Part shown: piece by piece, positions 1-64,000 of the stretch | How the letters are laid out: each line of letters begins with the position of its first letter | How positions within the stretch are numbered: the first letter of the stretch is position 1 | Assembly: GCA_947646915.1 (NCBI GenBank) | Contig: CANSII010000004.1 | Span: 3,214 to 67,213 of the forward strand | Source of the DNA: an uncultured Clostridium sp. | GTDB taxonomy: Bacteria; Bacillota; Clostridia; TANB77; CAG-508 | DNA length: 64,000 nucleotides | Direction: 5' to 3' | The notes under the pieces: model-generated | Database searches by the model: none | Told to the model about the DNA's origin: nothing | The model's input: only the letters and a program-made list of their open reading frames with translations | Translations under genes and position numbers: made by a program

Positions 1-542
1 ATTCCAGTTTCGTAGCGTTCTCTACGTCTTATTACTTTTTCGCCTATTAAATATCTTTGAAGTATTTCTCTTTCATTTTTATTCAGTTTTTCTTCACCTA
101 TTCCTAAATATTTGTATCTCCAAATAATATGTCTTTCATAGCTTGAAAACTTTGATTTATTTAAATCTTCATAATCATATTCAACTTTGAACTTAATTCC
201 TTCTATTATCATTGTAACATTTGTCCATGTTGATATTAATTCTTGTTTTTTAAATTCTTCTCTTAAATCTACTATTTTTTTAAAAAGTATATTTACTAAT
301 TTAAGATATTTTTTTTCATCTAAATTAAACTTATGTGGTATTTCATAGACATTAACAGGATTCTTTTTGAATATTCCCTTTGGAATATAATAAAAGAATA
401 ATTCACCTGTTTTTTGTCCATCTATTAAATCTGTAATAGAAGTATATAAATATAACTTTTCCCACTTTTCTGGAATAATATAGAACAATTTTCTTTGTAT
501 ATCCTCATACATATCTTTTATTTTCTTTGTATGGTTTAACAT
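1..542 (-). CDS. YezG/DUF600-like immunity-family protein, 3' end cut by window edge
   Basis: Not in the ORF track because it runs off the edge. Manual translation from ATG 542..540 (GAGG RBS at ~548..551) gives MLNHTKKIKDMYEDIQRKLFYIIPEKWEKLYLYTSITDL...GELFFYYIP...TWTNVTMII.. with no stop to position 1. The IPExWEKxYxY / FFYY pattern recalls the YezG family from memory. Confidence 0.45.
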   Translation of the reverse strand, partial: MLNHTKKIKDMYEDIQRKLFYIIPEKWEKLYLYTSITDLIDGQKTGELFFYYIPKGIFKKNPVNVYEIPHKFNLDEKKYLKLVNILFKKIVDLREEFKKQELISTWTNVTMIIEGIKFKVEYDYEDLNKSKFSSYERHIIWRYKYLGIGEEKLNKNEREILQRYLIGEKVIRRRERYETG

Positions 543-581
543 ATTTACCTCTATTCTTTGCTTTATTTAATAGTTAATTAT

Positions 582-2117
582 CTATTTAACTAATAAGCTT
601 TCTCCTGTCATTTCATTAGGTTTTTCTATTCCTATTAAATCAAGCATTGTTGGTGCTAAATCTGCTAATTTTCCATTTTCTTTTAATTTGATGTCTTTGT
701 TTTCTGTTATTAATATTATTGGGACAGGATTTGTTGTATGCGCTGTATGAGGTTCTCCTGTTTTATAATCTATCATTTGTTCAGCATTTCCATGGTCTGC
801 TGTTATAATTAAATTACCATTTTTGCTTTCTACTAATTCTACAACTTTGCCTACACATTCATCAACTGTTTCTACAGCTTTTATTGCAGCTTGTAAACTT
901 CCTGTATGTCCTACCATATCTGTATTGGCATAATTTAATATTATTACATCATATTTATCATTTTTAATGGCTTCACAAACTTTATCTGTCACTTCATATG
1001 CACTCATTTCTGGTTTCATATCATATGTTTCAACTTTTGGTGAAGGTACTAATATTCTGTCTTCTCCATTATATTGCTTTTCTTCTCCTCCATTAAAGAA
1101 AAATGTTACATGTGCATATTTTTCTGTTTCTGCTATTCTTAATTGTGTTAAATTATTATTAGCTACTACTTCTCCAAATGTATTTTTTATTGCTTCTTTT
1201 TTAAATGCAATTTCAACATTTGGCATTGTTTCATCATAGTTTGTAAAACATACATAATACAAATTCATTTTTTTTGTTTCAAAATCATTAAATTTTGGAT
1301 CTACTATAGCTCTTGTTATTTCTCTTGCTCTATCTGGTCTAAAGTTAAAAAATATTACAGAGTCATTTTCTTCTATTTTTGCTACTGGATCATTTCCATT
1401 GCATATTACTGTTGGTTCAACAAATTCATCAAATACTTCTTTTTGATATGAGTCTTCTATTGCTTTTATAACATCACCTGCTTTTTCACCTTCTCCATTT
1501 ACTAAAGCATTATAACATTTTTGGACTCTTTCCCATCTTTTGTCTCTATCCATTGCATAAAATCTTCCTGATAATGATGCTATTTTTCCAATTCCTTTTT
1601 CTTTTATTTTTTCTTGCAATTGTGATAAATAACTTTCTGCTGATGCTGGTGGTGTATCTCTTCCATCTAAGAAGCAATGTATATAAACATCTTCAAAGTC
1701 TCTTCTTTTCGCCATTTCTAATAATCCATATAAATGTCTAATATGACTATGAACTCCTCCATCTGATACTAGCCCTAAAATGTGTAATTTTGAGTTATTT
1801 TTTTTGCAGTTTTCTATTGCGTTTATAAATTCAGGTATGCTAAAAAAGTCTCCATCTTCTATTGATTTTGTTATTCTTGTTAATTCTTGATATACTATTC
1901 TTCCTGCTCCTATATTTGTATGCCCTACTTCTGAGTTTCCCATTTGTCCTTCTGGTAATCCTACTTGTAGTCCACTTGTATATATGTCTGTACTAGGATA
2001 TTTCTTCATTAGTTTATCTATATTAGGTGTTTTTGCAAGTTTTATTGCGTTTCCGTCTTGATTTTTGTTGTCTCCAAATCCATCTAATATCATTAGCATA
2101 GTTAGTTTTTTATTCAT
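582..2117 (-). CDS. gpmI: 2,3-bisphosphoglycerate-independent phosphoglycerate mutase
   Basis: ORF 582..2123. Motifs [43 protein letters not shown] at 2127..2131 fits ATG 2117 better than 2123. Operon with pgk and tpiA. Confidence 0.95.
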
Positions 2118-2162
2118 TTTCATTAACCTCCATTTTTACAACCTCTATTTTACTAACTTACT

Positions 2163-2915
2163 TTATTTATCAAAGTTTACTATTTTTTCAAATTCTTCTG
2201 TTTTTAAGCTTGCTCCTCCAACTAAGCCACCATCTATATCTGACATTTCAAACAATTCTTTTGCATTTGAGCTTTTTACACTTCCTCCATATTGGATTAT
2301 AACTTTTTCTGCTACATTTTCCCCATATGTTTCTGCTATTTTATTTCTTATTGCTTTTATACTATTATTTGCATCTTCTGCAGTTGCTGTTTTTCCTGTA
2401 CCTATAGCCCATATCGGCTCATATGCTATTATTGTTTTTTCAACTTGTTCATTTGATAATCCTTCTAATGCTAATTCAACTTGTTTTGTGATTATTTCTT
2501 CTGTTTTGTTTGCTTCTTTTTGTTCTAATGTTTCTCCTACACATACTATTGGTTTTAGTTCATTTGAAAATGCTGTTTTTATTTTTTTATTTATTGTTTC
2601 ATCTGTTTCATTAAAGTATTGTCTTCTTTCTGAGTGTCCTATTATTACATATTCAACTCCTATTGATTTTAACATTTTTGCAGATACTTCCCCAGTATAT
2701 GCACCTTTTTCTTCATAATGCATATTTTGTGCTCCTATTTTTAGGTTTGTTCCTTGTACATTTAATAAGGCATAAAATAGGTCTGTGTATGGTACACATA
2801 ATATTACTTCGTTTTCTGTATCTTTTACTAATGGTGTAAATTTTTCAATAAATTCTATTGTTTCATTTGGAAGCATATTCATCTTCCAATTTCCAGCAAT
2901 TACTTTTCTTCTCAT
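2163..2915 (-). CDS. tpiA: triosephosphate isomerase
   Basis: Motifs AGNWKMN, IIGHSERR, YEPIWAIGTGKTAT. Start moved to ATG 2915, preceded by GGGAGG (2921..2926). The ORF-track extension to 3017 is a non-coding 5' tail. Confidence 0.95.
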   Translation of the reverse strand: MRRKVIAGNWKMNMLPNETIEFIEKFTPLVKDTENEVILCVPYTDLFYALLNVQGTNLKIGAQNMHYEEKGAYTGEVSAKMLKSIGVEYVIIGHSERRQYFNETDETINKKIKTAFSNELKPIVCVGETLEQKEANKTEEIITKQVELALEGLSNEQVEKTIIAYEPIWAIGTGKTATAEDANNSIKAIRNKIAETYGENVAEKVIIQYGGSVKSSNAKELFEMSDIDGGLVGGASLKTEEFEKIVNFDK

Positions 2916-3027
2916 AAAATCCTCCCTTCTCATCGTTTCGATCTTTGTTATTTTTTTATTTAAGTTCTTTTTTTTTAAGCATATTAATTCTTTCATCAAA
3001 TTTATCCCATTTAACAAAAGTATAATT

Positions 3028-4212
3028 TTATTTATCTTGTAAGCATTCTATTCCTGGCAATTTCTTACCTTCTAAAAATTCAAGTGATGCTCCTCCACCT
3101 GTAGATATATGTGTCATTTTATCTGATAATCCTGCTTTTTCTACAGCTGCTCCTGAGTCTCCTCCTCCTATTATTGTTGTTGCATCTAATTCAGCTAATT
3201 CTTTTGCAATAGCATTTGTTCCTACTGCAAATTGATCAAATTCAAATAATCCAACTGGTCCATTCCATATTACTGTTTTTGCATTTTTTAATTCTTTTTT
3301 AAACATTTCAATTGTTTTTTCTCCAATGTCAAATCCTTCCCAATCATCAGGAATTTCTGTCCATGCAACTGTTTTACTTTCTGTATCTGGTTTAAATTCT
3401 TTTCCAACCTTTGTATCTACTGGTAATAGCAGTTTTACTCCTTTTTGTTTTGCTTTTTCCATTGCTTCTAATGCAAGATTAATTTTATCTACTTCACATA
3501 GTGAATTTCCTACATTATATCCTTGTGCTTTAAAAAATGTATATGCCATTCCTCCACCTATCATTAATGTATCAACTTTGTCTAATAAACTATCTATTAC
3601 TCCTATTTTGTCTGATACTTTTGCTCCTCCAAGTATTGCCATAAATGGTCTTTCTGGATTATTTATTGCATCTCCTAATACTTTTAATTCTTTTTCTATT
3701 AAAAATCCAGATACTGCTGGTATATATTCCGCAATTCCTGCTGTTGAAGCATGTGCTCTATGTGCTGCTCCAAATGCGTCATTTACAAAAATTTCTGCCA
3801 TTGTTGCTAATTCTTTTGCAAATTGTGGTTCATTATCTGTTTCTTCTCTATGGAATCTTACATTTTCAAGTAGTACTATTTCTCCTTCTTTTAAATTTGC
3901 TACTTTATTTTTGGCATCTTCTCCTATTACATCATTTGCCATTATTACTTCTTTTCCCAATAATTTTGATAATTCTTTTGCTACTGGTTTTAATGAATAT
4001 TCTGGTTTTACTTCTCCTTTTGGTCTTCCTAAGTGTGATGCTAATATTATTTTACAGTTTTGTTCTAATAAATATTTTATCGTTGGTAATGCTGCAACTA
4101 TTCTTGTATTGTCTGTTATGTTTTTGTTTTCGTCCATTGGTACATTAAAGTCACATCTTACAAATACTTTCTTTCCTTTTAATTCAATGTCTTTTACAGT
4201 TTTTTTATTCAT
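3028..4212 (-). CDS. pgk: phosphoglycerate kinase
   Basis: 394 aa. Motifs [39 protein letters not shown]. Directly upstream of tpiA. Confidence 0.97.
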
Positions 4213-4649
4213 TTTTAATCTTCCTTTCTTGGGAATAGAATTTTCGCTTTTTCCCCTTTTATTTTATTAGCTTTTCCAATTTTTTTTAGATAATTCCATT
4301 CTATACCAAAAAAGAATACTTTTCAAGTATTCTTTTAATATTTTCAAAATGTTTAAAATTAAACCCTTGATATTTATTACGATAAAATAGTATAATAGTA
4401 TTGGAGATTGATCTATCTAAGGTCTTAGCAGGTTTCTTTGAAAAGATAGTGATTTTTATACATAATCGCAAGATATTGAAATCATTATAGATAATTACAT
4501 AGACATACATAATTATAATAGTACTGATACAATAGAATTTATATCAAATAACCTTGTTTCTTCCATTATTTTTACCTCTTTTCTACACATAAATTAACTC
4601 CTTTAGTATCATTTCATCAGTAGAATTCTAAATATTATTCATAAGTCCA

Positions 4650-4772
4650 ACACATTTTAATGTGTCTCTACAATATCAATTTTCAGTATCTTAAACGCCT
4701 TGGAAAACGGAACTGCAAAATATATATCTTTTTTCTAAATATTATATTTTTGCAAAAAACCGAAACTTAAAT
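4650..4772 (+). repeat. Intergenic core-hairpin repeat, copy 1 (3' half of core plus O-type right arm)
   Basis: AATGTGTCTCTACAATATCAATTTTCAGTATCTTAAACGCCTTGGAAAACGGAACTG, then ATATATATCTTTTTTCTAAATATTATATTTTTGCAAAAAACCGAAACTTAA. Matches the copies at 28117 and 62431. Confidence 0.8.
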
Positions 4773-4847
4773 TTAATTTCTACTTGAATTTATTTCATTT
4801 TTATTATACTATATATAAAATAAAAATAGTAATTATGGGAGGTTAAT

Positions 4848-5642
4848 ATGCCAAAATTAACAAAAGAAAAAGAAGTTCTAAATAATACAAAAAAGAAATC
4901 AACTGCAAAAATAAATTCATCTTCTAAAACCACAAAAAAAGTGTCTAATTCAAATAAATCTAATTCAAAAAATCTTAAAAATAACTCAACAAAATCTACT
5001 AAAAGAGATACAATAAAAAAAGCAAAATCATCTACAAAGAAAAATAATTCTATTGTTGAATATTATGATTTACCATACAGGTATAATCAAACTATTGTAA
5101 AAATATTATCACAAACACCAAAATCATTATTTGTTTACTGGGATATTTCTGATGAAGATAGAGAAAACTATAAATTACAATTTGGAGAAAATTTTTTTGA
5201 AAATACAAAACCTGTGCTTATTATCTATAATGACACTTTGCACTACAGTTTTGAAGTTGATATAAATGATTTTGCAAATAGTTGGTATTTACATGTAAAT
5301 GATAGTAAATCTGATTATAGAATTGAACTTGGAAGACGCCCAATAAATAATAATGAAAAAATAGAAAAAAAATATGTTTATATAACATCTTCAAATAGAA
5401 TTGAAGCTCCAAATGATCACATTTTGTTCAATAAAGATCAAAAAATGATTTATTTTAGAAATGTAAAAACTAATCAAGAAACAAAAAAGTCAGTTTCTAA
5501 TTTGTCTTTTATTAGAAATATGGGTAAAATTTATAATATTTATGATTTATATAAAAAGATTTATAAAAATGAAAATGTAGAAGAAATTTATGATTTATCA
5601 AATCCATCATCACATCCATCTTCTCAACTTAACAATATATGA
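4848..5642 (+). CDS. DUF4912-like protein with K/S/N-rich N-terminus
   Basis: 264 aa, RBS GGGAGG before the ATG. The segment DLPYRYNQTIVKILSQTPKSLFVYWDISDED resembles DUF4912, which commonly precedes GH57 branching enzymes (from memory). Confidence 0.6.
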   Translation: MPKLTKEKEVLNNTKKKSTAKINSSSKTTKKVSNSNKSNSKNLKNNSTKSTKRDTIKKAKSSTKKNNSIVEYYDLPYRYNQTIVKILSQTPKSLFVYWDISDEDRENYKLQFGENFFENTKPVLIIYNDTLHYSFEVDINDFANSWYLHVNDSKSDYRIELGRRPINNNEKIEKKYVYITSSNRIEAPNDHILFNKDQKMIYFRNVKTNQETKKSVSNLSFIRNMGKIYNIYDLYKKIYKNENVEEIYDLSNPSSHPSSQLNNI

Positions 5643-5661
5643 TATCGAAGGGAGAATTAAA

Positions 5662-7248
5662 ATGCAACAAAAAAAGGGCTATGTAAGTTTTGTATTACAT
5701 GCACATCTTCCATTTATACATCATCCCGAAAGTGATGATTATTTAGAAGAATCATGGTTATATGAAGCTATCTCAGAAACATATATACCATTACTTACAA
5801 ATTTTAAAAAATTAGTTGATGAAGGTGTTAAATTTAGAATTACAATGTCTATTACTCCTCCTCTTCTATCCATGCTAGACAATAAACTTTTACAGAAAAA
5901 ATATATCAAATATTTAAAAAAATTAATTGAACTTTCAGAAAAAGAAGTTAAAAGAACTATTAAAGATAAAGAATTAAATAAATTATCACACTATTACCTT
6001 GATAGATATTCAAATGATTTACATTTATTTAAAGATGTTTATAAATGTGATTTAATCAGTCAATTTAAGCATTTTCAAGACATTGGAGTTTTAGAAATAA
6101 TCACATGTGGTGCAACACATGGTTATTTTCCTATATTATATGTAAATGAAAAAACTGTAAAAGCACAGATTGCTGTTGGTGTTAAAACATATGAAAAATA
6201 TTTTGGAAAAAAACCTCGTGGAATTTGGTTACCTGAATGTGGATATGTTCCTGAAGCTGATAAATATCTAAAAGAATTTGGTATAGAATATATAATAACA
6301 GAGTCACATGGAATTTTATATGCAGATCCTACACCTATATATGGAACATTTTCTCCTATTGTATCTCCTGAAGGTGTAATCGCATTTGGTCGTGATATTG
6401 AATCTTCAAGACAAGTATGGAGTTCAATAAATGGTTACCCTGGTGATTTTAATTATAGAGAGTTTTATCGTGATATTGGTTATGAAGCTGATTATGATTA
6501 TATAAAACCATATATTGCACACAATGGAGTTAGAGTTCATACTGGAATTAAATATCATAGAATTACTGGAAAAACCGAGTATAAAGAATATTATAATCTT
6601 AAATGGGCTATGGATTCTGCAGAAAAACAAGCAGGTCATTTTTTAGATTGTAGAACAAATCAAATTAATGATTTAGCAAAATATATGGATAAGCCTCCAA
6701 TAATCTTATGTCCTTATGATGCTGAACTTTATGGCCATTGGTGGTATGAAGGTCCATATTGGCTGTATATATTATTTAAAAAAATTTATTATGATGATTG
6801 TAATTTTGAATTGATAACACCTTCAGAATATATAGATAAATATCCTGAAATACAAGTATGTTCCCCTTGTCGTTCTAGTTGGGGTGCAAATGGATATAGT
6901 GAAGTATGGCTTAACCCATCAAATGATTATGCTCACAGGCATTTACATATTGCTGGTGATAGAATGTGTGAATTGGCTTATTTATATCCAAATGCAAAAG
7001 TTTTAAAGAAAAAAGCCTTAAATCAATGTGCTAGAGAATTATTACTAGCACAAAGTAGTGATTGGCTATTTATTATTACAAATGGTACAATGGTTGATTA
7101 TGCTAAAAAGCGTATTAAAGATCACATTGGTAGATTTACAAAATTATATAATCAAATAAAAAAAGATGAAATTGATGAAGAATTTTTAAAAGACATATCT
7201 AAAAAAGATTGTGTATTTTCTGATATAGATTACAATATTTATAATTAG
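5662..7248 (+). CDS. GH57-family 1,4-alpha-glucan branching enzyme (DUF1957 type)
   Basis: N-terminus MQQKKGYVSFVLHAHLPFIHHPE, plus CPYDAELYGHWWYEGPYWL and SSDWLFII motifs. Start set at ATG 5662 (RBS GAAGGGAGA); the ORF-track start at 5590 overlaps the upstream gene. Confidence 0.85.
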   Translation: MQQKKGYVSFVLHAHLPFIHHPESDDYLEESWLYEAISETYIPLLTNFKKLVDEGVKFRITMSITPPLLSMLDNKLLQKKYIKYLKKLIELSEKEVKRTIKDKELNKLSHYYLDRYSNDLHLFKDVYKCDLISQFKHFQDIGVLEIITCGATHGYFPILYVNEKTVKAQIAVGVKTYEKYFGKKPRGIWLPECGYVPEADKYLKEFGIEYIITESHGILYADPTPIYGTFSPIVSPEGVIAFGRDIESSRQVWSSINGYPGDFNYREFYRDIGYEADYDYIKPYIAHNGVRVHTGIKYHRITGKTEYKEYYNLKWAMDSAEKQAGHFLDCRTNQINDLAKYMDKPPIILCPYDAELYGHWWYEGPYWLYILFKKIYYDDCNFELITPSEYIDKYPEIQVCSPCRSSWGANGYSEVWLNPSNDYAHRHLHIAGDRMCELAYLYPNAKVLKKKALNQCARELLLAQSSDWLFIITNGTMVDYAKKRIKDHIGRFTKLYNQIKKDEIDEEFLKDISKKDCVFSDIDYNIYN

Positions 7249-7258
7249 AATTAATTTA

Positions 7259-7402
7259 GCCTAATAATATGAATTTTCAAAAATCCCGTTCTCCAAGGCG
7301 TTTAAAATAGTAAAAACTCAAAGTAAATAGACACACTATAACGGATTAAAGTAAATAACGACTCATAGTCGAACTCATTTTTTCAAATTAATATTATTAG
7401 GC
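7259..7402 (-). repeat. Intergenic core-hairpin repeat, copy 2 (complete, P-type arms)
   Basis: GCCTAATAATATGAATTTTCAAAAA ... core in reverse orientation ... TTTTTTCAAATTAATATTATTAGGC. The arms form a perfect-to-near-perfect terminal inverted repeat. Confidence 0.85.
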
Positions 7403-7538
7403 TTTAATTAATTTTATTTTTTCATTTATAATCATTACTGTTTTTTTCTTAAGTCAAGCTCCTTTTTTAGTAATCTGCATATTATAATGTATAACTTTTG
7501 GAAATTTAGTAGATACTAATATGGAGGGGAGAAAATTC

Positions 7539-8399
7539 ATGAAATCAATTTGTATAAAAACTAATAATTCAAATTTACTTGATTATCTACTAAATGAGCT
7601 TGATTATATTGATCTAGATCATATCTATATTTCCCAAAAACAATTTAGGCATTATAAAAACATAATTATACATTATAAGGGTACTAATGACATAGCTTTT
7701 ATACATGAACTTTCTTGTATTTTGTCCTGTTTAATAATTGACGAAATTGAAGAAAATCTTTTAAAGAAGTTAATTAATCAAAATTACTTTTATTTTGAAT
7801 CATTAGAAAAAAAGAAAATTCTAAATATGTGTTTTGAAATTTTCGCAGATGATTTTAATAAATATTTTGATATTAAATACTCTAATTTAATAAAATTATT
7901 TTCATCATATTTGTCGGATAATAAATCAATTATTCTTTCTGGTTTTATTAATTTTAGAATTAAAGATTATATTAAAATCTTAGAAAATGTTGTTGATGAG
8001 GCTGTAAGTAGTTATGTTATCGAAAAAGAATATTTTGAATTTGTTTCTCTTTTAAAGATGTATATTTCTTCTCAGCCTTGCAATCTTGATATTGTGCATC
8101 TAATATATACTAGCGAAAATTCTATTTTGTTAGATTCAGATAAAAATATTATTAATGTTTCTGATGACATTTTTAAAGCAAAATATTTGTCTGATATCAC
8201 TTTTTCTTCAAATGATTATGCTTTAAATGGATTACTAACTCTTATTCCTAAAAAAATTTATATCCATATTATTGATAATTCTGTTGACGAATTTATTCAT
8301 ACATTAAGTCTTATATTTGAAGATAGAGTTGAAATATGCTCAGATTGTAACATTTGTAAAATTTATAAAAAAACTAAAACGAAAAACACATTTATATAA
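7539..8399 (+). CDS. ytxC: putative sporulation protein YtxC
   Basis: ~286 aa. GGAGGGGAG RBS before ATG 7539. Size and the LSGFINFRIKDY / EYFEFVSLLK pattern resemble the YtxC family (memory-based). Confidence 0.5.
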   Translation: MKSICIKTNNSNLLDYLLNELDYIDLDHIYISQKQFRHYKNIIIHYKGTNDIAFIHELSCILSCLIIDEIEENLLKKLINQNYFYFESLEKKKILNMCFEIFADDFNKYFDIKYSNLIKLFSSYLSDNKSIILSGFINFRIKDYIKILENVVDEAVSSYVIEKEYFEFVSLLKMYISSQPCNLDIVHLIYTSENSILLDSDKNIINVSDDIFKAKYLSDITFSSNDYALNGLLTLIPKKIYIHIIDNSVDEFIHTLSLIFEDRVEICSDCNICKIYKKTKTKNTFI

Positions 8400-8400
8400 C

Positions 8401-8422
8401 GTCCATTTGGGACGTTTTTTTG
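8401..8422 (+). terminator. Rho-independent terminator after ytxC
   Basis: CGTCC-ATTTG-GGACG followed by TTTTTTT, immediately after the stop codon. Confidence 0.6.
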
Positions 8423-8510
8423 GACATTAATTAGTAATAATTCTATAAATTTTGAATAGATATAATATATATAGCTATACCTAAGACAAGAGAAAGGAAT
8501 AAGAATATAT

Positions 8511-9714
8511 ATGTTTAATGTTACAGTTTTAAGAATGAAAGATTTAGTAAAATATCTTATAGGATTTACATTAACAATATGTGTTGTTATATATAGTATA
8601 AAATATTTTTCAAATATAACAGGAAAATCAAATGAGAATAATAAGATAAGTAAAAATTTAAGTAGTTTATCAACAAAAAGCTTTACAGAATGTTTAGATA
8701 AGACAGTTCCTGCAATGTCATCAATAAAAGAAGATCACAACAGTATAGAAGAGATAGAAGAACAAGATAAAACAAGCTTTCTACAACAAATATTGCAAAC
8801 TCAAATAAGTAGTATTAAAGGATTAGAGGAAGTTGAAAAAATTAGTAATACTAAAAAGGAAAAAGATTCAGAAGAAAATAAAACAAATGATAATGATCAA
8901 GATAAACAAGATGAAAATAATGAAAATAATAATGTTGAATTAGCTAAAACAGAGGGAATTCATACAGAAGTTGTAACACAAAATCCAATAAAAGAAAGTT
9001 TTAATGTTCAATATGGTAATGTAAAAATAAAAAATCAAACATCATATCAATTATCAGAAGATATGTTGATACCAAATATAAATATAGATAATAAAAATGT
9101 AATCATCTTTCATACACATAGTTGCGAAAGCTATACAGCAAGTGAACAATATCCATATACCCCAACAGGAAATTTTAGAAGCACAGATTTAAATTTTACA
9201 GTAACAAGAGTTGGAACTGAATTAACAAATTATTTAAATAAATATAATATAAGTGTAACTCATGATACTTCATATCATGATTATCCAGCATATAATGGTT
9301 CATATACACGTTCTTTAAATACTGTTGAAAATATTTTAAAAACTTACTCTTCAGATATTATAATAGATTTACATAGAGATGCAATAGGTTCAAGAGAAGA
9401 TTATGCTCCTACTGTAAAAATTGGTGAAGATTATGCTGCTCAGATAATGTTTGTTATTGGTACAAATGATGGTGGTTTATGGCATCCAAATTGGAATCAA
9501 AATTTGAAATTTGCAATAAAAGTTCAAGAAAAAGCTGAAGAGATGTTTCCTCGGTTTGTTTAAGCCTATTATGCTTACTACTTCTAGATATAATCAACAT
9601 ACTGGCAAATATGCTAATATTATTGAAGTTGGTTCTACTGGGAATACTTTGGAACAATGTTTAAATAGTATGAAATATTTATCAGCTGTTTTAAATCAAG
9701 TTATGACACAATAA
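8511..9714 (+). pseudogene. spoIIP: stage II sporulation protein P, interrupted by a single-base frameshift near 9552
   Basis: ORF 8511..9563 carries the SpoIIP core (IIFHTHSCESY, IIDLHRDA). The C-terminal part continues in the +1 frame to 9714 (KPIMLTTSRYNQHTGKYANIIEVGSTGNTLEQ). Deleting the C at ~9552 restores FPGLFKPIML. Confidence 0.8.
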
Positions 9715-9803
9715 TGTTCAAGAAGTCAGATGTTAGATGTTGAAAATTAGAAATAATCTAATAAATCCAACTTCTGACATCTGACTTCCTACATCTAAAC
9801 ATA

Positions 9804-11117
9804 TTACAAACTATCTAAATATTCTAGTACATTCAAGTTCTTATCATTAAAATTCATATAATAATATTTCTTACCAGAACGAATTGTCATATATACATCA
9901 TCTAGAACAACAGCGCAAAGCTTTTTTCCAGAAGAATTTATTAAAGTATATTTCTTATTTTTACAAGCAACAACAACATTATAATCTGGAATAAGTAATA
10001 AATTAATTGCATCTTTATTACTTGAAGCTATATATCCAAAACTATCATATTCAAAATCAGCAATCATATTTCCATTTTTATCAAATAATCCCCATAATTT
10101 ACCCTGTTTTACAGGAATTAGATTATTTACTAAAACATATTTATTTTTTATATCATTTTGAGCAAACTTAGTATTATCAATACCTATTTCATCATACTCA
10201 ATATATAATTTTATATTTCCCTTTGAATCCATAATTCCATATTTTCTATCTTTCTCAACTAAAAATAGATCTAAATCACTATCTATTAATTTCAAGTCAT
10301 CATATAAAATTTGAATCTTAGTTTCTCTTTTAGCAGACATAAGCCCTACTTTTCCATCACTCTCAACCAAAAAATCTCCCATATTTGGAATAAATTCTAT
10401 GTTATCATATTTTGCTTCAAGTACTACATTTCCTTTTAAATCAATAACTCCAAAAACATTGTTTTTCTCTTTTTCTACAATTAACATATTATTTAATATA
10501 GCCTTTTGATTATTAAATTCATTATTAATTTTTTCATATCCATTATCTAAGGCCATAGTATTATAGCTTTCTACTAAATATGGCATTGTATATATAACAA
10601 CCCTTTTATTATTTACATCATATTGAAATGATACATTAAATGCTAGTTCTAATCCTTCTGATGTTGTATACAATACTCCATTCATTGCCTTTACTGGTTT
10701 AGAAGTATAATAATAATCATAGTTTAAATCTTTATTTGATGTTAGTAACTTATATATTTTATTAGAATTTAAAGAAAAATTGGCAATTTCGTTACTGCAT
10801 TCAACATAGCATTTACTTGTGTCTTCAGATTTATTTGAATATTCACCATTATAACTTTTATATCCTAAATATGAAGCTACCTCTTTTATTGGGAAATATA
10901 CTGTACCATCATCTTCTATTACCATCATTTCTTTTACTTTGTCATTTTGCTTTCCATCAATATATAACATTAATGTATTATTTTTCATATATACTATAGT
11001 TACAATTATTCCAATTATTGCAACTAATAAAATCGCCATAACAATTATTATGATCCTTACTAATTTTTTTGAATTATCAGGCTTTTTTTCTTCAAAACTC
11101 TCATCTATTAAATTCAT
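9804..11117 (-). CDS. membrane-anchored WG-repeat protein
   Basis: 437 aa with an N-terminal TM (LVRIIIIVMAILLVAIIGIIVTIV). Repeated (K/V)(Y/F/W)G(I/L/V)(I/M/F)D.(K/N)GN motifs (VFGVIDLKGN, KYGIMDSKGN, LWGLFDKNGN) typical of WG-containing repeats. Confidence 0.6.
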   Translation of the reverse strand: MNLIDESFEEKKPDNSKKLVRIIIIVMAILLVAIIGIIVTIVYMKNNTLMLYIDGKQNDKVKEMMVIEDDGTVYFPIKEVASYLGYKSYNGEYSNKSEDTSKCYVECSNEIANFSLNSNKIYKLLTSNKDLNYDYYYTSKPVKAMNGVLYTTSEGLELAFNVSFQYDVNNKRVVIYTMPYLVESYNTMALDNGYEKINNEFNNQKAILNNMLIVEKEKNNVFGVIDLKGNVVLEAKYDNIEFIPNMGDFLVESDGKVGLMSAKRETKIQILYDDLKLIDSDLDLFLVEKDRKYGIMDSKGNIKLYIEYDEIGIDNTKFAQNDIKNKYVLVNNLIPVKQGKLWGLFDKNGNMIADFEYDSFGYIASSNKDAINLLLIPDYNVVVACKNKKYTLINSSGKKLCAVVLDDVYMTIRSGKKYYYMNFNDKNLNVLEYLDSL

Positions 11118-11152
11118 TTGTACTCAACTCCTAACATTTTTTATTCTACAAG

Positions 11153-12461
<1,309 letters not shown>

Positions 12462-12469
12462 TTATATGT

Positions 12470-13492
12470 TTATAATATGCACATTGCATCTCCAAAGCTG
12501 AAAAATCTATATCTTTCTTTTACAGCTTCTTGATACGCCCCCATTATATAGTCCTTACCTGCTAAAGCTGATACTAACATTAGTAAAGTTGATTGTGGTA
12601 AGTGAAAATTTGTTATTAATCCATCTATACATTTAAATTTGTAACCTGGATATATAAATATTTCTGTATCTCCTTCTGTTTCTTTTAAGATTCCTTCTTC
12701 ATCTGCCACTGATTCTAATACTCTACAAGATGTTGTTCCTACAGCTATAACTTTTTTTCCTTGTTTTTTTGTTTCATTTATTTTTTCTGCATCTTCTTTT
12801 TTTATGTAATAATGTTCTGAGTGCATTTCATGCTTTTCAACTTCATCTTCTTTTACTGGTCTAAATGTTCCTATTCCAACATGTAATGTTACATTTGCTA
12901 TTTTTATCCCTTTATCTTCTATTTTTTGTAGTAGTTCTGGTGTAAAGTGTAGTCCCGCTGTTGGTGCTGCTGCTGATCCATTATATTTTGCATATACTGT
13001 TTGATATCTGTCTCTATCTTTTAGCTCTTCATGTATATATGGTGGTAATGGCATTAGTCCAATTTTGTCTAGTATTTCATTAAATAATCCATTATATTTG
13101 AACTTTACTTTTCTTGTTCCTCCTGCCATTGTGTCTACTACTTCCGCTTTTAGTATTCCATCTCCAAATATAACTTTTGTTCCTACATGTAATTTGTTCC
13201 CTGGTCTGACTATACTTTCCCAAATGTCTCCTTCTATATTTTTTAATAATAAAAATTCTACATTTGCTCCAGTTTCTTTTTTCCCATATATTCTTGCTGG
13301 TATTACTTTTGTGTTGTTTCTTACTATACAATCTCCTTCTTCTAGATATCCAATTATATCTTTGAATATTTTATGTTCTATTGTTTGTTTTTCTCTATTT
13401 AATATCATTAATCTTGATTGATCTCTATTTTTTATTGGTACTTGTGCTATTAGTTCTTCTGGTAAATTGTAGTTAAATTCTGATACTTTCAT
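12470..13492 (-). CDS. queA: S-adenosylmethionine:tRNA ribosyltransferase-isomerase
   Basis: 340 aa. Motifs [34 protein letters not shown]. Confidence 0.97.
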
Positions 13493-13566
13493 TGTTGCTC
13501 CTCTCTTTGCTTGATTTTTCGTTATTCAAATATTTCTTATTTTCATATTATTTCTCCATTGTTTCT

Positions 13567-14796
13567 TTATTTTTTTCTTCTTATTATCCAGTTTTCTTCA
13601 CATTTTATTGGTAATTTAATTAAAACTTTTTGCCCTTTAACACCTGGGCTAACTGCTTCTATTTCTTCTAGTGTTTCATAGTCCCATAATTTTTCAATTT
13701 CAAATTCCTTAGGTTCTAATACATTAGGAATTATTATTTCCATAATATCTCCAACTTTTAATTTATTTTTTATTTCTATTGTTGATTTTTCTTCACTATA
13801 TTCTATAACTTTTCCACCAAATTCATATGTATCATTATATTGTCTTCCACTTAAATCTTGTATGTCTTTATTATTTCTATCATTAAAATAGAATGTGGTG
13901 AATTCTCTTGTTTTAGATTTTTCAATCTCTTTTAAATATTTAGTAAAATCATAATTTTTTGGATTGTTCATATAATCATCAATGGCATTTCTGTATACAT
14001 TTATTACACTTGCTATATAATACTCTGTTTTTAATCTTCCTTCTATTTTTAAGCTATCAATACCCATATCAATTATTTTTGGTATTTCTTTAATTAAGCA
14101 TAAATCTTTTGATGAAAATATGCTTGTACCATATTCACTTTCTTCAATTGGCATTAAATTTCCTGGATTATTTTTCTCTTCTGCATATAAATTGTATGAC
14201 CATCTACAGCTTTGTGCACAGTCTCCTAAATTTGCACTTCTTCCACATAAAAAGTCACTTAGAAAACATCTTCCTGAAAATGCAAAACATATTGATCCAT
14301 GTCCAAACATTTCTACTTCTAGTTCTTTCGGTTTGTTTTCCATTATGTATTTTAATTGTTCTTTGTTTATCTCTCTTGCCATTATTACTCTTTTAGCTCC
14401 ATTTTTATACCAAAATTCACAATCTCTTAAACTTACTATATTTGCTTGTGTGCTTATATGTATTGGTACATTTGGTGCATATTGTTTTAGTGTCTCTATT
14501 ACTCCTCCATCTGCTGCTATTATCGCATCTGGTTTTACTTCATTTAGTATTTTTGACATTTCAATTATTTCTTCATACTTTTCGTCCCATGCAAATATGT
14601 TTAGTGTTACATGTACCTTTTTTCCAATACTGTGTGCATATTTTATTGTTTTTATTAGATCATCATTGTTCATATCAGCTCTTGTTCTTAATGATAATGA
14701 TGATGTTCCACAATATACTGCATCTGCTCCATATAAAAATGCTGTTTTTGCTTTTTCAAATGATCCTGCTGGTGCTAATAACTCTATTTTTTTCAT
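13567..14796 (-). CDS. U32-family peptidase / tRNA-hydroxylation-type protein (YrrN/YrrO-like)
   Basis: 409 aa. ELLAPAGS...AVYCG...SLRTRA N-terminus and the Cys-rich central region are typical of peptidase U32. Located downstream of a trmR-like gene, as in B. subtilis yrrMNO. Confidence 0.85.
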   Translation of the reverse strand: MKKIELLAPAGSFEKAKTAFLYGADAVYCGTSSLSLRTRADMNNDDLIKTIKYAHSIGKKVHVTLNIFAWDEKYEEIIEMSKILNEVKPDAIIAADGGVIETLKQYAPNVPIHISTQANIVSLRDCEFWYKNGAKRVIMAREINKEQLKYIMENKPKELEVEMFGHGSICFAFSGRCFLSDFLCGRSANLGDCAQSCRWSYNLYAEEKNNPGNLMPIEESEYGTSIFSSKDLCLIKEIPKIIDMGIDSLKIEGRLKTEYYIASVINVYRNAIDDYMNNPKNYDFTKYLKEIEKSKTREFTTFYFNDRNNKDIQDLSGRQYNDTYEFGGKVIEYSEEKSTIEIKNKLKVGDIMEIIIPNVLEPKEFEIEKLWDYETLEEIEAVSPGVKGQKVLIKLPIKCEENWIIRRKK

Positions 14797-14879
14797 TTTT
14801 TATTATTCCTTTCACTTTGTTCAATATCATTGACATTATTATACTATTTTTTATGGATATTGTAAACAATCTATTTTTT

Positions 14880-14935
14880 TAACTTTCGTTTTTTTATTTT
14901 ATAAATTTAATTATAGAAAAAAAGATATATATTTG
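14880..14935 (+). repeat. Intergenic repeat fragment (O-type left arm only)
   Basis: TAACTTTCGTTTTTTTATTTTATAAATTTAATTATAGAAAAAAAGATATATAT matches the left arm of the copies at 28117, 54352 and 62431. No core follows. Confidence 0.55.
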
Positions 14936-14994
14936 CTTTTTTTGTTAAATTAATGTATAATATATATGTTATGTAAAGGAGGGAAAATTTACAA

Positions 14995-16737
14995 ATGAAC
15001 ACTATCGATTATTTTAAACAAAAGCTAAAATTTGAAAATCCAAATCCAGAACAAGTAGACATGTATAAGAAAATAGGTTCTTTAATGAAAAAATATCAAG
15101 AAAATAATTCATTTGAAAATAGAGAATTTTTATGTTATTTAAGTGCTACTATATTTTTGCTATATAAAAATAAATTTCCTCAGCTTAGTATACATATATC
15201 TTTTAGAACTAAAGGAGATCAAAGTTTTATAGTAAATATAAACAATGAATTTAACGAATTTATGACTGATTTAAATATTACTTCTGAATGGAATACTTTT
15301 GAAACTTTAAAAGATTTATCAGGTATGCGAATTGTTTTAAATGATATTAATAATTCTATTCCACCAACTCCTGAATTTGAAGAATTAATGAATGATATAG
15401 ATGTAAAAAAAGCCGTCAATAATTCAAATCATAATTCCAAGATTATAAAAGAAGTTAATAATTTTATAAATTCTTCTATTAAAACAAAAAAAGATTTTAT
15501 GCAACTAAAATATAAACTTTTAAAAACATTAGATAATATTACTCCAAATGAGTTTACAAAAGAGCGAAAACTTGAACCTTCTTTTAAAGAACTTTTTAAT
15601 CAATATAAAATAGAATATAAATATTATATAGAACACCAAGAAAGTTTTAATATTAATGCTTCAACTTCTGAAATAAATGAACTTAAAAATTTTCTACAAA
15701 ATTTATACTTAAGGCAAAATGATGAACTACAAACTATAATAATAAATAAAACACTTCCTATGATTCTTAATGATTCTATTATTACTAATGCTTTACAAAC
15801 ATCTTATAAGTTTGATAAACATCCATATAAACCAAATGGTTTTACTGCACGTTATGATAATTTAAAAACTCCTTTTGGTAATATTGAACTACAATCACAA
15901 TCAAGCAAAGCATATTATGCTCAAACAAAAGGTAGCGCATATCATAGTGGAGTATTAGGAAAAAATATTGATATTGAAGAATATTTTGAATTAGTTGACC
16001 CAAACGATAAACATTCTTTATCATATTACTTAGAATCTCTTGATTCTATTTCAGCAGATTCATTAATATCACCTTATGAATTACCTAAATTTAAAACAAA
16101 ACAAGAAAAATTAGTTTTTTTTAAAACTCCTAAAGGAATTGCTTATAAAAATTCTGAAAAATATCGTAATCTTCTTAAACATATAAAGATTAAAGATACA
16201 ATGGAAGTATTACCAGCAGTTTTACCAAAAAAAGTATATTATAAAGAAGGTAATGTTATAACAAATAGAATAAATCAAAAAAAATTACAAGAATGTATAA
16301 AAACTGGTGAAATAAAATTAAAAACTGTTAATACTAATGATTACTTATTATCTACTGCACTTTCATTATCTCCATATATGAATATATGTAGTGCAGGTCA
16401 TACTTCATATACAACTGCTAGTATACATCACAAAAAAATAATTGGAGAATTCGCAGAAGTTTTAAGAAAAAAAGATTGTAACACCTGTCTAAGAGATTTA
16501 TTAATTAGAAGAGTCGAAGACTTAATTGAAACTTATAGACCATTTTTTAATAATATAGATAGTTTAGAAGTTTCTAATTCAATCAAAACTTCCTTAAAAA
16601 TAGTAAAAAAACATGATGATATAGCTAATAGTTTGCCAAAAGACTTATCTTTTAAAAATATAGCATCTTATGCAGAAAAACTTAGAAATTTTACTAATAA
16701 TAGAAAACAGAAAGAAGAAGATTTTTTAGAATATTAA
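14995..16737 (+). CDS. divergent RelA/SpoT-like nucleotidyltransferase-fold protein with large insertion and C-terminal extension
   Basis: 580 aa, RBS AAGGAGGG. FRTKGDQSFIVNI and LKDLSGMRIVLNDI resemble the R.K..S and D..G.R.I synthetase motifs. KPNGFTARYDNL...GNIELQSQSSKAYYAQTKGSAYH resembles NGY.S.H...EIQIRT...WA..H. The two halves are separated by ~170 aa. Motif-level call only. Confidence 0.45.
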   Translation: MNTIDYFKQKLKFENPNPEQVDMYKKIGSLMKKYQENNSFENREFLCYLSATIFLLYKNKFPQLSIHISFRTKGDQSFIVNINNEFNEFMTDLNITSEWNTFETLKDLSGMRIVLNDINNSIPPTPEFEELMNDIDVKKAVNNSNHNSKIIKEVNNFINSSIKTKKDFMQLKYKLLKTLDNITPNEFTKERKLEPSFKELFNQYKIEYKYYIEHQESFNINASTSEINELKNFLQNLYLRQNDELQTIIINKTLPMILNDSIITNALQTSYKFDKHPYKPNGFTARYDNLKTPFGNIELQSQSSKAYYAQTKGSAYHSGVLGKNIDIEEYFELVDPNDKHSLSYYLESLDSISADSLISPYELPKFKTKQEKLVFFKTPKGIAYKNSEKYRNLLKHIKIKDTMEVLPAVLPKKVYYKEGNVITNRINQKKLQECIKTGEIKLKTVNTNDYLLSTALSLSPYMNICSAGHTSYTTASIHHKKIIGEFAEVLRKKDCNTCLRDLLIRRVEDLIETYRPFFNNIDSLEVSNSIKTSLKIVKKHDDIANSLPKDLSFKNIASYAEKLRNFTNNRKQKEEDFLEY

Positions 16738-16770
16738 ACGTGCCAAAGGGGTCGTCCCTTTTTGGCACGT
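16738..16770. terminator. bidirectional hairpin terminator between convergent genes
   Basis: ACGTGCCAAAGGGG-TCG-TCCCTTTTTGGCACGT followed by TTTT. It sits between the stop of 14995..16737 (+) and the stop of 16773..17363 (-). Confidence 0.7.
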
Positions 16771-16772
16771 TT

Positions 16773-17363
16773 TTACGACTTTATTCTACTAATCGCTAAT
16801 CCATCTCCAACCTCTAGTATTTCAGTCTCTAAATCAGTGTTTTCAGAAACTTCTTTAATATACTGTCTTAAATTTCTAACAGCAGTCCTTTGTTTATGTT
16901 TATTATAGTCGCTCATAACATAACCCTTATATAAAATATTATCTGCAAAAATTATGCCTTTTTTATTAATTAATCTTAAAGCTTGTTGTAAAAAAAATGG
17001 ATATTTTCCTTTTGCAGCATCAATAAATATCATATCATATTTTTTGTTTAATGTTGGTAAAATTTCAACTGCATCTCCTTCATATATATTTATTTTTTCT
17101 TCTACTTCAACTTTTTTTATATTAATTCTTGCTTCTTTTACTCTTTCAGCTTCTCTTTCAATTGTGTCTATAACTCCATGTTCAGCAAGAAATTCTGAAA
17201 AGCATATGGCAGAATATCCTACTGCTGTTCCTATTTCTAATATTCTTTTTGGTGGGTTGTTTTTTATTTTCTCTTCTATTACTTCTAATGTGTCATCCAT
17301 TATTATTGGAATATGTTCGCTAATTGCTTTTTGCTTTATTTTCTCTAATTTATCTTTATCCAT
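16773..17363 (-). CDS. trmR: class I SAM-dependent O-methyltransferase (YrrM/TrmR-like)
   Basis: 196 aa. ILEIGTAVGYS SAM-binding motif and IFIDAAKGKY (O-methyltransferase family 3 pattern). Synteny with the U32 gene. Confidence 0.75.
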   Translation of the reverse strand: MDKDKLEKIKQKAISEHIPIIMDDTLEVIEEKIKNNPPKRILEIGTAVGYSAICFSEFLAEHGVIDTIEREAERVKEARINIKKVEVEEKINIYEGDAVEILPTLNKKYDMIFIDAAKGKYPFFLQQALRLINKKGIIFADNILYKGYVMSDYNKHKQRTAVRNLRQYIKEVSENTDLETEILEVGDGLAISRIKS

Positions 17364-17375
17364 AATTAATCACAT

Positions 17376-17771
17376 TTATCTTTCTTCTTCATCAATATTA
17401 TTGTTTGATGGTTCGTTATTTTGTTGATCTTTAATTTCCATCATGTGTTTTTTCTGTTTTTTTGTGTTAATTACTTGTTGGACATATCTACTATTAATCA
17501 AATTTTGAAGATAATTTCTTTTATTATCTAAATAGCTAAGTTTATTTATTATTGGGTCACTCATAACTCTATTAATAGCTTGTTCTTCTGTATTACCATC
17601 AAATACTATATAATGTGTTAACATATCGATTACTGTATTTCTATTTAATGTATCAATTTTTTTAGTTTTTGGTATTACTTTCTTTTCAAAACGTTCATCC
17701 ATAATAGCACCATTAATATTATAAAATGGCATCCCATTTTGGACTCTTGTTACTCTAGGCTTTTGACGCAT
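17376..17771 (-). CDS. hypothetical protein
   Basis: 131-aa ORF co-directional with trmR and typA. No recognisable motif. Confidence 0.45.
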   Translation of the reverse strand: MRQKPRVTRVQNGMPFYNINGAIMDERFEKKVIPKTKKIDTLNRNTVIDMLTHYIVFDGNTEEQAINRVMSDPIINKLSYLDNKRNYLQNLINSRYVQQVINTKKQKKHMMEIKDQQNNEPSNNNIDEEER

Positions 17772-17841
17772 TTAATCTTACTCCTTCTATATATTTTATA
17801 TAACTGTCCATTTAGGGACAGTCCCCAAATGGACATAGATT

Positions 17842-19656
17842 TTATTTATTTCTGTTTGCTCTTTCTCTTTCTTTTGAGTCTAATATTTTCTTTCTTAATC
17901 TTATAGATTTTGGTGTTATTTCAACTAATTCGTCATCTTGTATAAATTCTATAGCTTTTTCTAATGACATTTGAATTGGTGGTACTAATCTTAATGCATC
18001 ATCAGATCCTGATGCTCTAGTGTTTGTTAAGTGTTTTTCTTTACATACATTTATTGCTAAATCTTCACCTCTTGAATTTAGTCCTACTATCATTCCTTCA
18101 TATACATCTACTCCTGGTCCTATAAATAATTCTCCTTTATCTTGTGCATTGTATAGTCCATATGTTATTGATTTTCCTGCTTCAAATGCTACGATTGTTC
18201 CTCTGACACGTGCTTGTATTTCTCCTTTGAATGGTTCATAGCTGTCAAATATGTGGTTCATTATTCCTTCTCCTTTTGTATCTGTAAGGAATTCTGTTCT
18301 ATATCCTATTAATCCTCTTGCTGGTATTTTAAATTCTATTTTTGTATGTCCTGCCTCTGCTGGTTCCATGTTTATCATTTCTGCTTTTCTTCTTCCCAGT
18401 TTTTCTATAACATTTCCTACACAGTCATCTGGTACATTTACTACTAACAATTCAATTGGTTCACTTTTTACTCCATCTATTTCTTTAATTATAACTTTTG
18501 GTCTTGATACTAAAAGTTCAAATCCTTCTCTTCTCATTGTTTCAATTAATACTGATAGATGTAGTTCTCCTCTTCCTGATACTTCAAATGAGTCAGGTGT
18601 TTCTGTTTCTTTTACTCTTAGTGATACATTTCTTTCTAATTCTTTAAATAGTCTATCTCTAATATGTCTTGATGTTATAAATTGCCCTTCTTTTCCTGCA
18701 AATGGTCCATTGTTTACACTAAATGTCATTGATACTGTTGGTTCGTCAATATCTACAAATGGTATTTTTTCTGGATTGTTGAAGTCACATATTGTGTCTC
18801 CTATATTTATTTCTGCTAGTCCTGCAAGTTCAATTATATCTCCTGCTTTTCCTTCTTCTACTTCTACCTTATTTAATCCAACATGTGTGTATACTTTTGC
18901 TATTCTTCCTTGTGTTATTTTATCTTCTTTTCCACATATCGCAACTGGCATTCCTGTTTTTATTATTCCTCTTTCAACTCTTCCTACTGCTATTCTTCCT
19001 ACATAATCATCATAATCTATATTAGACACTAACATTTGTGCTGTTCCTTCTTCATCACAGTTTGGTGCTTTTATTGTTTTTATTATTGTTTCAAATAAAC
19101 ATGATAAGTCTGTTGTTTCTTCTGCTAAGTCCATTTTTGCTATTCCATTTTTTGCTGATGCATATACTACTGGGAAGTCTAATTGCTCATCTGTTGCATC
19201 TAATTCTATAAATAATTCTATTACTTGATCTACTACTTTTTCAGGTGTTGCTCCTGGTCTGTCTATTTTATTTATTACAACAATTGGTTTTAGTCCTAAA
19301 GCTAATGATTTTTTTAATACTTCTCTTGTTTGTGGCATTGCTCCTTCAAAGGCATCAACTAATAATAGTACTCCATCAACTGTTTTTAATACTCTTTCAA
19401 CTTCTCCTCCAAAATCAGCATGTCCTGGTGTGTCAACTATGTTTATTTTTACGTCTCCATGCATTACTGATGTGTTTTTTGATAGTATTGTTATTCCTCT
19501 TTCTTTTTCTTGGTCATTTGAGTCCATTACTCTTTCTTGTACTTGCTCATTTTCTCTGAATATATGACTTTGTCTTAATAGTGCGTCTACTAGTGTCGTT
19601 TTTCCATGGTCTACGTGTGCTATTATTGCTATGTTTCTTAATTTTTCATTATTCAT
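17842..19656 (-). CDS. typA: translational GTPase TypA/BipA
   Basis: 604 aa. G1 motif AIIAHVDHGKTTLVD, then DTPGHADFGGEVER and NKIDR. Confidence 0.97.
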   Translation of the reverse strand: MNNEKLRNIAIIAHVDHGKTTLVDALLRQSHIFRENEQVQERVMDSNDQEKERGITILSKNTSVMHGDVKINIVDTPGHADFGGEVERVLKTVDGVLLLVDAFEGAMPQTREVLKKSLALGLKPIVVINKIDRPGATPEKVVDQVIELFIELDATDEQLDFPVVYASAKNGIAKMDLAEETTDLSCLFETIIKTIKAPNCDEEGTAQMLVSNIDYDDYVGRIAVGRVERGIIKTGMPVAICGKEDKITQGRIAKVYTHVGLNKVEVEEGKAGDIIELAGLAEINIGDTICDFNNPEKIPFVDIDEPTVSMTFSVNNGPFAGKEGQFITSRHIRDRLFKELERNVSLRVKETETPDSFEVSGRGELHLSVLIETMRREGFELLVSRPKVIIKEIDGVKSEPIELLVVNVPDDCVGNVIEKLGRRKAEMINMEPAEAGHTKIEFKIPARGLIGYRTEFLTDTKGEGIMNHIFDSYEPFKGEIQARVRGTIVAFEAGKSITYGLYNAQDKGELFIGPGVDVYEGMIVGLNSRGEDLAINVCKEKHLTNTRASGSDDALRLVPPIQMSLEKAIEFIQDDELVEITPKSIRLRKKILDSKERERANRNK

Positions 19657-19945
19657 TTTTATTTCCCCTTTATATTTATTTATATATTTATAATTAATTT
19701 TTATTTATCCTTTTAATTTTAAAATTATACTACTAAATTAATTTATTGTCAATTGAATTTTATGTAAATTTATAAAATTTTATGATTAATTTATGATAAT
19801 GTCTTAAGAAGTAACTTAAAAAAATGCCACAAAGTAGAAATAATAAGTCACAGAAGTGTATTGTTATAAAAAATGAAAAGAAATCAGAAATAAAAATAAA
19901 ACAAAAAAAATCTTGGATTTTCTAAAACTTTATGGATTTCTAAAA

Positions 19946-19971
19946 AGAGACGCTACATTGTAGCGTCTCTT
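19946..19971 (-). terminator. Rho-independent terminator downstream of 20010..20531
   Basis: AGAGACGCTACA-TTG-TAGCGTCTCT. On the minus strand it is followed by TTTTT. Confidence 0.6.
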
Positions 19972-20009
19972 TTATAAGTCTTAGACCAAATATACAGAAA
20001 ATTAGAACT

Positions 20010-20531
20010 TTAAAACGTTACATCCCATTTTATTTTTTTAATATTTTGGTTGCTATTTTTTATTATGTTATATACATTTTTATTTAATTCTTCGAACTTA
20101 GGATGACAGCTTAGGTCAATGTATTTCCCATCAAGCCTGTATTCATTGCAATCTCTATTGAGAAAAAACGGATAATTCTTCCAAATATCCTGCTTCTTTG
20201 GATCTGTCAAATCCATTTCCACTTTTGCTTGTTTTGCTATACCATGCAAGGTTTCAGAATAGCCCTCTGCAAACCCCAATACAAACATGTGCATTCCATT
20301 CGGAAAGAAACGTTCAAAATACTCCTCATTAAAAACTAAGCCATATCCAACGCCACAAACAATTTCCGACAGCCGCAGGTACTTATCTTCATATCTTGTA
20401 TTTACTGTCAACTCATCAGGTTTTCCATTTTCTCTAATGTCTAAAACATTTTTATCAACTACCATTTTGATTAAGAAATTTAAAGGAATTCCTTCAATCT
20501 GCTGTTCACTTATTTCGTCAGGTAATATCAA
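20010..20531 (-). CDS. hypothetical protein
   Basis: 173-aa ORF with its own terminator. No motif recognised. Confidence 0.5.
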   Translation of the reverse strand: MILPDEISEQQIEGIPLNFLIKMVVDKNVLDIRENGKPDELTVNTRYEDKYLRLSEIVCGVGYGLVFNEEYFERFFPNGMHMFVLGFAEGYSETLHGIAKQAKVEMDLTDPKKQDIWKNYPFFLNRDCNEYRLDGKYIDLSCHPKFEELNKNVYNIIKNSNQNIKKIKWDVTF

Positions 20532-20554
20532 AAAACAAAACTAAAATTCTCTTT

Positions 20555-21151
20555 CTACTTTGTAAGTTCAATAATACTTCCCATAATTTCCTTTGTAACC
20601 TTATCAATAATTTCCTTATCTTTGCTACCCTTATACTGACTAAAATCTAAAGGTTTACCATATTTAACAGTCAATCTTTTATGTTCTTTTCTTCCACCTG
20701 AAATACCACAAGGAACAACATTAGCACCGCTTCTTAATGCAAAAAAAGCAGCACCATCTTTAACTTCTTCACCTTTCGCTAAACCATTTCTTGTTCCCTC
20801 TGGAAATAAAGCTAAGCAATCACCATTTTTTAAAGTTTGTAAAGATTCTTTTAAAGCTTTAACTTCTTTTGAATCTCTTTTTACAAGTATAGCATCAAAT
20901 ATAAAACCTAGAAAAGCTAAGAATTTACTTTTTGTCAACTCCTCTTTAGCTAAAAATCTTGCATATCTTCCACAAGTAACTTCTATTAAAGGAGGATCTA
21001 AAAAACTTCTATGATTACCACATATAATAACAGCCCCTTCTTTAGGAATATTTTCTTTTCCAATAACTTTAAATCTATAAACCACTTTACAATAAATATA
21101 TATTGCTCCTTTAACAATACCTCTAGCAATTGCCTTCAACACATTCTTCAT
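20555..21151 (-). CDS. plsC: 1-acyl-sn-glycerol-3-phosphate acyltransferase
   Basis: 198 aa. HX4D motif NHRSFLDP and FPEGTR motif. Confidence 0.85.
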   Translation of the reverse strand: MKNVLKAIARGIVKGAIYIYCKVVYRFKVIGKENIPKEGAVIICGNHRSFLDPPLIEVTCGRYARFLAKEELTKSKFLAFLGFIFDAILVKRDSKEVKALKESLQTLKNGDCLALFPEGTRNGLAKGEEVKDGAAFFALRSGANVVPCGISGGRKEHKRLTVKYGKPLDFSQYKGSKDKEIIDKVTKEIMGSIIELTK

Positions 21152-21205
21152 TACAAATCAAACTCCTTCTTCAAAAAACTTAAATTTGAACCAATTTCCA
21201 ACAAT

Positions 21206-22063
21206 CTATTCAGGCACATAAACATTTCTTACAACAACATCAAATTCTTCAATATTCATAGCTGTCAACTTTTCAATTTCTTTCCTAGACTTATCTTTAA
21301 ATAACTTAATGCCTTCAATCAAATTAAAACCATAAACTACTGTAACTTCCATATATAGCTTTACACCTTCACCAAAACTATCGACTCTAATTTTTTGAAC
21401 TTTATAAATCCCCTCTGTTTTGTCAGCCAAAAACTCTAAAATTTGCCTAAAAACAGTATCAGAAATTGTAAACTTTCCTAAATAACTAAAAGTAGGTCTA
21501 ATAATTGATTTTTCTGAAATATATGGTTGATTGCCTTTACCCTTTGACTTAAATATTTGTAAAGGATCTAGCAAATAGCCTGAAAAATCTTTTTTAATCT
21601 CAAAAGTAGGAACAGGAATAACATGTTTTCCCTCTGTAACTCTTATCCTTCTTGCAGTTTCCATTTCCTCTTGAGTTGCAACATCTGAAATATATGTAGT
21701 TTCAGATATTTCAGGCAATCCTAAATTATTTGCAATTTTTTTAACCATACCATCTGAAGTTCCTAAAATTAATATACTATTTGGTTTATATTTTTTTAAA
21801 GCTTCTACAATTTCCTTTTTTTCATCATCTTCATAAAATAGAGCATGTTTAACTGTTTCAATTTTTGTAGGGGCTTTTTTTGCAGATTCTCCTGCAATTA
21901 CTTCATTCTCTTTTATTAATAGCCCATCATCTATAATAAAACTTATATTTTTTTCACTAGCAACCATTTGAGCTCTATAACTCTTTCCAGTCCCTGATGG
22001 ACCTACAAAAGCATATACTTTTATCTTTTTATTATCTTTTGTCAAAAGATCTCTTAATAACAT
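21206..22063 (-). CDS. P-loop NTPase with C-terminal Asp23-like domain
   Basis: 285 aa. Walker A GPSGTGKS. The C-terminal 100 aa (ISDTVFRQILEFLADKTEGIYKV...VKLYMEVTVVYG) resemble the Asp23/alkaline shock family. Confidence 0.6.
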   Translation of the reverse strand: MLLRDLLTKDNKKIKVYAFVGPSGTGKSYRAQMVASEKNISFIIDDGLLIKENEVIAGESAKKAPTKIETVKHALFYEDDEKKEIVEALKKYKPNSILILGTSDGMVKKIANNLGLPEISETTYISDVATQEEMETARRIRVTEGKHVIPVPTFEIKKDFSGYLLDPLQIFKSKGKGNQPYISEKSIIRPTFSYLGKFTISDTVFRQILEFLADKTEGIYKVQKIRVDSFGEGVKLYMEVTVVYGFNLIEGIKLFKDKSRKEIEKLTAMNIEEFDVVVRNVYVPE

Positions 22064-22115
22064 TTTTATGTCCTCCTACTACTTTTCTTTTTAATATAAA
22101 TATATAACTACTAAT

Positions 22116-22190
22116 TTAAGTTTTGTTTTTTATAACTATAAATTTAATTATAGAAAAAAGATATATTTTTGCAAAAAACCGAAACTCAAA
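22116..22190 (+). repeat. Intergenic repeat derivative: O-type arms without core
   Basis: TTAAGTTTTGTTTTTT...ATTATAGAAAAAAGATATAT joined directly to TTTTGCAAAAAACCGAAACTCAAA. Confidence 0.55.
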
Positions 22191-22251
22191 TGATTTAACA
22201 ATCTAAAAAAATATATATATTTTTATGGTAAATAGAAAAGTTAAACAATAT

Positions 22252-23367
22252 TTAATAATTATTTTCACTCAAATTTGGATAAGTAAACACCTTACCATCT
22301 TGTGTAAATTGACCTTCTGGATGATGATTATTACTAAACTCATTTTCACCCTTTAAAAAATATTTATATTTTAGAGAATTTGTAAGTATACCACCACCAA
22401 TCAAAATTGGATCATCCCAAGTACAATCAATAGCATACCAAATACCATTTATCTGAACATAATTCCATGCATGATTTTCCGTTTGTCCTTTTGAATTTGT
22501 TGCTTTACCAATTATAATAACAGAAGGAATGTCTAAAGCATCCATTAACACCTTAAAAGCTTCTGCATATCCCTCACAAACACACTTTTTATTTACTAAA
22601 GCACCATAAATATTATATATATTATCCTCAGAAACAGAAGTATCATATTCAATGCTCTCAACCAAATAATCATGAACTACTTTAATATTTGCATATGTAT
22701 CCACCTTTTTATTCTGAACAAAATATCTTTTTACTTTCTCAATTTCATTCAATGCTACCTCTACATGTTGCTGTGTAGGAAACTCATCAAACAAATAATT
22801 CTCAGATTCACCTTGATTCAAATATACTCTATATGTAACTTTATTTAATCTTTTAGTAGTTTCTATATTCAAACGAACTTTTGAAAAATCTATATAAAAT
22901 GTATCTAGATTATCATATGTATAAGCCTCTATAGCAGATTGATAATAATCTCCTAAGATCTCTTGCCCATTAGATTTAGAAAGTATATCTGAAAATACTG
23001 TTCCAAAATTAATTTCATATGTTCCTGTCTTCATATTATCTTTATTTTTTTCTAAAGCATCATATAATATTTTTGAATAATTATCTAGTTGATTATAAAA
23101 AAACTTTTTAGATGCATTATTACTCGTTTCTTCAATTTGATTTCTAACTTCGCCTGAAGACAACAAATTTTCAGATACCTCAGGTGATTGAATTTCTCCT
23201 TCTTTGTTTTCTCCAGCTATTATTATATTAGATACAAATGATTGAACTTCATCAACTATATCTGTTTTATTTATATCATTATATATTATTATTCCTAATA
23301 CTATCAATATTGCAAATATTAATATTGTTATAACTGTCATAATAAATGATGTAATTTTACTTTTCAT
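22252..23367 (-). CDS. membrane-anchored transglutaminase-like cysteine protease domain protein
   Basis: 371 aa with an N-terminal TM. C..GYA...H.WN...D catalytic pattern (KKCVCEGYAEAF, ENHAWNYVQINGIWYAIDCTWDD). Confidence 0.75.
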   Translation of the reverse strand: MKSKITSFIMTVITILIFAILIVLGIIIYNDINKTDIVDEVQSFVSNIIIAGENKEGEIQSPEVSENLLSSGEVRNQIEETSNNASKKFFYNQLDNYSKILYDALEKNKDNMKTGTYEINFGTVFSDILSKSNGQEILGDYYQSAIEAYTYDNLDTFYIDFSKVRLNIETTKRLNKVTYRVYLNQGESENYLFDEFPTQQHVEVALNEIEKVKRYFVQNKKVDTYANIKVVHDYLVESIEYDTSVSEDNIYNIYGALVNKKCVCEGYAEAFKVLMDALDIPSVIIIGKATNSKGQTENHAWNYVQINGIWYAIDCTWDDPILIGGGILTNSLKYKYFLKGENEFSNNHHPEGQFTQDGKVFTYPNLSENNY

Positions 23368-23482
23368 TTTTTCAACTCTCTTTCATATATAGTAGTTTAA
23401 ACTAATTTTATTATATCATTTTCTCTTGTTAAAAACTAGTATATTTTCAATTTTTTTGGTAATAATATGTCTAAATAAATTT

Positions 23483-23589
23483 GTCCATTAGGGACGTTTC
23501 TTTTTGGGCAAAAATGTTCATTTTGGGACACATCTTTAAGATTGGAGAATTTTGAACAAAAATGTCCAAAAAGAAACGTCCCTAATGGA
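23483..23589. repeat. 25-bp perfect inverted repeat pair upstream of the germination operon
   Basis: GTCCATTAGGGACGTTTCTTTTTGG (23483..23507) and its exact reverse complement CCAAAAAGAAACGTCCCTAATGGAC (23565..23589), with a 57-bp spacer. Confidence 0.7.
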
Positions 23590-23617
23590 CATAATGGAAG
23601 GGAGAGCTATGTAAAAT

Positions 23618-25321
23618 ATGAACATAACAAATTTACTTAAAAATATATTTACTTACACACCACCAAAAAACTATAGTTTTGTATTACCAGATATAGCAAT
23701 GGATAACAACTCAGATATTAAAAAAAATATACAAACAGAAAAAAAAGAAGAAAAAAACATATCTCCAAATTTAGATACAAACTTAAATTTTATAAAAACG
23801 AGATATAATTTACTAATAAATAGTGATATTATAACACGTGAATTTACATTAAATGTCAAAGGTCAGCAATATAAAGCATTTTTATTATATATAGATGGAA
23901 TGGTAGATTCTCAAATTCTAAATGATTTTGTTTTAAAGCCATTAATGATTCATAATAACATCAATCAATCTAGTAATAATAAAAACAGAATAATTTCTGA
24001 ATCTGTAGATAACAATAATGTAACTATTAGAAAAGTTAAGAAATTTAATTTATCTGATTTTATTGAAAGCTGTTTAGTACCACAAAATAATATAAAGCAA
24101 AGCAATTCTTTCAATGATATTATATCAGGCGTAAACTCAGGAAACTGTGCACTTTTTGTTGATAGTCTTAATATTGCATATGATATTGATGTAAAAGGAT
24201 TTAAACAAAGGGGTATTGATAAGCCTGAAAATGAGATTGTAATAAAAGGACCCCATGAAGCATTTGTTGAAAATATTCGTACAAATACTTCTTTATTAAG
24301 GCGTTTTACAAATAATGAGAATTTAGTTATTGAAAGCTTAGATGCAGGCAAAATAACAAAGACTAAATGTGCTGTATGTTATATGCAAAATATTGCAAAT
24401 AGTGATTTAGTTGCTGAGGTTAAATATAGAATAAATAATTTAGATATAGATTCTCTTTTATCATCAGGTCAATTAGAGCAGTTAATAAGTGATAATAATT
24501 CTTTAGGATTACCTAAAACAATTTCTACAGAAAGACCTGATAATGCAGCTCAACATTTATTAGAAGGTAGAGTTATAGTATTAGTAAATGGTTCCCCTTT
24601 TGCATTAATATTTCCTGCTATAATGATAGATTTTCTTACATCTCCTGAAGATAGAAATTTAAAAACTATATTTTCAAATTTTTTAAGAGTTATAAGAATA
24701 CTTTCTGCTTTTTTTGCTTTATTATTACCTGGATTATATGTTTCTGTAACAAGTTTTCATATTGAAATATTACCAACTGAATTACTTTATTCAATATTAG
24801 CTGCTAGAGAAAGTGTTCCTTTCCCAGTTATATTTGAAATTTTGATAATGGAAATATCTTTTGAAATTATAAGAGAGGCCAGCCTTAGAGTTCCTTCTGC
24901 TATTGGTTCTACAATTGGTATTGTTGGTGCATTAGTTATAGGTCAAGCTGCTGTTAGTGCTGGTATTGTAAGTCCTATACTAGTAATTATTGTCGCAATT
25001 ACTGCTTTAAGTTCATTTGCAATCCCTGACTATACTTTTAGTTTCCATTTAAGATTATTTAGATTTTTATTTATCTTACTGGGTTATATTGCAGGATTCT
25101 TAGGTATTGGCACAGGTTTATTTGTGTATCTATCTATTATTTGTGATATGGAATCTTTTGGTGTTTCTTATTCTTTACCTTATTCTAGTATGGAAAGTCT
25201 AAAAAGTACTGGTATAATACTTCCTCCTATTTGGAAAAGAGAATATAGAGCATCTTATCTTGCTACTAAGAAAGATAAAAAGCAAGAAAAAATTTCTATG
25301 AAGTGGAAGGTTGGAGATTAG
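23618..25321 (+). CDS. spore germination protein, GerA (A-subunit) family
   Basis: 567 aa. Soluble N-terminal domain plus C-terminal multi-TM region, GerAA/GerKA-like (GPHEAFVENIRTNTSLLRR, PELLYSILAARESVPFP-type motifs). First gene of an A-B-C operon. Confidence 0.9.
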   Translation: MNITNLLKNIFTYTPPKNYSFVLPDIAMDNNSDIKKNIQTEKKEEKNISPNLDTNLNFIKTRYNLLINSDIITREFTLNVKGQQYKAFLLYIDGMVDSQILNDFVLKPLMIHNNINQSSNNKNRIISESVDNNNVTIRKVKKFNLSDFIESCLVPQNNIKQSNSFNDIISGVNSGNCALFVDSLNIAYDIDVKGFKQRGIDKPENEIVIKGPHEAFVENIRTNTSLLRRFTNNENLVIESLDAGKITKTKCAVCYMQNIANSDLVAEVKYRINNLDIDSLLSSGQLEQLISDNNSLGLPKTISTERPDNAAQHLLEGRVIVLVNGSPFALIFPAIMIDFLTSPEDRNLKTIFSNFLRVIRILSAFFALLLPGLYVSVTSFHIEILPTELLYSILAARESVPFPVIFEILIMEISFEIIREASLRVPSAIGSTIGIVGALVIGQAAVSAGIVSPILVIIVAITALSSFAIPDYTFSFHLRLFRFLFILLGYIAGFLGIGTGLFVYLSIICDMESFGVSYSLPYSSMESLKSTGIILPPIWKREYRASYLATKKDKKQEKISMKWKVGD

Positions 25322-25396
25322 ATGTTAGAGGTTAGAATTTACATGTAAAAAGTTAGATATTCGAAATTAAATTTTGAGTTTGGAGGTGCCAAAAAA

Positions 25397-26500
25397 TTGG
25401 AAAAGTCAAAAAAAATTGGTACAATAAGTGCTATTATGTTAACACTATCTATTGCAGTTTCATATATAACCAGTTCATTACCTAGAACTTTTATAAATGA
25501 AACAAAATCTGCTACTTTATTAAATATAATATACATTACATTTATAGTATTATTTATTATACTGCTATTCTGTAATTTATTTAAGAAATTTCCTGGATTA
25601 GATATTTTAGATATTTCAAAATATTTGGGAGGGGATATATTAAAAAATATAGTTGGAGGTTTTTTTATAATTTATTTTACAGTAAGTTCTAGCATAATGT
25701 TAAGAAACTTTTGTGATAGTTTAGTTGTAGTTTATTACCCATTAACAAGTTATGTATTTGTAATTTTAATGTTTATATTATCTATAGCATTAGTAAATAG
25801 ACTTAGTTTTAATGCAACATTAAATGTTTCTTCAATAGTATTTCCATTAGTTTTGATAAGTGCAATATTATTATTTTTTGGAAACTTAGATAATTTTTCA
25901 TTTAGAAGAATTTATCCAATTTTAGGTGATGGATTTTATAATACATTTATTTTAGGTTTAAAGAATATTGGTGCTTTTGGAGGTATCTGTTACTTATATT
26001 TTTTTCCACCAATGTTAAAACAACCTGAAAAGTTCAAAAAAATAGCAGTAGTTTCTGTTATAGCAACAGGATTATTTATATTTTTATGTGTAGCTACATT
26101 GCTTTTTATGTTTTCATTTTTCTTAACAACTGATGAGGTGATGCCTTTATTCTCAGCTGCTAGATATATAGAGTTTGGTACATTCTTTCAAAGGTTTGAA
26201 TCAGTGTTTTTATTAATATGGATTATATCATTTTGTTGTTTTTTAAGTATTACTTGTAAATTTTCTACACATATATTTAACAAAATGTTTAATTTATCTG
26301 ATATTAAGCCTTTATCAATTATATTTATAATTTTAATTTTTGGAATATCATTAATTCCACAAAATTATGCTATGGCTAATTTTCTTGAAACTAATGTTTA
26401 TAGGTATTTGCGTATAGCAGTTGGTTTTGTTTTAGGAATAACTATACTAATATTTGCAAATTTAAAAAAATACAAAAAACATGTTAAATCTAATCTCTGA
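25397..26500 (+). CDS. spore germination protein, GerAB-type permease subunit
   Basis: 367 aa, about 10 TM segments, TTG start. Positioned between the A and C subunits. Confidence 0.85.
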   Translation: MEKSKKIGTISAIMLTLSIAVSYITSSLPRTFINETKSATLLNIIYITFIVLFIILLFCNLFKKFPGLDILDISKYLGGDILKNIVGGFFIIYFTVSSSIMLRNFCDSLVVVYYPLTSYVFVILMFILSIALVNRLSFNATLNVSSIVFPLVLISAILLFFGNLDNFSFRRIYPILGDGFYNTFILGLKNIGAFGGICYLYFFPPMLKQPEKFKKIAVVSVIATGLFIFLCVATLLFMFSFFLTTDEVMPLFSAARYIEFGTFFQRFESVFLLIWIISFCCFLSITCKFSTHIFNKMFNLSDIKPLSIIFIILIFGISLIPQNYAMANFLETNVYRYLRIAVGFVLGITILIFANLKKYKKHVKSNL

Positions 26501-26575
26501 TTTATTACTCTAAGCTCTAACAAGTAATGTTTTTACATTTAGGAAATGCGATTTTCTAAATGTATAAGAAAGTAG

Positions 26576-27799
26576 GTGACAAAAATTAGTATTATATTAA
26601 AAAGAATTTTTATATTAATTATAATAATTATACTAATATCTAGTTTTTCTGCATCATACAATTCACTTAATTTGGATAATTTAGCATTTGCTGTTGCTAT
26701 TGGAATTGATAAATCTACTTCTAATAAATTAAAAGTAACTTTTGAATTTCTAGCCCCATCTGCAAGTAGTGAAAGTGGAGGCGAAACAAAACCTATTCTT
26801 AATACTGTAGAATGTTCATCAATAACAAATGGTATTAATATAATGAATGCTTATTTAGGTAAAAAAGTTAATTTATCACACTGTAAACTTATTATTTTTT
26901 CAGAAGAATTAGCAAAAGAAGGAATTTCTGATGAAGTATATTCCTTAATAAATGAAGTTCAAATAAGGCCTTCTGCAAATATTGTTGTCAGTAAATGTAA
27001 TTCTAAATATTACATTGAAAATTCAGTTCCTAGCTTAGAAAGTCTAATTCCTAGATATTATGATATATTCCCTAATACAAGTGAATATACAGGTTATACA
27101 TGTAATGCGACTATAGGTGATTTCTTTAATGCTTTAGTTTGCAATTCTTGTTCACCTTATGCTATATTAGGCGGAATAAACTCATTAGATACAGATTCTT
27201 CTCAAACTCAAACTTCTGATGATTCTATTATAAAATCAAATGAAAGTCCAATAACAGGAAATAGAGCAACTCAAAATATAGGTTTGGCTGTTTTTAAAGA
27301 TGATAAATTGGCAGGAGAATTAAATGCAATTGAAACAATATGTTTTTTAAATATGAGAAAAGAAGTTGATACTTTTCTTGTATCTATTCCAAATCCACAA
27401 GATTCAAAATCAAAAATTGATTTGTATTTAACACCTAATAGTACTCATAAAATTGATGTTAGTTTTGTTAATGGTTCTCCATATATTAAAATAAATTTTG
27501 AATTTTCAGGAAAAATATATTCTATGAGCAAAAATTCTCAATATCTTGATAATGATATTTTAGATGCAATTTCAGACTCTTGCAATAATTATTTAAAAGA
27601 TCAGTTTTCTAACTATCTATACAAGACTTCTACTGTTTTTGAAAGTGATATTAATGGTTTGGGTACTTATGCTCTTTCCAAGTTTACTACTTCTTCTGAA
27701 TTTAATGATTATAATTGGTTGAATAATTATAAAAATTCTAGCTTTGATGTTAATATTAAAACTGTTATTGATTCTGGCTTTTTATTAACTCAGACTTAA
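26576..27799 (+). CDS. Ger(x)C-family germination lipoprotein
   Basis: 407 aa, GTG start. N-terminal signal/TM, a DNLAFAVAIGIDK motif and the size are typical of GerAC-type subunits. Confidence 0.85.
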   Translation: MTKISIILKRIFILIIIIILISSFSASYNSLNLDNLAFAVAIGIDKSTSNKLKVTFEFLAPSASSESGGETKPILNTVECSSITNGINIMNAYLGKKVNLSHCKLIIFSEELAKEGISDEVYSLINEVQIRPSANIVVSKCNSKYYIENSVPSLESLIPRYYDIFPNTSEYTGYTCNATIGDFFNALVCNSCSPYAILGGINSLDTDSSQTQTSDDSIIKSNESPITGNRATQNIGLAVFKDDKLAGELNAIETICFLNMRKEVDTFLVSIPNPQDSKSKIDLYLTPNSTHKIDVSFVNGSPYIKINFEFSGKIYSMSKNSQYLDNDILDAISDSCNNYLKDQFSNYLYKTSTVFESDINGLGTYALSKFTTSSEFNDYNWLNNYKNSSFDVNIKTVIDSGFLLTQT

Positions 27800-27836
27800 A
27801 TATATTTAAAGATTGATTGGAGGTTTGGTCTTTTAT

Positions 27837-28013
27837 ATGAATTTACTTTTTCATTTTGTTTTTGTTATTGTTACTGTTTTTATTTTGATTAAAACTATTT
27901 TTTATGGCCTGTTTGAAATTAATTCTCAAAATAATAAATCTGGTGGTATTGCTGTTATTTGTTTTTCTATTATTGTTACTGTTTTTGCTAATATAATGGT
28001 GTTTTTGAGATAA
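27837..28013 (+). CDS. small two-TM membrane protein (possible germinant-receptor accessory subunit)
   Basis: 58 aa from ATG 27837 (GGAGG at 27819..27823). Hydrophobic. Immediately follows gerC. Confidence 0.4.
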   Translation: MNLLFHFVFVIVTVFILIKTIFYGLFEINSQNNKSGGIAVICFSIIVTVFANIMVFLR

Positions 28014-28116
28014 AAATTAAACTAATTATTCACACATTATTAACAAGTTTGAATAATTAGTTTAATTAATTTTTATAATAGGGATATCATATAAATTGGT
28101 AAATATACAATTTCAT

Positions 28117-28329
28117 TTAAGTTTCGATTTTTTATTTTTCAAACTTTATTATAGAAAAAAGATATATATTATAAAGCGAGTTTGACAGTAAGTAGTTATT
28201 AACTTTAAGTAATTATAGTGTGTCTCTAAGGTTTGATTGTTCAGTATCTTAAACGCCTTGGAAAACAGAGCTGAATAATATATATCTTTTTTCTAAATAT
28301 TATATTTTTTGCAAAAAGTCGAAACTTAA
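28117..28329 (+). repeat. Intergenic core-hairpin repeat, copy 6 (complete, two-tier O-type arms)
   Basis: TTAAGTTTCGATTTTTT...TAGAAAAAAGATATATAT-TATAAAGCGAGTTTGACAG...TTATAGTGTGTCTCTAAGG...CAGTATCTTAAACGCCTTGGAAAACAGAGCTGAATA-ATATATATCTTTTTTCTA...AAAAAGTCGAAACTTAA. Confidence 0.85.
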
Positions 28330-28399
28330 AACAATTCCATTTTCTTCTTTTAAATCTCCAGTATGAAGAACATATGGAATATATAATTGTACCTCTATA

Positions 28400-30520
28400 T
28401 TATTTTACAATTTCAAAATCAATTTGTCTTAAAATTTTATTTGCAGAAATAACCCTAATATTAACTTTATCACCAATCTTATAAGTAATATTAGTTTTCT
28501 CTCCTATCAATCTCTTTCGTTCTTCATCATATATAAAATACTCATCTCCTAAGTTTTCAAATCTAATAAGACCTTCAACAGTATTTTCTAGTTCAACAAA
28601 AATTCCAAATTGAGTTACAGAAGAAACAATACCCTCATATTCCTCACCAATTTTATTTTGCATAAATTCTGCCTTTTTCAAATCCTCACTATCTCTTTCT
28701 ACTTTTGTAGCTACTTTTTCCCTCTCTGATGAAGATGTAGCTCGTTGCTCTGCTTTTTCTTTGTATTCATCTATAAAGTTTTCATCAACAACATAATTAT
28801 CTTCTAAATATTTTGATATCACTCTGTGTATAAATAAATCTGGATATCTTCTTATTGGTGATGTAAAATGACAATAATATTTACTTGCAATACCAAAATG
28901 CCCTTTATTTTCTGAATCGTATTTTGCTAGTTTTAAAGTTCTTAATATTAAAGTAGAAATTACTCTTTCTTCTTCTTTTCCTTTTATATCTTCTAATATT
29001 TTTGATACTTCTGTTGGATAAACCTTTTCATTAGTAATCTTTATTTTTAATCCAAAATTAAATAAAAACTTATTTAACTCCTTTACTTTATCTAAGTCAG
29101 GTTCCTCATGTACTCTATATATAAATGGAGCTTCTAACCAATAAAACTTTTCAGCAATTGCTTCATTTGCACTTAACATGAATTGTTCTATTATTTCATT
29201 ACTAAAACTTGTTTCATATTTTCCTACATTTATTGCAAATCCTTCTTGATCTAATTCAATTTTACTTTCTGGTATATCTAAATTTAAATACCCTTGTTCT
29301 AATCTTCTATTTTTTAAAATTAGTGCAAGTTCTTCCATTAATTCAAAATCTTTAATATACTTCTCATATTTTTTTAAGACTTCTTTATCAGATTTATCTA
29401 ATATTTTTTGAACATCATGATAATTCATTCTTTCTGTCACATTTATAATTCCTTTATATACCTCTGCTGAAACGTTTTTTCCTTGTTTATCTATTTCCAT
29501 TGAACATGATAATGTAAGTCTATCTTCTCCTGCATTTAAGCTACATATTCCATTTGATAGTTCTCTTGGTAACATTGGTATAACTCTACTTAACATATAT
29601 ATACTTGTTCCTCTAATTTGAGCTTCTTTATCTAGTAAGCTTCCTTCTTTAACATAGTAACTGACATCCGCTATATGAACATCTAATCTATAATTTCCAT
29701 TTTCTAATTTTGTTACTCTTACAGCATCATCTAAATCTTTTGCATCTTCTCCATCTATTGTAAATATTATATGTTCTCTACAATCTACTCTATTTGATAT
29801 ATCCTTTTTATCAACTTTATTTCCACATCTTTTTGCTTCTTCTACAACTGGTTCAGGGAATTTTGAGGGCAAATTATATTCTTTTATTAAAGATAACATG
29901 TCTACTCCAGCTTGATTTGGTTTTCCTAATACTTCTATAACTTTTCCTTCTGCATTTTTGCCTTTTTCAGGGTATTTAGTTATTTGAACTAATACTTTAT
30001 GTCCATTTCTAGCTTTTCCAAAATTGTTTTTTGATATAAATATGTCTGTTCCTAAACTTCTATCATCAGGTACAACAAATGCAAAATTTTCATTTTTTTG
30101 AAATGTTCCAACTACTGTATTTTTCTCATGTTTTATTATTTTTATTATTTTTCCTTCTGCATTTTTCACTTTATTTTTTTCTTCTATTATTTCTACTATT
30201 ACTTTATCTCCATTTAATGCTCTTAACGAGTTTTCTTTTGATATATATATTTCATCTTCTTTATTTTCTATTTTTACAAATCCAAATCCTTTTTGATTTT
30301 TCCTGTATATTCCTTCTTGATAGTTCTCTCCTATTATTTTATATCTATTTTTTCTGTTTTTTACTATTTTAAAATTTTCTTCTAATTCTTTTATTGTTTC
30401 ATCAAATTCTCTATATTCTTTTTTTGGTACTCCTAATATACTTGCTATTTCTTTTGCTTTCATTGGTGTGTATTCTTCGTCTTTCATAAATGCTAAAATT
30501 ATTTCTTGCTTTTTATTCAT
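28400..30520 (-). CDS. rnr: ribonuclease R
   Basis: 706 aa. RNB domain (FTIDGEDAKDLDDAV, HFGIASKYYCHFTSPIRRYPD) and a C-terminal S1 domain (GIVSSVTQFGIFVEL). Confidence 0.97.
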   Translation of the reverse strand: MNKKQEIILAFMKDEEYTPMKAKEIASILGVPKKEYREFDETIKELEENFKIVKNRKNRYKIIGENYQEGIYRKNQKGFGFVKIENKEDEIYISKENSLRALNGDKVIVEIIEEKNKVKNAEGKIIKIIKHEKNTVVGTFQKNENFAFVVPDDRSLGTDIFISKNNFGKARNGHKVLVQITKYPEKGKNAEGKVIEVLGKPNQAGVDMLSLIKEYNLPSKFPEPVVEEAKRCGNKVDKKDISNRVDCREHIIFTIDGEDAKDLDDAVRVTKLENGNYRLDVHIADVSYYVKEGSLLDKEAQIRGTSIYMLSRVIPMLPRELSNGICSLNAGEDRLTLSCSMEIDKQGKNVSAEVYKGIINVTERMNYHDVQKILDKSDKEVLKKYEKYIKDFELMEELALILKNRRLEQGYLNLDIPESKIELDQEGFAINVGKYETSFSNEIIEQFMLSANEAIAEKFYWLEAPFIYRVHEEPDLDKVKELNKFLFNFGLKIKITNEKVYPTEVSKILEDIKGKEEERVISTLILRTLKLAKYDSENKGHFGIASKYYCHFTSPIRRYPDLFIHRVISKYLEDNYVVDENFIDEYKEKAEQRATSSSEREKVATKVERDSEDLKKAEFMQNKIGEEYEGIVSSVTQFGIFVELENTVEGLIRFENLGDEYFIYDEERKRLIGEKTNITYKIGDKVNIRVISANKILRQIDFEIVK

Positions 30521-30592
30521 ATCTATTCTCTCTCCTTCACTTTGCTCACTTCATCTTTTAAAGTATTTCTTTAGAAATTAAAACTATTAAAT

Positions 30593-30703
30593 ATCTAATA
30601 ATATAATTTAAGTAAATGAGTTCGACCATGAGTTGTTTTTTACTTTAAGTCATTATAATGTGTCTCTAAAATATAATTGTTCAGTATTTTAAATGCCTTG
30701 GAT
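30593..30703 (+). repeat. Intergenic core-hairpin repeat, copy 7 (P-like left arm plus core; right arm missing)
   Basis: ATCTAATAATATAATTTAAGTAAATGAGTTCGACCATGAGTTG...CATTATAATGTGTCTCTAAAATATAATTGTTCAGTATTTTAAATGCCTTGGA. Confidence 0.75.
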
Positions 30704-30816
30704 GCTGTAGTTGTTCAAAACAATAGTGAGTTTCATACCTTAAAGTTGCATAGTTCTTCCTATATTATAAAAAGAGGCATAAATAAAAATTCACATTTTA
30801 TTCATCCCCCTTTGTT

Positions 30817-31065
30817 TTATGCTAAATATAATATTCCTAATACTATTGTTAATATTGCAAATACTATTGTAAGTATTATTGTCCATCTTTTTTGTCTTCC
30901 TTCTTTTGTTCTTCCTTTATTTTTTTCATAAAAATTATTTGTTGATGAACCTGTTATTGTTGATGATACTACTTCATCTTGCTTTGTTTGCATTAATGCT
31001 AATATTATTATTGCAAATGATATAACAAAATATACTACTGTTATTATTGTTCTAGCTATTTCCAT
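30817..31065 (-). CDS. secG: preprotein translocase subunit SecG
   Basis: 82 aa, two TM segments, LMQ.K motif (ALMQTKQDE). Classical secG-rnr synteny. Confidence 0.8.
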   Translation of the reverse strand: MEIARTIITVVYFVISFAIIILALMQTKQDEVVSSTITGSSTNNFYEKNKGRTKEGRQKRWTIILTIVFAILTIVLGILYLA

Positions 31066-31146
31066 TTTTTATTCCTCCCTGTTGTTTCCTTTTTTTCTTT
31101 ACATATTCTAACATATAAATATTTAAATTGCAATAGGCACATTTTC

Positions 31147-31389
31147 TTTAAGTTTGGGTTTTTTAAGATTTTCATTTTAAGTTTTGGCATTTTGCAAAAA
31201 ATATATTATATAGAGAAAAGATATATATTATTCAGCTCTGTTTTCCAAGGTGTTTAAGATATTGAACATTCAAACCTTAGAGACACACTATAATGACTTA
31301 AAGTGAATAACGACTCACTGTCAAACTCGCTTTATAATATATATCTTTTTTCTATAATAAAGTTTGAAAAATAAAAAACCGAGGCTTAA
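31147..31389 (-). repeat. Intergenic core-hairpin repeat, copy 8 (complete O-type, inverted relative to copy 6; one terminal arm duplicated)
   Basis: Its reverse complement aligns end to end with 28117..28329 (roughly 90 percent identity by eye). There is an extra TTAAGTTTGGGTTTTTT at 31147. Confidence 0.85.
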
Positions 31390-31478
31390 AGATTTACATA
31401 ATTTTACTTTTAGACAAAATTATAATATAATTAATACTAATTAAAGGCTAAATAAAAAAATATTTATATTAATTAAAT

Positions 31479-32942
31479 TTATCTAATTTTATATTCCAAA
31501 TATACATTTTCATCAATCTGTTTTAATTTTTCTAGCTGCCTCTTAGTAATATTTATAACATTGCCACAACAAGGTTTAAAATCTTTATTACCATATACTA
31601 ACCAAATAATATTTTCCCTTTTTAAATCTTCTTTTGGCATTGTTCCAGGGCAAGGATAACCATCAGTAAAAACTATTTTATTTATCTCTCTTTTTTTGGT
31701 AAATGACCTAACTGCTAAATCCCAATCTTCTGTCCATGCTGAACTTCCACGAGCTTGCTCAGGAATAGTAAAGTTATCTATATCTTTTACATTTTTTATA
31801 TTTACAAATCCCCAAAATTTTTCATTGAAACATGCTACTCTTAATTTTGATTGTTTTAATAGTGGTTTCAATTGTCTTAAAAATGCTTTTACTAATTCTA
31901 AACTTACTGAACCTGAAACATCAATCATAATTTCTGTTTCAGCCTCATCTTCTATGTCATATTCTTCTAATCTATATGCATAATTATTTTCTGCAATAGA
32001 TCTACGATTACTCCAAATTGTTTCAGATTTTTCTATTTCTTTTCTTACCATAGTTTTCCAATCAATTTCTTGACTACTATGCCCTATATTTTCTAATTTA
32101 ATGTTTTTATCATTACTTATTATACTCTTTTTAGTCTTTTCACTATTTTTCTTAAATTTTTCTCTTTTTTCTTTTCTATTATTTTCAAATTCCTCTCTTT
32201 CATCAAAAGTTGTCCCTGTTTCATTTTCTACTTCATTTTTACTTGAAGCTTGTTCTTTTGATTTTTTTACTTGTTTTGAACTTTTTTCCATTTCTTTATC
32301 TTCTTGTTGTTGCTTCTTAAAAGCCTCCTCCCATAAACTATGGTCATCACCTTGCCCTTTTTCTTTATCCTGATCTTGCTTTTGTTCATTACCTTGCCCT
32401 TTTTCTTGCTCCTGATCTTGCTTTTGTTCATTACCTTGCCCGTTTTCTTGCTCCTGATCTTGCTTTTGTTCATTACCTTGCCCGTTTTCTTGCTCCTGAT
32501 CTTGCTTTTGTTCATTATTTTTTCTTTCTAATAATATCTGATAAAATTCCTCTGCTGAATAATTTAATGCTTCTGGCATATTTACATATCCTTTTTTAAC
32601 AGTAAAACCATCTCTTTCTAAATTTGCATTTATAATAGCATCAGTTGCTATATTCCAAAGCTCATCATCTCTCTTTTTCCCATTTTTATCCAATAATCTA
32701 TACATATGTAAAAATTTAATGTGCAATATTTCATGTGCAATTAAAAATAATTTATCATTTTCATTCAAACTTGCAAAATAGTTTGGATCAACATAAATAT
32801 TTTCTCCATCAGTTGCTGCAGTATGATATTTTAAGTTTTCACTATACTCAATATTGATATTAGCTACATCACTACCAAATCTTGGATATTTTGCTAACAT
32901 TTTTCGTTTAATATCATAAATCAAATCTGTATTAGTATCCAT
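31479..32942 (-). CDS. HExxH metallopeptidase-like + vWA (MIDAS DxSGS) protein, DUF2201-type partner of MoxR-like ATPases
   Basis: 487 aa, RBS AAGGAGG. N-terminal LIAHEILHIKFLH, a central E/K/Q-rich linker with four 14-aa repeats, and a C-terminal IMIDVSGSVS vWA-like domain. Confidence 0.75.
   Translation of the reverse strand: MDTNTDLIYDIKRKMLAKYPRFGSDVANINIEYSENLKYHTAATDGENIYVDPNYFASLNENDKLFLIAHEILHIKFLHMYRLLDKNGKKRDDELWNIATDAIINANLERDGFTVKKGYVNMPEALNYSAEEFYQILLERKNNEQKQDQEQENGQGNEQKQDQEQENGQGNEQKQDQEQEKGQGNEQKQDQDKEKGQGDDHSLWEEAFKKQQQEDKEMEKSSKQVKKSKEQASSKNEVENETGTTFDEREEFENNRKEKREKFKKNSEKTKKSIISNDKNIKLENIGHSSQEIDWKTMVRKEIEKSETIWSNRRSIAENNYAYRLEEYDIEDEAETEIMIDVSGSVSLELVKAFLRQLKPLLKQSKLRVACFNEKFWGFVNIKNVKDIDNFTIPEQARGSSAWTEDWDLAVRSFTKKREINKIVFTDGYPCPGTMPKEDLKRENIIWLVYGNKDFKPCCGNVINITKRQLEKLKQIDENVYLEYKIR
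32349..32516. repeat. 4 x 42-bp in-frame tandem repeat inside the vWA gene
   Basis: Unit ACCTTGCCC(T/G)TTTTCTTGCTCCTGATCTTGCTTTTGTTCATT at 32349, 32391, 32433 and 32475. Encodes (NEQKQDQEQENGQG)n on the minus strand. Confidence 0.9.
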
Positions 32943-32974
32943 TTTGTATTACCTCCTTAACAACATCTGTAATT

Positions 32975-33340
32975 TTAAAATGCAACTACACAAAAATGAT
33001 ATAGTTCTTTTGATATTTTTTTTAATGATTCTTTATCTTCAACAGTAAGGACTATAATCACATCTTTTGGTAAATTATAGCCATAATATTCTCTGTCTTT
33101 AACTATTTGGTAATATTTGTTTTGTGTATTTTCATCTATTTTATCTATTCCAATAATTATAAAATAATTTAATTCTTCATTATTAAATATTTTTTCTTTA
33201 AAATAGGTAATTAATTCATTATCATTTATATTTGCATTAATAACAACTTTTGAATTTAACTTATTATAATCTTCATTTGAAATTACAACACAAGTTGCAT
33301 TACAGCCTTTTTGTAATTCTATTAATTCTTTATCAATCAT
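32975..33340 (-). CDS. hypothetical protein (DGR/AAA+ operon member)
   Basis: 121 aa, RBS AGGAGA. Co-directional between the 152-aa ORF and the vWA gene. Confidence 0.5.
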   Translation of the reverse strand: MIDKELIELQKGCNATCVVISNEDYNKLNSKVVINANINDNELITYFKEKIFNNEELNYFIIIGIDKIDENTQNKYYQIVKDREYYGYNLPKDVIIVLTVEDKESLKKISKELYHFCVVAF

Positions 33341-33438
33341 CTTAAATTTTCTCTCCTTTTATATTTATTTTTACACTTTTTAATTTTAAAATTGCTACAC
33401 TTCACAGCCAATATTAGCCTTAATATAAAAAGTGTTTT

Positions 33439-33897
33439 CTATAATGTAAAAAAATTTAATATTTTGTTAATAACTTTTTTAAATAAACTTTCTTTATTAC
33501 AAATTGCCATACTTGTCCCTGTTTCTCTTACATTTTGAACTTTTACTAATTGCTGACTTTCTATTTTATCTTTAAAAATATTGTTCACATCATACTTTTC
33601 ATTTACTTCTACTTTTTCTATATGTTTTTCATGAATTAAATTTTTATATTTTATTCGTTCTGATTCATTGCACCACCAAGTAATATAAATAAATCCTAAA
33701 AGCTCTCTAGTTTGTTTTCTTAAATTAAAACCATCTAATGGATATTCATGATTAAAATTTACTTGATAACTTTTATTTGATATTTCTGTTAAAAACTTTA
33801 TAAAGCTTTGTGGTATTTTACTTACAGCGTCTTTATCTGTATGATTTAGTATATCTAATACTTCTACTGCTGCTTCACTATATTCAATATTTGTCAT
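33439..33897 (-). CDS. hypothetical protein (DGR/AAA+ operon member)
   Basis: 152 aa from ATG 33897 (GAGGTG RBS). Overlaps the stop of the AAA+ target gene by 14 nt, suggesting translational coupling. Confidence 0.5.
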   Translation of the reverse strand: MTNIEYSEAAVEVLDILNHTDKDAVSKIPQSFIKFLTEISNKSYQVNFNHEYPLDGFNLRKQTRELLGFIYITWWCNESERIKYKNLIHEKHIEKVEVNEKYDVNNIFKDKIESQQLVKVQNVRETGTSMAICNKESLFKKVINKILNFFTL

Positions 33898-36100
33898 TTT
33901 CTTCACCTCTATCTTTATCTTTTGTTAAAAAAGTATTATACATTTGTCCAATTTTTGTATATGATGATACTCCATCTTGCGCATATTCTTTTGTTTCGTT
34001 TTCATTATGTAATGATGAAGATAATTCTTGTAATTCACTTATTTTTTCCATTCTTCTTTCATCTTTTCCAGCCCAATATATATCATAAATTGACAAATAT
34101 TCTGGATCACAATATTTTCTAATAAATTCTCTACATACTTCAACTTGACTTTCATTAGCAGTTAATAATGCCATTATATATGCATATCTTTCATTTATAT
34201 TTTCAGGTAAATCTGCTTCACTATATCCTTTTCCGATTCCTTCTACTACTTCTTCTGGTGTTAATGTTGGAAGATTATAATAATCAAAAAACTCCTCTGC
34301 CCATTCTAAACGTAATTTTGAGTCTATTGATCTTTTAAGTATATCCTCAACATCTTTTCCTTCATATTTTCCTGATTCCAAGTTTTTTTCAAAATTATAT
34401 AATGTATTTGAAATTGATGCCCAACCACGTGGATCATTCGTCCTTCCCTTACAATCATTTTCATCAAGCTTTTGTTCTCCTACTTCAGGCTCTTCGTAAA
34501 AATATCCCATATTTTTGATATCTTCACTTTTTCCATTATTCAAATAATTTGATAATATATATCCTATAACCATTGGATGAATTTTTCGTGGAATTGCATA
34601 ATCTGTTATCCACTCTCCTACTTTTGGTTTCATATCTAATATATGGTCAAATCTCTTCTCTAATGGCTCTGCTAATTCTTCTGCAACATTTGAATATTTC
34701 TTTTGATTTCCAGTTGCTACAACTACTACATTATCTGGTAATTTTAATCCATTACCTATTTCTACTATTCTATTTAATACTAAGGTATATACTAAACTTT
34801 GAACAGCAGGTTTAACATTCAACAGCTCATCTAACAAAATTACTACTTTTTTATCACTTGTCTTAGATCTTTTATAAACTGTATCAGCTATTTTATATAT
34901 ATTCTGAATATTTTCTTCAATTAATTTTTTCTCTTCTTCAGTTGCTTCTTGCATAATAGCTGTTTTGGCAAAATCTGGTGGAATGCTTTGTCCTGTTTGT
35001 AAATTAGTTGAACCTACTACTTTTTCTGGAAACATGTTGTTTGTTAATTTCATATATATTAAATCTGGATATAATGATTTAATTCTTTCTGTTTTTCCTA
35101 TTCCAGATGGTCCTCTAAGTAATACTGATTCTCCTGATTCAATCCAATTATGTATTATTTCAGTATCAGTCATTTTAGTTCTATCAGTATAATTAGTTTT
35201 ATCTGGATTTAATTTCTCTATTCTAGACTTCTTTTTCTTATTTTCTTCTGTTTTCTCAGGTTCTTTTTCTAAACTTCCTATACTTTTTACCTGTTCTAAA
35301 TCTTTAGAAAAATTTTCATCCATAAATTCTTTTATAAATACTTTGTCAAAATTCTCTGTTTCATAATCACTTATCTCATTAAATTGTACACCTGCAAAAA
35401 TTATTTTATCAGCTAACATAATTCTTGCTTTTTCATCAACTAACCATTTTACTGGAGCAACTTCAATCCAAACATAATCTCCCCTATTATATTCTTCTCC
35501 ATTTGAAAGAGTAACTTTATTATAACATGAATTTGCTTTAACTCTTATATATCTCTTTCCATTATACTCATATTCTATATGAACTTGTGGTTCAAATGAT
35601 TCATCATATTCATCATATTTTTTTGAATCTGTTATATAACTATTTCCATTTAGTGAAATAGTTTTGTTTTTATATTCTTTTTCTAACTTTCTTTGCATGT
35701 CCTTTGAAGCAGCTTTTTGAGGATAATATCCATATTCTACTTCAAGGAAACCATCACTTGCTCTTCTCCCACTCTCTCCGTTCGTGGGGATTGATCTGAT
35801 TGATGAGAACGGTAAAGCTGGGCGTGCCCCAACATTACGTCTATCAACTCTACATCAAAGTCTAGAACCATTATAGTCAACCGCGCGCGCGTCGTGATCG
35901 TCATCATCAGATTTAGTCCAATATATGCCAGTTCTTCCCTCTAAAAAACTATCATCTCCTATATGATCATCATTAGAAACTATACCACCTAAAAGTATAG
36001 AAAAATCTGTGATTGCTGCCTTTACACCTCTTTTTTTTAATATATCTAATTGTTCATCCTCAAAGCATTGCTCTTGTGTCAAAAAAGTAAATTTTTCCAT
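33884..36100 (-). CDS. DGR target: N-terminal variable (VR-bearing) module fused to a MoxR/AAA_5-like AAA+ ATPase; one in-frame TGA at 35855..35857
   Basis: ORFs 35855..36100 (81 aa, strong AGGAGG RBS) and 33884..35698 (604 aa, no good RBS) are in the same frame. A single TGA and 52 open codons separate them. Walker A LLRGPSGIGKTE, Walker B VVILLDELLN. The VR covers codons 70-95. No signal peptide or TM. Confidence 0.85.
35818..35893 (-). repeat. DGR variable repeat (VR)
   Basis: 76-bp gapless match to 37513..37588. 9 of the 10 mismatches fall at TR adenines on the coding strand. Starts with GACGCGCGCGCGG and ends with GGGGCACGCCCAG. Confidence 0.9.
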
Positions 36101-36198
36101 ATCAATTTCCTCCTAATAATTATACTACTATATTTTTACAAAATTCTCTTTTTTATTTTTTTCCATTTTATCACATCTATTATTTTTTTGGAATAGTT

Positions 36199-37239
36199 TT
36201 ACATTTTTTTTTGTGGAAAAGTATCATTTTTTAATTTTTGACTTTCTTTTGTATCTTTTATATGATTATAAAAAGCATTTTTTCTAATGTAAACATATTC
36301 TTCATCAACAATATCTTTATTTCTCAATTTATTTAATACTTTTAAGTGTTTTATTAATCTTTGTTTAGATGATGCACGTAATTTTCTTGTTATACTACCA
36401 TTTTCATTTAAAATATGTCTATATCCCAAAAAGTCTATTCCATTTTTTACAATTCCTATTTGTGTTTTTTGATTAAGTTCCAATTTTAACTCTTGTTTAC
36501 ACTTTTCTTCAATCTTAAAAAGAGCATTTTGTAAAAAGCTCTTATCTCTATGAATTAATATCATATCATCCATATAACGAACATATCCTTTTACTCTTAA
36601 TTCCTCTTTAATAAATCTATCAATTACATTTAGATAAAAAAGTGCAAACCATTGACTTGATTGATTTCCAAGTGGTAATCCAATATCTGCATTATTAGGT
36701 TGCTCTTTTATTAATTTTTCTATTAACCACATCTCATCACTTGAAAATTTTATATTTTTCAATAAATTTAATAAAACTTCATGATTTATACTTTGAAAAT
36801 ACTTTTTAATGTCACATTTTAAAAAATAAATTTTATGATTTTGCTCTTTTCTATATTCATCTCTTAAAAACTTTTCTAGCCTTTTAATTGCAAATGTAGT
36901 CCCTTTACCTTTTCTACAAGCTGCATTATCAAATATTAGTTTTTTCTCTATTTTATGTTTTAATATTACATCACAAAAACATTTTATAACTACTCTATCT
37001 TTAAAAGGTAATGCTTCTATTATTCTTTCTTTTGGTTCATGTATTAAAAATACCTTATATTTTCCTAATTTATACTTTTTAGAAGTTATTTCTTGTATTA
37101 AATTACTAATATTAGTAGATAAACTTGCTTCAAATCTAATTACTTCCCCTTTATGTTGCTTTGATTTTCTACAGTCTTTATATGCTTCATATAAATTGTT
37201 AAATGTAAAAATTTCTTCTAAAATCATATTTAAGTTCAT
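36199..37239 (-). CDS. DGR-type reverse transcriptase
   Basis: 346 aa. RT motifs include LPLGNQSSQWFALFYLN (the DGR-characteristic G...SQ in motif 4) and YVRYMDDMIL (YxDD). No maturase or endonuclease domains. Confidence 0.93.
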   Translation of the reverse strand: MNLNMILEEIFTFNNLYEAYKDCRKSKQHKGEVIRFEASLSTNISNLIQEITSKKYKLGKYKVFLIHEPKERIIEALPFKDRVVIKCFCDVILKHKIEKKLIFDNAACRKGKGTTFAIKRLEKFLRDEYRKEQNHKIYFLKCDIKKYFQSINHEVLLNLLKNIKFSSDEMWLIEKLIKEQPNNADIGLPLGNQSSQWFALFYLNVIDRFIKEELRVKGYVRYMDDMILIHRDKSFLQNALFKIEEKCKQELKLELNQKTQIGIVKNGIDFLGYRHILNENGSITRKLRASSKQRLIKHLKVLNKLRNKDIVDEEYVYIRKNAFYNHIKDTKESQKLKNDTFPQKKM

Positions 37240-37600
37240 TCCCTTCGTTTGCGATTATTATTCTTTGAAAATAAAAAGTTTCATAGTGTTTCCTTCCCAA
37301 CACAATCAAAAAGAATGCCCCTTATAACTCACAAAAAATAGTTTTCTATTTGTTGTTTGTGTAAGCATTCATATTCTTCCACCGCACTATTTCTTTAGCG
37401 GTTAGAAAAGAGAAAAATTCCTTCACTTTAAAATACTGATATATTTACCTTAAAATATATTTCTCTGATTCTTTTTTAAACCCACTTTTAAAAGGATTTA
37501 CCAAAAGTGAATCTGGGCGAGCCCCAACATTACGTTTATTAACTTTATATCAATTTCTATTACCATTATAGTTAACCGCGCGCGCGTCAAAGCAGACGGG
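37240..37600 (-). ncRNA. DGR template RNA (TR 37513..37588 plus TR-RT spacer)
   Basis: Non-coding interval between avd and RT containing the TR. On the RNA, a hairpin CACTTTTGG...AAAAGTG (about 37484..37510) immediately follows the TR, and a second hairpin CCGC/GCGG lies near 37381..37405. Confidence 0.6.
37513..37588 (-). repeat. DGR template repeat (TR)
   Basis: GACGCGCGCGCGGTTAACTATAATGGTAATAGAAATTGATATAAAGTTAATAAACGTAATGTTGGGGCTCGCCCAG on the minus strand. Rich in AAY codons in the target frame. Confidence 0.9.
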
Positions 37601-37659
37601 GCAACAAAAAACCACTAAATAAATTTTTCTCTTAATTAAAAGCCTTTCAGCTTAAAATC

Positions 37660-38241
37660 CTAACTTCGTTTTTTCCATCTTTCATCATCACTCTTTTTCC
37701 ATGCTATTGTCAAGTTAATTGCTTCAGATAATTGTAATGAAATTTGCTTGTATTGTTTATTTAGTATACATCCAAAGTTTTCTGCTACCATAGAAACATA
37801 TCCTAATAATTTTAATTTTACTATTGCCTCTTTTTGAAGCTCTTCTCTTTTTACTTTCTTTTCTATTGCATCCATTCTAATAAAATTTGCTTCTAATAAT
37901 ACTTCTAATGTATCAAGACAATAGTTTTGCATTCTATTTACAAATACACCTCTATATTTTTTTGGCGATTTTTCTGTAACTGCAATTGTATATGCTGTTA
38001 GCTTCTTTACTACTGTTATTACCATCAAATCATTTGCATTAAATGGTATTTTATTTATTTCTTCTAACTCATTATCATTTGCTACACTTTCAGTAACTTG
38101 CTTTTTATTAAACCTTTTATTCTCTGCTGTAGCAATTGCTTGCTTAACAGCAACTTTATCTTCTACACTATTTTCAGTTCCATTGTAATTTTCTAATTTT
38201 TTAGGTATTTTCAAATTACTATCTCTACTTACTTGTATCAT
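37660..38241 (-). CDS. avd: DGR accessory variability determinant (Avd-like four-helix-bundle protein) with ~70-aa N-terminal extension
   Basis: 193 aa, RBS AAGGAG. The C-terminal ~120 aa (VVKKLTAYTIAVTEKSPKKYRGVFVNRMQNYCLDTLEVLLEAN...basic tail WKKSDDERWKKRS) look Avd-like. Located immediately 5' of the TR. Confidence 0.75.
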   Translation of the reverse strand: MIQVSRDSNLKIPKKLENYNGTENSVEDKVAVKQAIATAENKRFNKKQVTESVANDNELEEINKIPFNANDLMVITVVKKLTAYTIAVTEKSPKKYRGVFVNRMQNYCLDTLEVLLEANFIRMDAIEKKVKREELQKEAIVKLKLLGYVSMVAENFGCILNKQYKQISLQLSEAINLTIAWKKSDDERWKKRS

Positions 38242-38407
38242 TTTTATTCTCCTTATATTGCTCTATTTTTTAGTACAATTTTTGTTCCATTTAAATTCTT
38301 TGTTTACTTTAAAGCATTTATTGTATAATTAACATTTATAGCAAAACGATTATATACTTTTTTATATAATCGTTTGTTAATATTCACAGCCTTAAAAATA
38401 ATTACAG

Positions 38408-38556
38408 AAAAGGTTATAAATATAATATTTAAATTGAGTTCGACCATGAGTTGTTTTTCACTTTAATCAATTATAGTGTGTATCTAAAATATGAATATTC
38501 AGTATATTAAACACCTTGGAGAAAGGAAATCTTAAATATTATATTTATAACCTTTT
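38408..38556 (+). repeat. Intergenic core-hairpin repeat, copy 9 (complete, Q-type arms)
   Basis: AAAAGGTTATAAATATAATATTTAAATTGAGTTCGACCATGAGTTG...TTATAGTGTGTATCTAAAATATGAATATTCAGTATATTAAACACCTTGGAGAAAGGAAATCTTAAATATTATATTTATAACCTTTT. Confidence 0.85.
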
Positions 38557-38604
38557 TATGTTAAGTTTAATATTGGCTGTGAATTGTAACAATCATTCTA
38601 AAAT

Positions 38605-39294
38605 TTATCTTAAAAACATTATTAATCCAAATACAATAATTTTAAATATAATTAAAGAAAAAATTTGAAAATTAACACATTTAATACCAACATCATTTAA
38701 CTCATCATATTTACTTATCATATTATTAATTTCATCTTTAGAAGAAATTTTTTGATTTTCCATATATTCTTTTGCTAAAAATTTCGCTTTAATCATAGCA
38801 TCATTTTCTAAAAACATTCTAACAGAATACTGTACTAACCCTAATATGGCTAATATAGTTAAAAACATCATACTATTTGGTAAGATGTTAAAAAACTCTA
38901 AAATACAAATTACAAAAAAGTATAAATTAAATATGTTAGAAAATATAAAATTAAACCATAATAATTTTTTGCTTTGTACAGAATGTAAACATTCATGTGC
39001 CAATGTTTGTATTCTTGTAAAATTATTTTTTAAATTGGCTATAAAAATTTTATTTCCCATTACAAAATACATTGTTGTATTTGCATCTTGCTGTTCTTCT
39101 ATTTTTACATCTTCATTTTTTAACATTTTTAAATATGTTTTACATATATCTATATTCTCTGGATATTTTTCAGCTATTTTGTTTAATTCTTCATTTTGTG
39201 TTATCTCTTTTAGTTTATTTACATTTGCACCAAAAACATATTTTAATACGAAAAACATTACCATAACAATAATAAATATAACAAAAAATTCCAT
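38605..39294 (-). CDS. multi-TM protein with HExxH motif (putative membrane zinc metalloprotease)
   Basis: 229 aa from ATG 39294 (RBS CAGGAGGAT). Motif LAHECLHSVQ. The ORF-track extension to 39381 runs into the repeat array and is rejected. Confidence 0.55.
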   Translation of the reverse strand: MEFFVIFIIVMVMFFVLKYVFGANVNKLKEITQNEELNKIAEKYPENIDICKTYLKMLKNEDVKIEEQQDANTTMYFVMGNKIFIANLKNNFTRIQTLAHECLHSVQSKKLLWFNFIFSNIFNLYFFVICILEFFNILPNSMMFLTILAILGLVQYSVRMFLENDAMIKAKFLAKEYMENQKISSKDEINNMISKYDELNDVGIKCVNFQIFSLIIFKIIVFGLIMFLR

Positions 39295-39336
39295 ACATAT
39301 CCTCCTGTTATCTATAAATAAAATATATATTATAAA

Positions 39337-39723
39337 TCCTAATAATATTAATTTGAAAAAACGAGTTTGACAGTGAGTCATTATTCACTCCAACCTTCTA
39401 TAGTGTGTATCTAAAATATGAATATTCCGTGTCTTAAACGCCTTGGAAAACGGAGTTTTTGAAAATTCATATTATTAGGATTTATAATATGAATTTGATA
39501 ATACGAGTTTGACAGTGAATCATTATTCACTCCAACCTTCTATAGTGTGTATCTAAAATATAAATATTCCGTGTCTTAAACGCTTTGAAAAACGGAGTTT
39601 TTGAAAATTCATATTATCAGGATTTATAATATGAATTTGATAATACGAGTTTGACAGTGAATCATTATTCACTCCAACCTTCTATAGTGTGTATCTATAT
39701 TATGAAAATTCATATTATTAGGA
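39337..39723 (+). repeat. Tandem array of three core-hairpin repeat units (copies 10-12, P-type arms, 142-bp period; third unit has a truncated core)
   Basis: Units begin at 39337, 39481 and 39623. Each carries (A/T)CGAGTTTGACAGTGA(G/A)TCATTATTCACTCCAACCTTCTATAGTGTGTATCTA. The first two continue to CGTGTCTTAAACGC(C/T)TTG(G/A)AAAACGGAGTTTTTGAAAATTCATATTAT. Confidence 0.9.
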
Positions 39724-39735
39724 TATAAACTTTAA

Positions 39736-40074
39736 TTATATAGATAACACATCTTTAATTGCATCTCCAATTATTTTATTAACATCAGACAACATAGTAT
39801 TAAACTTTGTTTCAGTCTCAAAAAATCTCTTTGCATCTTGATTTTCCAATAGCTCAATATATAACTGTTGCATTCTTTGATTTTTTTCATCATTAGCCTT
39901 CCCTGTTTGCATTATTTCAATTTGAGCATCATATCTAGCTTTCTCAAATTCACTTATTTTCTTTTTCAATTCAGAATTTAAATCTAAAACTTCTTTAGCC
40001 ATTTTATAATTTACATATTCCTCAGATTGTTTAATCTCCATAGCCAATTTATTTGCTGTATCATATACATTCAT
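39736..40074 (-). CDS. YlbF/YmcA-family regulatory protein (UPF0342-like)
   Basis: 112 aa, all-helical. The N-terminus MNVYDTANKLAMEIKQSEEYVNYKMAKE and overall pattern are typical of the YlbF family. Confidence 0.65.
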   Translation of the reverse strand: MNVYDTANKLAMEIKQSEEYVNYKMAKEVLDLNSELKKKISEFEKARYDAQIEIMQTGKANDEKNQRMQQLYIELLENQDAKRFFETETKFNTMLSDVNKIIGDAIKDVLSI

Positions 40075-40110
40075 ACACTTAACCTCTAATTTCTAATAAA
40101 ACTTATTAAA

Positions 40111-40252
40111 GATGAATAATATTAATTTGAAAAAATGAGTTCGACCTGAGTCGTTCTTCACTTTAACCAGTTTTAGTGTGTCTCTAAATCAAATTGTTCA
40201 GTATCTTAAACGCCTTGAAGAACGGAATTTTTAAAAATTCATATTATTCAGC
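40111..40252 (+). repeat. Intergenic core-hairpin repeat, copy 13 (complete, P-like arms)
   Basis: GATGAATAATATTAATTTGAAAAAATGAGTTCGACCTGAGTCG...TTTTAGTGTGTCTCTAAATC...TTCAGTATCTTAAACGCCTTGAAGAACGGAATTTTTAAAAATTCATATTATTCAGC. Confidence 0.85.
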
Positions 40253-40262
40253 TTATATATGA

Positions 40263-41312
40263 TTAATTAAAATTTACATTTGCATTAGTAGGGCAAATAT
40301 TAACCCAAGTATTACCATCATTAACATCAATTTCATTACCATCTAAATCCACATATTTTGTCTGTAAATTTCTAGCTTCTTTAGTACACTTAATCTTGAT
40401 AGCCTTACCATTTGTAATATAATAACCATTAAAAGTACCAATATTTTTCAAACCTTGTCTACCAACATTATCAGCATCATTTAAATTGTAATTATCACAA
40501 AATGTAATTATTATATTTTTAGTTGTTACTGCATAGCCTGTGTCCCAATCATTTTGAGATTTATTTCTTGCATATCTTTTATAAACTTTATTTTCTTCAT
40601 CATATTCATATCTAACTTTTTGTAATGTAGAATGTGGTATAGTTACTGTAGTAGCAGATTGACCCTCTTCTAATTTAACTTCATCTGTAACATAATTTAA
40701 TATACTTTCTTTATTTGATGTTGTTTTATATCCTTTAGATTTTGCAGATTTTAATAATGCTTCTGTACTTGTTACTGCATTATGTGGTGCAGATTTATCT
40801 TTTACTCTCCAAAATACAGATGTACTTTCTGATATACCATTAATATTATTTATACCATAGCTTGAAATATCACTTTGAGCTAGGGGACTCCATCCATAAT
40901 GTGCATATATTGCATCATTTTCCATTACATAATCTATAAAATAATGTCTTGAACTACGTACTGGTCCAATTTTGTCAACATTTTGTCCTTTAAATAATGC
41001 CATTAATCTTGTTTCTCCGCCTTCTACAATTATTTCATATACCATATATGCTTTATTTAATCCTGCTTGTGGCCATGCCAAATTATGATTGTCTATCATT
41101 ACTGCAATTGGTCTATCATTTCCCTTGAAGATGTTAATCTTTTTTTCTTCTATTTCTGCTGTTAAAATGTTTTCTACATTTTCATTTTCTGATACTTCTT
41201 GTGTTTCACTTTTATCTTTATTTTTAATTATCTTGTATGCCATTAATCCTCCTGCAATTAATATTAATATTATTAATATAATAACTAAAAATTTAGTTCC
41301 TTTGTTTTCCAT
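40263..41312 (-). CDS. DUF3048-family (YerB-like) membrane-anchored protein
   Basis: 349 aa with an N-terminal TM. RPIAVMIDNHNLAWPQAGLNKAYMVYEIIVEGGETRLMALF is typical of DUF3048. Confidence 0.7.
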   Translation of the reverse strand: MENKGTKFLVIILIILILIAGGLMAYKIIKNKDKSETQEVSENENVENILTAEIEEKKINIFKGNDRPIAVMIDNHNLAWPQAGLNKAYMVYEIIVEGGETRLMALFKGQNVDKIGPVRSSRHYFIDYVMENDAIYAHYGWSPLAQSDISSYGINNINGISESTSVFWRVKDKSAPHNAVTSTEALLKSAKSKGYKTTSNKESILNYVTDEVKLEEGQSATTVTIPHSTLQKVRYEYDEENKVYKRYARNKSQNDWDTGYAVTTKNIIITFCDNYNLNDADNVGRQGLKNIGTFNGYYITNGKAIKIKCTKEARNLQTKYVDLDGNEIDVNDGNTWVNICPTNANVNFN

Positions 41313-41396
41313 AATTAACCTCTTTCCTGTACATAAATCTAAGGGTACTGAATGTTAGTGATCAATCTCTAACTTCCAACATCCAAACTCTAAATT

Positions 41397-41870
41397 TTAA
41401 TCTCTTGTAATACTTAAACTGTCTAGTATTATTTCTTCTTTTTCTCTCATTATAAGCTTGTCCTCTTCTATAATATGGTCATAACCCATTAAATGATAAA
41501 AACCATGTACTAACATATAACTTAATTCTCTTTCAAAACTATGTCCATATTCATTTGCTTGTTCTTCAACTTTTTGTATTGATATTATAATATCACCTAA
41601 AACATCTTCATGTTGAAAATCTTTGTCTTCTATTATCTTTTCTAATTCTTGTTTTTCAAACATTGGAAAAGATAATACATCTGTTTCTTTATCTATTTTC
41701 CTATACTCATTATTTATTTTTCTTATTTCTTTTGGTGTTGTTAATGTCACTGTAATTATTAATTTTGATTGTGATATTCCTTCTTGTTCATAACATTTTT
41801 CTAGGACTTTCTTTATTGTTTCTTCATATTCGTTTTTTTCTTCTAATTCTAAATATGTAATCTCATACAT
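41397..41870 (-). CDS. ybeY: rRNA maturation RNase YbeY
   Basis: 157 aa. Zinc motif HGFYHLMGYDH. Confidence 0.93.
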   Translation of the reverse strand: MYEITYLELEEKNEYEETIKKVLEKCYEQEGISQSKLIITVTLTTPKEIRKINNEYRKIDKETDVLSFPMFEKQELEKIIEDKDFQHEDVLGDIIISIQKVEEQANEYGHSFERELSYMLVHGFYHLMGYDHIIEEDKLIMREKEEIILDSLSITRD

Positions 41871-43090
41871 TATGCACTCACCTTGTTTTCTTTTAATATA
41901 TAACCTTTATATTTTCCTTCTGATTTGTATTGATTTTTTAGTTCTTTTATTGCTCCATAATCGACTAATTTTCTTTTATAGTATGTTAATATTTTTGAAT
42001 AATCATATTTCGTATTTCTTATTTTTTCTATATCATTTTTCATAAATAATACTTCTTTTTGTTTTTTATATTCTAAAAAGTTCTCATCTTTTAATTTACC
42101 TATTTTCTTATACTTGTCCCAAAATTTTTTATATGAATCTCTTTCTTTTGTGTTTTCCCAATATACTTTTGTTGATAGTAATCTAACATTGTAATCTTCT
42201 ATTAAACTAATTAACATTTCATATGCTTTTTCCCTTTTTGTAGCTATTTTTGTATCTTGTACTAACCCTCTTGCATCTTTTAATAGTTTTTCATAACATT
42301 GTTCTGCAACTACTAATGGTACACTATGTGTAAATAGTTTTCTGCTTATTCCTAATAATATCATGTTTTTTTCTATATTATCTTTAATGTCTAATTTTCC
42401 TACTGTGTATGCTTCAAATTTTTCATAATCATCTACTATATCTGTAAATTCTTCTTTTGGTTCTATCTTCATTTTCATTGATAATATGTTTTGTATATAT
42501 TCTTCTAATGTATAGAATATTTTTACATATATCCATTCTTTTGTTGAATCGTACACATTTGTAGTGTCTGCTAATTTTATTGAGTAATTTTTTAGTATTG
42601 ATTTATATAATGTGTCCATTTTGTCAATATAAAAATTATTGTATTTTTCTTTTATTTTTTCTTTTGCATTTATTTCTATACTTTCTTTGTCTAATTCTAG
42701 CAAGTATTTTTGTTTTCTATATTTATAGTCCATGTATTCTTTTTCTTTTAGACTTGTTACTTCATAATATCTTGCTAGTGCATCTTTTTCAAATTCTGTT
42801 GCTGTATCGTTTTTTACTTTTTTATATATTGTGTCCATAACATATTTGTCTAGTGTCTCTAAATATGCTATATATGCTGTATCATATTTTTTTTCTATTT
42901 CTTTTGTATTGTATTCTTCTGTTTCTTTTTTGTAGTTTTCATATATTTTTATTAGGTTGTTTCTTTTTATTGTTATTAACATTCCATTAATTCCAATTTT
43001 TGTTGGAATTAATATTTTTGTTAGTGTTTTTGTGATTTTGTTAAAAAATGTTGTGTTTGTTCCTGTAATTTTTAAACTTTTTTCTTCCAT
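41870..43090 (-). CDS. hypothetical K/E/Y-rich helical protein
   Basis: 406-aa ORF. Its stop overlaps the ybeY start, suggesting translational coupling. No recognisable motif. Confidence 0.5.
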   Translation of the reverse strand: MEEKSLKITGTNTTFFNKITKTLTKILIPTKIGINGMLITIKRNNLIKIYENYKKETEEYNTKEIEKKYDTAYIAYLETLDKYVMDTIYKKVKNDTATEFEKDALARYYEVTSLKEKEYMDYKYRKQKYLLELDKESIEINAKEKIKEKYNNFYIDKMDTLYKSILKNYSIKLADTTNVYDSTKEWIYVKIFYTLEEYIQNILSMKMKIEPKEEFTDIVDDYEKFEAYTVGKLDIKDNIEKNMILLGISRKLFTHSVPLVVAEQCYEKLLKDARGLVQDTKIATKREKAYEMLISLIEDYNVRLLSTKVYWENTKERDSYKKFWDKYKKIGKLKDENFLEYKKQKEVLFMKNDIEKIRNTKYDYSKILTYYKRKLVDYGAIKELKNQYKSEGKYKGYILKENKVSA

Positions 43091-43149
43091 ACTTTTATCG
43101 CTCCGTTCATTATTTTCAAAAATTTTTCAAAAACTTCTTTTATTTATTT

Positions 43150-44331
43150 TTAAAAAACTATTTTTTCATTTATGCCTATGTTTTCAAGTACTTCATATGT
43201 AACAGAAATTTCTATTCCATTTTCCTTTTCATTTGTATTTATTATTTTATTTACAATTTTTTCTTTATCTTCTATCTCATTATTTAGCTCTTCCTCTAGT
43301 TCTTTTATCCCTATGCTTTTTGCTTTTTCTAAATCTTCAATTTTTTCCTCTTTTATTTCTTTATTTGTAATTTTTACTAGAGAAATTGGTAAATAAAAAT
43401 CTGAAAATAATTTAAAATTTTTTTCTGTGTTTATTGTATCATAAATTTCAAATTTTGAAAGCTTTTTTGATAAATTTATTTCAAAATTATTTATTTTTAT
43501 TTTGTATTTGTTTTCAGAATTTCCTGTTTCTATCCTTTCCGTAGCATTATATGGTATTAACCTATTTTTTGTATGCCATACTTTTGCTTCTATTTCTCCT
43601 TTTGCATGTACATATCTAATTCCTGTAAACTTTCCTTCCATCCATCCATTTATTAATGAAGTTCCTACATTTACTGTGTCACCTGCTTTAACTGCTAATG
43701 TTCCATTTTGTGCATTAATTTTTGTTATAATTCCTGCCTTATCTGAAACTATATTGCAATAATCTTCTTCATCTATAATTTGAGGTTTTTCCTGTGCTTT
43801 TACTACCTTTACTATTGCATTTGTTCCTTTAAGTTCAATTCCCATCCACGCTATATCTTTTCTTTCTAATCTTATTCTATTTATTATTTCTTTTGTATTT
43901 ATTTTTGCTTTTAATACTCCTGTTTCTAATCCTGATTTCTTAATATCTTGATTAATATTTTCTAACTGTTCCCCATTTTCCTCTATTATTTCTACATTCC
44001 ATATGAAATTTGATGATATTCCTAACATAATTATTATAACAATTAATAGTCCAAAAAATATTTTTCTTTTCTTATATCTATTAAACAAAAATGGCATACC
44101 TTTTTTGCTTAATATTTTTATTCTACATTTTGATTGTTTTGCAATTTTTGTTATCTTTTTTAGATCTTTTATTCCTATATTTAATTTTAATTTAACATTT
44201 TTTTCTCTTTTTAAATTCCATATTGCTATTTTATTATTTCTACACATGTTTATAAATCTCTCTATATAATAGCCTTCTACAGATATTCTTAAATATCCAA
44301 TTATATAATTAATTATTATTTTAATTAACAT
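43150..44331 (-). CDS. yqfD: sporulation protein YqfD
   Basis: 393 aa with one central TM. Follows yqfC as in other endospore formers; N-terminal pattern YLRISVEGYYIERFIN. Confidence 0.85.
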   Translation of the reverse strand: MLIKIIINYIIGYLRISVEGYYIERFINMCRNNKIAIWNLKREKNVKLKLNIGIKDLKKITKIAKQSKCRIKILSKKGMPFLFNRYKKRKIFFGLLIVIIIMLGISSNFIWNVEIIEENGEQLENINQDIKKSGLETGVLKAKINTKEIINRIRLERKDIAWMGIELKGTNAIVKVVKAQEKPQIIDEEDYCNIVSDKAGIITKINAQNGTLAVKAGDTVNVGTSLINGWMEGKFTGIRYVHAKGEIEAKVWHTKNRLIPYNATERIETGNSENKYKIKINNFEINLSKKLSKFEIYDTINTEKNFKLFSDFYLPISLVKITNKEIKEEKIEDLEKAKSIGIKELEEELNNEIEDKEKIVNKIINTNEKENGIEISVTYEVLENIGINEKIVF

Positions 44332-44352
44332 GATTTTCCCCTTTATTTTTGC

Positions 44353-44637
44353 TTAATCAAAACTTCTCTCTATATCAATACTTTCTATTTTTCCAGTTAC
44401 TTTAATGTCATCATTTGTCATATTTTCTAATTTTAACTCAAATCCGTTTATATTTATTATACCTAGCTCTGTATTAATTCTTATATAATAATCTTCATAT
44501 TCCAATATACCTTTAAAATTTTCTATTATTGTTTCATTAAATCCTGTTATCGTTATTTTTGGTACATTTGAATATACTTCTTGTGGCATTTCCAAAAGTC
44601 TATCAATTTTAGAAATTGAATTCCTTTTTTTCTTCAT
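44353..44637 (-). CDS. yqfC: sporulation protein YqfC
   Basis: 94 aa. Pattern PKITITGFNETIIENFKGILEYEDYYIRINT is typical of YqfC. Confidence 0.85.
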   Translation of the reverse strand: MKKKRNSISKIDRLLEMPQEVYSNVPKITITGFNETIIENFKGILEYEDYYIRINTELGIININGFELKLENMTNDDIKVTGKIESIDIERSFD

Positions 44638-44715
44638 ATTTTTTCACCTTTTCCTTAATCGTAATAAAACTTAATTGTGACAAAAAAGGGACGCCCCTAT
44701 TGTCACATTTTCATG

Positions 44716-45534
44716 TTACTTAAATTCATCTAGTGATTTAAATTCATATCCCATATTTTTAACTTCTCTTATTACTTCTCCTAATATGTTTGTATTTGTT
44801 TCTGATTTTCCATGTAATAACATTATTTCTCCATTATGTATATTGTCTATTATTTTTTTCTTTGCTATTGAATTTTCTAATTGCTTTTTTTCGTTCCAAT
44901 CTTCATATGCAAATGACCACATTACTGTTTTATATCCTAATGATTGTGTTACATTTAATGATATTTCACTGTATTCTCCCATTGGTGGTCTCATATATTT
45001 CATTTCATATTGAAATTTTTCATATATTGCTTTATGTAAATCCATTATTTCTGCATTTATTTGCTGTTCTGTTAATGTTGGCATACTTTTATGATTTACG
45101 GTATGATTTCCTACAATATGTCCTTCATCAATCATTCTCTTTACTAAATCTGGCTCTGTATTTAAATAATGTGCTGTTATAAAAAATGTTGCTGTTACAT
45201 TATTTTCTTTTAATGTATCTAATATTTTAGGTGTATATCCAGCCTCATAGCCCTCATCAAATGTTAAATAAATAAATTTATCTTTATTATTTCCCATAGC
45301 AATTCCATTATATTTTTCTAATATTGTTTTATTAGTTTTTCCTAAGTCTGGTTGTTCATGATTATCATTCCTTTTTATTCCCCAGCCAATTTTTTTATTA
45401 CTAAGTCCTTGTGAACTTGTTAATATTGTTTCTTCTGTATTTTTGTTATTTATTATTGTTAGTGTAAATATTATTAACATTATTACTAAAATTTTCATCA
45501 TATTGGGCAAACATTTCTTTAAATTAATTGTCAT
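44716..45534 (-). CDS. polysaccharide deacetylase (PdaA-like, NodB fold)
   Basis: 272 aa with an N-terminal TM. NodB motifs TFDEGY and GNHTVNH. Confidence 0.85.
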   Translation of the reverse strand: MTINLKKCLPNMMKILVIMLIIFTLTIINNKNTEETILTSSQGLSNKKIGWGIKRNDNHEQPDLGKTNKTILEKYNGIAMGNNKDKFIYLTFDEGYEAGYTPKILDTLKENNVTATFFITAHYLNTEPDLVKRMIDEGHIVGNHTVNHKSMPTLTEQQINAEIMDLHKAIYEKFQYEMKYMRPPMGEYSEISLNVTQSLGYKTVMWSFAYEDWNEKKQLENSIAKKKIIDNIHNGEIMLLHGKSETNTNILGEVIREVKNMGYEFKSLDEFK

Positions 45535-45710
45535 TCCTTATCAATCCTTCCATTTTTCCTTTTTATTTTGTTTAATTTTATGAATTTAAAATTAAAGTTA
45601 TTACTCTATTATTAAAAACGTTTTTTGAAATTTAAAATGAGACATACTTTTAAATTTTTACAAAAAAATAATCAAATAGTAAGCAAAACTACTTGATTAT
45701 TTTAATATAT

Positions 45711-48700
45711 TTATAAATATTTTTTTAATATATCTTGTTTTCTTTTATTTATATCTACTAATTCATTCTCTAATTCTTCTATTTTCAAATTTATTTTTTC
45801 TACTTTATTAACAAATTGACTTTGAATATCTAAACTTGGCAATAATATTTCTTCTTCTTTAATCATAGGTACTGTTAGTTGTTGTATAACTTTTCCATTT
45901 CCTTTAATATTTGTATTATTTAGAAGAATTTCTAAATATTTTTTGTTTACTTCTTTTTCATTTGGAATTATTACAATTAATCTAACTGCTGGATAAAATG
46001 GTGCTTTTCTTAATTTGCTATATCCTATTGTTCCTCTTGCAGATATAGTAATGGCATCTTCATTTACTCTACTTTTATTGGTATATCCTAATAGTGATTT
46101 TTCTCCACTACCATTTGCATATATAGGTATAGAATAATTTTCTGTAATTATTGTTGAGAATTCATTTTTTGGAATATCCCCTCCTGCAAATATATCTTTA
46201 GAAATATTTTTAAGCTTTTTCCTCTTTCCTAATTTATTAAGTTCTTTAAATATTTTTACAATTTCTTTTCTATATTCTTCTATACTCATACAAATTGAAT
46301 TATATTTCTCATCTATTTTTATACATTCTTCAACTATTTTGTTCTGTATATTAATAGGTGGAACTGGAATTCTTACACTTTCTTTTAGATATTTACTATT
46401 TAGACTTTTTCCAAATGCTTTATTACCAACATTGTGTAAATCTATCATGTTTCCTGAAAATAATGCAAATAAATATTCATTTGTAATATTTCCATCAATT
46501 GGTATTAGTGCTGCAATAGCTTCATTTGTATATAAATCAGCCCCTGCTATTGCTGTCTTTCCTATAGATAATTTAAAACTTAATAAGGTTGTTCCTTTTG
46601 GAATTAATTTAACATTTGATTTTTTAACTGCCTCATCAGTTATTTTTTCCTTTGTATCTGTTATTACTTGTCCCTTCATTTCTGCAATTGATACCCATAA
46701 ATTATTTCCTCTAAAATATTCAACATTAGATCTTGATGGTGTTCCTCCAATTCTAATGTCAACAACATTGCCTAAAGGCAAAATAGGATATTTGCTTTTT
46801 ATTTCTATCCTTTTTGATATATTTGTTTTTATAGATTTATCAAATTCAAATGTTGTAAAATCAATCATATCTTTTAAATTAGCATATTTATAGTATTTAT
46901 CTAATTTGTCTATATTTCTTATTTCCCCATTATATGAACTTCTAATTAATCCTGCTAGTGTATTTTCATTATATCTATTTTTATCATCATATAGCATTCC
47001 ACCTGGATTATTAATTACTATTCCTTCGTTTCCTTTTCTATGGCTCCAGTCATATCCTAAAAACTTCTTTTTTTCGCTATTCTCACTAGGTGAAGTAATA
47101 ATTAAAACTATTTGTTTATAAACCATTGCAAAATATATAATTTTTTCTCTTTCTTTTAATTTAACAAAATCATAAAAATTCTGATTTAGCCATTCATTTT
47201 GTTCATCTATTGTCAAATTTTTAAATGATGATTGTTTTTTCTTATTTTTTATTTTATTTAATTCATTGAACGCTTGAATATAACTTCTAAAATATTCATT
47301 ACTTTCATAGTATTTGTAATCTTCTTTTTCAGTTACAAACTTATTATATGTTTCTTTATCAACATTTATTTTTTCTAAATATGAATTATATATTTCTTCA
47401 TCTTCCCAATCTGAATTTATATTATTTGACAAAATAGCTTCTGCACTATCTTGAACTAAGTTATATCTTATAGGTGATTGTTCCATTTTTTCTAAAAACA
47501 TTACTACTGTATTGGTTCCTGTCTCTCCAAATGTTTTACTTTCAAAACATGTAATTGCTCGTATATAGAAATTTTTTAGTATTTCTTCTCTAGCCCCTAT
47601 ATAACTGCTCGAATTATTACTTAAAATAGATGATGGCAATATTACTGCTACTATACCTTTAGGCTTAACTAATTGTGATATTCTTTCAATAAATAATATT
47701 TCTATTTCTGAGCCATCATTTGATATTTTGTCAAACAAATTAAATTTATTATTTTTTAATTGTAAATGACTTTTAAAAGAACTAACTGCATATGGTGGAT
47801 TTGCAACTAATATATCAAATGTATTTGGTATAATTCCTTTGTCTGGATAATTTTCTAGTCCATCTCCAAATATTATATTTGTGTTTCCTGCTCCATTCAT
47901 AAACATTGAAACTTTTGAAACTCTTGCTAACCTATAATCTTTTTCTATTCCATAAATATGTTCATTAACCCATGAATTATTGGAAACTTTTTCATTATTA
48001 ATATGTTCATAATAGCTATTAATTGCTTCTATTCCTTCTGTTAAAAAATGTCCTGCTCCACAAGCATAGTCTATTACTCTCGGAAAAACTGAATTATTAT
48101 CTTTTCTTATTACTCTTTCTATTGGTAAGCTATCCCAAATAAAACGTGTTATTGGTATTGGTGTAAAAAATTGACCTTCATTTTGTTTAAAGCCTTTATT
48201 TAATAATTGTTCAAATAAATCTCCTAAAAATTGATGTTTACTTGTATATACTATTTTATATTCTTGAAACAGATTAACCATTTCTACTAATATTTTACCA
48301 TTTTGATAAAATAGTTCTTCATTGTGGACATCTTTAAAAGAAAAATCATTATTTGAGTAAAATTTAAGTATGCGAATTGTTTTATTTAGTTCTTCTATTG
48401 CTTTTTTTCTTTCTTGTCCTGTATATTGTATAAAGAGTTTTTCTGCATAGTCATTTTCAACATAAAAGATTTCTTCTTTCATAAAATCTTGCATACCTTT
48501 TTGATGCAAACGTTGTAGACGATCTTGTAAAGTTTCATATGTATCTGTTCCTTGTTTATATTGAAAATCCATAATATCATCATCATTTTTACTTATTTCA
48601 TCAACTAATTTACAAATAAATAATGCAATTAATTTATTGAACGCATTTTCCTTGTCACTAACATTGTTATGCCTTAGTATTTCTTCAAATTTATTAACTA

Positions 48701-49451
48701 TTTTATCACTGGGATTAAAATCATCTAAATCTGATTTTTGCTTCGGTTTAATTCCTATATTATACGCTACTGTTTTATCTGAAAATATCAAATCATCATA
48801 AAATTGTCTTTGATATGTTTCTTTCCATACTTGATATTTTTTATTTACAGTATCAGCCATTTCATATAATAATATAGTACTATCTTTTTTCGACAACTCT
48901 TTTATATTAGCATCATCTTTGCAACTAATTACTGGGCATTTATGTATAATTCTACCATCTTTAAAATCTGAAAAATATAATGCTAACCATTTTGTTGATG
49001 CTTCTTGTTGCCAATAGGAAAATAATTGTGCTCCATCATTAAAAGTATCTTTATAAGCTTTTTGGTACTCTCTACCTGCTTTTTTACATTCAATTATAAA
49101 CAAAACTTCTGTTTTGCTTTCATTATAAACACAAATATCACACCTTCCACCTTTTTGATTATGTCCTAAATTCCATTGTTTTTCAAGTTCTATATGCTCT
49201 GGTCTATATCCCTTCGTTAATAATTTATTTATACATTCAAAAACAACAAAATTTTCTGGTTTAAATGCTGTATTATTTCTATTTCCTATAACTTCATTTG
49301 GATATATCAATTTTTTATTCTTAAAATCTACTTTCATATAACAATTGAAATCTGGATAAAATTTCTCAAAAATATCTTTTTTCTTAGTAAATTCCATTTC
49401 TCTTAATACTTCTTCTAAATTTTCTGTTGTTATCACTTTATTTCTCCTCAT
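45711..49451 (-). CDS. single-chain restriction-modification-specificity enzyme (type IIB/IIG-like: PD-ExK nuclease + N6-adenine methyltransferase + two HsdS-type TRDs)
   Basis: 1246 aa. Nuclease-like RCDICVY...FIIECKK, methyltransferase motif I VIDYACGAGHFL, motif IV LVANPPYAV. Two C-terminal TRD-like segments (LGNVVDIRIGGTPSR..., LKNISKDIFAGGDIPKN...) separated by coiled spacers. Confidence 0.8.
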   Translation of the reverse strand: MRRNKVITTENLEEVLREMEFTKKKDIFEKFYPDFNCYMKVDFKNKKLIYPNEVIGNRNNTAFKPENFVVFECINKLLTKGYRPEHIELEKQWNLGHNQKGGRCDICVYNESKTEVLFIIECKKAGREYQKAYKDTFNDGAQLFSYWQQEASTKWLALYFSDFKDGRIIHKCPVISCKDDANIKELSKKDSTILLYEMADTVNKKYQVWKETYQRQFYDDLIFSDKTVAYNIGIKPKQKSDLDDFNPSDKIVNKFEEILRHNNVSDKENAFNKLIALFICKLVDEISKNDDDIMDFQYKQGTDTYETLQDRLQRLHQKGMQDFMKEEIFYVENDYAEKLFIQYTGQERKKAIEELNKTIRILKFYSNNDFSFKDVHNEELFYQNGKILVEMVNLFQEYKIVYTSKHQFLGDLFEQLLNKGFKQNEGQFFTPIPITRFIWDSLPIERVIRKDNNSVFPRVIDYACGAGHFLTEGIEAINSYYEHINNEKVSNNSWVNEHIYGIEKDYRLARVSKVSMFMNGAGNTNIIFGDGLENYPDKGIIPNTFDILVANPPYAVSSFKSHLQLKNNKFNLFDKISNDGSEIEILFIERISQLVKPKGIVAVILPSSILSNNSSSYIGAREEILKNFYIRAITCFESKTFGETGTNTVVMFLEKMEQSPIRYNLVQDSAEAILSNNINSDWEDEEIYNSYLEKINVDKETYNKFVTEKEDYKYYESNEYFRSYIQAFNELNKIKNKKKQSSFKNLTIDEQNEWLNQNFYDFVKLKEREKIIYFAMVYKQIVLIITSPSENSEKKKFLGYDWSHRKGNEGIVINNPGGMLYDDKNRYNENTLAGLIRSSYNGEIRNIDKLDKYYKYANLKDMIDFTTFEFDKSIKTNISKRIEIKSKYPILPLGNVVDIRIGGTPSRSNVEYFRGNNLWVSIAEMKGQVITDTKEKITDEAVKKSNVKLIPKGTTLLSFKLSIGKTAIAGADLYTNEAIAALIPIDGNITNEYLFALFSGNMIDLHNVGNKAFGKSLNSKYLKESVRIPVPPINIQNKIVEECIKIDEKYNSICMSIEEYRKEIVKIFKELNKLGKRKKLKNISKDIFAGGDIPKNEFSTIITENYSIPIYANGSGEKSLLGYTNKSRVNEDAITISARGTIGYSKLRKAPFYPAVRLIVIIPNEKEVNKKYLEILLNNTNIKGNGKVIQQLTVPMIKEEEILLPSLDIQSQFVNKVEKINLKIEELENELVDINKRKQDILKKYL

Positions 49452-49699
49452 TATTAAATTTTTCTATTATTCTATTGTTAAATTCTTCTATTGCATTTTT
49501 AAAATCAATCATTGTCTTTCCTCCACTTTTTATTAACTGATTATTAGTATAGCATAAATTATTTGGATTTACTATATTTTAGAAAAAACAATCTCTATTA
49601 TTCCTTTTTATTTTGTTTAATTTCAACATTTAAAATCAAAAAAGAGATACTAATTTATTATTGTATCTCTTTCTTTCCTATATATTATAATTTGTATAA

Positions 49700-50188
49700 T
49701 TAATTTCCACCTAATGCTATTATATAAATTGTTTTTGTTTTTTCATCTAAATATATTTTACTAATGGATGCCTCCTCAATATATTTAGATTCTATTATTT
49801 TTATGTTCATTATTTTTTTCCATTGATAATTTATATTATTTGGATTAACTTTTATTTCAAAGTTCTCTAAATCTTCAAATTCTACTTGATTAATAAATTC
49901 TTCATATGCTTTATCTGTTAATTCTGCTAATATGTCTAATTGATATATAGTAGGTCCTATGCTTCTTTCACTATACAAGTTTTTAGAAATATAATATATA
50001 TAATTACATTCTGGAAAATTATAAAATAATTCATAAATATTATCTTTATTTGTTTTTATCTCAGATTCATTTCTGTTAATTGTTTGTTTTTCTTTATTTT
50101 TTAATAGATTTGTTGTAACTATACAACCTAATCCTAGAATAATTAAAATTGAGATTATTTTTATAATAACTTTTTTATTCATTTTCAC
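49700..50188 (-). CDS. hypothetical membrane-anchored protein
   Basis: 162 aa with an N-terminal hydrophobic anchor. No motif recognised. Confidence 0.45.
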   Translation of the reverse strand: MKMNKKVIIKIISILIILGLGCIVTTNLLKNKEKQTINRNESEIKTNKDNIYELFYNFPECNYIYYISKNLYSERSIGPTIYQLDILAELTDKAYEEFINQVEFEDLENFEIKVNPNNINYQWKKIMNIKIIESKYIEEASISKIYLDEKTKTIYIIALGGN

Positions 50189-50287
50189 TATCCTTACTCA
50201 AAAATAACTTATGTAAGTGTTTATTTTACCTCTTTATCAACTTTAACTTTGTGTAATCTTCTAACAAGACATTTCACAATTTAACCT

Positions 50288-50578
50288 TTAATTTTTATTT
50301 TGATAATTTTTTAATTCTTTACAAAAATTTTCGAAGTATTTTTGTACACAACTAGAAAGCTCTATGTAAATCTTACCTTCTTCTGGAAATGTATGTATTG
50401 CCAAATGACTTTCTGCCAAAAGCCATAAACCTGTATATCCCTGTTTTGTAAAATAATGTTCTACCTTATCTATAATCGTAAAACCACTTGTAATTAATAT
50501 ATTTTCTAAATCCATTATTAGCTTTTCTTCTTTTTGATATTCTATCCATGTGTTATAATTATACATTATTGCTTTCAT
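50288..50578 (-). CDS. S-adenosylmethionine decarboxylase-family proenzyme (SpeH-like)
   Basis: 96 aa from ATG 50578 (RBS AAGGAAA). LLAESHLAIHTFPEEG matches the self-processing E-S site and HT(F/W)PE motif of small AdoMetDCs. Confidence 0.7.
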   Translation of the reverse strand: MKAIMYNYNTWIEYQKEEKLIMDLENILITSGFTIIDKVEHYFTKQGYTGLWLLAESHLAIHTFPEEGKIYIELSSCVQKYFENFCKELKNYQNKN

Positions 50579-50594
50579 TATATTTTCCTTTCTT

Positions 50595-52115
50595 TTACCA
50601 CTTTTGTATTTCTTCATTATAATAAGTAATCAAGCTTGGTTTAAACATATTATTTTCTTCTATTTTATCTAATTCTATTCTTTCATCATTACCAAAAACA
50701 AACATGGAATTTATGTTCTCATAATTTAAATATTGTGTATCTACTGTTAAATTTCTTCTTTCATTATCACCATTAAATGCCAAATTGAATCCCCAATCTC
50801 CAAATGTTGGTACTTGTAAATGATAAGGAATTACAGTATTAAACTGACTACCTATAGTTTTATTAATACACCAAAAAGATTTTTTTGCATAATATGGACT
50901 TGTAGATTGTGTAACTATAACACCATTCTCATTTAAGTTTGCTTTTATATAACTGTAAAAAACATTTGTATATAATTTGTTCAAACTTTCATTGTTTGGG
51001 TCTGGAAAATCTATGATTATAACATCAAATTTTTCCTTGTTTTCTTTAACATATATATATCCATCTTCATTTATTACTGTAACCTTTTCATTATTTAAAG
51101 AATTTTTATTTAGTTTAGATATTTGCTTATCACTAGTACATAAATCTGTCATTTCTTTATCTATATCCACTAATATTATTTGTTGTACATCATTATATTT
51201 CAAAATTTCTCTTACAGCTAGTCCATCACCACCACCAAGAACTAAAACCCTATTATGATTTTCTGCATACATCATAGGAATATGAACTAAAGCCTCATGA
51301 TACCTATATTCATCACTAGAACTAAACTGTAAGTTACCATCTAAAAATAACCTCACATCATCTTTGTGTTTAGTCATTACTATTTTTTGGTAGGTAGTTT
51401 GCTTTGATAAAATCACATCATCTCTATATAGTCCATCTTCTATTCTATTAGTAATTAGTTTACCAGTACATAAAAATGACATTATTATTACCAGTAATAT
51501 AATAGAAAATATACGGACTAATTTATAATTTACTATAAATTCTTTATATTTTAGTACTATAATAAATGCTACTCCTATGTTTATTGCTCCTACTAAAAAT
51601 GATGTAGTGATAAATCCTAGTTTTGGAAATAGCAATATAGGAAATAATATTGAGCCAATTAGACCTCCTATATAATCAAATGTAAAAATATTGGCAAGAT
51701 TTTTTCTAACATTGCTTTCATTGCTTTCTATGATTCTTGTTAATATTGGTATTTCTAATCCTACAAATATTCCTATTAATATAATTAATATATACATTAT
51801 CAAAACATATATATCTGTATATATATTTACTAAAAATAAAATTAAACTTGAAAAACCACCAAGTATTCCAACACTCATTTCTATTAAAATAAACTTGTTA
51901 AACAAATTGTCTTTTATGTATTTAGATATATATGAACCTATTCCCATTGCACTCATATATAGTCCTATTGTAATAGAAAATTGTAATACACTATCTCCTT
52001 GTAAATATGAACTAATACTGCTTATAATTAACTCATATATTATAGAGCATATTGAAATTAGCAGTATTGTTACCAATAATAATCTACCATCAAATTTTAC
52101 TTTTTTATTTTCCAT
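50595..52115 (-). CDS. membrane-bound spermidine-synthase-like aminopropyltransferase
   Basis: ~506 aa. About 7 N-terminal TM segments, then VLVLGGGDGLAVRE and IIIDFPDP motifs of the spermidine synthase fold. Start ATG 52115 overlaps the upstream DUF350 stop. Confidence 0.8.
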   Translation of the reverse strand: MENKKVKFDGRLLLVTILLISICSIIYELIISSISSYLQGDSVLQFSITIGLYMSAMGIGSYISKYIKDNLFNKFILIEMSVGILGGFSSLILFLVNIYTDIYVLIMYILIILIGIFVGLEIPILTRIIESNESNVRKNLANIFTFDYIGGLIGSILFPILLFPKLGFITTSFLVGAINIGVAFIIVLKYKEFIVNYKLVRIFSIILLVIIMSFLCTGKLITNRIEDGLYRDDVILSKQTTYQKIVMTKHKDDVRLFLDGNLQFSSSDEYRYHEALVHIPMMYAENHNRVLVLGGGDGLAVREILKYNDVQQIILVDIDKEMTDLCTSDKQISKLNKNSLNNEKVTVINEDGYIYVKENKEKFDVIIIDFPDPNNESLNKLYTNVFYSYIKANLNENGVIVTQSTSPYYAKKSFWCINKTIGSQFNTVIPYHLQVPTFGDWGFNLAFNGDNERRNLTVDTQYLNYENINSMFVFGNDERIELDKIEENNMFKPSLITYYNEEIQKW

Positions 52116-52116
52116 A

Positions 52117-52326
52117 TTATAATACACCACTCATTATAATAGCTATAGCAATAAACATTCCACCAAGCATAATTCCCACAGCTTTATTATGATTATCTAC
52201 TTCTTCAGTAAGTTTAAAATCTTTTCTAAAAAAAATTTCGATTATTTTATATCCAATTAAGCAAAATATAACACCTATTGCAACATAAATAATAGTTTCT
52301 AATAATTTAAACCATATTGTTTCCAT
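52117..52326 (-). CDS. DUF350-family small membrane protein
   Basis: 69 aa, 2 TM, with a conserved N.A.G segment (NHNKAVGIMLGG). Confidence 0.7.
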   Translation of the reverse strand: METIWFKLLETIIYVAIGVIFCLIGYKIIEIFFRKDFKLTEEVDNHNKAVGIMLGGMFIAIAIIMSGVL

Positions 52327-52354
52327 TTTTCCTTATCCTTTCAAAATAATATTA

Positions 52355-52561
52355 CTACATAATTACAGTTCTAATAATAATAGCTACTGATATAAATATA
52401 CCTGCTATCATAAAGCCAGAAGCAACATTTTTTTCTTTTAATTCTTTGTTGAAATCATAGGGTACTGCTAAATCAAATAAAAACATACTAACTAGCATTA
52501 AAATTAGTCCTAATCCTCCATATAATATTGTTTCTAATATTTCTGTCCACAATTTTTCCAT
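52355..52561 (-). CDS. DUF350-family small membrane protein (paralog)
   Basis: 68 aa, 2 TM, NVASGFMIAG. Paralog of 52117..52326. Confidence 0.7.
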   Translation of the reverse strand: MEKLWTEILETILYGGLGLILMLVSMFLFDLAVPYDFNKELKEKNVASGFMIAGIFISVAIIIRTVIM

Positions 52562-52579
52562 AGTTTTTCTCTCCTTCTT

Positions 52580-53623
52580 TTATTTTCCAAAACTAGTACC
52601 ACCACCACTTGTAGTTCTACTATTTATACTTTGTTGTCTTGCTGAATTGCTATAAGTTGTATATGTTGTACTTTTTCTTGAGCTACTATAAGTATTATGA
52701 TAATAATAATGATGACTTCTATGATATGTTGAGGCACCTGTATTATTTGCATATTCCTTTTCTGATACTTGAACATATACAACTCCATTTTCTAAATATA
52801 TGTAAGCAAATTCTTTTTTTGTATGTAACCCAATTCCGTCTTCATCTGTATTTGGGTCTGAATCTATTGTATCAGTTATTTCTTTTGGAACCCCATCTAT
52901 AATATTTTTTACAGTCTGATCTATAGTTGAATATGGAGATTTATACACTTTTGCCTTTTTTTTATTAACATTGTTTGTAACTGAAGTAACATATGTATAG
53001 TTTGTTTGTTTTTCAATATATTTTTGCATTGATTTGTTCGCAAATAAATCTGAAATTATTAGAAAGAACACTCCAAAAATTATTGGTATAGATATTATTG
53101 CATATATAATAATACTTGTAATTTTATTATTTTTTGATTTTTTTTTATCTTCTTCTATTTTTTGAAAGTCTATTTGGTTGGTAATTTTAATTTTAGAATT
53201 ATCAATATATTCACCTTGACTTTTTTCAGTTTCATTACCACACTTTTCTATTGAAATTAAATAAGTTTTATCTTTTGTAATGTAATCAATATAATCACAT
53301 TTTTCAAGTAGGTCTACATCAGCATTACCAAAATAATCTTTCACAATGGCTGTACCTTTTTCATATAATTCATATTCTTTACTATTTGTAAAAAAAGTAA
53401 GTTCATCTGTATTTATACTTCCATAATAAGGTGTATAGATTGAATATTCTATTTTACCAAAATCACCTTCTTCTACACATAGCCATTTATGCTGATTTGA
53501 TTCGTTTTTAATTTCATATTCTTGCCAAACCCATGTATCTTCTTTATATTCTATCATATTAATAACTACATATTTTACATTATTAATGTAAATAACTTGC
53601 CACTTCTTTAATTGTTCTATCAT
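52580..53623 (-). CDS. DUF4178-like protein with central TM and S/T/Y/H-rich C-terminal tail
   Basis: 347 aa. The N-terminal 150 aa are paralogous to 53731..54171 (shared YELYEKGTA.V.DYFGNADV...YIDY...LSIEKCGNETE). TM IIYAISIPIIFGVFFLIISDLF. Tail ...YHRSHHYYYHNTYSSSRKSTTYTTYSNS. Confidence 0.5.
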   Translation of the reverse strand: MIEQLKKWQVIYINNVKYVVINMIEYKEDTWVWQEYEIKNESNQHKWLCVEEGDFGKIEYSIYTPYYGSINTDELTFFTNSKEYELYEKGTAIVKDYFGNADVDLLEKCDYIDYITKDKTYLISIEKCGNETEKSQGEYIDNSKIKITNQIDFQKIEEDKKKSKNNKITSIIIYAIISIPIIFGVFFLIISDLFANKSMQKYIEKQTNYTYVTSVTNNVNKKKAKVYKSPYSTIDQTVKNIIDGVPKEITDTIDSDPNTDEDGIGLHTKKEFAYIYLENGVVYVQVSEKEYANNTGASTYHRSHHYYYHNTYSSSRKSTTYTTYSNSARQQSINSRTTSGGGTSFGK

Positions 53624-53730
53624 ATTTAATTATATTCCTTCCATAATACACAAATCTAGCTACAAAAAAATTGAAATTTAATAACCCCTAATTCCAATTA
53701 TTTTTCAATATTTCCCATTTATAACCTATA

Positions 53731-54171
53731 CTAATACCTTATATCTGATAGGCTGATTTGCTTTCCTAGACTTACTTCTGTTTCATCTTTCCATTTTTCT
53801 ATTGATAAAAAAATTTTTTCATCACTTTTATTTATGTATTCATAGTAAATTACCTCTTCATTTAATCCTACATCTGTCATTCCATAATATGTCTCAACTT
53901 TTCCAGTACCTTTTTCATATATTTCATATTCATCTTCCCTAAATCTAATATTCATTTTTAATTCAATTACTGTATTTGGTAAAATTTCGTATAATATTGC
54001 TTTAGAGGATACCTCAATATTTAAATAAAACATTTTATTGTCTTCTAAACGTCTTATTTTATATTCAATCCAATAGGAAGATTTTTCTCTAAATTTTGTC
54101 ATATTCAAAACTTCATATTTTGCTTTTTCTATTAATATTTCTTGTCTATCTTTTAATTCTAATAAGCTCAT
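53731..54171 (-). CDS. DUF4178-like protein
   Basis: 146 aa. YEIYEKGTGKVETYYGMTDVGL...YYEYI...LSIEKWKDETEVSLG. Family assignment is from memory of the DUF4178 pattern and is tentative. Confidence 0.5.
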   Translation of the reverse strand: MSLLELKDRQEILIEKAKYEVLNMTKFREKSSYWIEYKIRRLEDNKMFYLNIEVSSKAILYEILPNTVIELKMNIRFREDEYEIYEKGTGKVETYYGMTDVGLNEEVIYYEYINKSDEKIFLSIEKWKDETEVSLGKQISLSDIRY

Positions 54172-54351
54172 TTTCTTTCCTTTCGTATTCTATCAATATT
54201 AAATTTTTCTAAAATCTGAAAAAAACACTAATGTTTCATCAGGATACTTAGCAAATTTATATGCCATTTCTCTATCATTCTCCTCTTCGTTTTTCATATT
54301 ACGACTATTATATCACAATTTCCATAATTTTGCCACATTATTTTAACTTAT

Positions 54352-54472
54352 TTAAGTTTCGGTTTTTTATTTTCCAAACTTTATTATAGAAAAAAGATAT
54401 ATATTATAAAGCGAGTTTGATAGTGAATCGTTATTCACTTTAAGTCATCATAGTGTATCTCTATTTTTTTAT
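54352..54472 (+). repeat. Intergenic core-hairpin repeat, copy 14 (O-type left arm plus 5' two-thirds of core)
   Basis: TTAAGTTTCGGTTTTTTATTTTCCAAACTTTATTATAGAAAAAAGATATATATTATAAAGCGAGTTTGATAGTGAATCGTTATTCACTTTAAGTCATCATAGTGTATCTCT. Confidence 0.8.
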
Positions 54473-54607
54473 TTTCAGCTTCTTATTTATTACAATATAT
54501 AACAAAATTTTCATAAAAAATTCGACAAAAATACAACTATCTATATTACCTTGAAACACTATTAGTATGAATATTTTTACCAGTTGGATAATTTTCTGAA
54601 ATTTCTA

Positions 54608-54636
54608 TTGACATTGCAAATTTTTTGGATTATATT
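54608..54636 (+). promoter_or_regulatory. candidate sigma-A promoter for the agrA/agrC-like operon
   Basis: TTGACA (54608..54613), a 17-nt spacer, then TATATT (54631..54636), ~88 nt upstream of the start codon. Confidence 0.45.
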
Positions 54637-54723
54637 GTATATAAAACTGGAAAATAAAGGAAGTTTATTTTTTTTTGTCGAACTTTGTTTTTTTATAAAA
54701 ATTTATACAAGGTAGGATTATAT

Positions 54724-55419
54724 ATGTTAAATTTTGTTATTTGTGATGATAATTTAAATATTTTAGATAAATTTTCAAAAATGCTAGAAAGTATTTTTAT
54801 TAAAAATAATTTTGAAGGTAAAATTGGACTTGCTACAAATGATATAACACAGCTGTTAGATTATGTCGATGATAATAATACTGATGTACTTATTTTAGAT
54901 ATTAATTTAAAATCTGACAAAACTGGCTTAGAAATAGCTTCTTTTGTAAGAGAAAGAAATAAAAATGTTTATATTATTTTTACTACAGCTCATCTAGAAT
55001 ATGCAATGATGGCTTACAAATTTAAAACTTTTGATTATATTGCAAAACCTGTTACTTCAGACAGATTAGAAGAAACTATTATTCGTTTGTTTGAGGATGT
55101 TAACGGTGTTCCAAAAAAGTATATTAAAATTGATAATAATAAAACTATTATTGATTCTAGTGAAATTCTTTTTATTAAAAGAGATGGTATGAAACTAATT
55201 TTTCATACAAAAAGTCGTGATTATGAAACTTATAGTTCTTTTAATAAAATTCAAGGATTACTACCTTCTAATTTTGTTAGAACACATAAATCATTTATTG
55301 TTAATATTTTAAATGTTGTAAATGTTGATACAAGTGCTAATGTTGTTTCATTTTGTGATGGTACTACTTGCTTTATTGGACCTAAATTTAAAGATTATTT
55401 ATTGGAGGTTTTAAAATGA
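54724..55419 (+). CDS. agrA: LytTR-family response regulator (AgrA-like)
   Basis: 231 aa from ATG 54724. Receiver domain (ICDDN...VLILDINL) plus a C-terminal LytTR domain (FVRTHKSFIVNI). The stop overlaps the kinase start (ATGA). Confidence 0.88.
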   Translation: MLNFVICDDNLNILDKFSKMLESIFIKNNFEGKIGLATNDITQLLDYVDDNNTDVLILDINLKSDKTGLEIASFVRERNKNVYIIFTTAHLEYAMMAYKFKTFDYIAKPVTSDRLEETIIRLFEDVNGVPKKYIKIDNNKTIIDSSEILFIKRDGMKLIFHTKSRDYETYSSFNKIQGLLPSNFVRTHKSFIVNILNVVNVDTSANVVSFCDGTTCFIGPKFKDYLLEVLK

Positions 55420-56768
55420 TTGATTTTTTAAATGTTATTTGGAATGTACTTAGTACACCTAATGCAGATTTGATTAATTTCTTATCTATACCTGTATTAC
55501 TATTAATAGAAATGCCACTTTCATTTTTTATTTTGATAACTTTATTTAAAATATCATATACTAAAAAACAATGTTTTATATTTATAGGAATATCCTCATT
55601 TGTAGCAATTATTGGTAATTTATTTGTTCCTTCGCCTTTTAATATTATACTTAACTATTTATCTTTATTTATACTAATTAAACTTTTATTTAAAATTAAT
55701 TTTATAAAAACTTGTATTGCATCTCTATTACCAAGTATAATATTTGGATTAATTGGAAGTCTACTTTTCAATCCTTATTTAATTTTGCTAAATATTACTT
55801 TTGAAGAAGCAACTACAATTCCTATATTCAGAATACCTTTTTATTTTGTAATGTATTCTATAATTTTTATATTTATACTAATTTTAAAATATAAAAACAT
55901 TGCAATTAATATATTAGACACATTTGACAAGAAAAATAAAGCAATTATTACACTAAACTTTATCTTTGGATTCTTTAATATAATTGTCCAAGGTTTACTA
56001 ACAGTAAATTATATTGATATTTTACCAATAAATTTTACATTTTTTAATTTTATATGTATGTTAATTTATTTTGGAATAAGTTTTTTCAGTTTAGCCAAAG
56101 TTATAAATTTAGTTACTACAACACAAAAACTTGAAAGTGCAGAAGAATATAATAAAACTTTACACATTTTGCATGATAATGTTAGAGGTTTTAAACATGA
56201 TTTTGATAATATTGTTACAACAATTGGTGGCTATGTAAAAACAAATGATATGAAAGGTTTAGAAAGTTATTATTCTCAATTAGAAGAGGACTGTCAAAAA
56301 GTAAACAATTTATACTTATTAAATCCTGATGTTATTAATAATCATGGGATATATAATTTACTTACATCAAAATATAATAAAGCTGATGAACAAGGGATAA
56401 AAGTTAATTTAACATTTTTGTTAGATTTAGAAGATTTAAATATGAAAATTTATGAATTTGCTAGAATTTTAGGAATACTTTTAGATAATGCTATCGAAGC
56501 ATCTGCTGAATGTGAAGAAAAAATTATAAATATCACTTTTAGAAATGAAGCAAAAAATAATAGAAATTTAATTATTATTGAAAATACATATAAAGATAAA
56601 GAAATTAATATAGATAATATTTTTAATAAAGGTATATCTTCTAAAGAAAATCATACAGGATTAGGATTATGGGAAGTTACACAAATCTTAAAGAAAAATA
56701 ATAATGTTAATTTACATAGTGATAAAAATGATAAATTTTTCATACAACAATTAGAAATTTATTATTAG
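55416..56768 (+). CDS. agrC: AgrC-like GHKL sensor histidine kinase
   Basis: 450 aa. About 6-7 N-terminal TM segments, H-box region RGFKHDFDN, N-box LLDNAIEAS, G-box HTGLGLW. Confidence 0.85.
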   Translation: MIDFLNVIWNVLSTPNADLINFLSIPVLLLIEMPLSFFILITLFKISYTKKQCFIFIGISSFVAIIGNLFVPSPFNIILNYLSLFILIKLLFKINFIKTCIASLLPSIIFGLIGSLLFNPYLILLNITFEEATTIPIFRIPFYFVMYSIIFIFILILKYKNIAINILDTFDKKNKAIITLNFIFGFFNIIVQGLLTVNYIDILPINFTFFNFICMLIYFGISFFSLAKVINLVTTTQKLESAEEYNKTLHILHDNVRGFKHDFDNIVTTIGGYVKTNDMKGLESYYSQLEEDCQKVNNLYLLNPDVINNHGIYNLLTSKYNKADEQGIKVNLTFLLDLEDLNMKIYEFARILGILLDNAIEASAECEEKIINITFRNEAKNNRNLIIIENTYKDKEINIDNIFNKGISSKENHTGLGLWEVTQILKKNNNVNLHSDKNDKFFIQQLEIYY

Positions 56769-56789
56769 AGTGTTTATACACTCTTTTAT
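56767..56789 (+). terminator. Rho-independent terminator after agrC-like gene
   Basis: AGAGTG-TTTATA-CACTCT followed by TTTTAT. Overlaps the stop codon. Confidence 0.65.
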
Positions 56790-56854
56790 ATTGCATATAA
56801 ATCCTATTTAATTAAATATTTATGTATTTAGAACTTTTTTATAATTTTAAAATA

Positions 56855-56880
56855 GAGAGTGCCTCTTTTGAGACACTCTC
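56855..56880 (-). terminator. hairpin terminator downstream of agrD
   Basis: GAGAGTGCCTC-TTTT-GAGACACTCTC (11-bp stem with one mismatch), ~90 nt past the agrD stop on the minus strand. Confidence 0.55.
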
Positions 56881-56970
56881 AGCAATTGGATTGTTTATAA
56901 TAACATTAAAGTATATTATATTTAAGTAAAAGCATTGTCGAACTACTTCTACTTAAAATTAAAAACTAAA

Positions 56971-57090
56971 TTAATCTTTTTTTACTAAACTAGCTGGCAT
57001 TTTTGGTTGATGCATAACAAACCAAGCATAACAAGCTGTGTTAGTAGATTTTGCATATTTTTCTGCTATTTTTGCTAAAAATTTTAACAT
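56971..57090 (-). CDS. agrD: AgrD autoinducing-peptide precursor (39 aa, not in ORF track)
   Basis: Manual translation: MLKFLAKIAEKYAKSTNTACYAWFVMHQPKMPASLVKKD. RBS AAGGAGG 7 nt upstream. Amphipathic leader, a single Cys followed by 4 hydrophobic residues, then an HQP.MP tail. Immediately downstream of agrB. Confidence 0.8.
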   Translation of the reverse strand: MLKFLAKIAEKYAKSTNTACYAWFVMHQPKMPASLVKKD

Positions 57091-57158
57091 AAGGTTTCCT
57101 CCTTAAATTTTTATGTAATACAAAAATATTACCGGTTTATATTTTTGTATTAATCAAA

Positions 57159-57776
57159 TTAATTTGAAGTAACTTCATATACTTCATAACCATACTTGTT
57201 GTTAGTAATTCTATAAGCTAATTTCGTAATCATACATGTTTGTATAAAATAACCAAATATTAAAATATTTGCTATTACTGCATTATTTATAATTAATGCA
57301 ATAATTAATCCTATTGTAAAGCAAACATATGATAATATTTGTTTTTGCTTTCTAACTTTTTTGCTTAAAATTGGGACATCCTCTGTATCTGCTGGTGCAT
57401 ATAATTTAATCATGACTATTCCAAATATCCCTAATGCTAAAATTAAGAAATACTTCATCATATCATCTAATATTATAATTTTAGATAAATATGCTGTTCC
57501 ACAATAAAATGCACTTGTTGATACTATACATCCTATATGTGTTTTTAGATGTAATCCTCCAGAAAATGTTCTATATGGTAAAAGTATTAAAAATGTTAAT
57601 AAACTTAACTTAAATACTCCTAATAAATATGCTATAAATAACATTATAAATATTTTTGGTATTTCACCTATTAGTATTTGTAAGCCATAGTCTATTATTT
57701 CCGCTCTTTCATCATCAATTTCTGGCATCTTTTTTCTAATTTTATTGGTTAGAGACTGACTGATTTTATCTATCAT
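57159..57776 (-). CDS. agrB: accessory gene regulator B (AgrB, AIP-processing membrane peptidase)
   Basis: ~205 aa, multi-TM. Conserved YRTFSGGLHLKTH motif. An alternative GTG start lies at 57788. Confidence 0.88.
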   Translation of the reverse strand: MIDKISQSLTNKIRKKMPEIDDERAEIIDYGLQILIGEIPKIFIMLFIAYLLGVFKLSLLTFLILLPYRTFSGGLHLKTHIGCIVSTSAFYCGTAYLSKIIILDDMMKYFLILALGIFGIVMIKLYAPADTEDVPILSKKVRKQKQILSYVCFTIGLIIALIINNAVIANILIFGYFIQTCMITKLAYRITNNKYGYEVYEVTSN

Positions 57777-57967
57777 TTTCTCACCCACTTTTTCTTAACT
57801 TGTTCATAGTTTATCATGGATTTCTTTAAAATTTATTTTTGTTTTACGAATACACTGTTTTCTTTTATAAAAATTTACTTTTTTAATTTTATAAATGATT
57901 TTGTCACTTTCATAAAATATTTTAGAAGTTTCATATAAGTTTTATTTCTACACATAAAATACTAAAA

Positions 57968-58090
57968 ATTCAAAGTATAGAAACACATTATAATAGGTTC
58001 AATGGAATTACGACATATTATCAAACTCACTTTGAAATATATATCTTTTTTCTATATTCAAATTTATACAATAAAAAAATCGAAACTTAA
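57968..58090 (-). repeat. Intergenic core-hairpin repeat, copy 15 (O-type arm plus degenerate core, inverted relative to copy 16)
   Basis: Its reverse complement reads TTAAGTTTCGATTTTTTTATTGTATAAATTTGAATATAGAAAAAAGATATATATTTCAAAGTGAGTTTGATAAT...TATTATAATGTGTTTCTATACTTTGAATTT. Same subfamily as 62431..62643. Confidence 0.75.
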
Positions 58091-58218
58091 ATAAAATAAG
58101 GATTTTCTTTTTTCATTATTTATGATATAGTAACTATACATAATAGAGCATGAAGTAACAAAATAAATACATTTTAAGATTTATTAATAAAAAGTTTTTA
58201 TAAAAAGGAAAGTTATAT

Positions 58219-58785
58219 ATGAATAAAAGTAATGAACCAATAAAAAAGTTAAATATTATAGATATCTTTGAGAAAGCAAATAAATTATTTTTGCAGGAAC
58301 AAAAAGGATTAATACTTTCAAAAGTATCTGAAAGAAGTTGGTATACTCCATTTGCAATGTATTTAAAAGAGGAGATGAGAAGAAACAATATTATTGGATA
58401 CATAATTGATACTGAATACAATAGAAATGGTGGAAAGATAAAAACTATATTGGATGATGAGCAAAATTTTACAGTTTCTAAAATAACTTGTGATATAATA
58501 GTGCATAGTAGAGGGAAAAACCTAAAACAGGATAATTTAATATGTATTGAAATTAAAAAATCAACTGCAAAGGAAGATAAAAAAATATCTGATAAAAAAA
58601 GAGTACGAATTTTAACAAAAGATTCATTTGATGATACATGGTCTTATGATGGGAAGGAGCTTCCAAAACATGTATGTAGATACAAATTAGGTGTTTATTA
58701 TGAAATTAATATAAAAGAACAAGTTGTACATATTGAATATTACGAAAAAGGCAAAAAGACTAAAGAGTATAATATAAAATTTTAA
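58219..58785 (+). CDS. hypothetical protein with PD-(D/E)xK-like motif
   Basis: 188 aa, RBS AAAGGAAAG. CDIIVHSRG...LICIEIKKS resembles a D...E.K nuclease core (compare RCDICVY...FIIECKK in the 1246-aa enzyme). Convergent with the MmeI-like gene. Confidence 0.45.
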   Translation: MNKSNEPIKKLNIIDIFEKANKLFLQEQKGLILSKVSERSWYTPFAMYLKEEMRRNNIIGYIIDTEYNRNGGKIKTILDDEQNFTVSKITCDIIVHSRGKNLKQDNLICIEIKKSTAKEDKKISDKKRVRILTKDSFDDTWSYDGKELPKHVCRYKLGVYYEINIKEQVVHIEYYEKGKKTKEYNIKF

Positions 58786-58866
58786 AAAATTACTGAAACT
58801 GTTAAAATTTTACTTTTAACAGTCTCATTATGTACTTGATAATTTTTCCATTATTTAATTTCTTTA

Positions 58867-61656
58867 TTATAAATTTTTCTGAGAAATCTTTTGATACATT
58901 TTCATTAGTTCTGCAACACAATCTGATTCTGTCATTTTTCTCCAATCAAATCCATATGCTTCCATTACAGCCTTATCATTTTCTTGATGTGCTTTCCTTA
59001 ATTCTACTGGCATTGTTAATTCATCATATAAATCTGCTAAACTACTATTTGGATATATTTTTCTAGCATCTAATATTCCTTGAGCTGTTTTCTCAACTTT
59101 CTCTTTTTGTGGTGCTGTTGGATTTGGCCATGGGAATGTATTATATACAATTGAGGAAGAATACTGATAATCACTCTTTAATCTTCCAGTTACAATTCGC
59201 ATCCAGGACATATGTACATTTGATTGCAAAATTCCATATTCATATATTGTGCCATTTTGTATAATTAACAAAGAATTGGTAGTTATAACAGTATTATCTA
59301 TAAAACCAATAGGGATATATCTTCTTTTTTCAGAAGTTGTTACAGGTATAACTATTGCAGATTTTGGATTCTTTTGTTCTCTAAAAAGTCCTGGAGTATC
59401 TGCCATTGCAACAGTCTTTTTATCTGTACTATTTAATCTCATTTGACGTACTTTTTGTAATCTATCTAGTATAAAAGCATATTTTTTTATTTCATTTGGA
59501 GATGTACCTACTAACCACAAACAAAATCTTTTTTTATTATATAAAAATTCTGTTGAACCTACTAATCTTTTAATGTACTTACCTATATCTGGTTCTTTTT
59601 TTATTATATTAATATATTCATTTTCATCTAGTATTAAAAAGCCACCATCTGTTGGTTGATTTCCTTTCTCCACCTTATTTATGTTACATAAGGGTTTTGT
59701 CCTTTTTTTTATAAAACAATTATTATCTTCAATAAAATAGTTATTTATTTGTTTAACTTCTTTAGCAGAATCACCATCAAATATAATTTTTTTTATATTA
59801 TTAGTATTATATACACAAAAACCAATAATTACACAAAATACTTGTGCCTTTTCATAAGCTTCTGAATCCCATTTAAAGGACTTATAGCAGAAAAGTATAT
59901 TTAAGTTATATTTCTCAGCCAAAGGTTTCCATAATGTATAATTTTGTTCTCCTTGAATTATAGAATTAGTAGAAACAAAAGCAGATTTTATATTAGTATT
60001 AGTCATATATATACAAGCTTTCATATACCAACCACTTACATAATCTATAATACCTAAATTTTCAAAATCATTTCCAAAGATAATTTTCATATCATTACAT
60101 TGTTCTTTATTTCTTTGCCATTGTTTAGCACCAACAAACGGTGGATTTCCCATAATATAATTCAACTCATTTTTATCAATAACATCATTCCAATCAATTC
60201 TCAAAGCATTAGCCTCAATTATATTACTATACGATTTGAGAGGCAAAAAATCTAAATTCAAATGCAAAATATTTTCTGTTTCAGCCATCATTTGACTTTC
60301 AGCAATCCATAAAGCAGTTTTTGCAACAGTTACAGCAAAGTCATTTATCTCTATTCCATAAAATTGCTTAATTGAAACTTTTATTGGATTATTTATACTA
60401 TCTCCAAATTGAATTTGTCCTCTATATAATTTTTCTAATGCTTTATTCTCTAGTTTTCTTAAAGACAAATATGTTTCTGTTAAAAAATTACCTGAACCAC
60501 AGGCAGGATCTAAAAATTTTAATTGTGATATTTTATCTTGAAATTCTAAAACATTCTTTTTTATAGTATTTAAACTAGTTACATTTAAAACTTTATTTTC
60601 TAATTCTTCTTTTAACTCATCTAAAAATAGTGGATCAATAACTTTATGTATGTTTTCTATTGATGTATAGTGCATTCCTCCACTTCTTCTAGTTTCAGGG
60701 TTTAATGTACTTTCAAAAACAGCACCAAATATTGTAGGTGAAATATTACTCCAATCAAAATCTTCACTTGCTTTTGTCAATAATATACTTTTTACCTTTT
60801 CATTTAACATTGGTATTTCAATATTTTCGTCAGCAAATAATCCACCATTTACATATGGAAATTGTGCTAAATCTTCCTTCATATATGGATCTCTATCTTC
60901 TGATTTTGTATCTAATACTTTAAATAAATCTATTAATCCCCTTCTTATATCTTCTGCTTCAAATTTTGATAAATAATCATGAAACATACTACGTTTTCCA
61001 AAAATTCCTGCATCTTCAGCATATAAGCAAAATACTAATCTAACACATAACATATTTAAGCTTCTTAGTGTTTCTTCATTTTCAGGATCTTTATATAATG
61101 GTATTATTTCATCATATAATTTTCCTACTAATTCTCCTGCTTGAATAGATATTTCCATCTCTTTTTTTAAATTATTATTTCCAGCATCTACAATAAATTT
61201 TAATCTATTATATTCTTTTTCTAAATCTTTCAAAAATACCTCTTCTGGCTCTCCATTTGGATTTTCCATATTATATATTAAGAATGATTTAAAATTGCAT
61301 GTAATAACCCATTTTGGATGTTTCGAAACTGGTAATTCTGTTATATACTTTTTTGCTTGTTGAAATGGTGTTAAAAGTGAACCATCTGCTTGTCTTATTC
61401 CTTTTCTCAAATCTTTATTGACACTTTTCTGCTCTATTAATACTTTTGTTGATGGTATATATGCGTCTATAAATCCTGTTGTCTTATCTATATGTACTTG
61501 ATCTTCAAATTCTATAAATTCTTCTATTTTTTCAACTTCAAAGATTTGTTCTAATAATTGAATCCAAAATATTTGACTTTGCCCTTTTTCATATCCTTTA
61601 TCTTTCCAAAATTCTGAAAAATTTTTTGCTACTTGTTTTTGTTCTTTTTCTGTCAT
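58867..61656 (-). CDS. MmeI-family type IIL/IIG restriction-modification enzyme
   Basis: 929 aa. N-terminal nuclease motif GFIDAYIP...VLIEQKS, methyltransferase motif I FLDPACGSGNFL, motif IV MGNPPFVGAKQ. Size and domain order are as in MmeI-like enzymes. Confidence 0.85.
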   Translation of the reverse strand: MTEKEQKQVAKNFSEFWKDKGYEKGQSQIFWIQLLEQIFEVEKIEEFIEFEDQVHIDKTTGFIDAYIPSTKVLIEQKSVNKDLRKGIRQADGSLLTPFQQAKKYITELPVSKHPKWVITCNFKSFLIYNMENPNGEPEEVFLKDLEKEYNRLKFIVDAGNNNLKKEMEISIQAGELVGKLYDEIIPLYKDPENEETLRSLNMLCVRLVFCLYAEDAGIFGKRSMFHDYLSKFEAEDIRRGLIDLFKVLDTKSEDRDPYMKEDLAQFPYVNGGLFADENIEIPMLNEKVKSILLTKASEDFDWSNISPTIFGAVFESTLNPETRRSGGMHYTSIENIHKVIDPLFLDELKEELENKVLNVTSLNTIKKNVLEFQDKISQLKFLDPACGSGNFLTETYLSLRKLENKALEKLYRGQIQFGDSINNPIKVSIKQFYGIEINDFAVTVAKTALWIAESQMMAETENILHLNLDFLPLKSYSNIIEANALRIDWNDVIDKNELNYIMGNPPFVGAKQWQRNKEQCNDMKIIFGNDFENLGIIDYVSGWYMKACIYMTNTNIKSAFVSTNSIIQGEQNYTLWKPLAEKYNLNILFCYKSFKWDSEAYEKAQVFCVIIGFCVYNTNNIKKIIFDGDSAKEVKQINNYFIEDNNCFIKKRTKPLCNINKVEKGNQPTDGGFLILDENEYINIIKKEPDIGKYIKRLVGSTEFLYNKKRFCLWLVGTSPNEIKKYAFILDRLQKVRQMRLNSTDKKTVAMADTPGLFREQKNPKSAIVIPVTTSEKRRYIPIGFIDNTVITTNSLLIIQNGTIYEYGILQSNVHMSWMRIVTGRLKSDYQYSSSIVYNTFPWPNPTAPQKEKVEKTAQGILDARKIYPNSSLADLYDELTMPVELRKAHQENDKAVMEAYGFDWRKMTESDCVAELMKMYQKISQKNL

Positions 61657-61687
61657 TTATAGTTCCCCCTATGTAATTCCATTTTAA

Positions 61688-62378
61688 TTATATATTCTCA
61701 ACATCATTTAAAATACACCATGTCCCATTACTTTCAGGAAAAGCCTTAAATGCAATCTCCTCTTTAGAAATTGGATGCTGTATTATTAACTCATATGCCC
61801 ATAATGCAATTTGTTTGCCTTGTCCTCTAATTCCATATTTTTGATCTCCAAAAATACTATGTCCAAAATTAGATAATTGAACTCTAATTTGATGATGTCT
61901 TCCAGTATGTAAATTCACCTTAACCAAACTTAATTTCTTTAAGTCATTATATGTTAAAACTTCATAATCCAGTTTAGCTAATTTTGAATTCTTTTTGTCT
62001 TTATTTACAACTTTGCTTATATTGTTTCTTTCATCTTTATATAAATAATCTTCTAACATTCCGCTTCTTTTGCTCTATTTTACCATCAACAACAGCAAGA
62101 TATTTTTTCTTAAAAATCTTATTTCTAACTTGCTCACTCAGACGTGATGCAGCTTTTGATGTTTTAGCAAAAATCATAATTCCACCAACAGGTCTATCTA
62201 ATCTATGTACTAGCCCTAAATATACATTTCCTTGTTTATTATATTTTTCTTTAATATATTGTTTTACTATTGTAAGCATATCTATATCACCTGTTTTATC
62301 CGATTGTGATGGAATATTAGGTTTTTTTTCTACTACAATTATATGATTATCTTCATATATTACTTTTAAATTAGCCAT
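61688..62378 (-). pseudogene. RluA-family pseudouridine synthase, split by a single-base frameshift near 62050
   Basis: ORF 62037..62378 carries the catalytic LVHRLDRPVGGIMIFAK. ORF 61688..62059 carries VNLHTGRHHQIRVQL. Removing one base in CAAAAGAAGCGGA gives a continuous ...GKIEQKSGMLEDYLYKDE.... Confidence 0.85.
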
Positions 62379-62430
62379 TTTTTACCTCTCAATAACTCAA
62401 AAACTTTTTTATTCATTAATGATAAAATAT

Positions 62431-62643
62431 TTAAGTTTTGGTTTTTTCATTTTATAAATTTGATTTTAGAAAAAAGATATATATTTCAAAGTGAGTTCGA
62501 CCATGAGTCATTATTCACTTTAACTTGTTATAATGTGTATCTTTACTTTGAATTTGCAATTTTTTAAACGCCTTGGAGAATGGAACTGGGAAATATATAT
62601 CTTTTTTCTAAATAATATAATTTTGTCAAACGCCGAAACTTAA
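62431..62643 (+). repeat. Intergenic core-hairpin repeat, copy 16 (complete, two-tier O-type arms)
   Basis: TTAAGTTTTGGTTTTTT...TTAGAAAAAAGATATATAT-TTCAAAGTGAGTTCGACCATGAGTCATTATTCACTTTAAC...TTATAATGTGTATCT...TTTTAAACGCCTTGGAGAATGGAACTGGGAA-ATATATATCTTTTTTCTAAA...CGCCGAAACTTAA. Confidence 0.85.
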
Positions 62644-62675
62644 AACATAATAATATTATTGAAAATCAAAAAAAA

Positions 62676-63548
62676 TTATAGTCTTTCCCATCTGCCAAAA
62701 ATTCCACAAGGCAAAACTAACTTTGAATTCTCCATTGGAATACCAATCTCGCCAGCTTCAGTCTTTCCTTTAAAAATTTTATCCACAGTTAAATGTAAAA
62801 TATCTTCTAAAACTTTACACGATATACCTGTTGTATATGAATTAATCAAGAAAAACAAAGGATTATCAGATAAAACATTTGTACATAATTCTACTAAATC
62901 ATAAATATTATTTTCAAATTGCCAAACTTCCCCTTTTGCCCCCCTACCATAAGAAGGTGGATCCATTATTATTGCATCATATTTATTTCCTCTTCTAATT
63001 TCTCTATTTACAAATTTTACAACATCATCAACAATAAATCTTACAGATCTATTTTGTAAACCTGAACTCTCTATATTCTCTTTTGCCCATGTTGTCATGC
63101 CCTTTGAACTATCTACATGACACACTGATGCACCCGCATAACTACATGCAACTGTTGCACCTCCTGTATATGCAAATAAATTTAATACTTTTATTTCTCT
63201 TTTCTCTTTTTGTATTTTATTTATCATCCAATCCCAGTTTACTGCTTGTTCAGGAAATAACCCTGTATGTTTAAATCCCATTGGTTTTATGTTAAATGTT
63301 AATTCTTTATATTTTATTTGCCATTGTTTTGGCATTTTTTTGTTAAATTCCCATGAACCACCACCTGTACTACTTCTATGATATGTTGCATTTATTTCTT
63401 TCCATTTTTTTGGGAAACTCTTTTCTTTCCAAATTATTTGTGGGTCTGGTCTTGATAATATTACTTCTCCCCATCTTTCTAATTTTTGCCCTTCTGCCAT
63501 GTCTATTATTTTATAATCTTTCCATTCATTTGCTAATTTCATATTCAT
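62676..63548 (-). CDS. class I SAM-dependent (rRNA-type, RlmI/YwbD-like core) methyltransferase
   Basis: 290 aa. Motifs VLNLFAYTGGATVA and AIIMDPPSYGRG. Confidence 0.75.
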   Translation of the reverse strand: MNMKLANEWKDYKIIDMAEGQKLERWGEVILSRPDPQIIWKEKSFPKKWKEINATYHRSSTGGGSWEFNKKMPKQWQIKYKELTFNIKPMGFKHTGLFPEQAVNWDWMINKIQKEKREIKVLNLFAYTGGATVACSYAGASVCHVDSSKGMTTWAKENIESSGLQNRSVRFIVDDVVKFVNREIRRGNKYDAIIMDPPSYGRGAKGEVWQFENNIYDLVELCTNVLSDNPLFFLINSYTTGISCKVLEDILHLTVDKIFKGKTEAGEIGIPMENSKLVLPCGIFGRWERL

Positions 63549-64000
63549 TCCCCATCTTTCTTTTTAGATAGTTCTATTTTAACATATTTTATTTGATTTT
63601 TAAATGAATTTTTAAGATTTCTCACATTTTATTTATATTGTTATCATTTCGAAAAAACTAAATGAAAAAAAGAACAAAAGAGGCATGATTAAAATATTAT
63701 GACTATTTAAATTACTTTACATGCCTCGTCTTTGTTCATGTGCCAATTTTACGCAAGTAAAATTGTGTACAAATATTTATATTATAGGAAATTCGGAGAA
63801 CTTTCCTATAATATAAAAAAAGATGACATTGTATTATTATTTTTTACAATTCATCTTTTAACTATGTAATTTGTAACAAAAGGGTAACAATTTAATGTAT
63901 CTATTCCTTTAAAGCATTGGCATTACTGTATTGTTCTTTTAAATAGTAACTTCTGATAGAACAAATCGGAAAGCTAATAAAATTGTAGTATGTTAATTAA

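Follow-up and report, generated by a model that had tools for sequence, protein, structure and literature searches.

The intergenic spacers of the window, a stretch of 64,000 nt from an uncultured Clostridium sp. that was analysed as a whole, contain a family of repeats that are probably non-coding, hairpin-forming, MITE-like mobile elements with a modular build, which would be mobilised in trans and which inhabit low-GC uncultured gut Clostridia. The family is an unusual variant of a familiar genomic parasite and not a new kind of system. Mobility is argued from the terminal repeats, the uniform length of the units, the 9-bp duplications on some of the copies, and a presence that is specific to certain lineages.

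The copies in the window and their anatomy

Searches with blastn, and with nhmmer using a core profile, found 14 core-bearing copies or fragments in the window; together with two core-less arm fragments, these make up the 16 per 64 kb, intergenic and on both strands, that the sequence-only reading had counted. Eleven of the core units are on the + strand and three on the − strand, and an ORF and Pfam map of the window places every copy between genes. One ORF call, 38605-39381, overlaps a copy because of an in-frame ATG upstream; the homology of relatives to this ORF stops at 39336. Two test 25-30-mers had 5 and 8 matches in the window versus none in shuffled sequence. The copies are 80-93% alike, with truncated, internally deleted and tandemly duplicated forms among them, and they look old and largely inactive today. 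They belong to types designated P, Q and O, and the arm sequences and the complementarity initially given for these types were found again. The copies are as follows:

4639..4771, + strand: truncated O-type copy without its left half, made up of the 3' part of the core, the right inner arm (4720-4737), a spacer and the outer terminal repeat of the right side (4754-4771)
7228..7433, − strand: P-type copy; inner unit 7259-7402 (25-bp arms and 92-nt loop), with degenerate outer inverted repeats reaching to 7228 and 7433
12318..12461, + strand: P-type copy of 144 nt, between tgt and queA
14879..14933, + strand: O-type fragment without core, limited to the outer terminal repeat, the spacer and the inner arm of the left side
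22116..22190, + strand: derivative of an O-type unit by internal deletion, in which the left terminal repeat, the spacer and the left inner arm run straight into the right terminal repeat
28107..28339, + strand: complete O-type unit of 215 nt (28116-28330) with its flanks, the 9-bp direct repeats ACAATTTCA (28107-28115) and ACAATTCCA (28331-28339)
30595..30720, + strand: decayed P-like copy; left arm degenerate, core to about position 92, right arm lost
31147..31164, + strand: isolated O-type terminal repeat TTTAAGTTTGGGTTTTTT; the next copy is 12 nt away
31167..31399, − strand: complete O-type unit of 215 nt (31176-31390) with its flanks, the 9-bp direct repeats GATTTTCAT (31167-31175) and GATTTACAT (31391-31399)
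38376..38590, + strand: complete Q-type unit of 215 nt; outer repeats GTTAATATTCACAGCC and GGCTGTGAATTGTAAC, perfect inner 25-bp stem (38408-38432 / 38532-38556), 99-nt loop
39337..39723, + strand: three P-type units in tandem, repeating every 142 nt (39337-39480, 39481-39622 and 39623-39723, the last truncated after core position ~68)
40111..40252, + strand: P-type copy of 142 nt, with ylbF on one side and a DUF3048 gene on the other
54351..54485, + strand: left half of an O-type unit, with the terminal repeat, the spacer, the inner arm and a core that stops near position 71
57955..58091, − strand: O-type left half in inverted orientation; core to about position 76-88
62430..62644, + strand: complete O-type unit of 215 nt with no recognisable target duplication

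The O-type unit at 31176-31390 and the Q-type unit at 38376-38590 form the opposite borders of a 7.5-kb island that is absent from sister species. The O-type halves at 54351-54485 and 57955-58091 bracket an agr-like cassette. The window also encodes a reverse transcriptase (36199-37239) that comes with a TR/VR pair of its own and with an Avd-like gene. Two places had been described as O arms lacking a core; 14879-14933 is indeed an arm-only fragment, whereas the one at 22116 is not an empty palindrome but the product of an internal deletion.

Units range across the family from 142 to 216 nt, below the ~300 bp taken as the limit for MITEs, and the full-length ones, of 213-216 nt, consist of a core module inside an outer shell that has terminal inverted repeats of its own, TTTAAGTTTCGG or GTTACAATTCACAGCC. 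This outer tier is also found on the Q copy (38376-38590) and, in degenerate form, on one P copy (7228-7433). The core module is a loop closed by GTTC/GAAC and by an AT-rich stem of 21-25 bp; the arms are a constant 92 nt apart in six of the copies, and 99 nt apart in Q. Within the 92-nt loop there are near-invariant blocks at the 5' edge (AGTTnGAC), in the middle (AGTGTGT) and at the 3' edge (TCTTAAACGCCTTGGAGAAC), which are most likely sites of recognition by a protein. In the subfamily of Lapin-026, the GTGTG block is replaced, and yet at least 18 copies exist. The coding capacity of the family is nil: the sole frame, of 10 codons, occurs in some P copies and is absent from other subfamilies. 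Across genera, it is the interior that is most conserved, while the stem differs from one subfamily to another and still pairs.

The same core occurs in at least two unrelated shells, the O and the GTTAC types, and also in P-type units with no recognisable shell. A 191-nt element of the GTTAC type in sister species (L103/L106/L110:8632-8822) has an inner stem around a different centre. The nested or modular construction suggested at the outset is borne out to the extent that one core has at least two shells and one shell has another interior; core module and shells would have come together, by recombination or nesting, on more than one occasion.

Stem pairing and the nature of the constraint

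In an alignment of 53 copies, 88.9% of the stem cells are paired; shuffles give 61% and slid controls 48-56%. The observed value lies above all 500 shuffles and every slid register. Stem cells in which both sides have changed number 341, versus around 120 in the shuffles, none of which (0/500) reaches 341. Inside a single MAG, 10 stem cells are compensated versus 21 that are unpaired. The claim that the stem is kept complementary is therefore upheld, with pairing far beyond chance and compensated changes at the level of single bases.

The nature of this constraint was approached through the mismatches. G:T mismatches in the stem are about as frequent as A:C ones (19 vs 17, or ~22 vs 21 in a second count), so that there is no excess of G:U over A:C on either strand, and the 92-nt core contains no conserved or covarying pair on either strand. 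The equality of these counts, along with a loop that has no conserved fold, points to a constraint on the stem at the level of DNA rather than RNA. Complementarity is kept as Watson–Crick pairing on both strands. One explanation would be that a single-stranded DNA hairpin or a cruciform is needed in cis; another would be that one arm repeatedly templates the correction of the other.

A simpler idea is that the arm classes are just unrelated neighbouring sequence, and that their complementarity is a by-product of AT-rich DNA. The G+C content of the window is 25%, which gives a high chance of A:T pairing, and the shuffles do still pair at 61% of stem cells. Such a by-product has practically no chance of being the answer, since the arms are more complementary than those of every shuffled or slid control, the arm classes recur over loci and genomes, and the arms of a copy pair better with each other than with those of different copies (mean local scores of 42 and 20, respectively); the controls and the arm scores refute it. 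A more substantial proposal, also made by the sequence-only reading, is that the copies are structured non-coding or cis-regulatory RNAs in which the folding of the RNA is selected and the long stem presents a single-stranded loop, for example for processing, for stability or as a protein sponge. The strong covariation of the stem would fit this, as would folding energies well below those of shuffles (z of −3 to −8), a small hairpin, CGUU-CUCCAA-GGCG, that the core could form on the minus-strand RNA only, and the presence of pieces of copies in metatranscriptome contigs. RNA coverage in these data, which have no strand information, is, however, not above that of neighbouring genes. The orientation of the copies would also fit the proposal: in tandem contexts, they are antisense to the flanking genes 36 times and sense 14 times (p=0.003). 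Against the proposal stand the lack of any G:U excess, the loop with no covarying pair, and the result from Rfam, in which nothing in the 64 kb matched at gathering score, while 39300-40300 gave only noise (E above 1), with no match to speak of even at E<10. Sister species with conserved synteny are wholly without the family, which therefore is no housekeeping RNA, and terminal repeats, target duplications, truncations and tandem copies are features of transposons. Selection for a folded RNA is thus quite unlikely. The orientation bias nevertheless hints at a link to or from transcription or replication that lies outside the MITE-like model. Convergent, terminator-rich spacers hold 7 of 72 copies, with no enrichment, which counts against insertion into palindromes that were there beforehand.

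Mobility, distribution and the search for an enzyme

The preferred reading, that of MITE-like elements, rests in part on what is held in common between copies at different loci. The window shares the O terminal repeat TTTAAGTTTCGG with L005, L010, L041 and L043, and full-length units of 213-216 nt with a common terminal repeat are found in the window, L005, L010 and L043. A further terminal repeat, GTTACA.TTCACA, is common to the Q-type copy and 18 Lapin-026 copies, and the P arms occur at four loci in the window and in MGBC107383. Two of the three complete O-type copies (28116-28330 and 31176-31390) are flanked by 9-bp direct repeats that match at 8 of 9 positions, for which the probability by chance is ~7e-4 each; similar direct repeats flank L005 and L056. 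At 62430-62644 and at the P-type copies, target duplications are absent or ambiguous. Over all copies, 8/9 matches between flanks occur in 9.7% of cases versus 3.0% in controls (p=0.006), a modest excess. The contrast with classical MITEs that had been drawn on the grounds of swapped arms was accordingly overstated: there are full-length units with constant terminal inverted repeats, some of them with 9-bp duplications.

Around 79 further copies were found in other MAGs of gut Clostridia from mouse, rabbit and human gut, and in four metagenomes (mouse-gut runs) the depth of 31-mers of the repeat is 8-35 times that of the flanks. In sister species, no core match was found at 78 syntenic loci (~1 Mb; 45-88% identity in RNase R), and the spacers corresponding to the window copies are short. 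Within the same gene neighbourhood, L030, which carries the family, has its copy in another spacer. As for the empty sites that relatives were expected to reveal, the sister species do have short spacers, while conspecific mouse-gut strains, in fragmented unitigs of 3-15x, showed no site that was filled in one and empty in another, which is weak evidence.

The shell would owe its insertion to a transposase acting in trans, most likely a DDE enzyme of the cut-and-paste type. This enzyme is hypothetical because the search for an autonomous element sharing the ends, as had been recommended, found none in the window or IMG/VR, nor in the 0.64 Mb that surrounds other copies. The earlier observation that no transposase is encoded in the window was confirmed on the ORF and Pfam map. 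Searches of phages and plasmids gave no match to the family. Conservation across genera of the interior over the ends is unexplained by a purely selfish, DDE-mobilised element.

Other possible origins of the core and comparable known systems

One rival reading, which was also among the original suggestions, makes the core of ~100 nt a separate mobile element that inserted, several independent times, into the centres of pre-existing palindromes, the composites then spreading by means of the ends of their hosts; the varied but paired arms would then be target DNA, outside the element. The occurrence of one core in different shells or none, the sister-species element with an inner stem and another centre, and the position of invariant blocks exactly at both edges of the loop, like transposon ends, are all in its favour. 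On the other side, no core-less P, Q or O-inner hairpins were found in the window (in 0.64 Mb of core-bearing genomes, arms were simply counted, whether or not adjacent to a core), the P and Q arms are absent from 1 Mb of sister DNA, in which O-inner arms are near chance level, and no palindrome is evident in the one sister spacer that was aligned in detail. The "core-less" O copy at 22116 is a deletion derivative, the junction between core and stem has no duplication or footprint, and no enzyme was found for the core. Each arm class comes back at numerous loci and in further genomes, which means that the arms travel with the core, and the compensated changes in one subfamily and one MAG require a pairing constraint anyway. 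Independent insertions of the core are hence unlikely, if still worth considering.

Another possibility is suggested by HUH enzymes and relaxases, the substrates of which have a variable paired stem and an invariant single-stranded loop. The conserved loop might be the nick or binding site of a single-strand-DNA enzyme, either an HUH enzyme of the RAYT/IS200 kind or a relaxase of the MOBV/Pre type, that recognises a fixed loop irrespective of the sequence of its hairpin. On this view, the family would correspond, in Firmicutes, to REPINs, or would be an oriT-like site scattered in many copies. Apart from the fit to this substrate logic, the constraint is symmetric at the DNA level, and the strands are unequally used by the core units in a window with uniform GC skew. 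In addition, the central block AAGTCATTATAGTGTGT, which follows CACTTTA, resembles the MobM site of pMV158, AAGtaTAGTGTG/TTATAC with ACTTTA repeats (PMC5863519). This likeness extends over only 9-10 nt and was noticed after many informal comparisons, and the Lapin-026 copies do without the block. Neither the window nor the surroundings of any sampled copy revealed a relaxase, a Rep protein or a Y1 transposase, HUH enzymes are not known to make 9-bp target duplications, and a loop of 92 nt is far above the size of their known substrates. A nicking site of this kind is very improbable. The related proposition that the loop is the cis site of a host-encoded enzyme, an HUH transposase or relaxase-like protein reading "any hairpin plus this loop", is a long shot too; were it true, the family would be a loop-specified counterpart of the REPIN–RAYT system in Firmicutes, able to ride in different transposon shells, and its chromosome-wide copies could even supply dispersed nick sites.

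Among known systems, bacterial MITEs resemble the family in being non-coding, intergenic, multi-copy and dispersed, at 140-216 nt, with terminal inverted repeats common within a subfamily and flanking duplications of ~9 bp on some copies, and in having subfamilies, truncated and tandem copies, and a patchy distribution over related genomes. Ordinary MITEs have conserved ends and an interior that drifts; here, it is the reverse across genera. One interior with unrelated terminal repeats, an internal stem of 21-25 bp with compensated changes, and the failure to find a parent insertion sequence are further differences. REPINs and REP-BIMEs, which are mobilised by RAYT (IS200-like Y1 transposases), are likewise abundant intergenic hairpin units of ~100-200 nt with no linked transposase. 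Their two arms apparently stay able to pair, and they are presumed to act as hairpins of single-stranded DNA. REPINs have a conserved stem (REPs of 20-40 nt with a 5' GTAG, paired in inverted orientation) and a free loop, whereas in the present family, the loop is conserved, and the free, AT-rich stem varies by subfamily; no REP head of the GTAG type is evident by eye in the aligned stems. The family also differs in its target duplications on some copies and in its hosts, which are Clostridia and not Proteobacteria, and no RAYT gene, which in REPIN genomes is single-copy and flanked by the repeats, is present in the window.

The Correia elements of Neisseria, ERIC/IRU of enterobacteria, BOX/RUP of pneumococcus and the bcr1-type repeats of the Bacillus cereus group are also intergenic long hairpins of 100-200 nt, co-transcribed with neighbours, with modular or size variants and, in some families, compensated changes. 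We know of no sequence similarity to them, and of none among them whose subfamilies share an invariant 90-nt loop despite unrelated stems and ends. Integron attC sites have a conserved hairpin structure with a variable stem sequence. Unlike them, the present units end in TTTAAG... or GTTACA..., with no fit to GTTRRRY, and the R'/R'' core sites (RYYYAAC / GTTRRRY) are absent; the units lie on both strands among housekeeping genes rather than in a same-orientation cassette array, their conserved sequence is in the loop and not at the base of the stem, and no integrase domain or intI is among the Pfam matches of the window. Unlike RNAs associated with retrons or DGRs, which lie next to their reverse transcriptase and have an msr-msd or a template/variable repeat pair, the family is present at many loci with no reverse transcriptase nearby. 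In a MOBV1 oriT, an inverted repeat is followed, after about 8 nt, by a GpT nick site. That of pMV158 has a MobM binding and nick region in which a hairpin is followed by TAGTGTG/T, and the central block of the core agrees in part with this region, over only ~10 nt (PMC5863519). The family differs from such an oriT in having no relaxase in the window or near copies and in its 16 copies per 64 kb of chromosome, and the motif TATAGTGTGT, found in most subfamilies, is absent from one large subfamily, that of Lapin-026, in which it is replaced.

A conserved core in unrelated shells

The repeat family in the window, first noticed from the sequence alone, is real: two test strings taken from it recur 5 and 8 times, and neither recurs in shuffles. 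Self-blastn, together with an nhmmer profile of the core, found 14 core-bearing copies; searches with the arms also gave two fragments (14879 and 22116) and, at 31147, a lone terminal repeat. This gives a density of around one copy per 4 kb, and every copy does lie between genes, as had been claimed. Six copies have exactly 92 nt between their arms, and the copy with the Q class of inner arms has 99 nt. An alignment of 53 copies, from the window and other genomes, has 20 invariant columns, which form AGTT.GAC and T.TTAAAC.CCTTG.A.AA at the 5' and 3' edges of the loop, respectively, plus a near-invariant A.TGTGT in the middle. The 20-nt invariant block, TCTTAAACGCCTTGGAGAAC, is probably a protein-recognition site. 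In the RNAalifold prediction, GUUC/GAAC and a stem of 21 pairs close the loop, and no pairs form inside it on either strand. A small peptide encoded in the core was rejected for want of a conserved ATG; a scan for tRNA and tmRNA found none, and the GTTCGA of the 5' block lacks a T-arm stem.

In many copies this stem is surrounded by a second tier, a shell bounded by terminal repeats of at least two kinds, including TTTAAGTTTCGG and GTTACAATTCACAGCC. The complete units are as follows.

Complete O-type and Q-type units of the window
28116-28330: complete O-type unit (213-216 nt), ends TTTAAGTTTCGG / CCGAAACTTAAA
31176-31390: complete O-type unit (213-216 nt), same ends
62430-62644: complete O-type unit (213-216 nt), same ends
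Q copy: 215 nt, ends GTTAATATTCACAGCC / GGCTGTGAATTGTAAC

O-form units of equal length occur in two further MAGs (loci L005, L010, and L043), and a rabbit MAG has a subfamily of 18 copies with the terminal repeat of the Q copy. Related shells, containing GTTAC, surround a P-type copy in MGBC107383 and, in decayed form, the copy at 7259. Candidate target duplications accompany some of the units: of the three complete O units, two are flanked by 9-bp direct repeats that match at 8/9 positions, with a chance probability of about 7e-4 for each. A perfect 12-bp hairpin at 38346-38375 (AACGATTATATA / TATATAATCGTT) adjoins the Q-type unit on its left, and the right arm of the hairpin overlaps a possible target duplication of that unit.

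Maintenance of the paired stems

The complementarity of the arms, which the sequence-only reading had proposed to persist while their sequences changed, goes beyond chance: arms of the same copy score a mean of 42 when paired, versus 20 for arms of different copies. In the stem alignment, 88.9% of the cells are paired (shuffles 61%, slid registers 48-56%), and 341 cells have changed on both sides versus around 120 in shuffles, a value reached by 0 of 500 shuffles. Since the shuffle control ignores relatedness, the stems were also compared within one MAG, where there are 10 compensated cells (of four different kinds, one of them a swap from G:C to C:G) versus 21 unpaired ones. This is far more compensation than is expected from independent mutations, and the stems are maintained in the paired state.

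Whether the constraint acts on RNA can be approached via the mismatches, G:T being a wobble on a plus-strand RNA and A:C a wobble on a minus-strand RNA. The two are equally frequent (19 vs. 17 and around 22 vs. 21), in a test to which the AT-rich stems give little power. Rfam gave no family at the gathering score across the window and none at E<10 across 1 kb. In four metatranscriptome runs, the contigs are sparse and unstranded, and some hold pieces of copies at a depth like that of their neighbours. The equality of the mismatches, the foldless loop, and the silence of Rfam therefore support a constraint on DNA rather than on RNA, within the power that AT-rich stems leave to the wobble test. 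A promoter and terminator scan found no intrinsic terminator in the elements; the arms carry outward TTGAAA/TTCAAA hexamers resembling -35 boxes, and 11/12 promoter matches occur only at tandem junctions.

Three explanations had been offered for a core in swapped but paired arms. One, that the element inserts into pre-existing palindromes, is not supported. The spacers concerned are short in relatives, and the one aligned in detail has no evident palindrome. Nor were core-less P, Q, or O-inner hairpins found within the window; the copy at 22116, which had been read as core-less arms, is a deletion derivative. Moreover, convergent spacers are not favoured (7/72 copies). A nesting of two elements fares better and is supported in part, the same core being present in at least two unrelated shells; sister species also have a GTTAC-type shell and inner stem around a different centre. 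The third explanation, a structured RNA or DNA under selection for the stem, is supported, for DNA rather than for RNA.

Distribution and mobility of a probable hairpin MITE

A 20-nt pattern of the core was scanned against 185,579 species genomes. The matches listed lie mostly in MAGs of uncultured Clostridia or Clostridium, from gut metagenomes of rabbits, mice, and others; a few lie in other phyla, and these do not fit the core profile. The presence of the family is specific to lineages. Indeed, the core is absent from all 78 metagenomic loci with an RNase R orthologue (around 1 Mb, 45-88% identity, gene order conserved). The distance from ylbF to the next gene is around 20-45 nt in relatives, where the window has a triple array, and the other spacers occupied in the window are likewise short. 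In another carrier of the family (locus L030), the same gene neighbourhood has its copy in another spacer. The copies in the window are 72-93% alike and the locus of the 30595 copy is also occupied in conspecific strains; the expansion is therefore old. The 31-mers of the repeat occur at 8-35 times the depth of the flanks, and in a search for empty sites, the Logan unitigs of conspecific strains (depth 3-15x) broke at the repeats and their joints were chimeric.

Between co-directional genes, the core is antisense in 36 cases and sense in 14 (p=0.003). As to whether replication or transcription causes this bias, the GC3/TA3 skews of single genes were too noisy for loci of 8 kb to be classified.

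The window contains no transposase, as had been noted, and its ORFs without a Pfam match also lack one in NCBIfam. No transposase-like gene recurs near copies elsewhere, the recurrent ORFs in 0.64 Mb around them being housekeeping genes, and the ORFs adjoining truncated copies, again housekeeping genes only, include no autonomous partner. Blastn of the phage and plasmid collections with a P-type unit gave no match, and scans of IMG/VR with the core and both terminal repeats gave only chance matches, in GC-rich or unpaired contexts. Terminal-repeat pairs 0.5-5 kb apart are limited to 54352/58090, around an agr cassette and without duplication.

The element works in the manner of a MITE family and for the most part qualifies as one, a hairpin MITE, which is set apart from other MITEs because its interior is conserved rather than its ends. 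A DDE-type transposase that acts in trans, at the outer repeats, probably moved the element, and the core module would have been exchanged between shells; the stems would stay paired through either a single-strand hairpin requirement or templated correction from arm to arm, and a protein would read the invariant blocks of the loop. REPINs share the maintained hairpin, but the roles of stem and loop are reversed. The family does not qualify as attC sites, as an Rfam family, or as retron or DGR RNAs. The central block has some likeness, no more than a lead, to the region of pMV158 that MobM binds and nicks, AAGtaTAGTGTG/TTATAC (PMC5863519); this block is missing from one large subfamily, and no relaxase was seen. 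Literature searches, outside ISfinder and Dfam, turned up no earlier description of the family.

If this reading holds, the repeat is packed very densely in these uncultured gut Clostridia and inverts the usual MITE rule, with an interior kept across genera and exchangeable ends and stems. The copies would then be a natural data set on DNA-hairpin pairing, in which selection on a single-stranded intermediate could be compared with templated correction of arms. The family fragments short-read assemblies of its carriers, the contigs of runs breaking at copies, and its core could be used as a metagenome marker for the clade.

Neighbouring elements and genomic setting

The window has a G+C content of around 25%, a strongly negative GC skew, and housekeeping and sporulation genes of the Clostridia type (gpmI-tpi-pgk, tgt-queA, RNase R, GerA/B/C, SpoIIP, YqfD, and YlbF); near-identical DNA occurs in mouse-gut metagenomes. 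A 7.5-kb island at 31148-38629, bordered by an O-type and a Q-type copy, contains a DUF2201 metallopeptidase-like gene, an AAA ATPase, and a diversity-generating retroelement (DGR) at 35737-38241. The island is missing from all syntenic sister-species loci, where its flanks are around 50 nt apart.

Features of the DGR
36199-37239, minus strand: reverse transcriptase
37660-38241, minus strand: Avd, weak match
37507-37588: template-like copy of an 82-nt repeat pair, 85% alike
35812-35893: variable-like copy of the same pair

Most differences between the two copies fall on adenines in the minus strand of the template copy. The DGR target gene may be small or frameshifted since the variable-like copy sits in short ORF fragments (35737-35907 and 35855-36100).

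An agr-like quorum-sensing cassette at 54351-58091 (LytTR response regulator, GHKL kinase, and AgrB) is flanked by two inverted O-type left halves, 3.7 kb apart and without target duplication, which could mean that copies have rearranged with one another or that the structure is composite. In sister species, a 191-nt element (L103:8632-8822, also L106 and L110) with GTTAC-type terminal repeats and an inner stem around a different centre occupies the secG-like/RNase R spacer region, the place of a P-like copy in the window. Another sister-species locus (L098:19190-19900) has three tandem units of around 40 nt (gatttaaaattaggtaa...) followed by an ORF, a layout reminiscent of a type III toxin-antitoxin locus, and its end adjoins a solo GTTAC-type terminal repeat.

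The stretch of around 320 nt that separates RNase R from the island (30817-31133) is kept at 77-84% in all relatives, contains no ORF of at least 100 aa, and may represent a small gene, for instance secG. A GC-richer 110-nt palindrome at 23482-23591, directly upstream of the gerA operon (39-nt arms, 87% complementary, 32-nt spacer), is unrelated to the repeat family. Next to an O-type copy, a pseudouridine synthase gene is broken up into two ORFs that overlap (61688-62059 and 62037-62378), probably as a frameshift or pseudogene. Two large fused restriction-modification genes, a type I/IIG-like methylase-specificity fusion and an MmeI-family enzyme, lie at 45711-49451 and 58867-61656.

Follow-up and report, generated by a model that had tools for sequence, protein, structure and literature searches.

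The locus analysed here lies in a 64,000-nucleotide stretch of DNA (hereafter the window), in which a DGR had been predicted to be coupled to genes of a MoxR-type AAA+ ATPase and a vWA-metallopeptidase protein. The question raised by this arrangement is what part of the ATPase system such an element would diversify, and to what end.

Organization of the locus

The minus-strand block at positions 31479-38241 consists of seven co-directional units at the coordinates first stated (Table 1). As the original prediction had it, a strong RBS precedes every start and gene junctions are short or overlapping. The order along the operon is avd, TR, RT, target (with the VR at its 5' end), S152, S121 and vWA partner. 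In a sequence scan, all six cassette proteins proved free of hydrophobic segments, in agreement with the expected lack of a signal peptide or TM segment in the target; the cassette proteins are therefore predicted to be cytoplasmic. Neighbouring genes are housekeeping ones (ylbF, secG, rnr), with no obvious defence island there. The repeats at 38408 and 31389, once taken as bounds of the block, are copies of a dispersed intergenic family of ~110-150 nt, with 12 or more members in the 64-kb window, and thus do not delimit the cassette.

Table 1. Features of the cassette, in window coordinates.
Feature	Position	Strand	Basis
avd (193 aa), DGR accessory protein	37660..38241	-	PHROG, NCBIfam, Pfam
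TR	37503..37588	-	86-nt match to VR
TR-RT spacer; presumed 3' part of TR-containing RNA	37240..37502	-	position only
DGR RT, 346 aa as ORF	36199..37239	-	Pfam, PHROG, motifs
Target gene, first 81 codons and in-frame TGA (35855-35857)	35855..36100	-	ORF list, translation
VR, gene nt 208-293, codons 70-98, including 3' boundary element GGGGCACGCCCAGCTTTAC	35808..35893	-	TR alignment
Remaining target frame: N-module second half to ~residue 270, linker, AAA+ core, helical C-terminal region	33884..35854	-	
S152, 152-aa conserved small protein	33439..33897	-	conservation in related loci
S121, 121-aa conserved small protein	32975..33340	-	conservation in related loci
vWA partner, 487 aa: DUF2201_N, low-complexity linker, VWA-like domain	31479..32942	-	Pfam, PHROG, motifs
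42-nt tandem repeats coding acidic/Gln-rich linker of vWA partner	32299..32550	-	repeat family D1

Components of the DGR

The chromosomal DGR is genuine: Avd, TR, a DGR-type RT and VR, all of which had been predicted, were each identified by profiles or alignment. Avd has ~70 extra amino acids at its N-terminus and matches phrog_3206 ('Avd protein of DGR', 1.8e-15), NCBIfam DivGenRetAVD (7.7e-7, under the family's cut-off) and Pfam bAvd (0.0041). The RT matches Pfam RVT_1 (1e-19) and phrog_1423 (8e-96). Its translation contains YMDD and LGNQSSQ, the latter fitting the [LIV]GxxxSQ motif, whose SQ dipeptide is a hallmark of DGR RTs (PMC3521204). The RT more probably begins at 37227 than at 37239; this shorter form of 342 aa is the one called in L039, the locus of a near-identical strain from another sample. 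The TR-RT spacer gave no Rfam match, and its fold was indistinguishable from shuffles (z = -1.5).

The 86-nt alignment of TR with VR contains 14 mismatches, ten of them at TR adenines. The other four are at or beside the 3' boundary element. Three of these lie on the boundary itself and are shared by all related loci, and the fourth, a T in the TR against an A in the VR, falls inside the GC-rich element. The TR 3' end, ...CAGATTCAC, is a TR-specific version of the boundary element, found in one copy per RT-bearing locus.

The target is a MoxR-class ATPase with an N-terminal variable module

The target carries Walker A (GPSGIGKT) at residue 330 and Walker B (ILLDE) at 421, and matches Pfam AAA_5 (7.9e-7, 29.6 bits, cut-off 22) and phrog_1297 (5e-31). 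The AF2 model of a homologue (P0001) has a pLDDT of 92; top Foldseek matches of the AAA+ core (residues ~326-489, window ~34634-35125) are NorQ (2.4e-9, TM 0.65 on target), CbbQ and McrB. Profile and structure searches thus agree on the anticipated MoxR-type core.

The N-terminal module, in which the VR-bearing part is joined to a second beta-rich subdomain, had been likened to lectin-fold DGR variable regions. The VR module is modelled confidently and can be linked to DUF6273, which is known as a target domain of DGRs and has been modelled with a lectin-like fold (PMC10743442, PMC11792537), although a Foldseek search of the PDB yielded no significant match (best E 0.03, TM below 0.2). The VR module of the target protein itself has no Pfam match, and the link to DUF6273 is at the profile level only and modest (probability 64-66%); hhalign pairs the VR segments of the target and of DUF6273 phage targets (probability 64%). 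This degree of similarity modestly suggests a DUF6273-like module, with the lectin fold as a candidate.

Proteins encoded downstream of the target

The S152 ORF, which overlaps the target stop by 14 nt, is kept, behind the target or its first copy, in the majority of related loci; searches of Pfam, PDB, PADLOC and PHROG found no match for its product. S121, also kept across related loci, weakly matches Pfam DUF5887 and aligns in hhalign with target residues 420-467 (probability 68%, E 4.7e-5); it is possibly a degenerate AAA+ fragment covering Walker B to sensor 1. The HExxH and vWA (DxSGS) protein noticed earlier in the same operon indeed combines DUF2201_N with a VWA-like domain and contains HEILH (residue 70), DVSGS (341) and TDG motifs. 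It matches Pfam DUF2201_N (6.2e-22), DUF2201 (0.028) and phrog_1314 (5.2e-47), has a homologue in the metallopeptidase-vWA protein of phage PA5oct (2e-13), and is encoded downstream in every related locus with enough sequence. In L039 it is one 42-nt linker repeat unit shorter (473 aa compared to 487 aa).

The target family diversifies in nature

At least 118 homologues of 734-747 aa align to 99-100% of the read-through target query. The VR module and AAA+ core are therefore joined in a single protein in over 100 full-length homologues, which rules out for the family a possibility allowed for at the outset, that of a separate AAA+ gene next to a decayed VR fragment. Among the 118 full-length homologues, entropy exceeds 2.5 bits only at residues 75-89, and G78, V85, R88 and G91 show little or no variation. 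In 105 of 124 protein pairs at least 99% identical outside the VR, five or more of the 17 VR columns differ; five pairs have no differences outside the VR and 8-10 inside. Since near-identical metagenome homologues differ only in the VR, we conclude that the family diversifies in nature.

Avd and RT adjoin the operon in 13 of ~25 informative species-level loci, and the predicted coupling of a DGR to an AAA+/vWA-metallopeptidase operon is both physical and evolutionary. At about half of related operons there is no RT within 8 kb, which indicates that the operon functions without an adjacent DGR. One related operon, L036, contains two fused N-module-AAA genes, a free-standing N-module copy and a further AAA gene that diverges more and is extended at its N-terminus, and each AAA set is followed by its own metallopeptidase-vWA partner. 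No member of the target family was found in viral contigs.

Proposed role of the operon

We consider it reasonably probable that the chromosomal DGR rewrites the N-terminal sensor module of a MoxR-class AAA+ protein with a metallopeptidase-vWA partner, for recognition of invaders, and that the window carries an OFF allele of this sensor. Avd, TR RNA and RT would rewrite, by adenine-specific mutagenic retrohoming, ~12 codons of a surface hairpin in the small DUF6273-like binding module fused to the predicted cytoplasmic ATPase, itself presumably co-transcribed with S152, S121 and the zincin-like HExxH and vWA partner. Analogy to NorQ-NorD and CbbQ-CbbO makes it most likely that the AAA+ ring docks its vWA partner. 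Which cytoplasmic ligand, probably a protein, is engaged would depend on the variable module, and ATP hydrolysis would either remodel this ligand or deliver it to the metallopeptidase-like domain. The biological role that we infer as most likely is to recognise intracellular invaders that change, such as phage or plasmid proteins, and an immune role of the operon is plausible.

PADLOC gave a single weak match, in the AAA region (DolB, 5e-6). The housekeeping setting of the cassette and the virion-assembly proposal for a jumbo-phage counterpart (PMC7824862) count against an immune reading.

The operon could instead encode a dedicated chaperone or maturation system, in which a structure of host or prophage origin is assembled or processed by the MoxR-like ATPase with the metallopeptidase-vWA protein as co-chaperone, and in which the DGR adjusts substrate choice to an endogenous client that is polymorphic. 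NorQD, CbbQO and RavA-ViaA, which provide the best structural matches, are maturation or remodelling factors (PMC9976466, PMC13036017), a proposed function of the homologous jumbo-phage pair is virion assembly and peptidolytic processing, and the neighbourhood is a housekeeping one. However, hypervariation of ~12 codons has no obvious reason if an endogenous client is fixed, the unrelated VRs of near-identical strains fit a changing external ligand better, and no client-gene candidate is conserved beside the operon in related loci. We therefore regard this explanation as unlikely.

A stop codon in the VR of the source genome

The target had been described as an open frame of 738 codons. Translation of 36100..33884 revealed an in-frame TGA at codon 82, within the VR, that the earlier reading missed; the ORF list splits the frame into 81-aa and 604-aa pieces. 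Read in the VR frame, the TR gives DARAVNYNGNRN, a stop and YKVNKRNVGARP, the TGA being at the position of target codon 82. The allele is thus truncated. Judged from the sequence, the stop is templated by the TR itself, the allele is OFF and the full-length sensor-ATPase is predicted not to be made. L001 and L026 keep the same TR TGA, yet their VRs are open (GGC and TGT at this codon), and a single retrohoming event can therefore restore an open frame. The VR and stop allele of L039 are identical to those of the window, and a third contig is listed with the same 604-aa product; with this sameness, we see no sign of current DGR activity in the strain.

That the cassette is a decaying remnant in the source genome, the target being a pseudogene and the DGR no longer acting, appears rather improbable. 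The stop within the VR and its recurrence in different samples would agree with decay, as would the non-adenine mismatch inside the GC-rich element and the finding that over half of database candidate DGRs are defective (PMC5758913). In contrast, the RT, Avd, S152, S121 and vWA ORFs are all intact, the 604-aa frame is free of further stops, and the stop is the TR's own codon, shared with loci whose VRs are open, and no random lesion.

Full-length target could also be made if the TGA were read through or decoded as selenocysteine, which we consider very improbable. Cys is common at the codon-82 position (25 of 118 homologues), as in Sec/Cys families, and an imperfect hairpin begins a few nucleotides 3' of the TGA. 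However, Tyr is commonest (68 of 118), and Cys and Trp are exact products of adenine mutagenesis of TAY or TGA. The hairpin is no better than shuffles (z = -1.6), its 5' arm consists of hypervariable positions, and the region has no Rfam match, SECIS or other, at E up to 1. The genome reads TGA as stop, since 5 of 38 long ORFs in the window end on it and ORFs are long throughout under table 11.

Two unrelated adjoining genes, as gene callers report for the window and L039 (81 aa, and 604 aa from Met135 at 35698), are hardly credible and are rejected for the family: the 118 homologues are single proteins aligning end to end, the single AF2 N-terminal domain (residues 1-278) crosses the break, and Met135 has no usable RBS upstream.

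Comparison with known systems

The characterised pairs NorQ-NorD and CbbQ-CbbO depend, as proposed here, on a vWA partner, which has a MIDAS motif. They insert metal into or remodel one fixed enzyme client and are without a variable domain, an HExxH domain or a retroelement. Group 2.2 jumbo phages encode a MoxR AAA+ and metallopeptidase-vWA pair (Iyer et al. 2021, PMC7824862) of the same two protein families (phrog_1297, phrog_1314 at 5e-47), with genes near each other and small ORFs in between; blastp with PA5oct gave 3e-16 for the ATPase. The phage ATPase has neither the N-terminal sensor module nor a DGR.

The avd-TR-RT-target order, originally considered a departure from textbook DGRs, is found with a VR near the target 5' end in gut phages nd4 and nd12 (PMC10743442), and among phage RTs that of nd12 is closest to the cassette RT (40% identity). 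Tentaclins and other DUF6273 targets of these phages and of Faecalibacterium prophages (PMC10743442, PMC11792537) likewise bear the VR in a module of DUF6273 type, with models similar to C-type lectins. They are tail or receptor-binding proteins with Ig-like domains, whereas the Clostridia module is shorter, has a second beta-rich subdomain and is fused to an ATPase in a chromosomal operon.

The original prediction knew of no characterised example, but the concept has been published. CPR bacteria have CLec-AAA/P-loop and midasin-like DGR targets (Wu et al. 2018, PMC5758913; summarised in PMC10907252), likewise fused to an AAA-type ATPase, midasin being in the same AAA_5 group. They have a C-terminal VR, another phylum and RT clade, and no reported vWA-metallopeptidase partner. 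In cyanobacteria and Thiohalocapsa, DGR-diversified sensors belong to MoxR-vWA (VMAP-type) ternary conflict systems (Kaur et al. 2020, PMC7159879; Dore et al. 2024, PMC10907252). These share with our operon a cellular DGR, a MoxR-class AAA+ and a vWA protein, predicted cytoplasmic targets and the idea of a hypervariable intracellular sensor tied to an NTPase. Their VR belongs to a C-terminal FGE/CLec domain, most often that of the vWA component; the MoxR ATPase, a protein of its own, is not diversified, and the third member is a VMAP protein that brings a peptidase or other effector. The Clostridia operon instead has its VR at the N-terminus of the ATPase and a zincin-like domain at the N-terminus of the vWA protein, and we recognised no third component resembling VMAP. 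Its hosts, gut Clostridia, are unicellular and form spores, whereas those of the published systems are multicellular bacteria.

Thus, DGR sensors in MoxR-vWA systems, AAA-fused DGR targets, N-terminal DUF6273 VRs and MoxR with metallopeptidase-vWA pairs are known separately. Their combination in abundant gut Clostridia, together with a stop-permissive TR giving OFF alleles, looks new and extends the concept of hypervariable intracellular sensors to gut bacteria.

The DGR and its boundary elements

The RT of the cassette matched RVT_1 of Pfam (1e-19) and phrog_1423 of PHROG (8e-96). Its translation contains LGNQSSQ, a DGR-type [LIV]GxxxSQ motif with the SQ dipeptide by which DGR-type RTs are recognized (PMC3521204), together with YMDD (YxDD). 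Avd was identified by a match to phrog_3206 (1.8e-15); the Avd models of NCBIfam and Pfam gave matches below their cut-offs only. Alignment of TR with VR revealed 14 mismatches in 86 nt, ten of them at TR adenines, and an adenine-directed pattern of differences was also found in 10 other loci. The original prediction of a genuine DGR was thus confirmed in its RT, its Avd and its adenine-biased TR/VR pair, and we consider it very probable that the DGR family is functional and coupled to a MoxR/vWA operon. An AGGAG-like sequence precedes every start in the cassette. Two ATG codons could serve as the start of the RT ORF: GAAGGGA abuts the one at 37239 and is properly spaced for the one at 37227, which is the gene call (342 aa) in L039, the contig of a near-identical strain from another sample.

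Three of the four non-adenine mismatches together form one invariant difference at the 3′ boundary, common to every related locus, with TR ending in ...CAGATTCACTTTT and VR in ...CAGCTTTACCGTT. The remaining one (T in TR, A in VR) lies inside a GC-rich element, GGGGCTCGCCCAG, which is conserved at the nucleotide level. The VR version of the 3′ element, GGGGCTCGCCCAGCTTTAC, has no or one mismatch across RT-bearing loci, and each locus has a single copy of the TR version, ...CAGATTCAC. Distinct TR and VR 3′ elements are the arrangement expected for IMH and IMH*, and we regard them as candidates for these functions. Since the VR is N-terminal, the cis elements for retrohoming must sit within coding sequence. 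The predicted folds of the TR-RT spacer RNA and of DNA downstream of VR were no different from those of shuffled sequences.

Features of the cassette and its surroundings (window positions)
Feature	Position	Strand	Remarks
avd	37660-38241	-	193-aa ORF
TR	37503-37588	-	between avd and RT ORFs; pairs with VR over 86 nt
RT	36199-37239	-	346-aa ORF
Target, 5′ piece	35855-36100	-	81-aa ORF
VR	35808-35893	-	codons 70-98 of target (ATPase) gene
Target, 3′ piece	33884-35698	-	604-aa ORF
S152	33439-33897 / 33439-33906	-	ORF, 152 aa / 155 aa
S121	32975-33340	-	121-aa ORF
VWA487	31479-32942	-	487-aa ORF
Multi-pass membrane protein	38605-39381	-	258 aa; HECLH motif; weak DUF6782 metallopeptidase match
Dispersed repeat copies	38396-38570, 31241-31348, 30600-30702, 39363-39473, 40132-40245, 12339-12436, 7266-7381, 28158-28265, 62473-62604, 54393-54463, others

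The target gene is interrupted within its VR

The target had been described as an open frame of 738 codons. Translation of 36100..33884 does give 738 codons, and the frame is interrupted by one in-frame TGA only, at codon 82, within VR. TR likewise has TGA at codon 82 (AAT TGA TAT); the VR stop is therefore a copy of the template with its adenine unchanged. The L039 contig is 99.94% identical to the window, and the VR, TGA included, is the same in these two assemblies from different samples.

With the read-through target as query, 1,468 relatives were retrieved. Nearly all of the best 120 are 734–747 aa long, with query coverage of 99–100%, and since they align near end to end, the VR module and the AAA+ part form one polypeptide in this family. 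Such single-chain homologues contradict the scenario, raised with the original prediction, of a separate AAA+ gene preceded by a decayed VR fragment. We conclude that the sensor-ATPase is in an OFF state in this genome, which may be due to regulated switching, be a by-product that is tolerated, or mark the onset of decay. Recoding of the TGA as selenocysteine or by a structured RNA was rejected, as there was no Rfam match and the hairpin was no better than those of shuffled sequences. The genome (G+C 25.5%) uses the standard code; an alternative code is dismissed because table 11 gives continuous long ORFs, 5 of 38 of which end in TGA.

The variable N-module

In structure prediction, residues 1–270 of the target formed a single confident unit (pLDDT 93.8, pTM 0.91). 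The first subdomain of the modelled N-module (residues 1 to ~118) would hold the VR, between predicted strands 71–74 and 95–97; the second is predicted to be beta-rich. A library search with the target homologue P0001 gave 2,379 matches at E ≤0.001. Most of the best 150 cover the N-module only, either alone (~270 aa) or in fusions, and judged by these matches the unit is widespread. Pfam scans of ten of these proteins revealed DUF4116, ankyrin and LRR_5 as fusion partners. The ATPase is, for its part, also found behind other N-termini, e.g. WG repeats.

A lectin-like fold had been proposed for the VR-bearing region. [quoted passage not shown] Profile links to DUF6273 were found: the best viral match of the N-module is a DUF6273 protein (E 0.023), Pfam DUF6273 was detected in 6 of 42 family members (best 1.4e-5; Fib_succ_major in two of the 42), and hhalign aligned the YWT...G...GxRP segment with the VR of the DUF6273 tentaclin that is the DGR target of gut phage nd12 (probability 64%, E 6.5e-5). 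DUF6273 is a documented DGR target domain that models as C-type-lectin-like, N-terminal cases included (PMC10743442, PMC11792537). The evidence on fold is mixed; because of the profile links, the DUF6273 models and the RT and gene order of nd12, the N-module is likely a divergent DUF6273/lectin-like module.

The AAA+ core, its vWA partner and the small proteins

The core of the target contains Walker A GPSGIGKT and Walker B ILLDE and matched Pfam AAA_5 with 29.6 bits, above the cut-off of 22. An AlphaFold2 model was made of P0001, which is 83% identical to the target (pLDDT 92.3). Foldseek with this model returned NorQ (2.4e-9, TM 0.65 on target) and CbbQ (8.8e-8), followed by McrB and dynein, an order that places the core in the MoxR class. 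The AAA_5/MoxR-type assignment made from the sequence is therefore upheld by Pfam and by fold, NorQ being closest.

In VWA487, a repetitive acidic linker joins a DUF2201_N domain (6.2e-22), which contains HEILH, to a VWA-like domain whose MIDAS motif is represented by DVSGS and TDG, in agreement with the HExxH-vWA partner foreseen in the operon. Pfam VWA-like DUF2201 matches VWA487 itself only weakly (0.028); for homologues, a match to this model is on record. The linker, (E/D)QKQDQEQENGQGN, is encoded by five 42-nt tandem repeats at 32299–32550; its length is polymorphic, as L039 has one unit fewer (473 aa vs 487 aa).

S152 overlaps the end of the 604-aa frame, its start lying 14 nt ahead of that stop codon; searches of Pfam, PDB, PADLOC and PHROGs left it unmatched. 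For S121, hhalign gave a weak alignment (probability 68%) to the part of the target that runs from Walker B to sensor 1 (IDKI...LPKDVIIVLTV vs LLDE...LPDNVVVVATGN). The protein has no Walker A, and by this alignment it may be a degenerate AAA+ fragment or subunit. No hydrophobic segment was found in any of the six cassette proteins, and the system is therefore predicted to be cytoplasmic, as first proposed.

Conservation of the operon and natural diversification of the VR

We compared 34 loci from species-representative genomes and several metagenome contigs, all of them gut MAGs (human, rabbit, chicken, mouse) labelled uncultured Clostridia, Clostridium or Bacilli. Gene order in related loci is avd-TR-RT-target-S152-S121-vWA487. 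The vWA partner was found in every related locus with enough downstream sequence. Avd and RT adjoin the operon in 13 of ~25 informative loci, which disposes of the concern that homologous AAA-vWA operons might never co-occur with DGRs.

Among RT-less loci, the VR boundary element is perfect in L007, L011 and L017 and degraded in L016, L019, L020, L021 and L029, suggesting a DGR acting in trans in the former and a lost DGR in the latter. Many loci (L002–L006, L009, L017, L019–L021, L042, L043) contain two target copies, the second of which follows S121 and precedes the vWA gene. Where the copies are distinctly assembled, both match one TR and their VRs are different and independent. Both assembled VRs are identical in L002, L003 and L019, which may be due to assembly collapse. 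Frameshifts in or after VR were seen in several MAG copies (L004:2498, L027:8001, L019, L026); such copies may be pseudogenes, or they may be chimeras assembled from VR populations that are heterogeneous.

A more distant operon is present on a 12.8-kb contig of a low-GC Firmicute (L036, ERZ25021404). Two fused N-module–AAA genes come first, together with one S121-like and one metallopeptidase-vWA gene. After them lie a free-standing N-module and an AAA gene that is more divergent, is extended at its N-terminus and has a vWA partner to itself. The locus can be read as three consecutive N-module/AAA_5/DUF2201 sets, of which two copies are fused, one set is split and a third is more divergent. 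The paralogues diverge most in the VR-equivalent segment. No RT was found within 6 kb of the locus, and the association of sensor, ATPase and vWA protein therefore predates capture of the DGR.

In an alignment of 118 full-length homologues, nine positions have entropy above 2.5 bits, all within residues 75–89; G78, V85, R88 and G91 hardly vary, if at all. Of 124 protein pairs at least 99% identical outside VR, 105 differ at five or more of 17 VR columns, and five pairs combine no differences over ~720 non-VR residues with 8–10 within VR. At the level of the family, these comparisons of homologues demonstrate that the VR diversifies in nature.

A stop-permissive template

TR codon 82 is TGA in the window, L001 and L026, TAA in L027, and TAC or AAC in the other loci examined. 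In L022, codon 87 is TAA in TR and VR alike. AAA and AGA codons are also present in TRs. Under the assumption of uniform randomisation at every adenine, the computed yield of stops per retrohoming event is 36% for the window TR vs 11–19% for other TRs. Nonsense VR alleles occur in four lineages, and the frame is otherwise intact in three of them (the window strain with L039, L022, and L042/L043). In L027, a TAA stop at codon 82 is accompanied by a one-base indel (frameshift) in VR. L042 and L043 are two samples of another species: the VRs of target copy 1 differ between them and both contain TGA, derived from an AAA codon of TR, and copy 2 is open.

DGR templates are usually AAY-rich and avoid nonsense codons, a picture from which the stop-permissive TR departs. 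Our literature searches turned up no account of such a template. Given stop and stop-capable codons in TR, a large share of retrohoming events would silence the gene, and later events could reopen it. That the DGR serves both as diversifier and as programmed ON/OFF switch of an intracellular sensor-ATPase is a doubtful reading, which we put forward as speculation. If true, it would provide reversible, heritable gating of a costly or auto-toxic phage-sensing AAA+/protease machine in gut Clostridia. The template makes DGRs as phase-variation switches a testable possibility.

Surroundings of the cassette

Repeat copies had been taken to bound the block. The repeat is in fact a dispersed intergenic element of ~110–150 nt with 25–28-nt terminal inverted repeats (e.g. 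38408–38432 and 38532–38556, 100% complementary), present in at least 12 copies in the 64-kb window, on both strands, and a function as cassette boundary or att site is rejected on this ground. It looks MITE- or REP-like; no Rfam match was found in the scanned part. The 258-aa HECLH protein adjoining avd upstream is conserved in the closest relative (L001) only and is therefore probably a neighbour, not a cassette part.

The cassette lies in a housekeeping neighbourhood, flanked by sporulation and housekeeping genes. Given these flanks and the lack of target relatives on viral contigs (single-protein query), a prophage origin is rejected; among cassette parts, phage relatives are known only for the RT, Avd and AAA/vWA families. 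In PADLOC-DB 2.0, generic RT models were matched and the AAA region weakly matched DolB (5e-6); nothing was matched by Avd, S152, S121 or the vWA protein, and the cassette does not correspond to a catalogued system.

Possible role and comparison with known systems

With moderate confidence we propose that the variable module would determine which cytoplasmic ligand undergoes ATP-driven remodelling or proteolysis. An anti-phage or anti-plasmid role is a tentative assignment, falling just short of what we would call probable. It has been argued that cytoplasmic sensors diversified by a DGR are a bacterial analogue of anticipatory immunity, with cases so far mostly in multicellular cyanobacteria, purple sulfur bacteria and CPR bacteria. 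The target family brings this idea to abundant, unicellular gut Clostridia of human, mouse, rabbit and chicken, in a compact four-gene system that is simpler to test, with the variable domain directly on the motor protein and a protease-like domain on its partner. VRs are reported to be almost always C-terminal (PMC8144416), and N-terminal ones were found in just 3 of 372 curated DGRs (PMC5758913); the target is a clean natural exception to this rule of large surveys.

The closest phage RT is that of nd12 (40% identity), which shares the avd-TR-RT-target order. A MoxR and metallopeptidase-vWA pair has been described in jumbo phages (Iyer et al. 2021, PMC7824862). The ATPase matched phrog_1297 (5e-31) and VWA487 matched phrog_1314 (5.2e-47); proteins of jumbo phage PA5oct match the two (3e-16 and 2e-13, respectively) and are encoded ~3 kb apart, as such a pair. 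No relevant paper came up in literature searches that paired a DGR with AAA_5 or DUF2201.

The general concept is already in print: cyanobacteria, gammaproteobacteria and Thiohalocapsa have MoxR-vWA (VMAP) conflict systems in which FGS/CLec domains are described as diversified by a DGR (PMC7159879, PMC10907252). Among DGR targets of CPR bacteria, CLec-AAA and midasin-like ones are known (PMC5758913, PMC10907252). In the VMAP system (Kaur et al. 2020) the diversified FGS/CLec domain is C-terminal on the vWA protein, whereas here the VR is on the ATPase and the vWA protein has no VR, its extra domain being the N-terminal HExxH one. The third component of that system combines a VMAP domain with an N-terminal peptidase, cyclase or adaptor; S152 and S121 are far shorter than VMAPs. 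What looks new is that, in gut Clostridia, the VR is N-terminal, DUF6273-like and carried by the MoxR ATPase itself, which is paired with a zincin-vWA protein. The architecture is an extension of the known DGR-MoxR-vWA idea and not a new category.

Follow-up and report, generated by a model that had tools for sequence, protein, structure and literature searches.

A chromosomal diversity-generating retroelement with a stop codon in its template targets an AAA+ ATPase of low-GC gut Firmicutes

Results

We found that the window, the 64,000-nt stretch of DNA analysed here, holds what we judge with a probability of about 85% to be a genuine and intact chromosomal diversity-generating retroelement (DGR) with the gene order avd, TR (the template), RT (the reverse transcriptase) and target gene, the last of which contains the variable copy (VR). 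The DGR probably rewrites the N-terminal DUF6273-like binding module of an AAA+ ATPase, and the copy of this target in the window genome is a null allele, switched off because the template itself carries a stop codon. DGRs are a known kind of element, described as avoiding stop codons, but template-encoded stop codons recur across this family.

The TR (37513..37588, minus strand) is a non-coding copy of 76 nt that reads DARAVNYNGNRN*YKVNKRNVGARP in the frame of the VR, with TGA at codon 13. The VR (35818..35893, minus strand) encodes residues 70-94 of the target, where homologues vary. The two align without gaps over all 76 nt, and our alignment reproduced exactly the ten differences that a sequence-only reading of this DNA had listed (A16G, A28T, A29C, A34C, A35T, A41G, A44G, A49G, A53G and T69A), as well as its counts of changed and unchanged TR adenines (9 and 16 out of 25) and of AAY codons (six). 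Similarity stops directly 5' of GACGCG and directly 3' of CCCAG, and a repeat search lengthens the pair to 82 nt (35812-35893 and 37507-37588). A repeat as short as 76 nt would suit an ordinary duplication or a gene-conversion tract that differs at adenines by chance; however, with 25 A in 76 nt, 9 or more of 10 mismatches would land on A by chance with a probability of 3.2e-4, from the window pair alone. The degenerate pattern in which every TR adenine may be any base matches two sites alone in the window and 0 in 100 shuffles.

Adenine specificity extends to the relatives, where we ran the check that the sequence-only reading had proposed and found that VR polymorphism does track TR adenines: over 25 usable, independent TR/VR pairs, 252 of 622 adenine positions are changed (40.5%) versus 13 of 1203 non-adenine positions (1.1%). 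Among 118 homologous proteins, high variability (column entropy of at least 1.7 bits, with flanks at most ~1.3) is limited to residues 75-77, 79-84, 86-87 and 89 of the target, all of them codons with TR adenines. The TR is identical in two other assemblies (L001 and L002), which also have the same VR as the window, and near-identical TRs with the same TGA are found in L003 and L072, each with a different VR. The A-rich non-coding copy is conserved across species and the coding copy varies.

The RT gene (36199..37239, minus strand; 346 aa, or 342 aa with the start at 37227 chosen by gene callers) is intact, sits between TR and VR, and has the DGR motif LGNQSSQ in the fingers and YMDD at the catalytic site, along with a Pfam match to RVT_1 (E=1e-19). 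Its best match among solved structures is 8ub7 (E=3.3e-36, with the next at 1e-12), whose molecule title is simply 'Reverse transcriptase' and which we take to be the DGR RT of Bordetella phage BPP-1. Upstream of the TR lies an Avd-like accessory gene of 193 aa (37660..38241, minus strand) that matches NCBIfam NF033474 DivGenRetAVD (E=7.7e-07, residues 73-174) and Pfam bAvd PF22296 (E=0.004), both below the curated cut-offs; in relatives, too, a 193-aa gene lies directly 5' of the TR. Hence, since changes at TR adenines dominate in relatives and high variability is limited to the VR, and with an intact DGR-clade RT between the copies and an Avd-like gene beside them, the DGR reading of the pair is well supported, and we give chance duplication practically no credence.

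The DGR is chromosomal, with YbeY, DUF3048, YlbF, SecG and RNase R as flanking genes, in a genome of 25.5% GC. The host group of the relatives is low-GC gut Firmicutes, all known as metagenome-assembled genomes (MAGs) alone.

The sequence-only reading printed an in-frame stop in its TR and VR translations without comment. We found that this TGA (35855..35857, minus strand) is templated by the TR TGA at VR codon 13 and cuts the target gene (33884..36100, minus strand; 738 codons, one in-frame TGA) at codon 82, which leaves an 81-aa ORF (35855..36100) and a 604-aa ORF (33884..35698). The target begins with a strong ribosome-binding site (AGGAGG). The same VR allele with TGA is present in L001 and L002. 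An assembly chimera of TR and VR was rejected because two mutated positions, A35T and A41G, lie on either side of the TGA and no more than 6 nt from it, and the three independent assemblies agree. Low-level readthrough of the TGA or restart at Met135 is possible; restart is not favoured, since the ribosome-binding site there (AAAGGA) is poor and only one nt away from the start codon.

Nothing would be switched off if the TGA were recoded (Trp in code 4, Gly in code 25, selenocysteine or programmed readthrough) to give a full-length target. The run of 656 codons past the TGA would fit, as would the very high AT content of the genome, the label Tenericutes on some related MAGs, and the Trp (TGG) at this codon in deep-branching and undiversified relatives. 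However, 7 of the 55 long ORFs in the window end in TGA, Trp is encoded by 135 TGG codons, and taking TGA as sense gains no more ORF length than taking TAG as sense would suggest; by these ORF statistics, TGA ends and TGG counts the window uses the standard code, and an alternative code was rejected. Selenocysteine was rejected as well: no Rfam hit, SECIS included, was found in the window, and the sole conserved hairpin is ~67 nt downstream of the TGA, too distant for a bacterial SECIS. Moreover, relatives have TAA rather than TGA at the same and at other VR codons. We therefore consider recoding very unlikely.

Stop codons are templated in 9 of ~25 unselected related DGRs, as TGA or TAA at TR codons 7, 12, 13, 15 or 18. 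The VRs of these nine are off in five and on in four, where ~59% off would be expected without selection, though the counts are small. Stops at these codons were found in the TRs of L027, L031, L039, L040, L042, L054, L073, L074, L075, L088, L089 and L158. Alleles that are off occur in the window, L072, L027, L039, L054, L073-75, L088 and L089, and alleles that are on at TR-stop codons occur in L003, L042, L031, L040 and L158. TGA stands at the matching codon of both TR and VR in the window, L001, L002 and L072, and the same TR TGA is paired with VR TGT in L042 and GGC in L003. Wherever the TR belonging to a VR with a stop was found, the VR stop falls on the stop codon of that TR. In L054, L073 and L088 the VR stop is a mutated form of the TR stop (TAA to TGA), which excludes assembly chimeras. 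In addition, at least 14 protein clusters in the public database end exactly before codon 13.

On the RT tree, TGA-bearing TRs form a clade plus a grade, and the TR codon runs through the series TGG, TGA, TAA, TAC and AAC. Two full-length homologues with Trp (P0013 and P0005) are on contigs without a TR. The TGA lineage extends over several species in which the target gene is intact (dN/dS about 0.3); for the part of the target that follows the VR, dN/dS is 0.24-0.35 at dS of 0.25-0.70. Ordinary mutation acts too, as T69A in the GC-rich block and the T-to-G change at the stop codon of L003 indicate.

These data bear on whether the DGR is decaying, that is, whether the TR acquired by chance a nonsense mutation that ruined the target, leaving a recent fossil that is heading for loss. 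The target is truncated here and likewise in two further assemblies, whose VR is unchanged, one mismatch in the GC-rich block is not at an adenine, frameshifts or indels are present in the VRs of several relatives (L006, L039, L067 and L073), and over half of candidate DGRs look inactivated (Wu et al. 2018, PMC5758913). Against decay, the TR TGA is common to the window, L003, L072, L042 and L074 across the divergence given above, with open targets under purifying selection, and VRs are open in sister lineages with the same TR stop (L003, L042, L031, L040 and L158). In the window itself the RT and Avd ORFs are intact, and all 656 codons past the stop are open in this genome of 25.5% GC. Hence, we regard decay as improbable.

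Both copies of the repeat end in a GC-rich, IMH-like element, GGGGCxCGCCCAG, and TR and VR diverge after CCCAG in all relatives. The sequence-only reading had called this an IMH / IMH*-like boundary. The GC-rich block followed by divergence holds, but the single-base T/A difference is not a conserved IMH/IMH* distinction: T69A is particular to the window lineage, L003 and L072 have G66T instead, and in most relatives the GC-rich blocks of TR and VR are identical. No defined IMH* was identified. Since the mismatches within the block (T69A, and G66T in L003 and L072) are single and confined to the VR, transfer probably stops inside the block or short of it.

The sequence-only reading had also proposed a hairpin after the VR, CCGTTC-N23-GAACGG. 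It is present in the sequence but is unsupported in relatives: none of its changes is compensatory, and at the varying positions 15 cells are unpaired. Overlapping it we found a second hairpin (35768..35788, minus strand), ~30 nt downstream of the VR and inside the coding sequence, in which CCCAC (35788..35784) and GTGGG (35772..35768) enclose an 11-nt loop. In relatives, 95.8% of the cells of this stem are paired and 4 of its 5 pairs show compensatory changes on both sides, values that none of 500 shuffles attained. The stem may serve in target recognition. Hairpins of the BPP-1 type reportedly have a longer stem and a smaller loop than the 5 bp and 11 nt found here.

The spacer between TR and RT (37383..37512, minus strand) is structured and conserved, with a long-range helix (ATTCACTTTT/AAAGTGAA) and two hairpins, one of them a 9-bp AT hairpin and the other variable. 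RNAalifold predicted 27 pairs for the spacers of 19 relatives, 8 of them with compensatory changes. By analogy with BPP-1, the spacer may function as the DGR RNA 'Sp' element.

The target comprises a DUF6273-like variable module (residues ~1-100), a beta-rich part to ~270, an AAA_5 ATPase of MoxR/dynein type (326-484; Pfam E=7.9e-07, with GPSGIGKT as Walker A) and a helical C-terminus, and its full-length homologues have 734-743 aa. The VR is the C-terminal edge of the DUF6273-like module at the N-terminus of this cytoplasmic ATPase, and is not at the protein C-terminus. The DUF6273 homology was established through distant relatives, the window protein itself being below every Pfam threshold, and the recognisable part of DUF6273 is its C-terminal half (profile positions 77-168). 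Pfam gave no match to the N-terminal 270 aa of the window protein even at E<=10, and a profile of the whole protein matched no PDB sequence. An AF2 model of P0001, which is 83% identical to the target, was confident over residues 1-270; AF2 on the isolated N-terminal fragment of 138 aa, with a shallow alignment, gave no fold (pLDDT 33). Foldseek searches of PDB and BFVD with the full-length model returned AAA+ proteins alone (McrB, FtsH and phage dynein-related/MoxR ATPases) and no C-type-lectin fold for the variable module.

Three further genes on the minus strand follow the target: a 155-aa gene that overlaps its end (33439..33906) and whose position is conserved in relatives, a 121-aa gene (32975..33340) with 121-122-aa counterparts at the same position in relatives, and a gene for a 487-aa partner protein (31479..32942). 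Neither of the first two has a reliable family match in Pfam, NCBIfam or PADLOC. The partner combines a DUF2201_N putative metallopeptidase (PF13203, E=6.2e-22) with a weak vWA-like DUF2201 domain (PF09967, E=0.028 in the window protein), the latter on record for the partner orthologue in L075; its linker is a 42-nt tandem repeat (32299-32550). The variable module is probably a diversified ligand sensor for this ATPase-peptidase pair. PADLOC returned a weak DolB match on the ATPase and otherwise generic RT matches, and a 142-nt intergenic repeat had no match among plasmids or in Rfam.

Discussion

By analogy with BPP-1, RT and Avd would copy TR RNA into cDNA with misincorporation opposite adenines, and the cDNA would then replace the VR, with the GGGGC(T/A)CGCCCAG block as the probable 3' limit of transfer. 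Since the TR has TGA at VR codon 13, each retrohoming would write TGN there: a stop if the A is copied faithfully (~59% per adenine, family-wide), and Cys or Trp otherwise. The window allele has kept the A at the stop codon and is null, and a further round of retrohoming could reopen the frame.

We tentatively raise the idea, which seems to us possible though less than probable, that TR stops are a selected feature through which hypermutation is coupled to a stochastic ON/OFF switch. If so, ~60% of retrohoming events would silence the AAA+ sensor and ~40% would give a new open variant, in which residues out of reach of AAY codons, Trp among them, could also appear. The switch would thereby hold down the cost of random binding specificities, for example self-reactivity, and keep a diversified minority. 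As a corollary, adenine mutagenesis would buffer nonsense codons in the template and so allow passage from TGG through TGA/TAA to TAC/AAC.

In published descriptions DGRs are designed against nonsense codons: AAY codons 'can never' yield a stop (bioRxiv 2024.11.15.621889), the misincorporation bias of the RT is said to minimise truncation (PMC12875486), and curated surveys drop candidates with premature stops (PMC5758913). Here, stop-encoding templates make up about one-third of a gut-Firmicute family and have been kept through speciation with the target under purifying selection, and ON and OFF are about equally common among the sampled genomes. If this is more than tolerated load, it would be a retroelement-driven form of phase variation, and DGR catalogues would systematically miss such elements.

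The window DGR resembles the prototype of BPP-1 (mtd VR, avd, TR and brt) in its adenine-specific differences, AAY-rich TR, [I/L]GxxxSQ motif in the RT, Avd, GC-rich 3' element followed by divergence, candidate hairpin downstream of the VR and structured spacer after the TR. Unlike the BPP-1 DGR, it is chromosomal rather than phage-borne, its target is downstream of the RT, and its VR lies close to the N-terminal end of a cytoplasmic ATPase of 738 aa rather than at the C-terminus of a tail fibre; further differences are the 76-nt TR with its in-frame stop and the hairpin of 5 bp with an 11-nt loop ~30 nt away.

DUF6273 is a reported DGR target domain in Faecalibacterium prophages (PMC11792537). 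There, too, the VR is at the C-terminal end of the DUF6273 homology and ends in G-x-R-P, but the prophage targets are structural or adhesion proteins of the phage, whereas the module in the window is the N-terminal part of an ATPase.

DGR-linked MoxR-vWA 'ternary conflict systems' (Kaur et al. 2020, PMC7159879; Dore et al. 2024, PMC10907252) are similar in that a DGR-diversified ligand-binding module acts together with an AAA+ ATPase of MoxR type and with a partner of vWA type, for which the window has a candidate; their diversified module is predicted to be cytoplasmic, with a proposed role as sensor (PMC7159879, PMC10907252). In those systems the variable FGS/CLec domain forms the C-terminal part of the vWA protein and the ATPase has a gene of its own, whereas the DUF6273-like variable module of the window is fused to the ATPase N-terminus and the partner is a DUF2201_N metallopeptidase with a weak vWA-like domain. 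No VMAP, peptidase-effector, cyclase or EAD domain was detected at the window locus with Pfam, NCBIfam or PADLOC. Their hosts are multicellular cyanobacteria and Thiohalocapsa, compared with low-GC gut Firmicutes for the window family. An ATPase of MoxR type that carries a diversified DUF6273-like module at its N-terminus and has a metallopeptidase/vWA-like partner thus widens the idea of DGR-diversified intracellular sensors, which came from multicellular cyanobacteria and purple sulfur bacteria, to low-GC gut bacteria.

Phase-variable contingency loci, which work by slipped-strand repeats or invertible promoters, are alike in outcome, in that mutation of a programmed, local and reversible kind yields ON and OFF alleles of a gene under purifying selection, but the mechanism here would be wholly different, namely retrohoming of a stop-encoding template. 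As at such loci, both ON and OFF alleles are found in natural populations, here at the TR-stop codons.

The DGR and its repeat pair

The element in the window is a real diversity-generating retroelement (DGR), as the sequence-only reading had proposed. We found that its template repeat (TR, 37513..37588) and the variable repeat of its target gene (VR, 35818..35893) align without gaps over 76 nt on the minus strand, and the ten mismatches are exactly those listed in that reading: nine TR adenines replaced by another base in the VR, and one T69A. Given 25 adenines in the TR, the probability of at least 9 of 10 mismatches falling on A is 3.2e-4, and a pattern with all TR adenines set to N matched two sites only in the window and none in shuffled sequence. 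The same reading had proposed asking whether polymorphism tracks TR adenines, and the outcome in relatives favours a DGR: across 25 usable TR/VR pairs, the VR departs from the TR at 252 of 622 TR-A positions versus 13 of 1203 non-A positions. The window and the related loci L072 and L003 have nearly one TR and distinct VRs. In the N-termini of 118 homologues, columns of high variability (entropy of at least 1.7 bits) were confined to residues 75-77, 79-84, 86-87 and 89, with flanking columns invariant or at most about 1.3 bits.

TR/VR similarity breaks off at both repeat ends. T69A lies within the GC block GGGGC(T/A)CGCCCAG, which in relatives is usually the same in TR and VR. Because T69A (window) and G66T (L003, L072), each a single change, are confined to the VR, transfer appears to end at or before this block. 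The hairpin proposed next to the VR (CCGTTC-N23-GAACGG) did not hold up, with zero compensatory change found in relatives. An overlapping 5-bp hairpin (35788..35768) has 4 of 5 pairs changed on both sides, and the observed values were reached by 0 of 500 shuffles; some of these two-sided changes arise via non-synonymous codon changes.

All parts of the element lie on the minus strand. Ahead of the TR, which was delimited by repeat alignment, is an Avd-like gene (37660..38241; NF033474, E=7.7e-07; PF22296, E=0.004). The TR is followed by a conserved structured spacer (about 37383..37512), for which 27 pairs are predicted, 8 of them showing compensatory changes across 19 relatives, by the reverse transcriptase (RT) gene (36199..37239; RVT_1, E=1e-19; LGNQSSQ and YMDD motifs) and by the target gene, which has an AGGAGG ribosome-binding site ahead of its start at 36100 and a frame running to 33884. 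The best solved-structure match of the RT is 8ub7 (E=3e-36; next match 1e-12), which we take to be the BPP-1 DGR RT; its molecule was labelled only 'Reverse transcriptase' in the search output.

Several relatives show further VR arrangements. In L007 (5205, 8293), L009 (2120, 5205) and L028 (5208, 8272), two paralogous targets about 3 kb apart have mutually identical VRs; simultaneous homing, gene conversion or assembly collapse could each account for this. In L005, L006, L008 and L012, one TR serves two differing VRs. Small VR indels cause a frameshift immediately ahead of the GGARPAL codons at L006:2102, L039:5208, L067:1932 and L073:4708, and the frame-shifted VR proteins P0135, P0137, P0138, P0146, P0148 and P0151 run on as ...AMVGLAQLYRSHQS. 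These VRs may be a second class of off-allele, or assembly errors in a heterogeneous region. A copy resembling a VR, with TAG as codon 7, lies at L038:4948-5023; its upstream flank is of TR type, and it joins the target gene directly from residue 88. This looks like TR/VR recombination with the RT deleted, i.e. a decayed locus.

The template encodes a stop codon

The asterisk in the TR and VR translations of the sequence-only reading is a real stop. The TR reads AAT TGA TAT and the VR reads CTT TGA TGT, with the TGA at codon 13 of the repeat (35855-35857 in the VR). Since this TGA is in frame, it truncates the target at codon 82. The code in the window is the standard one (of 55 long ORFs, 7 terminate with TGA, and 135 TGG codons encode Trp), and the same TGA allele is present in two further assemblies, ERZ14651012 and SRR15730521. 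After the TGA, the next start in frame is Met135, and its ribosome-binding site is poor. The window allele is the OFF state, a null allele of the target. A TR/VR chimera was ruled out because the mutated positions A35T and A41G flank the TGA within 6 nt.

Templated stops among relatives

A TR with TGA at codon 13 is also present in L003 (VR GGC, gene intact), L072 (VR TGA), L042 (VR TGT) and L074, where the TR has TAA-TGA and the VR the same two codons. Other TRs have TAA at codon 13 (L039, L073, L158), codon 7 (L031, L040, L054, L089), codon 15 (L088) or codon 18 (L027, L075). We found that all VR stops with a known TR coincide with the position of a stop codon in that TR, and L054, L073 and L088 each have in the VR a mutated form of the TR stop (TAA to TGA). 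When the 81-aa fragment was used as a query, 59 short proteins were retrieved. At least 14 clusters terminate directly ahead of codon 13, with others terminating ahead of codon 7 or 18, and all four short proteins examined on their contigs were true templated stops.

Three samples were drawn without regard to VR state: a set with one genome for each GTDB species, a metagenome scan based on the RT, and a single viral contig. They hold about 25 TRs, of which 9 bear a stop; the corresponding VRs are 5 OFF and 4 ON (target frame open), numbers so small that the confidence interval on the OFF fraction is very wide. The neutral expectation is about 59% OFF, because 59.5% of TR adenines are unchanged per position in TR/VR pairs of relatives. 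At L003:6208-6283, the TR TGA stands against a VR GGC; this templated stop may have been rescued by an ordinary point mutation, since T-to-G is not an adenine change. In L027 (TR 3534-3609, VR 5208-5283), TR and VR do not differ at all in their 3' halves, and both read ACC TAA in place of the AAC AAA of related TRs; thus, the L027 TR bears changes of the adenine-mutagenesis type. This suggests that TR stops may arise in part by gene conversion from VR to TR, or by homing of cDNA into the TR itself.

Persistence of the stop-bearing template

In a neighbour-joining tree of the RTs, the window groups with L001, L002, L003 and L072 in a TGA clade; L042 and L074 (TGA) and L073 (TAA) branch beneath a crown group with TAC or AAC at codon 13, and deeper lineages have TGG, TAA, TTT or AAC there. 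TGG, TGA, TAA, TAC and AAC form a chain of single-base steps via two stops, in an order inferred from an approximate tree. For the target 3' of the VR, dN/dS is 0.24-0.35 at dS 0.25-0.70, comparisons between currently OFF lineages included. Hence, the gene has been maintained over a long time alongside a template that bears a stop, which speaks against simple decay. That templated stops are selected as a switch, rather than merely tolerated, we consider possible but doubtful, at about one chance in four.

The target protein

If the one TGA is read through, the target frame has 738 codons and ends at 33884. We found more than 1400 homologues; within the top 120, lengths are 734-747 aa once truncated entries are set aside. 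The entries kept derive from gut metagenomes and from MAGs that carry the label uncultured Clostridia, Bacilli or Tenericutes, with mouse, rabbit, human, chicken and rumen as sample hosts. Residues 326-484 are a dynein-related/MoxR-type AAA domain (AAA_5, E=8e-07), and the AF2 model of the homologue P0001 (83% identical) matches McrB, FtsH and phage dynein-related/MoxR ATPases.

The pLDDT is about 90-96 over the N-terminal 270 residues of the model, a region without a direct Pfam family match. This region is a mobile module; a profile of the first 124 residues recovers 832 representative clusters. DUF6273 was matched in 6 of 92 distant members of this profile; in one, P0331, the match (profile positions 77-168 of 172) corresponds approximately to window residues 1-95, and therefore the VR occupies the C-terminal end of the region homologous to DUF6273. 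This agrees with the VR position within DUF6273 reported for Faecalibacterium prophage DGR targets (PMC11792537). The module of about 270 aa is in tandem duplicate in some relatives (residues 1-270 and 281-545 of P0331), and elsewhere is joined to ankyrin repeats or to C-terminal regions without a recorded AAA_5 Pfam match; the proteins concerned are P0331, P0335, P0336, P0342 and P0343.

Downstream of the target are a 155-aa and a 121-aa gene, neither with a family match, followed by the gene for a 487-aa protein in which DUF2201_N (putative metallopeptidase) scores E=6e-22 and a vWA-like DUF2201 domain matches weakly. A 42-nt tandem repeat in five copies inside this last gene (32299-32550) is probably a low-complexity linker between the two domains.

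Comparison with known DGRs

DGRs tied to MoxR-vWA conflict systems are already known; there, the C-type-lectin domain that varies is located C-terminally in the vWA protein, and the hosts are multicellular bacteria (PMC7159879, PMC10907252). The survey of Wu et al. had N-terminal VRs in 3 of 372 cases and dropped candidates with premature stops (PMC5758913). The searchable literature portrays DGRs as stop-avoiding, and our literature searches turned up neither natural stops templated by a TR nor phase variation driven by a DGR, which does not prove their absence. The window DGR has an uncommon target architecture and a template that encodes a stop.

Genomic surroundings

Chromosomal genes (YbeY, DUF3048, YlbF, SecG, RNase R) flank the locus, and they are syntenic in the relative whose target protein is 83% identical. 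Directly upstream of avd is a 258-aa predicted membrane protein (38605-39381, minus) with a weak DUF6782 metallopeptidase-like match; L001, L002 and L003 have a 229-aa gene at this position. An intergenic repeat family of about 142 nt with terminal inverted repeats gave 17 BLAST hits in the 64 kb; it resembles MITE or REP elements and matched neither an Rfam family nor a plasmid. Copies lie on both strands at 4634-4711, 7278-7420, 12319-12442, 28173-28270, 30585-30702, 31236-31333, 38436-38527, 39320-39745 (three tandem copies), 40115-40232, 54408-54463, 57965-58028 and 62493-62584, and flank the DGR-target cassette.

Follow-up and report, generated by a model that had tools for sequence, protein, structure and literature searches.

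A stop codon within the template repeat of a DGR from an uncultured Clostridium and its possible action as an ON/OFF switch of a MoxR-type ATPase

Can the template repeat (TR) of a diversity-generating retroelement (DGR), a bacterial hypermutation element, carry a stop codon and thereby switch the target gene ON and OFF? The question is raised by a locus of an uncultured Clostridium sp. (contig CANSII010000004.1), where the TR and the variable repeat (VR) inside the target gene contain the same in-frame TGA. The whole stretch of 64,000 nucleotides that was analysed is hereafter called the window. According to the original prediction, made from the letters alone, mutagenesis of the adenine of this TGA could toggle the target between a truncated and a full-length product. 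We consider it likely that the window contains an intact DGR whose TR stop makes retrohoming write ON or OFF at codon 82 of the target. Homing-driven ON/OFF is supported by natural alleles in related loci; switching was not seen in the window strain itself. This strain is currently OFF, and neither expression nor read-level data are available.

Organization of the DGR locus and its target

All features of the locus lie on the minus strand and are listed in the order in which this strand is read.

37660..38241, minus strand: avd-like accessory gene, 193 aa, upstream of the TR and the reverse transcriptase (RT) gene; bAvd match with E 0.004, below the Pfam cut-off
37507..37588, minus strand: TR, the A-rich copy of an 82-nt repeat, between avd and the RT gene
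37550..37552, minus strand: in-frame TGA of the TR (position X), in the context aat-TGA-tat at 37555..37547
37513..37525, minus strand: GC-rich 3' element of the TR, GGGGCTCGCCCAG, an IMH*-like boundary; TR/VR homology stops just past it
36199..37239, minus strand: DGR RT, 342–346 aa, intact ORF; Pfam RVT_1 E 1e-19, PADLOC RT E 8e-37
35855..36100, minus strand: 5' part of the target, 81 codons and TGA, with an AGGAGG ribosome-binding site upstream
35812..35893, minus strand: VR, the repeat copy inside the target, codons about 70–96
35855..35857, minus strand: in-frame TGA, codon 82 of the target, the current OFF allele, from minus-strand reading and translation
35818..35830, minus strand: GC-rich 3' element of the VR, GGGGCACGCCCAG, IMH-like; one base off the TR copy (silent GCT/GCA)
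33884..35854, minus strand: remainder of the target, 656 codons and stop, frame open without other disruption
33884..35698, minus strand: 604-aa ORF nested in the target frame, starting with ATG at 35698
34649..35125, minus strand: AAA_5 (MoxR/dynein-type) ATPase domain, residues 326–484 of the read-through protein; Pfam E 7.9e-07, exceeding the curated cut-off
33439..33906, minus strand: downstream gene, 152–155 aa, overlapping the target end; kept in the related loci L025, L069, L074 and L075; no family match
32975..33340, minus strand: downstream gene, 121 aa, at the same position in related loci; only a sub-threshold DUF5887 match
31479..32942, minus strand: partner protein, 487 aa, with a DUF2201_N metallopeptidase-like domain (Pfam E 6e-22); kept downstream in related loci

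Two of the properties expected of a DGR are present: an RT of the DGR type lies beside the repeat, and the differences between TR and VR are placed at adenines. The RT motifs YMDD and LGNQSSQ are readable in the translation, 3,815 RT homologues were found at E≤1e-30, and the RT adjoins the TR or the target VR in every related locus fetched with the RT flanks present. The bAvd match of the 193-aa ORF was weak (18 bits vs the 40-bit cut-off); every related locus carries this ORF at the place usual for avd, with 67%–100% amino acid identity. Downstream, the 152- to 155-aa gene is probably translationally coupled to the target. The C-terminal part of the partner protein contains a DVSGS (MIDAS-like) motif, read from the translation, and no Pfam vWA match was obtained for this protein despite the motif and the DUF2201_N domain. 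Apart from the RT, PADLOC returned for the locus only a generic partial AAA match (DolB) and no complete system. The promoter and terminator scan gave no enrichment over shuffled sequences.

The TR and VR form a direct repeat with 85% identity, and GGGGCNCGCCCAG occurs in the window at only two places, the TR and VR copies, with 0 expected. Read in the VR frame, the TR corresponds to DARAVNYNGNRN*YKVNKRNVG and has 24 adenines; besides TGA, it holds one AGA and two AAA codons. The variable part of the window VR differs by nine substitutions over seven codons (AAC>GAC, AAT>TCT, AAT>CTT, TAT>TGT, AAA>AGA, AAT>GAT, and AAA>AGA), all of them at TR adenines, with no change at any other base. The other three mismatches are located in or past the GC-rich 3' element, beyond which the TR reads ATTCAC and the VR CTTTAC. 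The same pattern was found family-wide: across 22 TR-VR pairs, the VR differs at 244 of 557 TR adenines vs 16 of 829 non-adenines. The TGA codons proposed at 35857..35855 and 37552..37550 were both recovered when the minus strand was read in the frame of the AAY codons, as were the mutagenised codons on either side (AAT>CTT and TAT>TGT). In L015/L073/L074 and in L075–L087, the TR is invariant and the VRs vary across strains and samples. No VR variation was found within the window strain, and three assemblies have identical VRs.

Translation of 36100..33884 yielded 81 codons, TGA, 656 in-frame open codons, and a terminal TGA. The codon-82 context is ctt-TGA-tgt at 35860..35852 of the minus strand, with the TGA at 35857..35855. 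The predicted two-part frame of 81 codons, 52 open codons, and the 604-aa ORF was thereby reproduced: codon 135 is the first in-frame ATG past the TGA and opens the 604-aa ORF, and there is no in-frame start in codons 83–134. The minus-strand sequence also agrees with the proposal that only the first piece has a good ribosome-binding site, since TAGGAGGAAATTGAT stands before the ATG of the 81-codon ORF, while nothing but AAAGGAC directly abuts the ATG that opens the 604-aa ORF. The 81-aa piece is annotated as a separate gene in the assemblies L067 and L068. The read-through protein has more than 100 homologues of 734–747 aa with a coverage of 99%–100%, all sense in the codon-82 column. The residue in this column is mostly Y or C and sometimes W, and other residues also occur. 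The unbroken fusion of VR and ATPase is the norm among homologues, and the 81-aa and 604-aa gene calls in the window are one gene. It probably represents the single DGR target in the window, a cytoplasmic protein of 738 codons with a short N-terminal variable domain and a MoxR-type AAA+ ATPase. The possibility that a frameshift rescues the protein was rejected: the +1 frame is open across the VR (56-aa ORF, 35737..35907) and shut before the ATPase, so no single or simple frameshift restores it.

The nature of the variable domain could not be established. The N-terminal 270 aa of the target had no Pfam match at E≤10, and a profile search of the variable domain against PDB gave no meaningful match. 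A resemblance of the G-x-RPAL motif to DUF6273 was not confirmed by the Pfam scan. The AlphaFold2 model of the target protein P0001, built with an alignment of 49 sequences, was too poor for use (mean pLDDT of 43, about 25–30 across the variable domain). Since pLDDT was too low, no fold search was performed, and neither a C-type lectin fold of the VR domain nor the placement of residue 82 can be claimed.

TGA is a real stop codon in this genome. The window has 28 ORFs of 300 aa or longer. Together they hold 100 TGG codons and not one in-frame TGA, and two of the 28 terminate in TGA; genetic code 4, in which TGA encodes Trp, is ruled out by these counts. They also uphold the earlier remark that the large genes lack internal TGA. 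The tRNA and Rfam scans of the 64-kb window yielded no matches and hence no support for recoding. The test for a selenoprotein or other UGA recoding was not met, considering the lack of tRNA and Rfam matches in the window, the hypervariable sequence past the UGA, and the presence of TAA in sister lineages.

Template stops and target alleles in related loci

If the template TGA were a unique recent mutation, the proposed switch would be refuted, and the original prediction called for a check of orthologous TRs. The template TGA is not such a mutation. A TGA-bearing TR is common to the diverged relatives L025, L070, L091, and L092, whose RTs are 83%–92% identical to that of the window; the genome-wide dS of L025 is about 0.3. 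The TRs of L067, L068, and L070 are identical to the window TR, and that of L025 is off by 2–3 nt. L067 and L068 are two further assemblies, 99.94%–100% identical to the window and with the same TGA in the VR; the independence of the three assemblies as samples cannot be demonstrated. As to its age, the TR stop occurs in several diverged lineages, with TAA parallels in other lineages of the family.

The target alleles within this group are both ON and OFF. Codon 82 of the VR is TGG in L069 and L071, whose contigs lack their own TR and were grouped as TGA-type by protein clustering with L025. In L091 a TGA is present inside a distinct VR allele, and L092 has TGA together with a 2-nt deletion. 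L025 has GGC, which cannot be reached from TGA by adenine changes alone and requires T>G.

Analogous templates with TAA were found elsewhere in the family. The sister lineage L015, L073, and L074, with near-identical RTs (98.5%–100% at the amino acid level), shares one TAA-containing TR with the VR alleles TAA, TTA, and TAT. A TAA in the TR corresponds to TAC in the VR of L072 and to TGA in the VRs of L021 and L090, the L090 allele also having a 2-nt deletion; the TR of L028 has two TAA codons, and there is no VR on the contig. Position X is TAA in the TRs of L028, L072, and L090 and TAC, AAC, or TGG in the remaining TRs, and the TAA codons of the sister lineages fall on the same or other VR codons. 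Each VR nonsense codon falls exactly on a TR stop codon. The stop-free TR lineages served as controls: identical RTs are accompanied there by no fewer than 8 different VR alleles, and none of these contained a stop. The expectation that homing would write TGA or TGG/TGY is therefore supported by the TGG alleles, by TGA in another VR allele (L091), and by TAA, TTA, and TAT arising from one TAA template; the GGC of L025, with its non-adenine change, is a caveat. One criterion of a phase-variable locus, namely ON and OFF alleles at one hypermutable site in near-identical genomes, was fulfilled.

Of the roughly 19 distinct TRs in this family, 9 have in-frame stops; the figure is 5 of 15 after leaving out the window and three found through truncated products. 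Thus, the DGR property that TR codon usage avoids nonsense codons, which is general and not part of the strict definition, was not met. Public data contained at least 13 protein clusters of 80–81 aa stopping exactly before position X. The pattern scan for TRs gave one match in viral contigs (L072) and 41 matches in metagenome contigs, mostly unrelated high-GC sequences, nine of them being relevant. L090, L091, and L092 were located through a search for truncated products, so these three are skewed towards OFF. Every VR is the consensus of a metagenome assembly and has already passed through selection. The 2-nt deletions in the OFF alleles of L090 and L092 could result from decay, slippage of the RT, or wrong assembly of mixed populations.

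Alternative explanations of the codon-82 stop

The TGA could also be a lesion in a DGR and target undergoing loss, the 81-aa and 604-aa ORFs being pseudogene remnants. This would be consistent with the finding that the window strain and two near-identical assemblies are all OFF and that some related OFF alleles (L090, L092, L002, and L022) have frameshifts too. However, the RT, avd, and the other 737 codons of the target are intact, in the window every VR/TR difference of the variable part falls on an adenine, and lineages with full-length targets (L025, L069, and L071) have the same TR stop. Relative to L025, dN/dS was 0.18 (Avd), 0.19 (RT), and 0.27 (target); on these substitution ratios, all three are under purifying selection. 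The relative-rate test revealed 25–32 unique amino acid changes in the window lineage vs 39–45 in L025 and thus no acceleration. Further disruptions in the downstream frame, named beforehand as an outcome that would refute the switch, were absent. Decay is therefore a very unlikely explanation. Still less credible is an artefact of sequencing or assembly, such as the incorporation of TR reads into the VR. It is true that the window and all its relatives are metagenome assemblies, that TR/VR repeats often confuse or break assemblers, and that several contigs terminate at the TR or VR. But the same VR is present in three assemblies, independent OFF alleles at the same codon occur in other samples, and VR-specific substitutions lie within 3 nt on both sides of the stop (CTT-TGA-TGT vs AAT-TGA-TAT; spanning sequence CTTTGATGT), so that the TGA is physically linked to VR sequence. 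A base-call error, already thought unlikely in the original prediction, can be set aside on the same grounds. Neither an error nor recent damage accounts for the codon-82 TGA.

Another possibility is that the allele is not truly OFF because the TGA is decoded, as selenocysteine or by near-cognate Trp read-through, or because the 604-aa ORF is translated alone, so that a functional ATPase persists. Low-GC Firmicutes are known to read through UGA as Trp at a low level, homologues tolerate Trp and Cys in the codon-82 column, and TGG alleles exist. In addition, all eight contigs of the lineage of protein P0190 naturally have separate ORFs for the sensor module (279 aa) and for the ATPase module (464 aa), which indicates that the modules can work as two polypeptides. 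Against decoding stand the 28 long ORFs with no in-frame TGA vs 100 TGG and, as weak evidence from 64 kb only, the lack of any tRNA or Rfam element in the window; moreover, a SECIS element would need to lie within hypervariable sequence, and sister lineages have TAA at this or at other VR codons, which can be neither Sec nor Trp. Independent translation of the 604-aa ORF is disfavoured by its beginning at codon 135, within a beta-rich domain and without a usable Shine-Dalgarno sequence, and by the absence of an in-frame start in codons 83–134. Overall, a persisting functional ATPase appears unlikely, though somewhat less so than decay.

Proposed switching mechanism and its biological meaning

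For the preferred reading, retrohoming that writes ON or OFF at codon 82, the following mechanism can be proposed. The intact avd-TR-RT cassette would act on one target, with the TGA of the TR templating target codon 82. The third base of this TGA is an adenine and would be miscopied during DGR reverse transcription, so that each homing event could give one of four codons: TGA, which ends the protein after 81 residues, TGG for Trp, or TGC/TGT for Cys. The neighbouring binding-site codons would be re-drawn in the same event. Since the VR is N-terminal, a stop there deletes about 90% of the protein and would produce a true null. An OFF allele may also lower the expression of the translationally coupled downstream genes, and a later homing event could return the window strain to ON. 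With the 56% adenine retention in natural VRs of the family as a proxy, roughly 60% OFF and 40% ON per event may be expected for the window TR; this estimate is rough because the VRs are selection-filtered assembly consensus sequences. Homing activity in the window strain, the ratio per event, polarity on downstream genes, and any benefit are all inferred. Directly observed are the layout of the locus, an adenine-specific pattern of TR-to-VR changes, a TR stop that is conserved, and ON and OFF alleles at this codon in relatives.

The in-frame stop contradicts the usual statement that DGR templates avoid stop codons. Published analyses hold that TR codon usage prevents nonsense codons, in agreement with the original prediction, and large surveys drop elements with premature stops as dead (PMC5758913). 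No description of a natural TR-encoded stop was found in the literature checked. The window locus resembles canonical DGRs (Bordetella phage BPP-1 Mtd, Treponema TvpA, Legionella LdtA, and Bacteroides pilus DGRs) in having an avd-like gene, TR, RT, and a VR-bearing target, adenine-specific differences, dominant AAY codons, a GC-rich 3' boundary element, and an invariant TR with VRs varying between strains. Unlike them, its TR has an in-frame nonsense codon as well as AGA and AAA codons able to mutate to stops, its variable domain is without a match among Pfam and PDB families, and its VR is located near the N-terminus (codons about 70–96 of 738) instead of the C-terminus; N-terminal VRs accounted for 3 of 372 in one survey (PMC5758913). 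Also comparable are the DGR-diversified sensors that belong to conflict systems of the MoxR/vWA and STAND NTPase kinds (Kaur et al. 2020, PMC7159879; Dore et al. 2024, PMC10907252), for which TR adenine placement is reported as constrained against stops. Shared with these are a cytoplasmic NTPase-linked target that is presumably a ligand sensor, a putative vWA-like/peptidase partner beside it, and duplicated targets, common in loci related to the window. The differences are the N-terminal fusion of the variable domain to a MoxR-type ATPase, no recognisable C-type lectin domain, hosts that are low-GC gut Clostridia, and no PADLOC system match beyond generic AAA.

With phase-variable contingency loci based on slipped-strand repeats or invertible segments, the proposed switch would share stochastic, heritable, and reversible ON/OFF by premature termination and a dedicated local hypermutation device, while switching rates and reversibility at the window locus are unmeasured. 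The toggle differs in that it would be a template-directed cDNA rewrite by RT, without slippage or inversion, and ON/OFF would be re-drawn jointly with the binding-site sequence. Experimental precedent comes from engineered BPP-1 reporters with TAATAA in the TR (PMC12875486), where adenines inside TR-encoded stops were mutagenised and moved to the target. Those constructs are synthetic and use the terminal stop codons of the gene as a read-out, whereas the stop of the window is natural, lies inside the frame, and belongs to a TR that is conserved.

Whether TR stops in this DGR family are held by selection, as a combined diversifier and phase-variation device, is doubtful, and we regard this only as a tentative possibility. 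No evidence separates an evolved switch from a tolerated feature, and weak second-order selection without benefit can also explain a lasting TR stop. Adenine occurs in each of the three stop codons, which means that escape from a stop in the TR is always possible. If TR stops are selected, homing would place bets both on sensor specificity and on expressing a costly or potentially self-reactive MoxR-type sensor-ATPase, TGA or TAA at position X would also open Trp/Cys or Phe/Tyr/Trp, and this would constitute RT-driven phase variation, a mode so far undescribed. In any case, the family shows a TR stop lasting through substantial divergence beside a selected RT and target and giving both null and full-length alleles. 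If this is general, some "inactivated" DGR targets in databases would be reversible OFF states rather than pseudogenes, and DGRs would double as phase-variation devices and diversifiers. The cost-benefit of a hypervariable cytoplasmic sensor, in a putative MoxR-type conflict system of gut Clostridia, would then become testable.

DGR cassette and its interrupted target gene

The diversity-generating retroelement (DGR) lies entirely on the minus strand in the order avd, template repeat (TR), reverse transcriptase (RT) and target.

37660..38241, minus strand, avd-like accessory gene (193 aa)
37507..37588, minus strand, TR, A-rich
37552..37550, minus strand, in-frame TGA of the TR
36199..37239, minus strand, RT (RVT_1, E 1e-19)
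35812..35893, minus strand, variable repeat (VR), near the 5' end of the target
35857..35855, minus strand, in-frame TGA of the VR (target codon 82)
Target residues 326-484, AAA_5 ATPase domain
3' of the target, gene 1, 155 aa, overlapping the target end
3' of the target, gene 2, 121 aa
3' of the target, gene 3, 487 aa, with DUF2201_N and a DVSGS motif

All defining features of a DGR were present, except that the Avd match was sub-threshold. The window contains one TR and one VR only, forming an 82-nt repeat with 85% identity. In the variable part, 9 of the 24 TR adenines are changed (nine substitutions across seven codons), and no other base differs. The reading frame, set by AAY codons and the flanking protein sequence, gives DARAVNYNGNRN*YKVNKRNVG for the TR in the VR frame and DARAVDYNGSRL*CRVDRRNVG for the VR in the target frame, confirming the TGA originally noted in both repeats. 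The target frame consists of 81 codons, the TGA and 656 open codons. No Pfam or PDB match was found for the variable domain, and its AF2 model was poor.

TGA was verified as a genuine stop in this genome (window G+C, 25.5%): across the 28 window ORFs that reach 300 aa or more, there are 100 TGG codons and no in-frame TGA. The 81-aa and 604-aa ORFs are a single interrupted gene, since the read-through protein is matched over 99-100% of its length by more than 100 homologues (734-747 aa), which carry a sense residue at the TGA column (mostly Y or C, with W, N, S, G, H or F in some).

An assembly artefact as the source of the stop was rejected because the same VR is present in two additional assemblies, L067 and L068, which are 99.94-100% identical to the window (independence of the samples could not be demonstrated). 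The stop could also mark a decaying locus. Relative to the nearest diverged relative, L025, which is syntenic (nucleotide identity 85-94%, dS about 0.2-0.5), dN/dS was 0.19 (RT), 0.18 (avd) and 0.27 (the 656 codons after the stop). No further disruptions were found in the window RT, avd or target, and the window lineage had fewer unique amino-acid changes (25-32) than L025 (39-45) whichever of three outgroups was used. Decay was rejected on the basis of low dN/dS, the intact frames and the absence of acceleration.

Other repeats were found in the window. The 25-nt motif ATTCATATTTTAGATACACACTATA is present in five copies versus zero expected.

38472-38496, minus strand, copy of the motif
39399-39423, minus strand, copy of the motif
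39541-39565, minus strand, copy of the motif
39683-39707, minus strand, copy of the motif
12380-12404, minus strand, copy of the motif

Three copies, at 142-nt spacing, are located upstream of a 258-aa ORF; another is found ~230 nt upstream of avd. The copies are embedded in 110-nt direct repeats bordered by inverted repeats of 25-45 nt. The motif might act as a promoter or operator present in multiple copies, or be a small intergenic repeat element. A 42-nt inverted-repeat pair (33391-33432 and 38552-38593, 88% complementary), whose 16-nt core is present at these two sites only, flanks avd-TR-RT-target and the 155-aa gene and may represent cassette boundaries or paired regulatory sites. The DUF2201_N partner protein (31479-32942, minus strand) contains about four tandem copies of the low-complexity repeat QKQDQEQENGQGNE (around 32267-32531) and is shorter in L067 (473 versus 487 aa).

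Stop codons in template and variable repeats of relatives

The TR codon holding TGA in the window (GNRN-X) was designated position X.

Codons in the TRs of related loci
TGA at X: L025; L070 (RT 92% identical); L091 (RT 92%); L092 (RT 83%)
TAA at X: L028, L072, L090
TGG at X: L021, L041, L046
TAC at X: L001, L022, L037, L045 and others
AAC at X: L002, L005, L015, L064, L075, L080 and others
TAA at the Lys position: L015/L073
TAA at the second variable codon: L021
TAA at the first variable codon: L028

The TRs of L025, L070, L091 and L092 share the TGA, and that of L025 keeps it with 2-3 differences from the window TR in about 96 nt, far under dS. In-frame stops were found in 9 of ~19 distinct TR sequences of the family, or in 5 of 15 without the window and three loci found via truncated products. 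The TR stop is therefore old and common to several diverged relatives.

VR alleles at TR stop codons (OFF, stop in the target frame; ON, open frame)
TR TGA at X; window, L067, L068; VR TGA; OFF
TR TGA at X; L091; VR TGA (NFNGIRF*YRVDIRNVG); OFF
TR TGA at X; L092; VR TGA and 2-nt deletion; OFF
TR TGA at X (TR off contig; proteins cluster with L025); L069, L071; VR TGG (Trp); ON
TR TGA at X; L025; VR GGC (Gly); ON
TR TAA at X; L072; VR TAC (Tyr); ON
TR TAA at X; L090; VR TGA and 2-nt deletion; OFF
TR TAA at Lys position; L015; VR TAA; OFF
TR TAA at Lys position, TR same as L015; L073; VR TTA (Leu); ON
TR TAA at Lys position (TR off contig; RT identical to L073); L074; VR TAT (Tyr), 743 aa; ON
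TR TAA at second variable codon; L021; VR TGA; OFF

Every VR nonsense codon observed is located exactly at a TR stop codon. In two stop-free TR lineages, no stop occurred in any of the distinct VR alleles (eight or more) that accompany identical RTs. The L091 allele is an event independent of the window allele, since its VR is quite different. The VRs of L015, L073 and L074 also differ from one another at many other adenine positions and therefore represent three independent homing products. Conversion of TAA to TGA in L021 and L090 shows that mutagenesis reached an adenine of the stop codon itself. The L069 target is 734 aa long; that of L071 is cut off by the end of its contig. When the 81-aa ORF was used as a query, 58 short N-terminal products were retrieved. 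Among them, at least 13 clusters (80-81 aa) terminate exactly before position X, fewer terminate at the AGA codon, the Lys codon or the second variable codon, and ~10 carry a frameshift. All three position-X fragments traceable to a locus had a TR stop at X.

No explanation was found for the L025 allele (VR ~6306-6308, TR ~4534-4536), which requires T>G at base 1 of the stop codon, one of only 16 TR/VR differences among the 829 non-adenine positions of the family. The 2-nt deletions lie beside A-runs (L090 ~3730-3770, L092 ~3031-3060), and ~10 N-terminal products enter the +1 frame within the VR (P0260, P0263, P0271, P0273, P0277, P0283 and others); the RT may have slipped, or mixed VR populations may have been mis-assembled.

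Target organization also varies. In all eight contigs of the RT P0190 lineage (L080-L086, e.g., L080 4131-6348) the target is split into overlapping ORFs of 279 aa (variable and beta domain) and 464 aa (AAA+); therefore, either the two modules, sensor and ATPase, can exist as distinct proteins or they are joined through a frameshift. Many related loci (L001, L002, L003, L004, L005, L012, L016 and L017) have two tandem paralogous targets separated by ~3 kb. Each target has a VR of its own, and the paired VRs are identical in L003, L004 and L017. In one sample (L073, 111-2425) the L015-type DGR adjoins IS21-like transposition genes and a ToxN toxin gene, suggesting that the cassette can occupy mobile or defence-island contexts.

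Proposed rewriting of the target and possible maintenance of the stop

In 22 TR-VR pairs, TR adenines were retained in 56% of cases and replaced by G in 21%, C in 14% and T in 8%, while only 1.9% of non-adenine positions differed. With these natural, already selection-filtered frequencies as a proxy for single events, homing from the window TR would leave TGA at codon 82 in ~56% of events and write TGG in ~21% and TGC/TGT in ~22%. Extra stops could arise from one AGA and two AAA codons, and with these included the frame would be open in roughly 40% of events. A stop within the VR (codons about 70-96 of 738) would eliminate the beta-rich domain and ATPase, and downstream expression would probably drop as well, as inferred from the overlap of the next gene with the target end. 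Any later homing event could repair an OFF allele, since the entire VR is replaced, and a TR-encoded stop would always be escapable because all three stop codons contain adenine. Natural alleles of relatives support the original prediction that retrohoming writes TGA or a sense codon at the TR stop, switching the target OFF or ON; read-level data on DGR activity in the window strain are lacking.

The window TR runs counter to the general rule, stated in several papers, that the codons used in TRs keep nonsense codons from arising (Macadangdang et al. preprint; Dore et al., PMC10907252; BPP-1 reconstitution; DGRec). Stop-prone codons were strongly depleted in natural TRs in the DGRec paper. An exception to this avoidance, the Lys codons of Treponema TRs, has been described. 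Survey filtering that discards DGRs with premature stops (PMC5758913) would conceal such cases. Adenines within stop codons of an engineered TR with TAATAA do get mutagenised (PMC12875486). In the open-access literature searched, neither natural TRs encoding an internal stop nor ON/OFF switching driven by a DGR were found to be described. DGR-diversified sensors are known from MoxR/vWA and STAND systems; unlike in these, the gut Clostridia target carries its variable domain as an N-terminal fusion to the ATPase.

Whether selection maintains the TR stop is doubtful. It could easily arise from TGG by G>A or from TAC by C>A in the untranslated TR of an AT-rich genome, and it would cost only a roughly two-fold reduction in productive homing events, so drift could maintain it. 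Recurrence at X, persistence over RT divergence (83-92% identity) and the large fraction of OFF consensus alleles would fit either low cost or benefit. Any benefit might lie in hedging bets on a costly sensor, or in making Trp and Cys available.
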